Of a DNA stretch of 22,559 nt, positions 1 through 22,559 are shown in pieces. Below the pieces are notes generated by a model. It ran no database searches, was not told where the DNA came from, and worked only from the letters and a program-made list of their open reading frames with translations. Positions within the stretch are counted from its first letter, which is position 1; every line of letters begins with the position of its first letter. This stretch comes from Nitrososphaerota archaeon (GTDB lineage: Archaea; Thermoproteota; Nitrososphaeria_A; Caldarchaeales; Calditenuaceae): positions 1 through 22,559 of the forward strand of contig JAWBQR010000014.1 in NCBI GenBank assembly GCA_038845265.1, given 5' to 3'. Made by a program: the position numbers and the translations under genes.

Positions 1-230
1 CTGGCGTGGTTCACGCATACTTCAAGCCAAACAAGAAAATGATCCTTGAGGAGTGGGCGAAGGCCGAGAGGGCCCTGACCCTATTCAGGGAGGAGGAGCC
101 GAGATACGAGGAGGTCAAGAGGATTCATGAATTGGAGGCCGAGCTTGCGGCCCTGAAGAAGCAGCTAAGCGATATTTTAGCTCAGCTACAAGGTCTTCAC
201 AATACGAGACACGTCTCAAGGCATCCCTAA
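1..230 (+). CDS. Tyrosine recombinase/integrase, C-terminal part (5' end outside window)
   Basis: Frame open from the window edge: GVVHAYFKPNKKMILEEWAKAERALTL resembles the catalytic-Tyr segment of archaeal integrases, followed by a coiled-coil tail. Confidence 0.65.
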   Translation, partial: GVVHAYFKPNKKMILEEWAKAERALTLFREEEPRYEEVKRIHELEAELAALKKQLSDILAQLQGLHNTRHVSRHP

Positions 231-244
231 CCTTCTCGCACAAC

Positions 245-460
245 TCACACATTGCAGACACCATACTTCTCGGGATCGATGCGGCTGTAGTTGTCTGGTC
301 TGTATTTTTTGTCCCGCGTCTTGCGCCTGAGTGGGGTTCCACAAAATATACAATTAAGTTCATCCGTCTTGATGAAGACTTGGCAAGTGGAGCAGAACTT
401 ATAACCATTCTTGTAGGATTTGTTACGCGCGAAATAAAACTCTACATCGTTCCAAATCAT
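245..460 (-). CDS. Small Zn-ribbon protein (about 71 aa; ATG at 460 preferred over the track start at 520)
   Basis: GYKFCSTC...NCIFCGTPLRRK has two CxxC pairs; the 461-520 extension is low-complexity A/T sequence. Confidence 0.7.
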   Translation of the reverse strand: MIWNDVEFYFARNKSYKNGYKFCSTCQVFIKTDELNCIFCGTPLRRKTRDKKYRPDNYSRIDPEKYGVCNV

Positions 461-569
461 AAAAAATAAAAATAAAATTTGTTTTATTTTTCTGAAAATA
501 ATTCTTCTACATCTTTCCACGTGATTCCTAATATTTTCATTGTGTTTTCGATTGCCCGAAGTCCTTTTT

Positions 570-915
570 CACGCTGATAGTTTTGTCTTCTCTGAAGGGA
601 CATCGATCAAGTCTCCATCAAGCACTAAATAGTCGGGATGGCTATCTTTAGGAGCGTGTTTTTCAGCCCAACTGATACCATCTTTGAATTAACTTATGCT
701 GAATCTTATTAGCTATATTTCTATCCCAGTCTCGGGATTACTGTATTTTTCTGGAAATACTGCATGAGAGCTATCGACATGCACATCAGTTTTCTAAGAA
801 TTCTTTTGTGTCATACGTGCTTAATCGGCCTGTTCGGGCGTAGAGGTCTTTAGCCTTGATCAACATTCTGATAACCATCTCCTCAATTTACCTCTCCCCG
901 AACTCCTTCAGAATG
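570..915 (-). pseudogene. Possible decayed gene remnant of unknown function
   Basis: Protein-like minus-strand segments (MVIRMLIKAKDLYARTGRL; FKDGISWAEKHAPKDSHPDYLVLDGDLIDV) broken by stops and a frame change. Confidence 0.3.
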
Positions 916-991
916 CTTTATGAGAATAATTGTAAGGTCAATATCATTGTAAAAGGGTTGTTAATAATAAAAAAATAAAAAATTAACGTTA

Positions 992-1477
992 TTAACTAAA
1001 AAAACTATTCAGAGAACGGAACATTTTTAACGCTTGTTCAGAAAATGGTTTGCTGATGTGTAAATATCCCTCTCCTTCACAATTCATGCATCTTCTCTCC
1101 CAGCTATCCTCTCCTACGAACTCTTCATCTCTAACAATGGTTTTTTCGACAATAATTCCTTTACCATTGCATCTAGGACATGGAACTCTAGTAAGAGTAC
1201 AATATTCGACTATCTGTTGATAGCAATTTCTTAAATCCTCCTGCAATATTTTCGCTCTTTCTACTAGAATTGTTATAGAATCGCGTATATTTTCGGGCTC
1301 TGGTCTGGATAATGCTTTGAGGTTATTCGTTGGTGTTGGGTCTGCTATGGCCCTTAATCGGACTAAAACTGAATCTCCAAGACCTATTAACTCAGATATT
1401 GTATTTTGATACTCGATTAATTTACGGCTGAAATCTTCAAAAAAAGACAATAATATTTTATCACCAATTCTCATCAT
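992..1477 (-). CDS. Helical/coiled-coil protein with C-terminal CxxCxGxG (DnaJ-type) zinc finger
   Basis: CPRCNGKG and CMNCEGEG motifs; starts 6 bp after the DGQHR gene stop. Confidence 0.75.
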   Translation of the reverse strand: MMRIGDKILLSFFEDFSRKLIEYQNTISELIGLGDSVLVRLRAIADPTPTNNLKALSRPEPENIRDSITILVERAKILQEDLRNCYQQIVEYCTLTRVPCPRCNGKGIIVEKTIVRDEEFVGEDSWERRCMNCEGEGYLHISKPFSEQALKMFRSLNSFFS

Positions 1478-1483
1478 ATCTTA

Positions 1484-2662
1484 TCACTTACTAGTCAAAA
1501 GTAAGCTAATTTTCTTAGCCATGTTTTCATAAATATCTCTGAATGCTTTCTCGCTAGTGAGCGTAGCGAGCGAGGAGCCATGTGCTCTTGACCACCATTC
1601 TTCATCTATAGGTCTTCTAAAATCCGGATCTAGTTCTTTACCTATATCTTCGGGGATTGTCCTTTGCAGTAGTTCTAGTTTTGCCCGCATGTTTTCTTTG
1701 TCTATCTTCCCTTCTTTAGCACATAAACCATATATGAATGGAAATAGATACGTGAATGAAGCTATACCTGTATGTTTCAGTAATGTATAGGCGTCTTTTA
1801 ATTTGGGATCGAATGGTTTTGGATATAATTCTTTAATTGCCGACCAATACATTACTAATAGATCTGCTAATTCTTCTGGTCTCATACTACTAAGTGCTTT
1901 TTCTCTGAACAATGTACTGATATATCTAATTAAGACGTCGTCATTCACGAGATGCCATTCTTCCTTATCCTCACCTTGGTATCTTATTGCTCCTGCAAAA
2001 GGTGAGCTTATTTCTGCGTCCAGATAATCTACTACTTCTGATGCGAGTGCCTGCCGCTCTTGTACGGGGCCAAGTATTACATTCTCGAGCCATTTATATT
2101 CGCCTTTAATTTTTACTTCTTGATACATCCTCTGCATATGACGATACGCTATTCCAGTAGGTATTTTTTTCTGTCGAGAATTAACAATGTAGAATTGAAC
2201 AAGTTCTTCAAACTTATTTTTCATATTGGTGATAGTTACAGGTAGAGGATATTCACTTAATTCTGGATGCTCCTTTTGAGCCCTCTTGAGTGCTTCAATC
2301 CTATGCTGACCATCTATGATCCAAAAGACAGTTTTGTCACCTATATTCAGGGCCCCATACTCAATATTTTCAGTTATCTTACCTTCTGATCTGAACTCTA
2401 GCTTCGTGTCTCTCACGTTTAATAGGACAGAAGTTGGGAACACTCCCATTTCTTCTAGAATGTATTTGACTACGCTTCCCTTTGTTGGCTTAACCCGACT
2501 TTCTAAGGGTTGTCTCTGATAGCCTTCTCTATTGGTTCTGCTATACCTGTCGATTTCTGCATTTTCTAAGATTTTCATGGGCAGAGCGGTGACATAGAGG
2601 TAAACTGGCTCGGCTCCTACTCCATATCCCCACTGCTTGATTTGAAGGGATTTTACTTCCAC
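1484..2662 (-). CDS. DGQHR-domain protein (DndB/ParB-like superfamily)
   Basis: IIDGQHR motif, upstream GYQR and FPTSVLLN, downstream FYIVNSRQKKI; GAGGTGA SD before the GTG start. Confidence 0.9.
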   Translation of the reverse strand: MEVKSLQIKQWGYGVGAEPVYLYVTALPMKILENAEIDRYSRTNREGYQRQPLESRVKPTKGSVVKYILEEMGVFPTSVLLNVRDTKLEFRSEGKITENIEYGALNIGDKTVFWIIDGQHRIEALKRAQKEHPELSEYPLPVTITNMKNKFEELVQFYIVNSRQKKIPTGIAYRHMQRMYQEVKIKGEYKWLENVILGPVQERQALASEVVDYLDAEISSPFAGAIRYQGEDKEEWHLVNDDVLIRYISTLFREKALSSMRPEELADLLVMYWSAIKELYPKPFDPKLKDAYTLLKHTGIASFTYLFPFIYGLCAKEGKIDKENMRAKLELLQRTIPEDIGKELDPDFRRPIDEEWWSRAHGSSLATLTSEKAFRDIYENMAKKISLLLTSK

Positions 2663-2679
2663 TCCAAATCACCTCAATT

Positions 2680-2787
2680 ATAGATCTATCATTTAATATA
2701 TAAATTTTTTGATCTATATAAATAATCATAATTTTTAGATCTATTATGAAGATCCTAAATATCAAGGGAATTTAAGAATAGATCTAT
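2680..2787. promoter_or_regulatory. Cluster of GATC-centred palindromes (ATAGATCTAT x2 plus variants) upstream of the DGQHR gene
   Basis: ATAGATCTAT 2680-2689 and 2778-2787, TAGATCTAT 2736-2744, TTGATCTAT 2709-2717, further GATC at 2751; very AT-rich context. Confidence 0.6.
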
Positions 2788-2792
2788 CAAGC

Positions 2793-2939
2793 TTATCTTA
2801 AGTTTCCCGGTAATATAGTCCTGACAAGTATGCTAGCCCTGTCCACTTCCATAATATGTCTGCAAAATATGCATCTCGTGATATTGTTGGGCAGCTCGAG
2901 CTGATAGGTTAGTTCACAATGCTTACAATATAATTCTTG
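2793..2939 (-). pseudogene. 3' remnant of a Zn-ribbon gene lacking a start codon
   Basis: Frame reads QELYCKHCELTYQLELPNNITRCIFCRHIMEVDRASILVRTILPGNLR*; no ATG/GTG/TTG upstream of this segment before an in-frame stop at 3012-3014. Confidence 0.6.
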
Positions 2940-3418
2940 TGGAGTATCTCTTCTGGCGTAAACTCCACCCTGTAGGCCGTCTGCTGGACATAGCCAGTCA
3001 CTTCTCCGTAATTATTCCTCTTCACTGTCATGCTCCATGGAGCAATTATTCTCGGCACCCCAGACGTTACCTCAATATAAGCCTCGTCAAAAATCACTAG
3101 GACGCCAGTAAGATTCCTGAGGAACATCCAGAAATTATCTTCTCCCCAATCCTGAATGTATTGCTCAACCCTCTTCTTGACAGCCTCGTCTTGAGAATCT
3201 ATTATCCATCCATTAGTAGTGACTGCATCCACTATAGCGTCGATGCATGCCCTAACATCCGGGTCCCCCTCAGCCAGCTCCAGTAGCTTCTTCTGGTCAA
3301 GCTCCTTCGGCTCCCCATATACTCCATAGAACCCGGGCAGGTTTGAGACCATTGCTTTAGGCCCGCTCTCCCCCCTCACGGCCCTGAAGATGCTTAATGC
3401 TTTTCTAATCCAGCTCAT
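2909..3418 (-). pseudogene. Portal protein, N-terminal fragment only (169 aa from ATG 3418)
   Basis: DPDVRACIDAIVDAV, LVIFDEAYIEV and GYVQ...VEFTPEEILH match the HK97-type portal N-half; similarity stops at EILH and a stop follows 9 codons later. Confidence 0.8.
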
Positions 3419-3432
3419 AGTGTTCTGAGATG

Positions 3433-3447
3433 TCTGAGACTTTAATT
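3433..3447 (+). promoter_or_regulatory. TCTSAG promoter motif copy (TCTGAGACTTTAATT), 36 nt before ATG 3469
   Basis: Same position as seven other copies. Confidence 0.6.
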
Positions 3448-3468
3448 CTTTGAAAACATCGGTCAGAC

Positions 3469-3717
3469 ATGCTGGAGTTAAAGCTAAAGAATGGTGAAGC
3501 CATATCGGCACTACTCATAGAGCGTGAAGACGAGGACTACATCTATCTCCAACATGTCACTAAGAAGAATCTTGACGGCTCGGAGACATACTATTACCGC
3601 TACTGGGTTAGGAAAGACGAAGTCATTACGGAGAAAGTAGAGGAAAAAGTCGAGGAATTAAAAGCTGAGGCGCAGGAAACAGTCACTACGGCCGAGAAGC
3701 GACGTAGAAAGAAATGA
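3469..3717 (+). CDS. Small protein, possible Sm/LSm-like fold, with basic C-terminal tail
   Basis: LKLKNGEAISALL...DEDYIYL and YWVRKDEVI resemble Sm1/Sm2; ends KRRRKK; ATGA overlap with the next gene. Confidence 0.5.
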   Translation: MLELKLKNGEAISALLIEREDEDYIYLQHVTKKNLDGSETYYYRYWVRKDEVITEKVEEKVEELKAEAQETVTTAEKRRRKK

Positions 3718-4136
3718 TTTATGCATCGACTTGTGACGACCTCTACAAGCTTACCATCGATTTTTTATCTCGGGCCCGGAGAGAAGTGCTTATATGTTCA
3801 TATCTCTTGACTATGCCGGCCATACTGGCCGAGCTTGTCAGAGCAAAGCAGAGAGGATGCGAGGTAAAGGTATTACTCAGTGGTGACGATAGGAATAAAC
3901 CCGTCAAGCAATTCTTGAGGAGTAATGGCATAGATGCTCGGCTATGGATAAGCCCTAAGGGCATTCTACATGCAAAATACATAATTATTGACTGCAAAAG
4001 GGCCCTAATCGCCTCGACGAATTTCACACATGACGCAATGAATAACAATTATGAAATAGCATACATAGTCACGAATAAGAAGCATGTCCAGAAGCTTAGA
4101 GATAGCTTTCTACAAGAATTCAAGTTCTCAGACTAA
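3714..4136 (+). CDS. Phospholipase D-superfamily protein (single HKD motif, Nuc-like)
   Basis: HAKYIIID (HxKxxxxD), then ASTNFT and NNYE. Confidence 0.88.
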   Translation: MIYASTCDDLYKLTIDFLSRARREVLICSYLLTMPAILAELVRAKQRGCEVKVLLSGDDRNKPVKQFLRSNGIDARLWISPKGILHAKYIIIDCKRALIASTNFTHDAMNNNYEIAYIVTNKKHVQKLRDSFLQEFKFSD

Positions 4137-4141
4137 AAAAC
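4118..4141 (+). repeat. 24-bp direct repeat, copy 1 (ATTCAAGTTCTCAGACTAAAAAAC)
   Basis: Identical to 5974-5997; includes the PLD stop codon. Confidence 0.95.
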
Positions 4142-4316
4142 TACCAAGTTCGTATAAGAATAGTATAATTGTTCTGGCTAATTTTTATACAAAAATTCAT
4201 AAGAGTTTATTTTTAAAAATATACGAAGAGAGTTTTTAGTTGAATTCTCTGCTTTAAGAACAAGTTTGATTGAAGCTCTATATATGGCCTATATAGTACA
4301 TTATTAAATAGAAGAT

Positions 4317-5255
4317 ATGATGCCTTTAGGGCAGGTCAAAAATACATGGTGTAAAATAATATTTGGGGATTCGAGGACACTTAAAGAACTTGATGACAAG
4401 AGTGTCCATCTAATGGTCACGTCACCACCTTATCCAATGATTGAGATTTGGGACTCACAATTTCGGACACTCGATAAAAGGATAGACGAATTATGGATAA
4501 AAATGGAGGAATGCAAAGACGATCAAGAAAAACTGTATTTTGCGGAAAAAATATATGACTTAATGCATGAAAATTTAGCATCAACTTGGAAAGAAGTCTA
4601 TAGAGTCTTAGTTGAAGGCGGGATAGCATGCATAAACATAGGAGATGCTACGAGATCAATAGGAAATATCTTTAAGCTCTTCCCAAACCATGCAAGGACT
4701 ATTGAGCTTTGTGAAAAGATAGGTTTCACTACACTTCCTTACATTTTATGGAAGAAACCAACCACAAAACCAAAGTATAAAGGAAAGGGCGCATTCTTAG
4801 GTTCCGGATTCTTACCGCCAAATGCATATGTAACTTTGGATTGTGAGTATATATTGATATTCAGAAAAGGTAAGCTTAGAGAGTTTGAACCCAATGACCC
4901 TTTAAGATACGCAAGTAAATATACTAAAGAAGAGCGCGACTCATGGTTTACCCAAATATGGGATATACCGGGTGCTAAACAGGAACTTTCAGAAGTTGAA
5001 AGAAGGGCAGCGGCTTTTAATGAAGAAATTCCTACTCGATTGATACGAATGTTCTCAATAATAGGGGATACCGTCCTTGATCCATTCCTCGGTACAGGGA
5101 CAACAATGAAGGTAGCGATGGAATTAAAAAGAAATTGTATTGGGTATGAAATTGATGAGTCACTAAGACCCATAATTGAGAAGAAAATAAATTATGGTCA
5201 AGAAAGGCTTACTCAAGATATAATCAGCATTGAATTCATAAAAAGGGTCGAATGA
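4317..5255 (+). CDS. Type II DNA methyltransferase, beta class, N4-cytosine; M.MjaI/M.MthZI-like (probably CTAG)
   Basis: Motif IV VTSPPY precedes motif I DPFLGTGTT; LFPNH and FLGSGFLPPNAYVT segments recalled from the CTAG m4C family. Confidence 0.88.
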   Translation: MMPLGQVKNTWCKIIFGDSRTLKELDDKSVHLMVTSPPYPMIEIWDSQFRTLDKRIDELWIKMEECKDDQEKLYFAEKIYDLMHENLASTWKEVYRVLVEGGIACINIGDATRSIGNIFKLFPNHARTIELCEKIGFTTLPYILWKKPTTKPKYKGKGAFLGSGFLPPNAYVTLDCEYILIFRKGKLREFEPNDPLRYASKYTKEERDSWFTQIWDIPGAKQELSEVERRAAAFNEEIPTRLIRMFSIIGDTVLDPFLGTGTTMKVAMELKRNCIGYEIDESLRPIIEKKINYGQERLTQDIISIEFIKRVE

Positions 5256-5901
5256 ATCGCCCGGGTGGAAGTTTCTTTAACCTTTCGCATTCCTGCTTTA
5301 TACTCTTAAGAATTTTATCTCTATCAACTATCTCTACTTTCTCTTTTCTTCCTAACGCAATAACTAAATATACTCTTCCACCATATAAATTCTGAAATCT
5401 CTTATGCGGTTCTTCTACTACAAATTTTTTGAATGATTCTACAAGTCTTGACTGACCATATGTAAGTGGTTTAATCTGTATACCAATTAAGTGACCATTT
5501 ACTATGGCATAATAATCGACTCCCAATCGTTCTAATTCGCTAGTCGATGGATGAAATTTCATTCCTGTTTCTTTTTCAAGTATTCCTTTAATAACACTCA
5601 TTTCTCTTTGGAATCCTTCAAATGTTCTTCTAATAACGACATCAATTACATAATTAATACAGTCATCCAGTGTTATACTTTCAATTTCCTGTTTCGCTAC
5701 TGTAGAAATTTTTTCCCATAATTTTTGTCCAAGCTTTATTAAATGTTCTTTAGTCCTCACATTATTGTAATAATAATTTTCCCAATCTTCTAACGTTTTT
5801 GGTTTACATTTTCTGATTTCTTCTGCTAAAGGTCCAACGTTCTTTTGGTAGCCTAATTGAAATCGATTAAAAATAGAGTTCAATATCCATTCTTTAGGCA
5901 T
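5236..5901 (-). CDS. Type II restriction endonuclease, MjaI family
   Basis: PKEWILN...NVGP..EEIRKC.PKTLEDWENYY N-terminus; GVDY...IGIQIKP PD-(D/E)xK-like core; convergent with and overlapping the MTase by 20 bp. Confidence 0.82.
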   Translation of the reverse strand: MPKEWILNSIFNRFQLGYQKNVGPLAEEIRKCKPKTLEDWENYYYNNVRTKEHLIKLGQKLWEKISTVAKQEIESITLDDCINYVIDVVIRRTFEGFQREMSVIKGILEKETGMKFHPSTSELERLGVDYYAIVNGHLIGIQIKPLTYGQSRLVESFKKFVVEEPHKRFQNLYGGRVYLVIALGRKEKVEIVDRDKILKSIKQECERLKKLPPGRFIRPFL

Positions 5902-5973
5902 ACCACATTCTGAGATTCTTTTTATAGACTATTAGATAATCCTTTTCCAGAAATTTTGAGGTATTACGTATTG

Positions 5974-5997
5974 ATTCAAGTTCTCAGACTAAAAAAC
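5974..5997 (+). repeat. 24-bp direct repeat, copy 2; contains the TCTCAG-AC-TAAAAAA promoter motif for the gene at 6018
   Basis: Identical to 4118-4141; TCTCAG at 5982 is 36 nt before ATG 6018. Confidence 0.95.
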
Positions 5998-6017
5998 CTA
6001 GCCACCTCGTCTGAGAC

Positions 6018-6272
6018 ATGAACCAAATAATATATGGCATACTCGGAGGAGCATTATACGGAGTATCAGGATACCTGAAAAGTGGAGAAAAATTCGACTG
6101 GAAAAAATTAGCCAGAACTATTATTCTAGCAGCACTAGTCGGAGTAACTAATGCATTGCTGGGCCTACCAATTACTGAGGATGCAGTGTTAATAGCGCTA
6201 TCGGCCGGAGAAGTAGCAATACTTGAGAATTTTCTTAAAGCCTTAATCAAATTTTCTGAGAAAAATAAATAG
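6018..6272 (+). CDS. Small membrane protein, holin-like
   Basis: 84 aa, 2-3 hydrophobic helices separated by a charged loop (KSGEKFDWKK), charged C-terminus. Confidence 0.55.
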   Translation: MNQIIYGILGGALYGVSGYLKSGEKFDWKKLARTIILAALVGVTNALLGLPITEDAVLIALSAGEVAILENFLKALIKFSEKNK

Positions 6273-6280
6273 TTTTCTCA
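6255..6280 (+). promoter_or_regulatory. TCTSAG motif copy (37 nt before ATG 6292) within an 8-bp inverted repeat TGAGAAAA/TTTTCTCA
   Basis: TCTGAG 6255-6260; repeat arms 6257-6264 and 6273-6280. Confidence 0.55.
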
Positions 6281-6291
6281 AGTTTTGATGC

Positions 6292-7449
6292 ATGAGTGAG
6301 GATAAAGTTAGTTTTCAGGCCATAGTCGAGATAGTGCCCGAAGTAGTGAAAGACAGTGGGGATGAGGAATTCATCGGTATTTTTGAGGGCGTGGCCTCTA
6401 CTCCCCAGATAGACCTCGAGGGAGATGCATTCACTGTTGACGTATTAAGCAAAAATGCTGAAAAACTAAAGAATAAACCTATTCTCTTCGGTCATGGCCG
6501 AGACCCAAAGCTTAGAGATACGCCGGTCGGAAAAATAATCGATGCATGGATAGATGGTGGAGTACTGAAAATTAGGGCAGGCATCTTCAAGCATGCAAAG
6601 GATATTTGGGAAAAGATTAAGGCCGGAGTTTTGCGTGGATTATCGATTGGCGGAGTGGCGAGGAAGGTCAGGCGGGAGACCGTGAATGTAATTGAGGATG
6701 CAGATATAGAGGAGGTCAGCCTAGCGCCACGACCCGTGAATCCATCGGCCCAGATATACAACGTATTCGGTAAAGCCTTCACGGTTGAGGACGGAGTATT
6801 AACGACAATCGCTAAGGTAGATTTTGACTTACCCATAGTAAAGAGGGGGACATGGGATGGGGATGCTGCGAGCCACAGAATATTTGAATGGGCTAAAAAA
6901 GAGGACGGCTCGATAGACAAGAGCAAGGTCTCAAAACTATTCCTAATTGTTCGGGACGACGGCTCGAGACGGGGCGACTACGGCTGGCCCGTAGGAGACA
7001 TAATTGATGGAAGACCCGTATTGGTCTCTAGTGGAATCATCACTGCCATCAAGCATGCAGCCGGGGCCCGAGGTGTTGAGGCCCCTCCAGAAGTAAAACG
7101 TGCACTCGAGAGACTTGCAAAGAGACTAGTAGATGAGGGAATCCTGCCAAAAGACTATGAAGTCCCGTGGAAACGAGAAGAGAAATCAACGGTGATTGAG
7201 GAATTATTCATGAAGGTCTGGTCTCTCGAAGATACAGTCTCATTGATAATTGAGAAGAATAAAAAACTCGAGGATATAGTCTCTTCGATAATCGAGAAGA
7301 GTGAAAGGCTCGTAAAATCGATGGATAAGACGCCTAAGGCGATGGTAGCGTCTGAGGAGGTCGTGAAGAAGGAGCCTAGGAATTATGAGTCAGATGTGTT
7401 GAGGAAGTTCTACGAGGAGCTGTATGGTCTCAGACTAAAAAAAGAGTAG
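6292..7449 (+). CDS. HK97-family prohead protease with extra central domain and C-terminal coiled-coil (scaffold-like)
   Basis: FEGVAST..IDLEGD, ILFGH, PVGK, GLSIGG, EVSL...PVNP motifs; directly upstream of the MCP. Confidence 0.9.
   Translation: MSEDKVSFQAIVEIVPEVVKDSGDEEFIGIFEGVASTPQIDLEGDAFTVDVLSKNAEKLKNKPILFGHGRDPKLRDTPVGKIIDAWIDGGVLKIRAGIFKHAKDIWEKIKAGVLRGLSIGGVARKVRRETVNVIEDADIEEVSLAPRPVNPSAQIYNVFGKAFTVEDGVLTTIAKVDFDLPIVKRGTWDGDAASHRIFEWAKKEDGSIDKSKVSKLFLIVRDDGSRRGDYGWPVGDIIDGRPVLVSSGIITAIKHAAGARGVEAPPEVKRALERLAKRLVDEGILPKDYEVPWKREEKSTVIEELFMKVWSLEDTVSLIIEKNKKLEDIVSSIIEKSERLVKSMDKTPKAMVASEEVVKKEPRNYESDVLRKFYEELYGLRLKKE
7428..7443 (+). promoter_or_regulatory. TCTSAG motif copy (TCTCAGACTAAAAAAA), 37 nt before MCP ATG 7465
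   Basis: 15-nt identity with the 5982 copy; AGGTGAT SD follows. Confidence 0.65.
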
Positions 7450-7464
7450 GTAGGTGATTAAGTC

Positions 7465-8436
7465 ATGAGTCAGGAAATAGACTTTAGGAAATCGGCAGAG
7501 GCGTATTTAAGGTTCTACAAGGCGCTTACGAGTGGAGATACTGGCTTTCCAGAAATTCCGCCAGAAATAGCTAGAGACATCATTGAGTATGTCTGGAAGA
7601 AATGCGTTGTGAGGCGGCTTTTCCCATGGATAATGATGGACAGTGACACCGTGAAGTATTACGTCGAGTCGGGTACTATATCAGTCTATTCACCCTCAAC
7701 TGAAGGAGCACAGGTAACGGAGTCAAAGATAACCTTTGGCACACCGGTTGAACTAATAGCGAAGGAAATTAGGGCGTGGTCATCAATTACTGACGTAGCG
7801 TCTGAGGAGGCGGCTATCGACGTTATAGCGAGGACAGTCAAGCATTTCGGCAATAAGTTTGCAGAATGTGAAGAGAGAAACGCACTCACGGGTGCCGGGG
7901 ATGCCTCATCCGCAAATGATTTATTTAAGGGGCTTTCAAAACTTTCCTCTGCAGATGGCGCACAAGTAACCAATAAGTCCAAAAATAGCCTCGGCTTAGA
8001 TGATATTAATAATGCTCTAGCGTATTTCGAGGACGCTGGGTATGATACTGGTGGTTTAGTCATGTTGATCAATCCATACGCATTGATGCACTTGAGGAAG
8101 GCACTGATAGATGCGGGCCTGGACACATTTGCGTCTCAAGTTACTGAGGAAGGAGAATTCCCGAGGCTATACGGTATTAGAATAGTGCCTACTGGATGGC
8201 TTGTCAGGAGACAGTATAATCCGACCGCTTCTCCACCCGACACAACACTTGTATCCGATGTAGTCATAACGAATCCATCAGTCTCAGCAGTCGGCGGAGA
8301 CAGGAGAAAAATAACTATCGAGCGTGACAGGGACATTACGAAGGGAGTCACGATAGTGGCTGCCAGTGAGAGGTTTGCATGGAGAGTTCTTAAGCCAGAT
8401 GCAGTATACGTCTTCCAGAACGTGCTGAGCCAGTGA
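7465..8436 (+). CDS. Major capsid protein, HK97 fold
   Basis: IPPEIARDII, EGAQVTESKITF, E..ALTG.G, FKGL, RLYGIRIV, ERFAWRVLKPDAV; 323 aa; position after the protease. Confidence 0.92.
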   Translation: MSQEIDFRKSAEAYLRFYKALTSGDTGFPEIPPEIARDIIEYVWKKCVVRRLFPWIMMDSDTVKYYVESGTISVYSPSTEGAQVTESKITFGTPVELIAKEIRAWSSITDVASEEAAIDVIARTVKHFGNKFAECEERNALTGAGDASSANDLFKGLSKLSSADGAQVTNKSKNSLGLDDINNALAYFEDAGYDTGGLVMLINPYALMHLRKALIDAGLDTFASQVTEEGEFPRLYGIRIVPTGWLVRRQYNPTASPPDTTLVSDVVITNPSVSAVGGDRRKITIERDRDITKGVTIVAASERFAWRVLKPDAVYVFQNVLSQ

Positions 8437-9070
8437 TAATCTGCTGCATAAGCGTCTTCAATGAGGCGGACAACATAGCTAGAGCCATAGAGAGCATAGT
8501 TGATTATGTCGACAAAATAATAGTCCTTGACGGAGCTTATGCCAGATTCATGGCTTTAAATAACTTAAATTTTTTCTCTCAAATGATGATACTGAAAAAA
8601 TAGTTCTCGACTTAGTCTCAAATTATCCAAATATATTTTTTATTAAGCCTGTCAGGCCATGGCTGAGTGAAGTAGAGAAAAGAACATATTTTTTCAGGTT
8701 TGGGAACTCGAATCGAGACGTATTCTTCATGCTTGATGGTGATGAAGAATGCATGGGAGACGTGGCCTCAGGGATTGAAAAGGTTAGGAAAAGTCATGAT
8801 GACGTATTCTCGGTCAGAATACATGATTTAGAGAGAAATACATGGGCCTGGAGAATACGCTTCTACAGGTGGCAGTCGAACATGCGGTATGAGGGAAACC
8901 ACTGGACAGTTAAGGGTAATAGATACGAGGTATATTATGTTAGTGCAGATCCCCCAAAATATCCACGAATAAATGATTTCTATATAATTAATCATGAAAA
9001 GTCTCCTGAACGCAAAAAAATGAATGAGAAATACTATGCCTATATGGCTCTCCGAGACTGGCGTGAATAA
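8433..9070 (+). pseudogene. GT2-family glycosyltransferase split by a -1 frameshift at about 8567-8576 (about 212 aa if joined)
   Basis: GTG 8433 frame gives IICCISVFNEADNIARAIESIVDYVDKIIVLDG; the -1 frame continues SNDDTEKIV...EVEKR...FFMLDGDEE (DxD) into track ORF 8729-9070. Confidence 0.8.
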
Positions 9071-9110
9071 ATTCTCAGAAAGACAAGGAAGTCGTGAAGA
9101 CCATTAATGA

Positions 9111-9548
9111 ATGCCGAACCCAAAGTCAAAATATGAGTATAGGTTCAAGAAGGCTTGGAGCTGGCCCGGCTCAGTGGAGAAATTTATTAATAATTTTTTA
9201 GTCTCTCCTAGCTTACACGTCTTTTGCGGGGAGTCAAGACTAGGGGACGTACGTGTAGATTTATTTACTGATGCTGATGTCCGGGCCGATGGTTTTCGTC
9301 TGCCTTTCCGAGATAATGTATTTATGAGTATCGTCAGCGACCCGCCATGGAATATGCCGTATCATCTCAGGCCGAGGCTCGCAAAGGAATTTTTCCGTGT
9401 CCTGAGGCCTGGTGGAAAACTAATACTTAACGCTCCGTGGTGTTTTGGTCTTTCCTCTTTGCTGCTCGAAGAGGTCTATTATGCTATGGCGCCTGCTTGG
9501 AGGAATTGTCCCCTCATAATGATATATAGGAAGTTCTCAGCATCTTAA
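9111..9548 (+). CDS. Small SAM-dependent methyltransferase with DPPW amino-MTase motif
   Basis: LHVFCG (motif I-like), LPFRDNVF, VSDPPW, RVLRPGG; TCTCAG at 9073 is 38 nt upstream. Confidence 0.8.
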   Translation: MPNPKSKYEYRFKKAWSWPGSVEKFINNFLVSPSLHVFCGESRLGDVRVDLFTDADVRADGFRLPFRDNVFMSIVSDPPWNMPYHLRPRLAKEFFRVLRPGGKLILNAPWCFGLSSLLLEEVYYAMAPAWRNCPLIMIYRKFSAS

Positions 9549-9550
9549 AC
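9535..9550 (+). promoter_or_regulatory. TCTSAG motif copy (TCTCAGCATCTTAAAC), 38 nt before ATG 9573
   Basis: AAGTTCTCAG shared with the 24-bp repeat. Confidence 0.55.
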
Positions 9551-9572
9551 ACGTATTTTATTTTTTTGAGAC

Positions 9573-10388
9573 ATGGTATATGCATCGGTAAGAGATGTGA
9601 GAATATTTAACGGATGGTTTCCAGTCGAGGTGAGGGGCGATATACTTACTAGGCTCTCAGAAAATATGTTTAGAACATCTAAGAAGCCAATAGTTGATTA
9701 TGACTGGGATGATGATGTTCTCGATGACGTGAAGGTCTACGTAGATGGTGTATTAGCAGATATAAACAGTATCGATGAGGAGAGAGGCGTCATAACATTA
9801 GCCACGGCTCCGCCAAGCGGGGCCCTCCTAACTGCTGACTACTATCATCACCCAGTCGGAGATTCTGAAATTAAGCTTGCATTATCCTACGCAGAGGAGG
9901 AAATAAAAACCACTACGGGAATTAAATATGAGGCGCATGAAAAGACTGAGGAGGTAATACTTCATTATGGCTCGGTCTTTGAGCTTGCCGAGCCAATTAT
10001 CACCATTAACTCTATCGATATTGATGGCTATACACTTACTGCTGATGAATATGAAATAGTTGATGCGGAGGCAGGGATAGTCAGGCTGAAAAACATATCT
10101 GCAGGTCTGGTCATGCCTCCGTGGTATATTGCGAAGAGTATTAGGTTGAGGGTTCAATACATTGCTGGTTATCAGGCTATTCCCAGCATCGTGAAGCATG
10201 CATCAATACTCATAGCGACGTATCAATTATTACTTAGGCTTCAGAGACAAGTAACATTTACAGAGGATTACTCGGGAATAACAATGGCGTTCAAGACGCC
10301 TGAAGATTTGACGAATAGACTACAATTTTTGCGGGCCGAGGTTGCAAGAGTAAAGGAGCTACTGCCTCGGAGGGTGGTTAAGGCTTGA
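9573..10388 (+). CDS. Head-tail adaptor (gp6/gp15-like) with inserted beta-rich domains
   Basis: N-terminal YASVRDVR, C-terminal YIAGYQAIPSIVKHA; inserts such as VYVDGV...GVITLATAPPSGALLTADY. Confidence 0.72.
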   Translation: MVYASVRDVRIFNGWFPVEVRGDILTRLSENMFRTSKKPIVDYDWDDDVLDDVKVYVDGVLADINSIDEERGVITLATAPPSGALLTADYYHHPVGDSEIKLALSYAEEEIKTTTGIKYEAHEKTEEVILHYGSVFELAEPIITINSIDIDGYTLTADEYEIVDAEAGIVRLKNISAGLVMPPWYIAKSIRLRVQYIAGYQAIPSIVKHASILIATYQLLLRLQRQVTFTEDYSGITMAFKTPEDLTNRLQFLRAEVARVKELLPRRVVKA

Positions 10389-10765
10389 GGCAAATCACTG
10401 ATATAGTTGATGCTCTAGTGAGGAGACTTCGCGAGGCTACTGGTCTTCGGGTCAAGACTGCTTGGATTGCTGTGGGAGACGTAGCGCCACTAATAACGTT
10501 GCTAATGCATGACTCGGAGATTAGGCCGATAGATATGTCTGGGCGACTAATATATGACCTTCGTTTCCAGATAGATATTTGGCACCAGTCGGCCAAGGCT
10601 CGGGACGAGGTTTTTGACAGGATTCTAGCATACTTCGACCAGAACAAATCCGCACTACACAATGATTATGGATGGTTTGATGTCAGGTTCACGGGCCTGA
10701 CCGACTTGGAGGAGGAGGGAGTATTCAGGAAGATAGTTATGCTCCGCCTAAGGGTGGTTGGATAA
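10385..10765 (+). CDS. Tail terminator / tail completion protein
   Basis: 126 aa, PLITL and FQIDIW motifs, TTGA overlap with the adaptor gene. Confidence 0.68.
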   Translation: MRQITDIVDALVRRLREATGLRVKTAWIAVGDVAPLITLLMHDSEIRPIDMSGRLIYDLRFQIDIWHQSAKARDEVFDRILAYFDQNKSALHNDYGWFDVRFTGLTDLEEEGVFRKIVMLRLRVVG

Positions 10766-11032
10766 ATGTGTATGTTTAGGATAAAGTATGAGGGGGAATA
10801 CCTGTGTGGGAAGAGGTATCCCCTGAAATGTATGCCCGGGGTTTGTCCATTCGGCGAACTCTGGAAAGTATTAGTGAGAAGCGATTTTAAGTCGGATTTT
10901 TATTGGCTCATGCCGGGCCGACATTTGGTGGGCCTGAACGAGGCGATAGATGCCCTAAGGAATAGTCATGCCGAGTATGTCGTTAAGAGCTTTAACATAG
11001 GTGTCTCACATGGTAAGAGGAAACATAGATGA
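10766..11032 (+). CDS. Hypothetical Cys-containing protein
   Basis: Abuts the upstream stop and overlaps the protease gene; LCG...KC.PGVCP. Confidence 0.55.
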   Translation: MCMFRIKYEGEYLCGKRYPLKCMPGVCPFGELWKVLVRSDFKSDFYWLMPGRHLVGLNEAIDALRNSHAEYVVKSFNIGVSHGKRKHR

Positions 11033-11921
11033 TGCACTCAATATTACTAAGTTCTTGGACGTTCTCAGCAGTGAGACGGGTGATGGGTGCCGAATAGTAT
11101 TCATCGATACAGGAGTAGCCAATGACTTAGAAGTGCAGGACATAATCAACCTCACAGATGAGTCGATAGTAGACGTTACACAGCACGGCTCAATCATTCA
11201 ATACATAATCAGCTACATATTGCCGGAGGCCGAGATATATGCAGTAAAGATCCCCGACCCAGTCCCCGACCATATATTGATAAGCGCATTGAATGAAGCC
11301 ATGAAGTGGCGGCCCCACGCAATTAATCTAAGCTTCACGAGTGAATTTCCCTCTGATGGAACTGACCCATGCAGTATATATGTCGATTACGTATCGAGAA
11401 GCAGTGTAGTCTGTATAAGTGCTGGTAATGGCGGGCCCAGATTCATGAGTATTGGCGCGCCAGCAACGGCCCGAGAGGCACTGACGGTAGGGGCTACCGA
11501 TACACGTGGCCGCCTATGGATTAAGAGTAGCCGGGGCCCGACGCTTGACGGCAGATGGAAGCCAAACATCGTCGCGCCCACGAACTATGTAATACCTGAA
11601 ATTGACGAGGATGAGAGCTGGCCGGGAACGAGCTTCTCGGCCCCCATAGCAACTGCACTAAGCGCAATACTAATGCGTGAAATAGGTGATAGCTATGTGG
11701 TGCGGAGAATTATTGAGATTACTGCCACATCCATCCCCATCATCTTCTCTGGAAAAATAATGTTGAAGGGTATTAGGCAGTCAAGCCTAATAAAGCGAAT
11801 ATTTGAGGCGTGGCCGAGACTACTGGACTCACGAAACTTGATAGGGATGGGGCTGCTGAATGCTGCCGAGGCAGTGAAGACTGCTAAACATCTCAGATTA
11901 ATAGCATCAAAAATATCTTAG
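11001..11921 (+). CDS. S8 subtilisin-family serine protease
   Basis: FIDTG (Asp), QHGS (His), SAGNGG (oxyanion Asn), SSRGPT.DGR.KPNIVAP, GTSFSAP (Ser). Confidence 0.92.
   Translation: MSHMVRGNIDDALNITKFLDVLSSETGDGCRIVFIDTGVANDLEVQDIINLTDESIVDVTQHGSIIQYIISYILPEAEIYAVKIPDPVPDHILISALNEAMKWRPHAINLSFTSEFPSDGTDPCSIYVDYVSRSSVVCISAGNGGPRFMSIGAPATAREALTVGATDTRGRLWIKSSRGPTLDGRWKPNIVAPTNYVIPEIDEDESWPGTSFSAPIATALSAILMREIGDSYVVRRIIEITATSIPIIFSGKIMLKGIRQSSLIKRIFEAWPRLLDSRNLIGMGLLNAAEAVKTAKHLRLIASKIS
11891..11904 (+). promoter_or_regulatory. TCTSAG motif copy (TCTCAGATTAATAG), 37 nt before tail tube ATG 11928
   Basis: Positional conservation. Confidence 0.6.
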
Positions 11922-11927
11922 GGAAAT

Positions 11928-12818
11928 ATGAGCTTCAAGAGACTCGTATCGTATGGTGAAGAGACGACATACGGCCAGCCCCCGTCAGATTTGGGTAGGT
12001 GGATAGGCCTTGTCCAGACGTTTAATGGCGGGGTTGAGCATGCTGGCGAGGAGGTGGCGGCCCTCGACGCAGATAGGCTGAAAAGACCAGTAATATACGG
12101 CATTGACGTCTCGCCATCGATGGAGTTCTTTGTTCAGAATGCGATATTTTTGAAGTATGCATTCGGGAGCGTAACTAATAGTGGTACAGCGCCGCCGTAT
12201 ACACATACATTAACGATAAGCCCAGACTACTTATTGCCCAGCATTACATTGGTAGAGCATAGGATAGGCTCGCCGATGCATGGTTATAAATATACTGGCT
12301 GCAGAGTCGAGAGTCTAGAGCTTTCGTGGGAAGAGGACGGCTTCCTAACCGCATCAGTAGAGCTGATCGGTAAAAGTGTAGAAAAAATAACTACACTACC
12401 AAGCGTCACGCCGAGCAACGAAGAACCATTCAAGGCTAGCCAGAAGACCGTTACGATAAATGGAACTGAGAATCTGTATGTCGTGTCTGGAAGCGTATCG
12501 ATAACCAATAATCACGTAAAGTATCCCCGAAGCGGAGACTTCATAGCCGGTATAGTCGCAGATAGGGTGGACATCGAGGCGAGCCTAGATATTTTCTACA
12601 TCGATTCGAGCATATATGAATTAATGCTGAACAAGACAAAGTTTGACGTCACAATAAAGTTTACACGCTCGACTGATGACTACATCGAGATAACTCTTGA
12701 TGATTGCTATGTAAGTGTTGATTCTGAGCTTCCGGCTGAGGGAGAACTGATGCAGACACTCAGTCTGAGGCCCTCAAACATATCAATAGTTGCGAAAGAC
12801 AACATAGCGACTTATTAA
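11928..12818 (+). CDS. Tail tube (major tail) protein
   Basis: YGEETTYG N-terminus, YTHTLT, LPSITL, YTGCRVESLELS; upstream of chaperone and tape measure. Confidence 0.85.
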   Translation: MSFKRLVSYGEETTYGQPPSDLGRWIGLVQTFNGGVEHAGEEVAALDADRLKRPVIYGIDVSPSMEFFVQNAIFLKYAFGSVTNSGTAPPYTHTLTISPDYLLPSITLVEHRIGSPMHGYKYTGCRVESLELSWEEDGFLTASVELIGKSVEKITTLPSVTPSNEEPFKASQKTVTINGTENLYVVSGSVSITNNHVKYPRSGDFIAGIVADRVDIEASLDIFYIDSSIYELMLNKTKFDVTIKFTRSTDDYIEITLDDCYVSVDSELPAEGELMQTLSLRPSNISIVAKDNIATY

Positions 12819-12828
12819 GGCGGTAGCC

Positions 12829-13179
12829 ATGGAGACCCCGACCCCTGAGAAGGTAAAGGAGCTGGCTTCAGGCCTATTCAGGCGTGAGGCAGAATTAGAG
12901 GTCAGAGGCGTAAAGTTCAGAGTCAGGAGGATGACCCTTAAGGAGGAGCTTGACTGGTATGAATTTAGGGACAAGATATTCAAGGATGAGAGCCTTGATG
13001 CTAATGAGAAACTCGTAAAGGTTTGGGAGGAGTTGCTTCAGCGATGCGTTGTTGAGCCTAGGCTTTTTAGGTATACTGAGGAGTTGCCGGGCCCGGTGGT
13101 TGCGTTTCTTATTGATGCTATCAGTGAGCTTCATCTCTGGAACGTGGATTTTCGTGGATTGAGGCGGGCCTCCAGCTAG
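12829..13179 (+). CDS. Tail assembly chaperone (gpG-like)
   Basis: 116 aa directly after the tail tube; slippery GGATTTT near its 3' end. Confidence 0.78.
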   Translation: METPTPEKVKELASGLFRREAELEVRGVKFRVRRMTLKEELDWYEFRDKIFKDESLDANEKLVKVWEELLQRCVVEPRLFRYTEELPGPVVAFLIDAISELHLWNVDFRGLRRASS

Positions 13180-13361
13180 CAAGGAATTTTGAATATTTTT
13201 TACTGGCTGAGAAGTATGGCTGGCGGCACGAGGATATACTTAGGCTCACTCGGGCCGAGGCGCTATACTACTTACTGGCCCCGAGTGCGTATGAGGAGTG
13301 GAGGAAGAGGATTGAGTCTCGGAGAAATAAGCTTAAAAAACTTTTTGGGATAAAGAGATGA
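13152..13361 (+). CDS. -1 frame extension of the chaperone (gpT-like; fusion about 177 aa)
   Basis: 69 open codons without ATG: SWIEAGLQLARNFEYFLLAEKYGWRHEDILRLTRAEALYY...; its TGA overlaps ATG 13358. Confidence 0.78.
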   Translation, partial: SWIEAGLQLARNFEYFLLAEKYGWRHEDILRLTRAEALYYLLAPSAYEEWRKRIESRRNKLKKLFGIKR

Positions 13362-13780
13362 GGATTGAGGGCTTATCGAGGCTTAACGACTCGTTGAAAA
13401 GCTTGAGGAAAATGGTCAGTAGGCCTGAGGATGGGCTATCTAATCTGGCTGAACTCATGGCGAGTAAGGCTAGGGAGTTAGCGCCAGTATATACCGGCCG
13501 TCTCAAGAATAGCATCAAGGTGAGTCGTGAGCGAAGGAATAGGATATGCGTGCTGGCCGAGGCACCCTATAGTGGATTCGTGGAGTTTGGCACGAGACCA
13601 CACATTATTAGGCCGAGGCAAAAACAGGTCTTGAGATTTGAGGCTGATGGAAAAGTAGTGTATGCCACTAGGGTTTATCATCCGGGAGCTGGGCCCAAGC
13701 CATTCTTCCGGCCCGCTTTCCAGTATGCGGCCGAGAAGGTCTCCGAAATAATGCTTAGGGGGATGGCTAGATGCCTGTAG
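13358..13780 (+). CDS. HK97 gp10-like neck/tail completion protein
   Basis: APVYTGRLKNSI, APYSGFVEFGT, HPG..PKPFFRPA. Confidence 0.85.
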   Translation: MRIEGLSRLNDSLKSLRKMVSRPEDGLSNLAELMASKARELAPVYTGRLKNSIKVSRERRNRICVLAEAPYSGFVEFGTRPHIIRPRQKQVLRFEADGKVVYATRVYHPGAGPKPFFRPAFQYAAEKVSEIMLRGMARCL

Positions 13781-16614
13781 AGGAATTCGTCCTGAAGGCA
13801 ATCTTTGAGGCAGAAGACCGTCTATCCGGAAAGATAAGCGATGTCCAGAGCAAATTAGCTAGGCTCGGGGATGAAACGGAGCATCAGGGCTCGAGGATGT
13901 CGAGTATATTTAGCGACGTGGGGAAGGTGGCTGCAGGCGTCCTCGGCGGCCTATTTGGCTATGAACTCATCGGCAGAATTAGGAGCTTCGTGGAGGAATC
14001 CATCAAGAATTTTGCAGAGTTTGAGCGTGAATCAGTAAAGCTGGCATCTCTGAGCAGGCGGGCCGGACAAGACGTAGGAGAACTCGCACAGGTGTTTAGG
14101 ACAATCGCATCAGCTGCGGCAAATCAATTCGCAGTCTCCGGCCGTGAAGCACTGAGTAGCCTCGAGGCGCTGATTAAGGCAGGCCTATCGGGACGCGATG
14201 CAATGAGTGCCCTAGGCAGCGCCATAATGATGGCGAGAATTGAGGGCGTAGACTTCGAGGTTGCCGCAAACAACTTAGTGCAGGTCATGGCACAATTCGG
14301 ACTGTCCGGCAGAGAGGCAGCCAGAGTGGTGGATGCATTGACGAACGCTTCGAGGCTGGGAATAGGCACTGCAAATGACTTTGCACGTGGCCTCGCAGAT
14401 ACCGGAGCAACCGCAAAAGCACTAGGCCTAAGCCTAGAGGACACGACTACGTGGCTAGTAGTCCTCGAGAAGAGGTTTGGCTCGGCCCAAGAGGCAGGAA
14501 CACACCTAAACAGATTCCTACTAGAGCTATACGAGATAGCGAATAAGCTGGGCGTCCCTATCCGGGACACTAGCGGGGCCCTCAGAGACACTAATGCAGT
14601 CATACAGGACGTGATCAAAGCAGCTAAGGAGATGGGCGGAGACTTCAACATGCTTCAGGAGAGACTTAAGGGCGTCGATATGCGTGCAATAAAGGCCCTC
14701 CTAACACTCTCACAGATGACTGAGTCATTCTCAGAGCTTAGAAATGAGATAGGCCGGGCTGGCACGTCGGCCGAGGCATTCGGAGAAATGATGGATACTA
14801 TTAGTGGAAGGTTCGACAGGATGCAGACTACCGTTGACAGGGCCTCGAGGCGGATAGGAGAGTCGGCTGGAAACATAGCCGTAACCCTAGGCAACTATGT
14901 ATTGCCAGCGGTGCAGTATGCATTCGATGCGTGGAGCGGAATAATAGCCACTGCCGTGGGAGACGCTAAGACACAGCTCGAGTCAGCGATTGATGCCCAG
15001 CTCACGCTAGGCCGGATAACACAGCAACAGGCAGCCGACTGGATAATGGCTTGGCTAGAAATGGGAAAGATAACGGAGAAGGAGGCAATGGACATTGCAG
15101 GCCGGACACTGACCCTCGAGGCAATAATGACCAGTAGCTTGTCAAGCATAATCGAGAAGCACCTACAGGCTGGCGAGGAGATACCTGACGTATTAAAACC
15201 ACTCGCACACTCGTATGAGGAGCTGAGAACTCAGAGCCAAAAAACGGGTGACGTATTAGTCCAGATAGCTGGAAAATTCGGCATAACGTCGGACAGGGCC
15301 CTCGAACTCGCAAAAAAAGTCCTAGGCCTTGAATTAGCATTCGACGAACACGCAGATGCTATAAAGAAATTAACTATTGAGTATGGAATAACTGAGGAGC
15401 AAGCCCGTGAATTAATAGAAGCATTGGAGAGAGAGGCAGAGGCCGCCAAAAAGGCGAAAGAAGAGGAGGAAAGACATAGACAAGCAGTAGAAGACGCGAG
15501 AAACACGCTTATCTCGTCAGTTCAGGCATTACTGGAGTATGGCGGAGCATTCGGCCCACTGACAAGCAATATTAGGGATGCAGAAGAGGCATTAAGGACG
15601 CTTACAGAGGAGGGAGAAAAAGTCCCCTCAAAACTACAAGACTTCCTAAAATTCATGACTGACCTGAATAGCCAGTTTAGTAGTCTTGAGAGGCAGGCCA
15701 GAACAGTCTCGGCCGCCCAGAGCGTAGCGGCCACGGGCGCGAGCTACTATTCAGCCATAACCCAAATCCAAGAGGGCCTCATAGCTGACCAGATAATTCA
15801 GCTCGAGAGGCAAATAGATGAATTAAAGCAGCAGGAAGAGGCGCTCAGACAGTCTGGAGACGCAGCAAAATACCAGATAGAGGTAATCAGGCAGCAGAGA
15901 GCGGAGCTTGAGCAGCAGCTACAGAAGTTGAAGGATTCAACCCAATTAACAGTTGAGCAGGCAGCAAGTCAGGAAAGATTAGCCGGCATACAACAGATGC
16001 TCGGATTCACGAGCCAGATAGTCAGCCTACAGCAGACGGCCCTCCAGCTCGCAATGATGGGTGCAGATGAGACTGCAAATACATTCATGAATACGAGCAT
16101 AGCGCTGGCCGACGCATTATCAGACGGAGTCATAACTCAGGAGGAATACAAAAACATCCTAACTATGCTTGGCGTAACCTTCGATGAGCAGGGAAGACCA
16201 GTAATAAACTTGAAGAATATAATGGATGAATTCAAGAATAAATTAGTCGAGACCCAAGACCAAGTAAATAGCTTTAGAGAGACGTTGAGTAAGCTTGACG
16301 GCACAACAATTCATACCTATCACTATCACCACGAGATAACAGTCACGGGTACTAAGAAAGAAGAGACTGAGGAATGGATACCGAGGCCAAACGTGTATCA
16401 AGCAGGAGCATGGTATACTCCGGAGGGACTAGCATACCTACACAGGGGAGAAATGGTTCTCCCACGACCCGTAGCCGAATGGTTCAGAAAAACAGGCTCA
16501 GCAGCCATGAAGAACATAAACATAAGCATAAACATCACCACGGCCGGAGAAGAGCCAACAAAACTCGCAGACACCATCTCAAGAGAACTAGCCAGACGAC
16601 TAAGAGCAATGTAG
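13771..16614 (+). CDS. Tail tape measure protein
   Basis: 947 aa Ala/Leu/Glu-rich helical protein, TP901-like core (GSAQEAGTHL, LGVPIRDTSGALRD), C-terminal AYLHRGEMVLP. Confidence 0.92.
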   Translation: MPVEEFVLKAIFEAEDRLSGKISDVQSKLARLGDETEHQGSRMSSIFSDVGKVAAGVLGGLFGYELIGRIRSFVEESIKNFAEFERESVKLASLSRRAGQDVGELAQVFRTIASAAANQFAVSGREALSSLEALIKAGLSGRDAMSALGSAIMMARIEGVDFEVAANNLVQVMAQFGLSGREAARVVDALTNASRLGIGTANDFARGLADTGATAKALGLSLEDTTTWLVVLEKRFGSAQEAGTHLNRFLLELYEIANKLGVPIRDTSGALRDTNAVIQDVIKAAKEMGGDFNMLQERLKGVDMRAIKALLTLSQMTESFSELRNEIGRAGTSAEAFGEMMDTISGRFDRMQTTVDRASRRIGESAGNIAVTLGNYVLPAVQYAFDAWSGIIATAVGDAKTQLESAIDAQLTLGRITQQQAADWIMAWLEMGKITEKEAMDIAGRTLTLEAIMTSSLSSIIEKHLQAGEEIPDVLKPLAHSYEELRTQSQKTGDVLVQIAGKFGITSDRALELAKKVLGLELAFDEHADAIKKLTIEYGITEEQARELIEALEREAEAAKKAKEEEERHRQAVEDARNTLISSVQALLEYGGAFGPLTSNIRDAEEALRTLTEEGEKVPSKLQDFLKFMTDLNSQFSSLERQARTVSAAQSVAATGASYYSAITQIQEGLIADQIIQLERQIDELKQQEEALRQSGDAAKYQIEVIRQQRAELEQQLQKLKDSTQLTVEQAASQERLAGIQQMLGFTSQIVSLQQTALQLAMMGADETANTFMNTSIALADALSDGVITQEEYKNILTMLGVTFDEQGRPVINLKNIMDEFKNKLVETQDQVNSFRETLSKLDGTTIHTYHYHHEITVTGTKKEETEEWIPRPNVYQAGAWYTPEGLAYLHRGEMVLPRPVAEWFRKTGSAAMKNINISINITTAGEEPTKLADTISRELARRLRAM

Positions 16615-16634
16615 CAAGAACATTAATGTAAAAA

Positions 16635-17690
16635 TTAGTCAAGACCCAAAAACTTTAAAAATCTTTGGTATAATCTTGATCCCTGTATAATTCTTAATAG
16701 AGGACAATTATCATCGAGTATTAAATATGTAATTACCGCCCCAGTCATTATAGTGAGATATGAGAAGAAGAATGAGCCCATTGGTAAAGAATAGAAATCT
16801 TGACCATTAGGCAACGTGATAACAAGAGTACGAATGAACAAAATAGATATGCTGCCAAAAATGGTACCAATAGTAAAGGCCACCCCGGATTGTAACAAAA
16901 AACCCATAACGCTTTCCTCCTTTTTAATGCAATCGTTATGCTTTTGAAAAATAAAACCCAACGATAGGAAAAACACACATAATAAAATGGAAAAAATAGA
17001 CATGACATGCCTAATAGGTAAAAGATATCGAGTGTAGTTAAGAGCAAAAATCATTAAAACTATTACGATAGAAAAAGCCGAAATGTAATTAATTGCGTAT
17101 CTTGAGAGTTTTTTGATATAAGAAGTAATTTTGCAACGAGTCCCTATGTAAACCACGTAGACTGAAATTAAACCATAAAATACTGCGAGCATACCAATAA
17201 TCCTGTTATTTATTGAAACTACTTGGTGTACCTGAAGGCCAAAACATAAACAAACAATTTCTGTAAAATTATATTCGTATTTTGATAAGCAATGCGAAAA
17301 ATTGGATATTTGTTCGAGGAAGGCGTAATTTTGGTTTCGATATGTATCATTTAGCCTTAACGAGTCAATAAACATTGACAACCTAACATTAAAACAACTC
17401 TGAGTGGCAATAAAAATTCCTATAGATAAAAGCGAAATGACAGCTACCATAAAGGCAATTTTAAGAGGTCTGGGTCGATGTTTAGAATCATAACTAAAAT
17501 AAAACCATATTATGAGGATTACAAAAAATAGACTCTGCAGGTAATAATAACCGACAAACTTATCGAGAAAGTTCAACAGTCTAACTTCAGGGAATAATGC
17601 TATTAATAATATTATTACAAAAGGAAGGAATGATATGATGATGGGACCCCAAAACCATTTTACTATATTTCTTTTCGGGAATCCGGACAA
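16635..17690 (-). CDS. Multi-pass membrane protein (AT-rich moron)
   Basis: About 8 hydrophobic segments; antisense to the tail operon; low GC. Confidence 0.75.
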   Translation of the reverse strand: MSGFPKRNIVKWFWGPIIISFLPFVIILLIALFPEVRLLNFLDKFVGYYYLQSLFFVILIIWFYFSYDSKHRPRPLKIAFMVAVISLLSIGIFIATQSCFNVRLSMFIDSLRLNDTYRNQNYAFLEQISNFSHCLSKYEYNFTEIVCLCFGLQVHQVVSINNRIIGMLAVFYGLISVYVVYIGTRCKITSYIKKLSRYAINYISAFSIVIVLMIFALNYTRYLLPIRHVMSIFSILLCVFFLSLGFIFQKHNDCIKKEESVMGFLLQSGVAFTIGTIFGSISILFIRTLVITLPNGQDFYSLPMGSFFFSYLTIMTGAVITYLILDDNCPLLRIIQGSRLYQRFLKFLGLD

Positions 17691-17807
17691 TGCAGATTCT
17701 CAGTAATAATTTTTGCCTTAAATAAAAAGGTTTAGCTCATGAAAAGCAGTTGCATAGACAGTTATTTCTTATCTTTTTAAGCATAGAAATGTAATTAAAG
17801 AAAAACA

Positions 17808-19730
17808 ATGGGCCTAATACTTGAAAAATATATAGATGGTGAGTGGATAGATAAGACCTCTAAATGCATTTCTCTTAGCCTAGGGATATCAAGCAGGCAA
17901 TTAGAGTCCCTCGAGGCCGAGCTTATAGAAAACATCGATGTAGGGACAAGAGTCAGACTGAAAAGAGGGGAAACAATTATCTTCGAAGGAGTAGTATATG
18001 AATCGGACAAGAGTCAGAGGGCTGGAGATGTCCCAAGATGCAGATTAACGGCCTACACAGACCTAATACTCTATGACCGACACGTGGTCTTCAAGGCTTA
18101 CGGCACTGGAACGAAGGCGGGGGCAATAATCAAGGATCTCGCGGGCCTGGAGACTGATGTAGATGTATCAAACGTTGATGAAGATAACACGCCTGCATTA
18201 AACTCGCCTTGGACTATTGAGAATGAGGTGGTTCTCAAGATAATGCAGTCAATCGCTAAGGGGACGAACTACTGGTTAAGAATGCGGCCCGGCAAGAAGC
18301 TATACTTCAAGCCGAAGACCACCTCAACACCAGTAGAGACCATAGACTCCTCCAAAATAATCTCGGCTGAGTATTGTGAAGATAAGTGGAGGCTGAAGAA
18401 TAGGGTGATTTACGTCGGCGCTAATGGGCAGGTTTTAGCCGATGTCTCGGAGGGCGCGGGAGATCTCCCCGTCGTCGTTCATGATCCATTTCTAACGGAT
18501 GTAAGCGAGGCACAAAGGCGCGCAAATATCAGATTGGCGTTGAACAAGGAATATGGAAAACAATTACGCGTTGAAATGCATCAAAATAATTTCGAGAATA
18601 TGAACGTTGATTTAGGCGACACCATCCGCGTCAATTTACCATCATTGGGGCTTGAAAACGTTGAGATGTTTTTGCTTGAGATAGAATATGACCCATCGAG
18701 GCTAATATACTCGCTTACTCTCGGCGGAAAATTAGAATTATTCGAGGACTTTCTGAATGAGGCTATTGGTGGAGACGTGGCGGCACGATTCGGGCAAAAG
18801 GTTAGTGTTGTAGGTGAAGTCTCAACAATCAAATCAACATTGTATTTTGTTAGAAAGATTCAGAGCGTAACGGCTTATAGATTTGTTACTTATCTGAATA
18901 GGCCGCCTTTAACTATTCATGAGGCGGAAAACATAACTATTAGGCGAGACACGGGAGAGGCAGAACTGGCCGCTGGATTTACAAGCGGATACTTAGTCAT
19001 CAGTTTTCTACCACCGTCTCAGACTTTTAGGAGATGGGGATATGTTGAGTGGGTAAGCTTTATGAATGATGGTTCAATCACTGTCCAGCTACTGGATACT
19101 CAGAATAATATATTAGCATCTAAGACCGATTGGGGCTCGGGCCCCTCATTCCAGAAAAGATTATATCTGAGGCGATGGCCCGCACGCTCACAAGAAATGA
19201 CTAAGCATCCGGCTAAGCTTAACTGGGGCTCAACGACTACCGGCGAGGTCAATATATCGTATGCGGGCCTGATTTCAGGAACATGTATAAGGCTCGAGCC
19301 AATTACTCAAGGCACTTTAGGCGAGATATTTTATCCAAAAACAAAAAATTTAGGACTCGATATTAGTTGGGCCCGATACATGAGTATATTTCTGCTCGCA
19401 TTTTCTCCAAACACGACCGTGAAGATAAGGCTACACACTGATGATAATAATTACTATGAGGCGAGCATAGTAATTAGCGAGGCGGAAAAATGGAGAGAAT
19501 ACGTCTTAAACATAAATACCTTCACAAATGTAGGGAGTCCAGACTTGTCAAATATAAACTGGATAAGCATATTGACCAATTACACGACATTAATTGATAG
19601 TGACTATGTTTTTCATCAATATCCATTAGCGGAGCTTAGAATAAGATTTAATCTGAGCAGGCCCGACGCCAACGCTATCTCTCCAAAGGTTAAGCGAGTA
19701 GTAGTCACCTATGAGGAGGTGATGGCATGA
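17808..19730 (+). CDS. Tail tip/hub protein with C-terminal carbohydrate-binding-like domain
   Basis: Hub-like N-half (FEGVV, LYFKP, LKNRVIYVG, DLGDTIRV); C-terminal LDISWARY...IRL...WREY.LNINTF..VGSPDLSNINWI resembles a CBM/galactose-binding fold. Confidence 0.7.
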   Translation: MGLILEKYIDGEWIDKTSKCISLSLGISSRQLESLEAELIENIDVGTRVRLKRGETIIFEGVVYESDKSQRAGDVPRCRLTAYTDLILYDRHVVFKAYGTGTKAGAIIKDLAGLETDVDVSNVDEDNTPALNSPWTIENEVVLKIMQSIAKGTNYWLRMRPGKKLYFKPKTTSTPVETIDSSKIISAEYCEDKWRLKNRVIYVGANGQVLADVSEGAGDLPVVVHDPFLTDVSEAQRRANIRLALNKEYGKQLRVEMHQNNFENMNVDLGDTIRVNLPSLGLENVEMFLLEIEYDPSRLIYSLTLGGKLELFEDFLNEAIGGDVAARFGQKVSVVGEVSTIKSTLYFVRKIQSVTAYRFVTYLNRPPLTIHEAENITIRRDTGEAELAAGFTSGYLVISFLPPSQTFRRWGYVEWVSFMNDGSITVQLLDTQNNILASKTDWGSGPSFQKRLYLRRWPARSQEMTKHPAKLNWGSTTTGEVNISYAGLISGTCIRLEPITQGTLGEIFYPKTKNLGLDISWARYMSIFLLAFSPNTTVKIRLHTDDNNYYEASIVISEAEKWREYVLNINTFTNVGSPDLSNINWISILTNYTTLIDSDYVFHQYPLAELRIRFNLSRPDANAISPKVKRVVVTYEEVMA

Positions 19731-20851
19731 CTGAATACCTAATACTGAATCAGGCCCGAGCATTTCCCCTAGTTTGGGAATACCAAAAACAGGTAAACTA
19801 TGACCCAATAAACTTTACAGGAACATTAACTCAAGAAAGGTCACAGTGGCTATTGTCACATGGTGGTAGTGCAGGTAGTAGCTATACAGTGGGTAGCGGC
19901 GGGCTTAAATGGGTTGATTGGTGTTTTAAACTATATTCATCCATAACAACGAACTACGAAATTCTAGGAACATTTCTTACAAAGGTGGTAATATATTGGA
20001 CTGACTCAACTGGAAGCACGGGGACCTACACGGTAGAGCTATGGAATGCTGACTCTGATACTTTAGACCGTACGACTAAAATATGTGATTTGGGGTCATT
20101 CTCAGTCAGCAGCAGTGGCTCAGGCTCATGGACATGGCAAGTAACAAATCCATTCGATGGTAAACCCCTCACGCTTGGAAATGCCTATGGCATCAGGCTC
20201 TATAGTAGTTATGAGATATATCTAAAAACCATAACGGTTAAGGAATATTCAAGCTATACCTCGACCCCATCAGGGAAATTCACTGCGACAAAGACTCATA
20301 GAAGTGATGGAGGATCAAATACTAATCGTTCATGGCAGGGATGGCAGGTGGAGGTAATCACTGTTCTGCGTTATCCAAAATCGTCAAGAGAAATATTCAG
20401 GACGGATGAAGCAAATAAATTATATATTTATAAATCACAATCATTGCCGTCTGGAGTATCCCTTATACATGATTTAGTAAATGATGCATACTATAATTTG
20501 CCTACGACATCGCCCGGGACAAATATACCATTTCCACAGAACGAGAAAATAGAATATACTTTTGATTTCTACACCACGTCCGATATCAATAATGGAAACG
20601 TGAATACAACTCTATATCCCAGCCTGATCTATGAAGTTAATCCCGTCACGTTAGATATGTTTTATGCCTCAGAGGCTTATCTTCAAAAGATAGAATATCT
20701 TCAAACCAGCTCAAAGGCAAGACTGAACGACAGTCCACTGCAGGAGTTTTCAGGAGACTCAGGCGCCATCACCTTCGACCCTCCAATCATCGTCTGGAAA
20801 ATCCAAAACATAAGCGGAAAAATACGGGCCACAATGATGGTGCTTGAATAA
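19727..20851 (+). CDS. Putative tail adhesin / receptor-binding protein
   Basis: Ser/Thr/Gly/Tyr/Trp-rich beta-type composition; GAGGTGA SD; ATGA overlap with the hub gene. Confidence 0.55.
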   Translation: MTEYLILNQARAFPLVWEYQKQVNYDPINFTGTLTQERSQWLLSHGGSAGSSYTVGSGGLKWVDWCFKLYSSITTNYEILGTFLTKVVIYWTDSTGSTGTYTVELWNADSDTLDRTTKICDLGSFSVSSSGSGSWTWQVTNPFDGKPLTLGNAYGIRLYSSYEIYLKTITVKEYSSYTSTPSGKFTATKTHRSDGGSNTNRSWQGWQVEVITVLRYPKSSREIFRTDEANKLYIYKSQSLPSGVSLIHDLVNDAYYNLPTTSPGTNIPFPQNEKIEYTFDFYTTSDINNGNVNTTLYPSLIYEVNPVTLDMFYASEAYLQKIEYLQTSSKARLNDSPLQEFSGDSGAITFDPPIIVWKIQNISGKIRATMMVLE

Positions 20852-21101
20852 AATGATGATTAAGTTCATTGATCCGGAGACTGGCTTACCACTTGAGCAG
20901 GCCCAAAAACTCAAGAAAATCATATTAGACACAACACAAAAAATATTAGAAGAAAATAAATTATTGCAAGAAAAAATTATTATTTTAGAAAATGAGAATA
21001 ATGAGTTAAGGAATAAAATTCAAACCCTTGAGGCACAACTAAGCCAACTACAAGCCGATATTCAAGTAATCAAGAAGGAGGCAAGTGTCTCAGGGTATTA
21101 A
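20844..21101 (+). CDS. Coiled-coil protein
   Basis: Heptad pattern LEEN..LQEK..LENEN.ELRNKIQTLEAQLSQL. Confidence 0.6.
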   Translation: MNKMMIKFIDPETGLPLEQAQKLKKIILDTTQKILEENKLLQEKIIILENENNELRNKIQTLEAQLSQLQADIQVIKKEASVSGY

Positions 21102-21102
21102 G
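21088..21102 (+). promoter_or_regulatory. TCTSAG motif copy (TCTCAGGGTATTAAG), 37 nt before ATG 21125
   Basis: Positional conservation; supports ATG 21125 over TTG 21110. Confidence 0.6.
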
Positions 21103-21124
21103 CATATCTTTGCGAGTTTTGGGT

Positions 21125-21373
21125 ATGAGTTGGCTTCTTCGTGGTAGGCCTGAGAGGCGGGTGGAGCAGGGCGGAGAGGAAGTAGTGAGTGGAGTGGAGT
21201 TTGTTGTTAGGCGTGTCGGGGAGGACTTAGTGGTTCAGGGCCGGGCCCGGAGTCTGAGCGATGTTGATAGATTGAGACGTATAGCTGACGAGGTGTTTAA
21301 AGAAATATTTGAGGGGCATGAAGGTCAGCCAGCTGGCCCAGCTAGTCCTCGACGCTTCGCAAAGCAACATTGA
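21125..21373 (+). CDS. Hypothetical protein upstream of the large terminase (small-terminase position)
   Basis: ATG 21125 with promoter motif; overlaps terL by 56 bp; no recognised HTH. Confidence 0.5.
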   Translation: MSWLLRGRPERRVEQGGEEVVSGVEFVVRRVGEDLVVQGRARSLSDVDRLRRIADEVFKEIFEGHEGQPAGPASPRRFAKQH

Positions 21374-22559
21374 ACTATATGGCTGGCAGAAGAAATGGCT
21401 AGATGATTGTAGCCGCTTTAGGATAATGCTGAAGTCTCGTGCAGTGGGTGGAAGCTTCATCATAGCGCTTGAGAGCTTTCTGCTAAGCCTACTTCGTCCC
21501 GGCTCGGTTACGTTGCTGGTCTCGTATAGCATGAGGCAGAGCTTAGAACTCTTCAGGAAGGTCAAGGAGCATATCAATAACTGGAGGGGATTAAGAATTA
21601 GGGCTGGAGATGATGTATACTCCTTCACGGCTACGCTCTCAGAGACGAAGACGCAGGTAGAGTTTCAGAACGGCAGCAGGATCGTGAGCCTGCCCAACAA
21701 TCCCGACGCCATAAGGGGATACAGGGCAGACATGGTCTACATAGACGAAGCAGCCATGTTCAAGAATGACTTCGCAATAAAGTCGGCAGTTATACCGACC
21801 ATTGCGGGCCGAGAGGGCCGCCTAAGCCTGATAAGCACGCCTAAGGGTAAGCGTGGATGGTTCTACGAGGCCTGGACTTCGGATACTTTTTCTAAGCATC
21901 AAGTCCACTACACGGAGGCCCCGCACATAACTTCTCAAGACCTTGAGGGTATGCGGGCCAGCATGAATCCATTAGAATGGGAGCAGGAGATGGAGATGAG
22001 GTTCCTCGACGAGTTAAACGCTGTATTCCCATACGAATTGATTCTGCAATGCGTAGAGGACTATGAGACAGGAATCAGGAAGACCGAGAATCACGTCTAT
22101 CTCGGCATAGACTTCGGCCGGTATAGGGATAGCACAGTCATAACTGCACTCGAGAAAAGCGATGAAAAGTTGAGGGTCATCCTCATCCACGAATTCCAAA
22201 AAACAGACTTCAATACACAGATAGAGTTCATCCTGAGACTCGCAGACCTACTCGGCCCAGTAAGCATAGCGATAGATAAGACAGGCATGGGGATACCCAT
22301 CTATGACTTATTATCCAAGAGACTGCCACAGCTCGAGGGCATAACCTTCACGAGCAGCATCAAGGAAGCCATGATACATACACTCGTAAACCTATTCAGC
22401 AACAAGAAAATAACGATCCCGGCCGACGCCACCCAGCTCATAAACCAGCTCCGACAATTCCAGAGAATAGGAGAAAAATACTCAGCGCCAGAAGACAAAC
22501 ACGACGACTACGTAATGAGCCTAGCACTAGCATGCTACACAGCAATAAAGAAAACACCA
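21318..22559 (+). CDS. terL: Terminase large subunit (absent from the ORF track; stop lies beyond the window)
   Basis: ATG 21318: LYGWQ (Q motif), KSRAVGGS (Walker A), VYIDEAA (Walker B), ISTPKG, YLGIDFGRYRDSTV, IAIDKTGMG, HDDYVMSLALA. Confidence 0.95.
   Translation, partial: MKVSQLAQLVLDASQSNIELYGWQKKWLDDCSRFRIMLKSRAVGGSFIIALESFLLSLLRPGSVTLLVSYSMRQSLELFRKVKEHINNWRGLRIRAGDDVYSFTATLSETKTQVEFQNGSRIVSLPNNPDAIRGYRADMVYIDEAAMFKNDFAIKSAVIPTIAGREGRLSLISTPKGKRGWFYEAWTSDTFSKHQVHYTEAPHITSQDLEGMRASMNPLEWEQEMEMRFLDELNAVFPYELILQCVEDYETGIRKTENHVYLGIDFGRYRDSTVITALEKSDEKLRVILIHEFQKTDFNTQIEFILRLADLLGPVSIAIDKTGMGIPIYDLLSKRLPQLEGITFTSSIKEAMIHTLVNLFSNKKITIPADATQLINQLRQFQRIGEKYSAPEDKHDDYVMSLALACYTAIKKTP

Follow-up and report, generated by a model that had tools for sequence, protein, structure and literature searches.

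The hexamer TCTSAG stands 36-38 nt upstream of eight start codons in a head-tailed viral element from the genome of a member of Caldarchaeales (Aigarchaeota); the motif recurs at this distance in the relatives of the element and is all but absent from host promoters. We interpret TCTSAG as the commonest form of an element-specific core promoter, in which a hexamer at the BRE position and a TATA-like box would direct leaderless transcripts; we assign this interpretation a probability of about 0.72.

The element is carried by the window, which is an entire contig of 22,559 nt; the host genome is 93% complete. Neither the window nor the relatives had a recognisable early or replication module. 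The first-pass annotation had proposed a late promoter; the label "late" has no basis, because the elements show morphogenesis genes only and offer no early module as a contrast. The element is a mosaic, as its capsid protein is nearest to those of Ca. Geocrenenecus elements (66-67%), whereas its tube protein is nearest to that of a Ca. Pelearchaeum element (65%) and reaches only 36-37% against Geocrenenecus.

Motif sites in the window

All eight hexamers listed in the first-pass annotation, and the ATGs that follow them, were found where they had been placed, with offsets of 36, 36, 37, 37, 38, 38, 37 and 37 nt. These sites, together with other copies of the motif, are as follows.

3433-3448, plus strand: TCTGAG followed by the A/T box TTTAATTC (3441-3448), 36 nt upstream of ATG 3469 of an 82-aa ORF
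3424-3429: tandem second copy beside the 3433 hexamer
3441-3455, minus strand: degenerate TTTCAA (3455-3450) with an A/T box read as GAATTAAA, 37 nt upstream of portal ATG 3418
4118-4141, plus strand: orphan copy at the end of a PLD-like gene, left member of the 24-nt direct repeat ATTCAAGTTCTCAGACTAAAAAAC; no ATG 36-38 nt downstream
5974-5997, plus strand: right member of the 24-nt repeat, with TCTCAG at 5982, 36 nt upstream of ATG 6018
6010-6015: additional TCTGAG, 8 nt upstream of ATG 6018
6255-6272, plus strand: TCTGAG with AAAAATAAATAG, 37 nt upstream of ATG 6292 (prohead protease/scaffold), within the end of ORF 6018-6272
7428-7444, plus strand: TCTCAG with ACTAAAAAAAG, 37 nt upstream of ATG 7465 (HK97-type major capsid protein), within the last codons of the protease gene
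9073-9090, plus strand: TCTCAG with a weak A-rich box, 38 nt upstream of ATG 9111 (145-aa methyltransferase-like ORF)
9535-9552, plus strand: TCTCAG with CATCTTAAAC, 38 nt upstream of ATG 9573 (271-aa ORF, a conserved gene lying between those for capsid and tail)
11891-11907, plus strand: TCTCAG with ATTAATAG, 37 nt upstream of ATG 11928 (tail tube protein), within the end of an S8 peptidase gene
17698-17725, plus strand: orphan TCTCAG with an A/T-rich stretch, adjoining an inserted membrane-protein gene, 110 nt upstream of ATG 17808
21088-21104, plus strand: TCTCAG with GGTATTAAG, 37 nt upstream of ATG 21125 (82-aa ORF directly before the large terminase)

The portal start at 3418 was assigned from homologues that begin MSW, and homologues with the same beginning place the start of the ORF before the terminase at ATG 21125, not at TTG 21110. 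At the portal junction of the window, a single A/T box lies between two outward-facing hexamers (3433 on the plus strand and 3455-3450 on the minus strand). The gene at ATG 6018 encodes an 84-aa hydrophobic protein and is the first head-side gene. A low-GC restriction-modification (R-M) insert is flanked by the perfect 24-nt direct repeat (4118-4141 and 5974-5997), inside which the motif lies. The predicted structure of the 82-aa product of the ORF at 3469 had a pLDDT of 63, too poor for a structure search. Orphan copies, with no ORF at the right distance, occur at 4126, 17698, 5909 and 9655. The 7-nt palindrome TCTSAGA is present at six of the eight positioned copies and occurs 14 times in the window.

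Counted on both strands, TCTSAG occurs 56 times in the window against an expectation of 29.1 ± 6.2, and 0 of 100 shuffles reached 56. Thirty copies lie on the plus strand, and eight of these stand 36-38 nt ahead of one of the 23 plus-strand starts in a list of 29 genes. In a look-elsewhere control, every hexamer with at most one two-fold degenerate position was scored in 3-nt offset windows from -6 to -70; TCTSAG at 36-38 nt ranked first among all hexamers and offsets (8/29 genes). When 200 sets of 29 ATG pseudo-starts were drawn at random from the same window, the best combination of motif and offset reached 3 in 137 sets, 4 in 61 sets and 5 in two sets. The A/T tract that had been noted downstream of most copies is borne out by an A/T fraction at +6..+17 of 0.76 for the eight sites vs. 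0.50 for the other 22 plus-strand copies (one-sided Mann-Whitney p=0.0085). This tract had been described as weakest at 9073; the value there is indeed the lowest (0.67), but 9535 and 21088 are equally at 0.67. Five of the eight copies (6255, 7428, 9535, 11891 and 21088) fall within the 3' end of the ORF before them, and the R-M genes and the membrane gene lack the motif at the 36-38 nt offset, both as first reported.

Element specificity, conservation and site architecture

The motif is specific to the element, as its designation as virus-specific had implied, and is not the host BRE: TCTSAG was found at 36-38 nt in 1 of 1248 host genes. The composite pattern occurs seven times on the 22.6-kb contig vs. 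five times in the remaining 1.35 Mb, and a matrix trained only on relatives gave 0.66 hits/kb on the contig vs. 0.17 hits/kb elsewhere. Site 21088 scores 15.9 bits with this matrix; the strongest match in the genome, at 23.7 bits on contig C28, has no recognisable element gene adjoining it. Across 400 kb of the complete chromosome of a relative, 50 non-coding copies of TCTSAG were observed vs. 51 expected, with no offset peak among 392 genes. Host promoters have TTTAWA boxes after A-rich positions (A at 0.52 and 0.51 at -4 and -3), and C reaches at most 0.16 from -8 to -1, where the element has TCTSAG. The hexamer therefore occupies the BRE position with a sequence unlike the purine/A-rich preference of host TFB; the element box is likewise a poor match to the host TATA (TTTAWA) and at 9073 is barely A/T-rich.

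Two other assignments were considered and rejected. Matches to TCTSAGANWNWWWAR in five relatives exceeded a reversed-pattern control (for example, 9 vs. 1 in G012), which could indicate a host regulon, but most of the matches outside elements were not ~37 nt before an ORF start. As for a target of restriction-modification, R-M genes are found only in the window, whereas the motif is family-wide, and the motif is enriched and positioned, not avoided.

A search of 76 genomes of the order gave 17 strong capsid matches, from which 14 related loci were obtained. Motif and spacing are kept in related elements of other genera, before orthologous genes. In these relatives, which are kin, so that site counts are non-independent events, an exact TCTSAG stands 33-44 nt before the in-frame ATG of the portal gene in 8/10, of the major capsid protein (MCP) gene in 9/14 and of the first head-side gene in 6/7; it also precedes w9573 (5/13), tube (4/12), tape measure (2/10) and protease (2/12). 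Using the relaxed pattern TYTSAN with a TATA-like box, and with the window included, the motif was found before MCP in 14/15, protease in 11/13, the adaptor-like gene w9573 in 11/14 and tail tube in 11/13. The background rate at random positions was 0.7% for the relaxed pattern and 1.1% for the exact one. Seven other families lacked the motif altogether (w10385, 0/8; w10766, 0/7; w11001, 0/11; w13358, 0/7; w19727, 0/4; w20844, 0/9; w17808, 0/10). Separate copies precede the portal, first head-side, protease, MCP, adaptor-like and tail tube genes, joined in some elements by the tape measure gene and by the small gene ahead of the terminase. Hexamer and distance persist across hosts of 36 to 59% GC, at a capsid identity of just 40-67%.

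Single-protein capsid searches of IMG/VR and of genome contigs returned no matches, and an alignment query was needed to recover relatives. An IMG/VR viral contig has TTTCAG or TCTCAG with a box at -37 of the protease, MCP, tube and 142-aa genes. Three genomes with weak capsid matches (24-26% identity, G044-G046) gave short loci in which no ORF of ≥80 aa had the motif before it, and on contig C7 a distantly related second head-tail element has the motif before 0/17 ORFs.

TCTSAG is only the commonest form of the motif; the consensus is wider than first proposed and reads TYTCA(G/A/C) with a box such as ATAAG, TTAAG or TATAA. As a module, TYTCA(G/A/C) is usually followed by A; 1-3 bases further on comes the TATA-like box, with a consensus of about WNAWAAG. 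Over 39 unique sites, the offsets to the ATG are 37 nt (14 sites), 38 (8), 40 (5), 36 (4), 39 (4), 41 (3) and 34 (1). The logo has A at +6 in 28/39 sites, then an A/T box spanning +8..+14 (about -29..-23 relative to the ATG), and no conservation upstream of the hexamer; this geometry, a hexamer directly upstream of a TATA-like box, agrees with the BRE position originally suggested and is as expected for a BRE in a leaderless archaeal promoter. Twelve of the 39 sites fall between genes; the others overlap the upstream ORF, 15 of them in frame 0, 3 in frame 1 and 9 in frame 2. Because the motif occurs in all three frames of upstream genes, the constraint is on the DNA, and coding constraint does not explain the conservation. 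The palindrome TCTSAGA is present at 28/39 sites; long dyads occur only at divergent junctions.

Promoter reading, candidate factors and rival explanations

What the sequences show is the position of the motif, its specificity, its conservation and a constraint on the DNA; promoter activity, the start site and the factor are our inference. TBP would bind the box (about -29..-23 relative to the ATG), the hexamer would sit where TFB contacts DNA, and RNA polymerase would initiate at the ATG or within a few bases of it, giving leaderless mRNAs. Since the hexamer is unlike the A-rich BRE of the host, a dedicated factor may be needed, or the promoters may be intrinsically weak and regulated.

An alternative TFB had been suggested as the reader of the motif; this found no support, as a search of the host genome, which is 93% complete, with PF00382 gave a single TFB ORF (C3:25762-26313, two repeats), although a paralogue could lie on unassembled DNA. 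Among the 27 window ORFs there was no Pfam match to TFB (TFIIB) or TBP. The statement that no regulator is recognisable was correct for the window. Contig C25, on which the truncated portal gene continues, encodes a candidate reader of 233 aa, in which two hydrophobic stretches at the N-terminus are combined with a CxxC/HTH-like segment and a helical tail. Such a candidate HTH-like protein is encoded in 13/15 related loci, mostly beside the portal gene; some relatives also have a 182-aa ribbon-helix-helix-like protein. Its HTH matches are below Pfam cut-offs, the C25 copy has no PHROG or Pfam match, a profile search of the PDB gave coiled-coil noise only (best E=0.05), and an Atlas search gave unnamed viral clusters only. 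The CxxC/HTH segment is absent from three of 13 aligned members (L040-L042), which still carry motif variants.

Because the TCTSAGA core is palindromic, it could serve both directions. Several relatives have a central core between two mirrored TATA-like boxes, from which the ATGs of the portal gene and of the first head-side gene lie 37 nt away in opposite directions; this mirror-symmetric portal/head junction is present in five relatives (L036, L037, L039 and L042, and less regularly L038), and it is best read as a compact predicted two-way promoter. Leaderless genes would be expected to be depleted in Shine-Dalgarno sequences, and these were found before 4/40 motif genes vs. 25/117 others, a weak trend (Fisher p=0.16). 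Non-motif window genes at 10385, 10766 and 19727 show a ribosome-binding stretch of GGAGG/GGTG type; the capsid gene has the Shine-Dalgarno-like GGTAGGTGA in addition to the motif. No RNA run was listed as containing the sequence. Three hot-spring metatranscriptome runs (3-5% of each read) gave 0, 0 and 3 reads, and a further run, labelled metatranscriptomic and probably consisting of DNA, gave 13 contig pieces.

In its broadest and most speculative form, which we consider rather unlikely, the promoter reading would extend to the whole Caldarchaeales head-tailed family, which had already been suspected of being domesticated and gene-transfer-agent-like. The family would have a private promoter code at -37, made up of TYTCAG and a weak TATA box, that is read by one dedicated factor, perhaps the portal-adjacent CxxC/HTH-like protein or a host regulator; all particle genes would fire together from leaderless promoters, and the palindromic core with its mirrored boxes would be a minimal symmetric two-way promoter.

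The palindromic core also bears on a different role, which we regard as a real if tentative possibility: the hexamer may serve chiefly as the operator of a dimeric regulator, a repressor or an activator of element or host origin, that acts at the BRE position and switches the particle genes jointly, with TFB reading little or none of the hexamer. The frequency of TCTSAGA among the sites and in the window, the tandem or second copies near starts (3424/3433, 6010), the long dyad symmetry at the portal/head junction, the departure of the hexamer from the host BRE with just one host TFB found, and the portal-adjacent protein with its helical tail are all consistent with such an operator; in the excerpted text of PMC11065993, repressors are taken to bind inverted repeats that cover the BRE of other archaeal viruses. 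The palindrome, however, is limited to 7 nt and is not extended (-1 is T in 22/39 sites, and its partner +7 is A in only 7/39), the common variants TTCTCAA and TTCTCAC are non-palindromic, and the HTH-like segment is missing from three elements that keep motif variants. An operator role refines the promoter reading and does not contradict it.

A role chiefly as a module-boundary or recombination sequence, at which modules and inserted genes are swapped and whose place before starts is a by-product, appears improbable. Such a role would need neither a fixed 36-41 nt to the ATG nor an A/T box at a fixed place, and the motif would not be expected to persist ahead of the same orthologues when their proteins are 40-67% identical; the observations that point to it are the motif-bearing direct repeat around the R-M insert, the copy at 17698 abutting the inserted membrane gene, and the mosaic affinities of capsid and tube. 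Recombination and promoter roles can coexist. We give very little credence to action in RNA, as a processing site or translational signal ~37 nt before selected ORFs of long polycistronic transcripts. Several copies do lie within the preceding ORF and would be transcribed if read through, and the capsid gene combines the motif with its Shine-Dalgarno-like stretch; however, divergent junctions have the same core facing mirrored A/T boxes in both orientations, which fits recognition of DNA and not of RNA, the word is too short for a hairpin, no Rfam family matched in the window, and the A/T box stands at TATA distance from the ATG.

Relation to known systems and significance

As a predicted core promoter, the module resembles the canonical archaeal BRE/TATA promoter in having a TATA-like box about 23-29 nt before the presumed start and a 6-7 nt element directly upstream; in the canonical form the box is centred about 26-27 nt ahead of the transcription start, and the primary 5' end falls about 25 nt beyond the box. 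It differs in that the hexamer, T-C/T-T-C/G-A-G, is pyrimidine-rich with a palindromic core and the box is a weak TATA, whereas host genes of the same genome show the canonical form (TTTAWA after A-rich positions). A trinucleotide GTC just after the TATA box was reportedly described for SIRV1/SIRV2 promoters by Kessler et al. in 2004; this is likewise a virus-specific core promoter addition common to many genes, but it lies downstream of the TATA box and belongs to a rudivirus of Sulfolobales.

In the excerpted text of PMC11065993, TFB is described as preferring G at -6 and A at -3, and the early genes of Sulfolobales viruses share regulatory sequences around the core promoter (BRE and TATA box). 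As in our element, that consensus is common to many genes of one virus and is conserved across relatives despite coding divergence; unlike ours, it is a strong BRE/TATA of host type, which also precedes highly expressed genes of the host, and marks early anti-defence genes, according to the same excerpts. The motif described here is unlike that of the host and marks morphogenesis genes of head-tailed elements of Caldarchaeales. A known host regulon with a hexamer near a weak BRE is also comparable: in the part of its description available, a conserved hexamer defines co-regulated promoters, and an unidentified regulator was proposed to recruit TFB. That hexamer is not a palindrome; it sits upstream of the BRE, at -39 to -44 relative to mapped start sites, and was reporter-tested, whereas the element hexamer abuts the box and has a role predicted from sequence.

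Within the same host order, CalSub-Pro is a head-tail provirus of Ca. Caldiarchaeum subterraneum with an HK97-type capsid, an S78 protease before the capsid gene, a portal and tail genes (Krupovic et al. 2019, PMC6563490, in the part of the text available). Neither replication genes nor att sites could be identified in that provirus, a GTA-like domesticated element is raised as a possibility, and the paper has 0 occurrences of the word "promoter" (PMC6563490). Our relatives include MAGs titled Ca. Caldarchaeum subterraneum; the likeness to CalSub-Pro is drawn by description. We found no published description of the motif in the literature on Aigarchaeota/Caldarchaeales proviruses and promoters, archaeal virus promoters and Thaumarchaeota start sites.

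Gene regulation in Caldarchaeales has, to our knowledge, hardly been described, and the same holds for their head-tailed elements, which may be viruses or domesticated particle producers. The motif, which is short, sharply placed and conserved across the order, predicts transcription units and start sites, could be used as bait for the regulator, and would help to recognise related elements, with the genes they regulate together, in metagenomic data. In the mirror-symmetric junction, nature offers a small system for studying what determines the direction of an archaeal promoter.

Gene content of the viral element and its TCTSAG copies

The window comprises the entire contig C14 of a 1.37-Mb genome (34 contigs, 93% complete). 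Based on Pfam and PHROG scans, its open reading frames (ORFs), which we called with our own simple rules, belong to a head-tailed viral element.

Features of the element (source of assignment in brackets)
True start ATG 3418, minus strand: portal, N-terminal fragment (Pfam/PHROG)
3714-4136: PLD-like nuclease (Pfam/PHROG)
4317-5255: N4/N6 methylase of a low-GC restriction-modification insert (Pfam/PHROG)
5236-5901, minus strand: MjaI-like endonuclease of the same insert (Pfam/PHROG)
Start 6018: 84-aa hydrophobic protein
Start 6292: prohead protease/scaffold (Pfam/PHROG)
Start 7465: HK97-type capsid protein (Pfam/PHROG)
Start 11001: S8 peptidase (Pfam/PHROG)
Start 11928: tail tube (Pfam/PHROG)
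Start 13771: tape measure (Pfam/PHROG)
16635-17690, minus strand: inserted membrane protein
Between the inserted membrane protein and the large terminase: tail proteins
21309 onward, continuing past the right contig end: large terminase (Pfam/PHROG)

The first-pass annotation had placed TCTSAG 36-38 nt upstream of eight start codons, and all eight hexamers and all eight ATGs lie where it located them. The window contains 56 copies against 29.1 ± 6.2 expected, an approximately twofold excess that none of 100 shuffles reached. We scanned all hexamers with at most one two-fold degenerate position in each 3-nt offset window across 29 gene starts; TCTSAG at 36-38 ranked first, with 8 genes, whereas 200 control sets of random-ATG pseudo-starts gave maxima of 3 (137 sets), 4 (61 sets), and 5 (2 sets). 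The choice of start 21125 over 21110 is backed by homologues, and dropping it leaves seven genes, still above every control maximum. The A/T tract described after the motif is also borne out, with an A/T fraction of 0.76 at the 8 sites and 0.50 at the other 22 plus-strand copies (p=0.0085), and five of the eight copies lie within the 3' end of the preceding ORF, as had been noted for several.

The capsid protein (7465-8436) is nearest to those of Ca. Geocrenenecus elements (66-67% identity), whereas the tail tube (11928-12818) is nearest to that of a Ca. Pelearchaeum element (65%) and has just 36-37% identity to Geocrenenecus sequences; on these identities the element is a mosaic, its capsid and tail tube having different nearest relatives. 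A perfect 24-nt direct repeat that includes the promoter motif (4118-4141 and 5974-5997) brackets the restriction-modification insert. Just inside the left repeat (4161-4186) is a 26-nt inverted copy, 92% complementary, of a stretch within ORF 6018-6272 (6103-6128); together these look like a scar of the insert's acquisition. Nucleotides 1-38 of the window are identical to positions 214-251 of C29, internal to this 3.2-kb contig of the same genome; since an ORF close to the related element of genome G050 has a homologue on C29, this contig may adjoin the left end of the window.

Recurrence of the motif in related elements

A six-frame search identified capsid relatives in 20 of the 76 genomes of the order, the window's own genome included (searching at class scope returned the same 76). 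Outside the window there were 17 strong matches (39-67% identity) and 3 weak ones (24-26%). Records in which capsid relatives lie bear the names Ca. Geocrenenecus, Ca. Calditenuaceae, Ca. Pelearchaeum, Ca. Caldarchaeum (including subterraneum), and Archaeon HR01. For 14 of the 17 strong matches we retrieved as much as 20 kb of surrounding sequence, leaving out a short locus in G034 identical to that of G031, a pair of fragmentary contigs from G002, and the weak matches. These relatives keep the gene order. The portal gene is on one strand, and on the opposite strand lie, in order, genes for a small hydrophobic protein, protease, capsid, w9573 (271 aa, adaptor-like; w denotes a window gene by its start, with its orthologues), w10385, w10766, S8 peptidase (w11001), tube, w12829, w13358, tape measure, tail proteins, a small ORF, and terminase.

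Motif occurrence upstream of orthologous genes. Exact: TCTSAG 33-44 nt upstream of an in-frame ATG, in relatives. Relaxed: TYTSAN at offset 33-44 with a TATA-like pentamer no more than 11 nt away, counted in the relatives and the window with a single start per gene picked by homology.
Capsid: exact 9/14; relaxed 14/15
First head-side gene: exact 6/7; relaxed 5/8
w9573: exact 5/13; relaxed 11/14
Tube: exact 4/12; relaxed 11/13
Tape measure: exact 2/10
Protease: exact 2/12; relaxed 11/13
Portal: exact 8/10
Pre-terminase ORF: relaxed 3/5

Other orthologous promoters bear variants such as TTCTCAAccCTATAA, TTCTCACcgAATTAAG, and TTTTCAAcgCTTTAG. The motif and its spacing, which were to be sought in related proviruses, thus recur before orthologous genes (e.g., 14 of 15 capsid genes in the relaxed test), with counts that overstate independence because the relatives share descent. 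The relaxed motif is found at 0.7% of random positions, and it was absent before w10385 (0/8), w10766 (0/7), w11001 (0/11), w13358 (0/7), w17808 (0/10), w19727 (0/4), and w20844 (0/9). When words were enumerated de novo in each of the three closest relatives, YTCTCA or TTCTMA at 38-39 independently came out at or near the top: it ranked first in loci L029 (5/18 genes) and L030 (6/22), and in L031 it fell just short of another word (4/24 genes vs 5). In an IMG/VR viral contig with 67% capsid identity, TTTCAG or TCTCAG plus the box lies exactly 37 nt before four genes (protease, capsid, tube, and a 142-aa gene).

Among 39 non-identical sites, 12 are intergenic, and 15, 3, and 9 are distributed across the three frames of the upstream ORF. 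The pre-capsid hexamer is translated as G-L-R in the window, as F-S-D-stop in the Geocrenenecus elements, and as S-Q in other relatives, and host GC content spans 36 to 59%. As judged from these sequences, the constraint on the motif acts on DNA. The sequence logo carries no information 5' of the hexamer; downstream, A occupies +6 in 28/39 sites, followed by an A/T box at +8 to +14 whose last base is G or A. Offsets to the ATG peak at 37 (14 sites), then 38 (8 sites).

The promoter word TTCTCAGA(C/T)TAA supplies the final codons together with the stop codon (-F-S-D-stop) of upstream genes that are unrelated, namely that for the PLD-like nuclease in the window (4126-4136) and, in Ca. Geocrenenecus elements (L029 3237, L030 4922, L031 4955), that for the protease; the cassette can therefore also terminate the preceding ORF. 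Most related elements (L029-L041) also encode, at varying positions, a ~485-aa fusion of an ABC-type ATPase and a GNAT acetyltransferase (e.g., L040 612-2069, L030 5968-7431), which is missing from the window's element.

A mirrored portal/head junction occurs in five relatives (L036, L037, L039, L042, and, less regularly, L038), with the layout CAT(portal) - ~20 nt - TTTCTTAATT - C - TCTCAGA - G - AGATAAG or AATTAAG - ~22 nt - ATG. One palindromic core thus sits between mirrored A/T boxes, each ATG being 36-37 nt from the core. The 50-nt window junction is arranged differently, with a single A/T box (3441-3448) between two hexamers: TCTGAG on the left, serving ATG 3469, and TTGAAA on the right, which reads TTTCAA on the minus strand 37 nt from portal ATG 3418. 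Such junctions would fire both ways.

Host promoters and a second head-tail element

A host gene set of 1285 ORFs of at least 100 aa, obtained with a simple longest-ORF rule, carries GGTGA-type ribosome-binding signals upstream, and the host TATA hexamers TTTATA, TTTAAA, and TATATA start mostly 30-40 nt ahead of the ATG. The sequence upstream of the host TATA box is A-rich (A 0.52 at -4, 0.51 at -3), with C at ≤0.16 at every position from -8 to -1. The alternative that TCTSAG is the ordinary host BRE is contradicted by this A-rich element and by the occurrence of TCTSAG at 36-38 in 1 of 1248 host genes. We also searched for a composite of TCTSA[GAC], a TATA-like pentamer no more than a few bases away, and, at 34-42, the first ATG of an ORF that is 60 aa or longer; C14 has seven such sites vs five in the other 1.35 Mb of the genome.

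One relative element is embedded in a chromosome of 1.68 Mb that is complete. Across 400 kb of its host DNA, TCTSAG was not enriched in non-coding DNA (50 observed vs 51 expected) and had no offset peak among 392 genes, and ordinary TATA hexamers were 4- to 7-fold enriched there. Within 100-500 kb of the chromosome of a relative, G012 (L064-L083), GGGATC/GATCCC and TGATCC/CTGATC were 5.5- to 6.6-fold enriched in non-coding DNA; they may be a regulatory word or part of a repeat family.

The window's own genome contains, on contig C7 at ~57.9-70.8 kb, another head-tail element that is distantly related to the first (tail protein 37% and terminase 27% identity to those of the window). The motif preceded none of its 17 ORFs, which argues against one code common to all such elements in the host. 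An ABC-ATPase/GNAT fusion gene adjoins the C7 terminase, and the final 130 nt of C7 correspond, at 98% aa identity, to an internal portion of the terminase in the window.

Candidate reader protein and known systems

An alternative TFB, one of the two kinds of reader proposed earlier, finds no support in the host, where a PF00382 search shows one TFB ORF; the accompanying statement that the window has no recognisable regulator holds, as Pfam/PHROG scans of its ORFs returned no TFB, TBP, or clear DNA-binding domain. The window portal gene (2909-3418, minus strand) ends after ~160 of ~380 residues, and beyond it are a DndB-like gene and a zinc-ribbon ORF. The missing C-terminal half is on contig C25 of the same bin (L106 1-641), which overlaps the portal gene by 66 nt with 95% identity; either the sample contains two variants of the element or the left 2.9 kb of C14 is mis-joined.

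After the portal C-terminal part, C25 encodes a 233-aa protein (L106 1555-2253) that, based on its sequence, combines an N-terminal pair of hydrophobic stretches with a CxxC...HTH-like...HxxxH segment and a long helical tail. Homologues of 200-300 aa occur in 13 of 15 related loci, mostly adjoining the portal gene (L031-L042, L084), and HTH matches to the IMG/VR homologue fall below threshold (HTH_20, E=3e-5). The 233-aa protein could be the motif reader or a small terminase; its link to the motif is tentative because three Ca. Caldarchaeum-type relatives that lack the CxxC/HTH-like segment retain motif variants. These three and two other relatives encode a 182-aa ORF that is ribbon-helix-helix-like by eye and has no Pfam hits.

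In Krupovic et al. 2019 (PMC6563490), CalSub-Pro, a head-tail provirus of Ca. Caldiarchaeum subterraneum, is described as possibly GTA-like and as having no recognisable replication genes or att sites; the word "promoter" is absent from that paper, and likewise from two recent surveys of archaeal proviruses. Sulfolobales viruses are known to have element-specific promoter consensus sequences (PMC11065993), and a regulon-defining hexamer near a weak BRE is known in Sulfolobus (PMC5817253). The motif described here is unlike either of them in its sequence, position, and palindromy, and also in the class of genes it precedes and in host lineage. The motif is well supported as a conserved cis-element, and we infer that it acts through a promoter mechanism.
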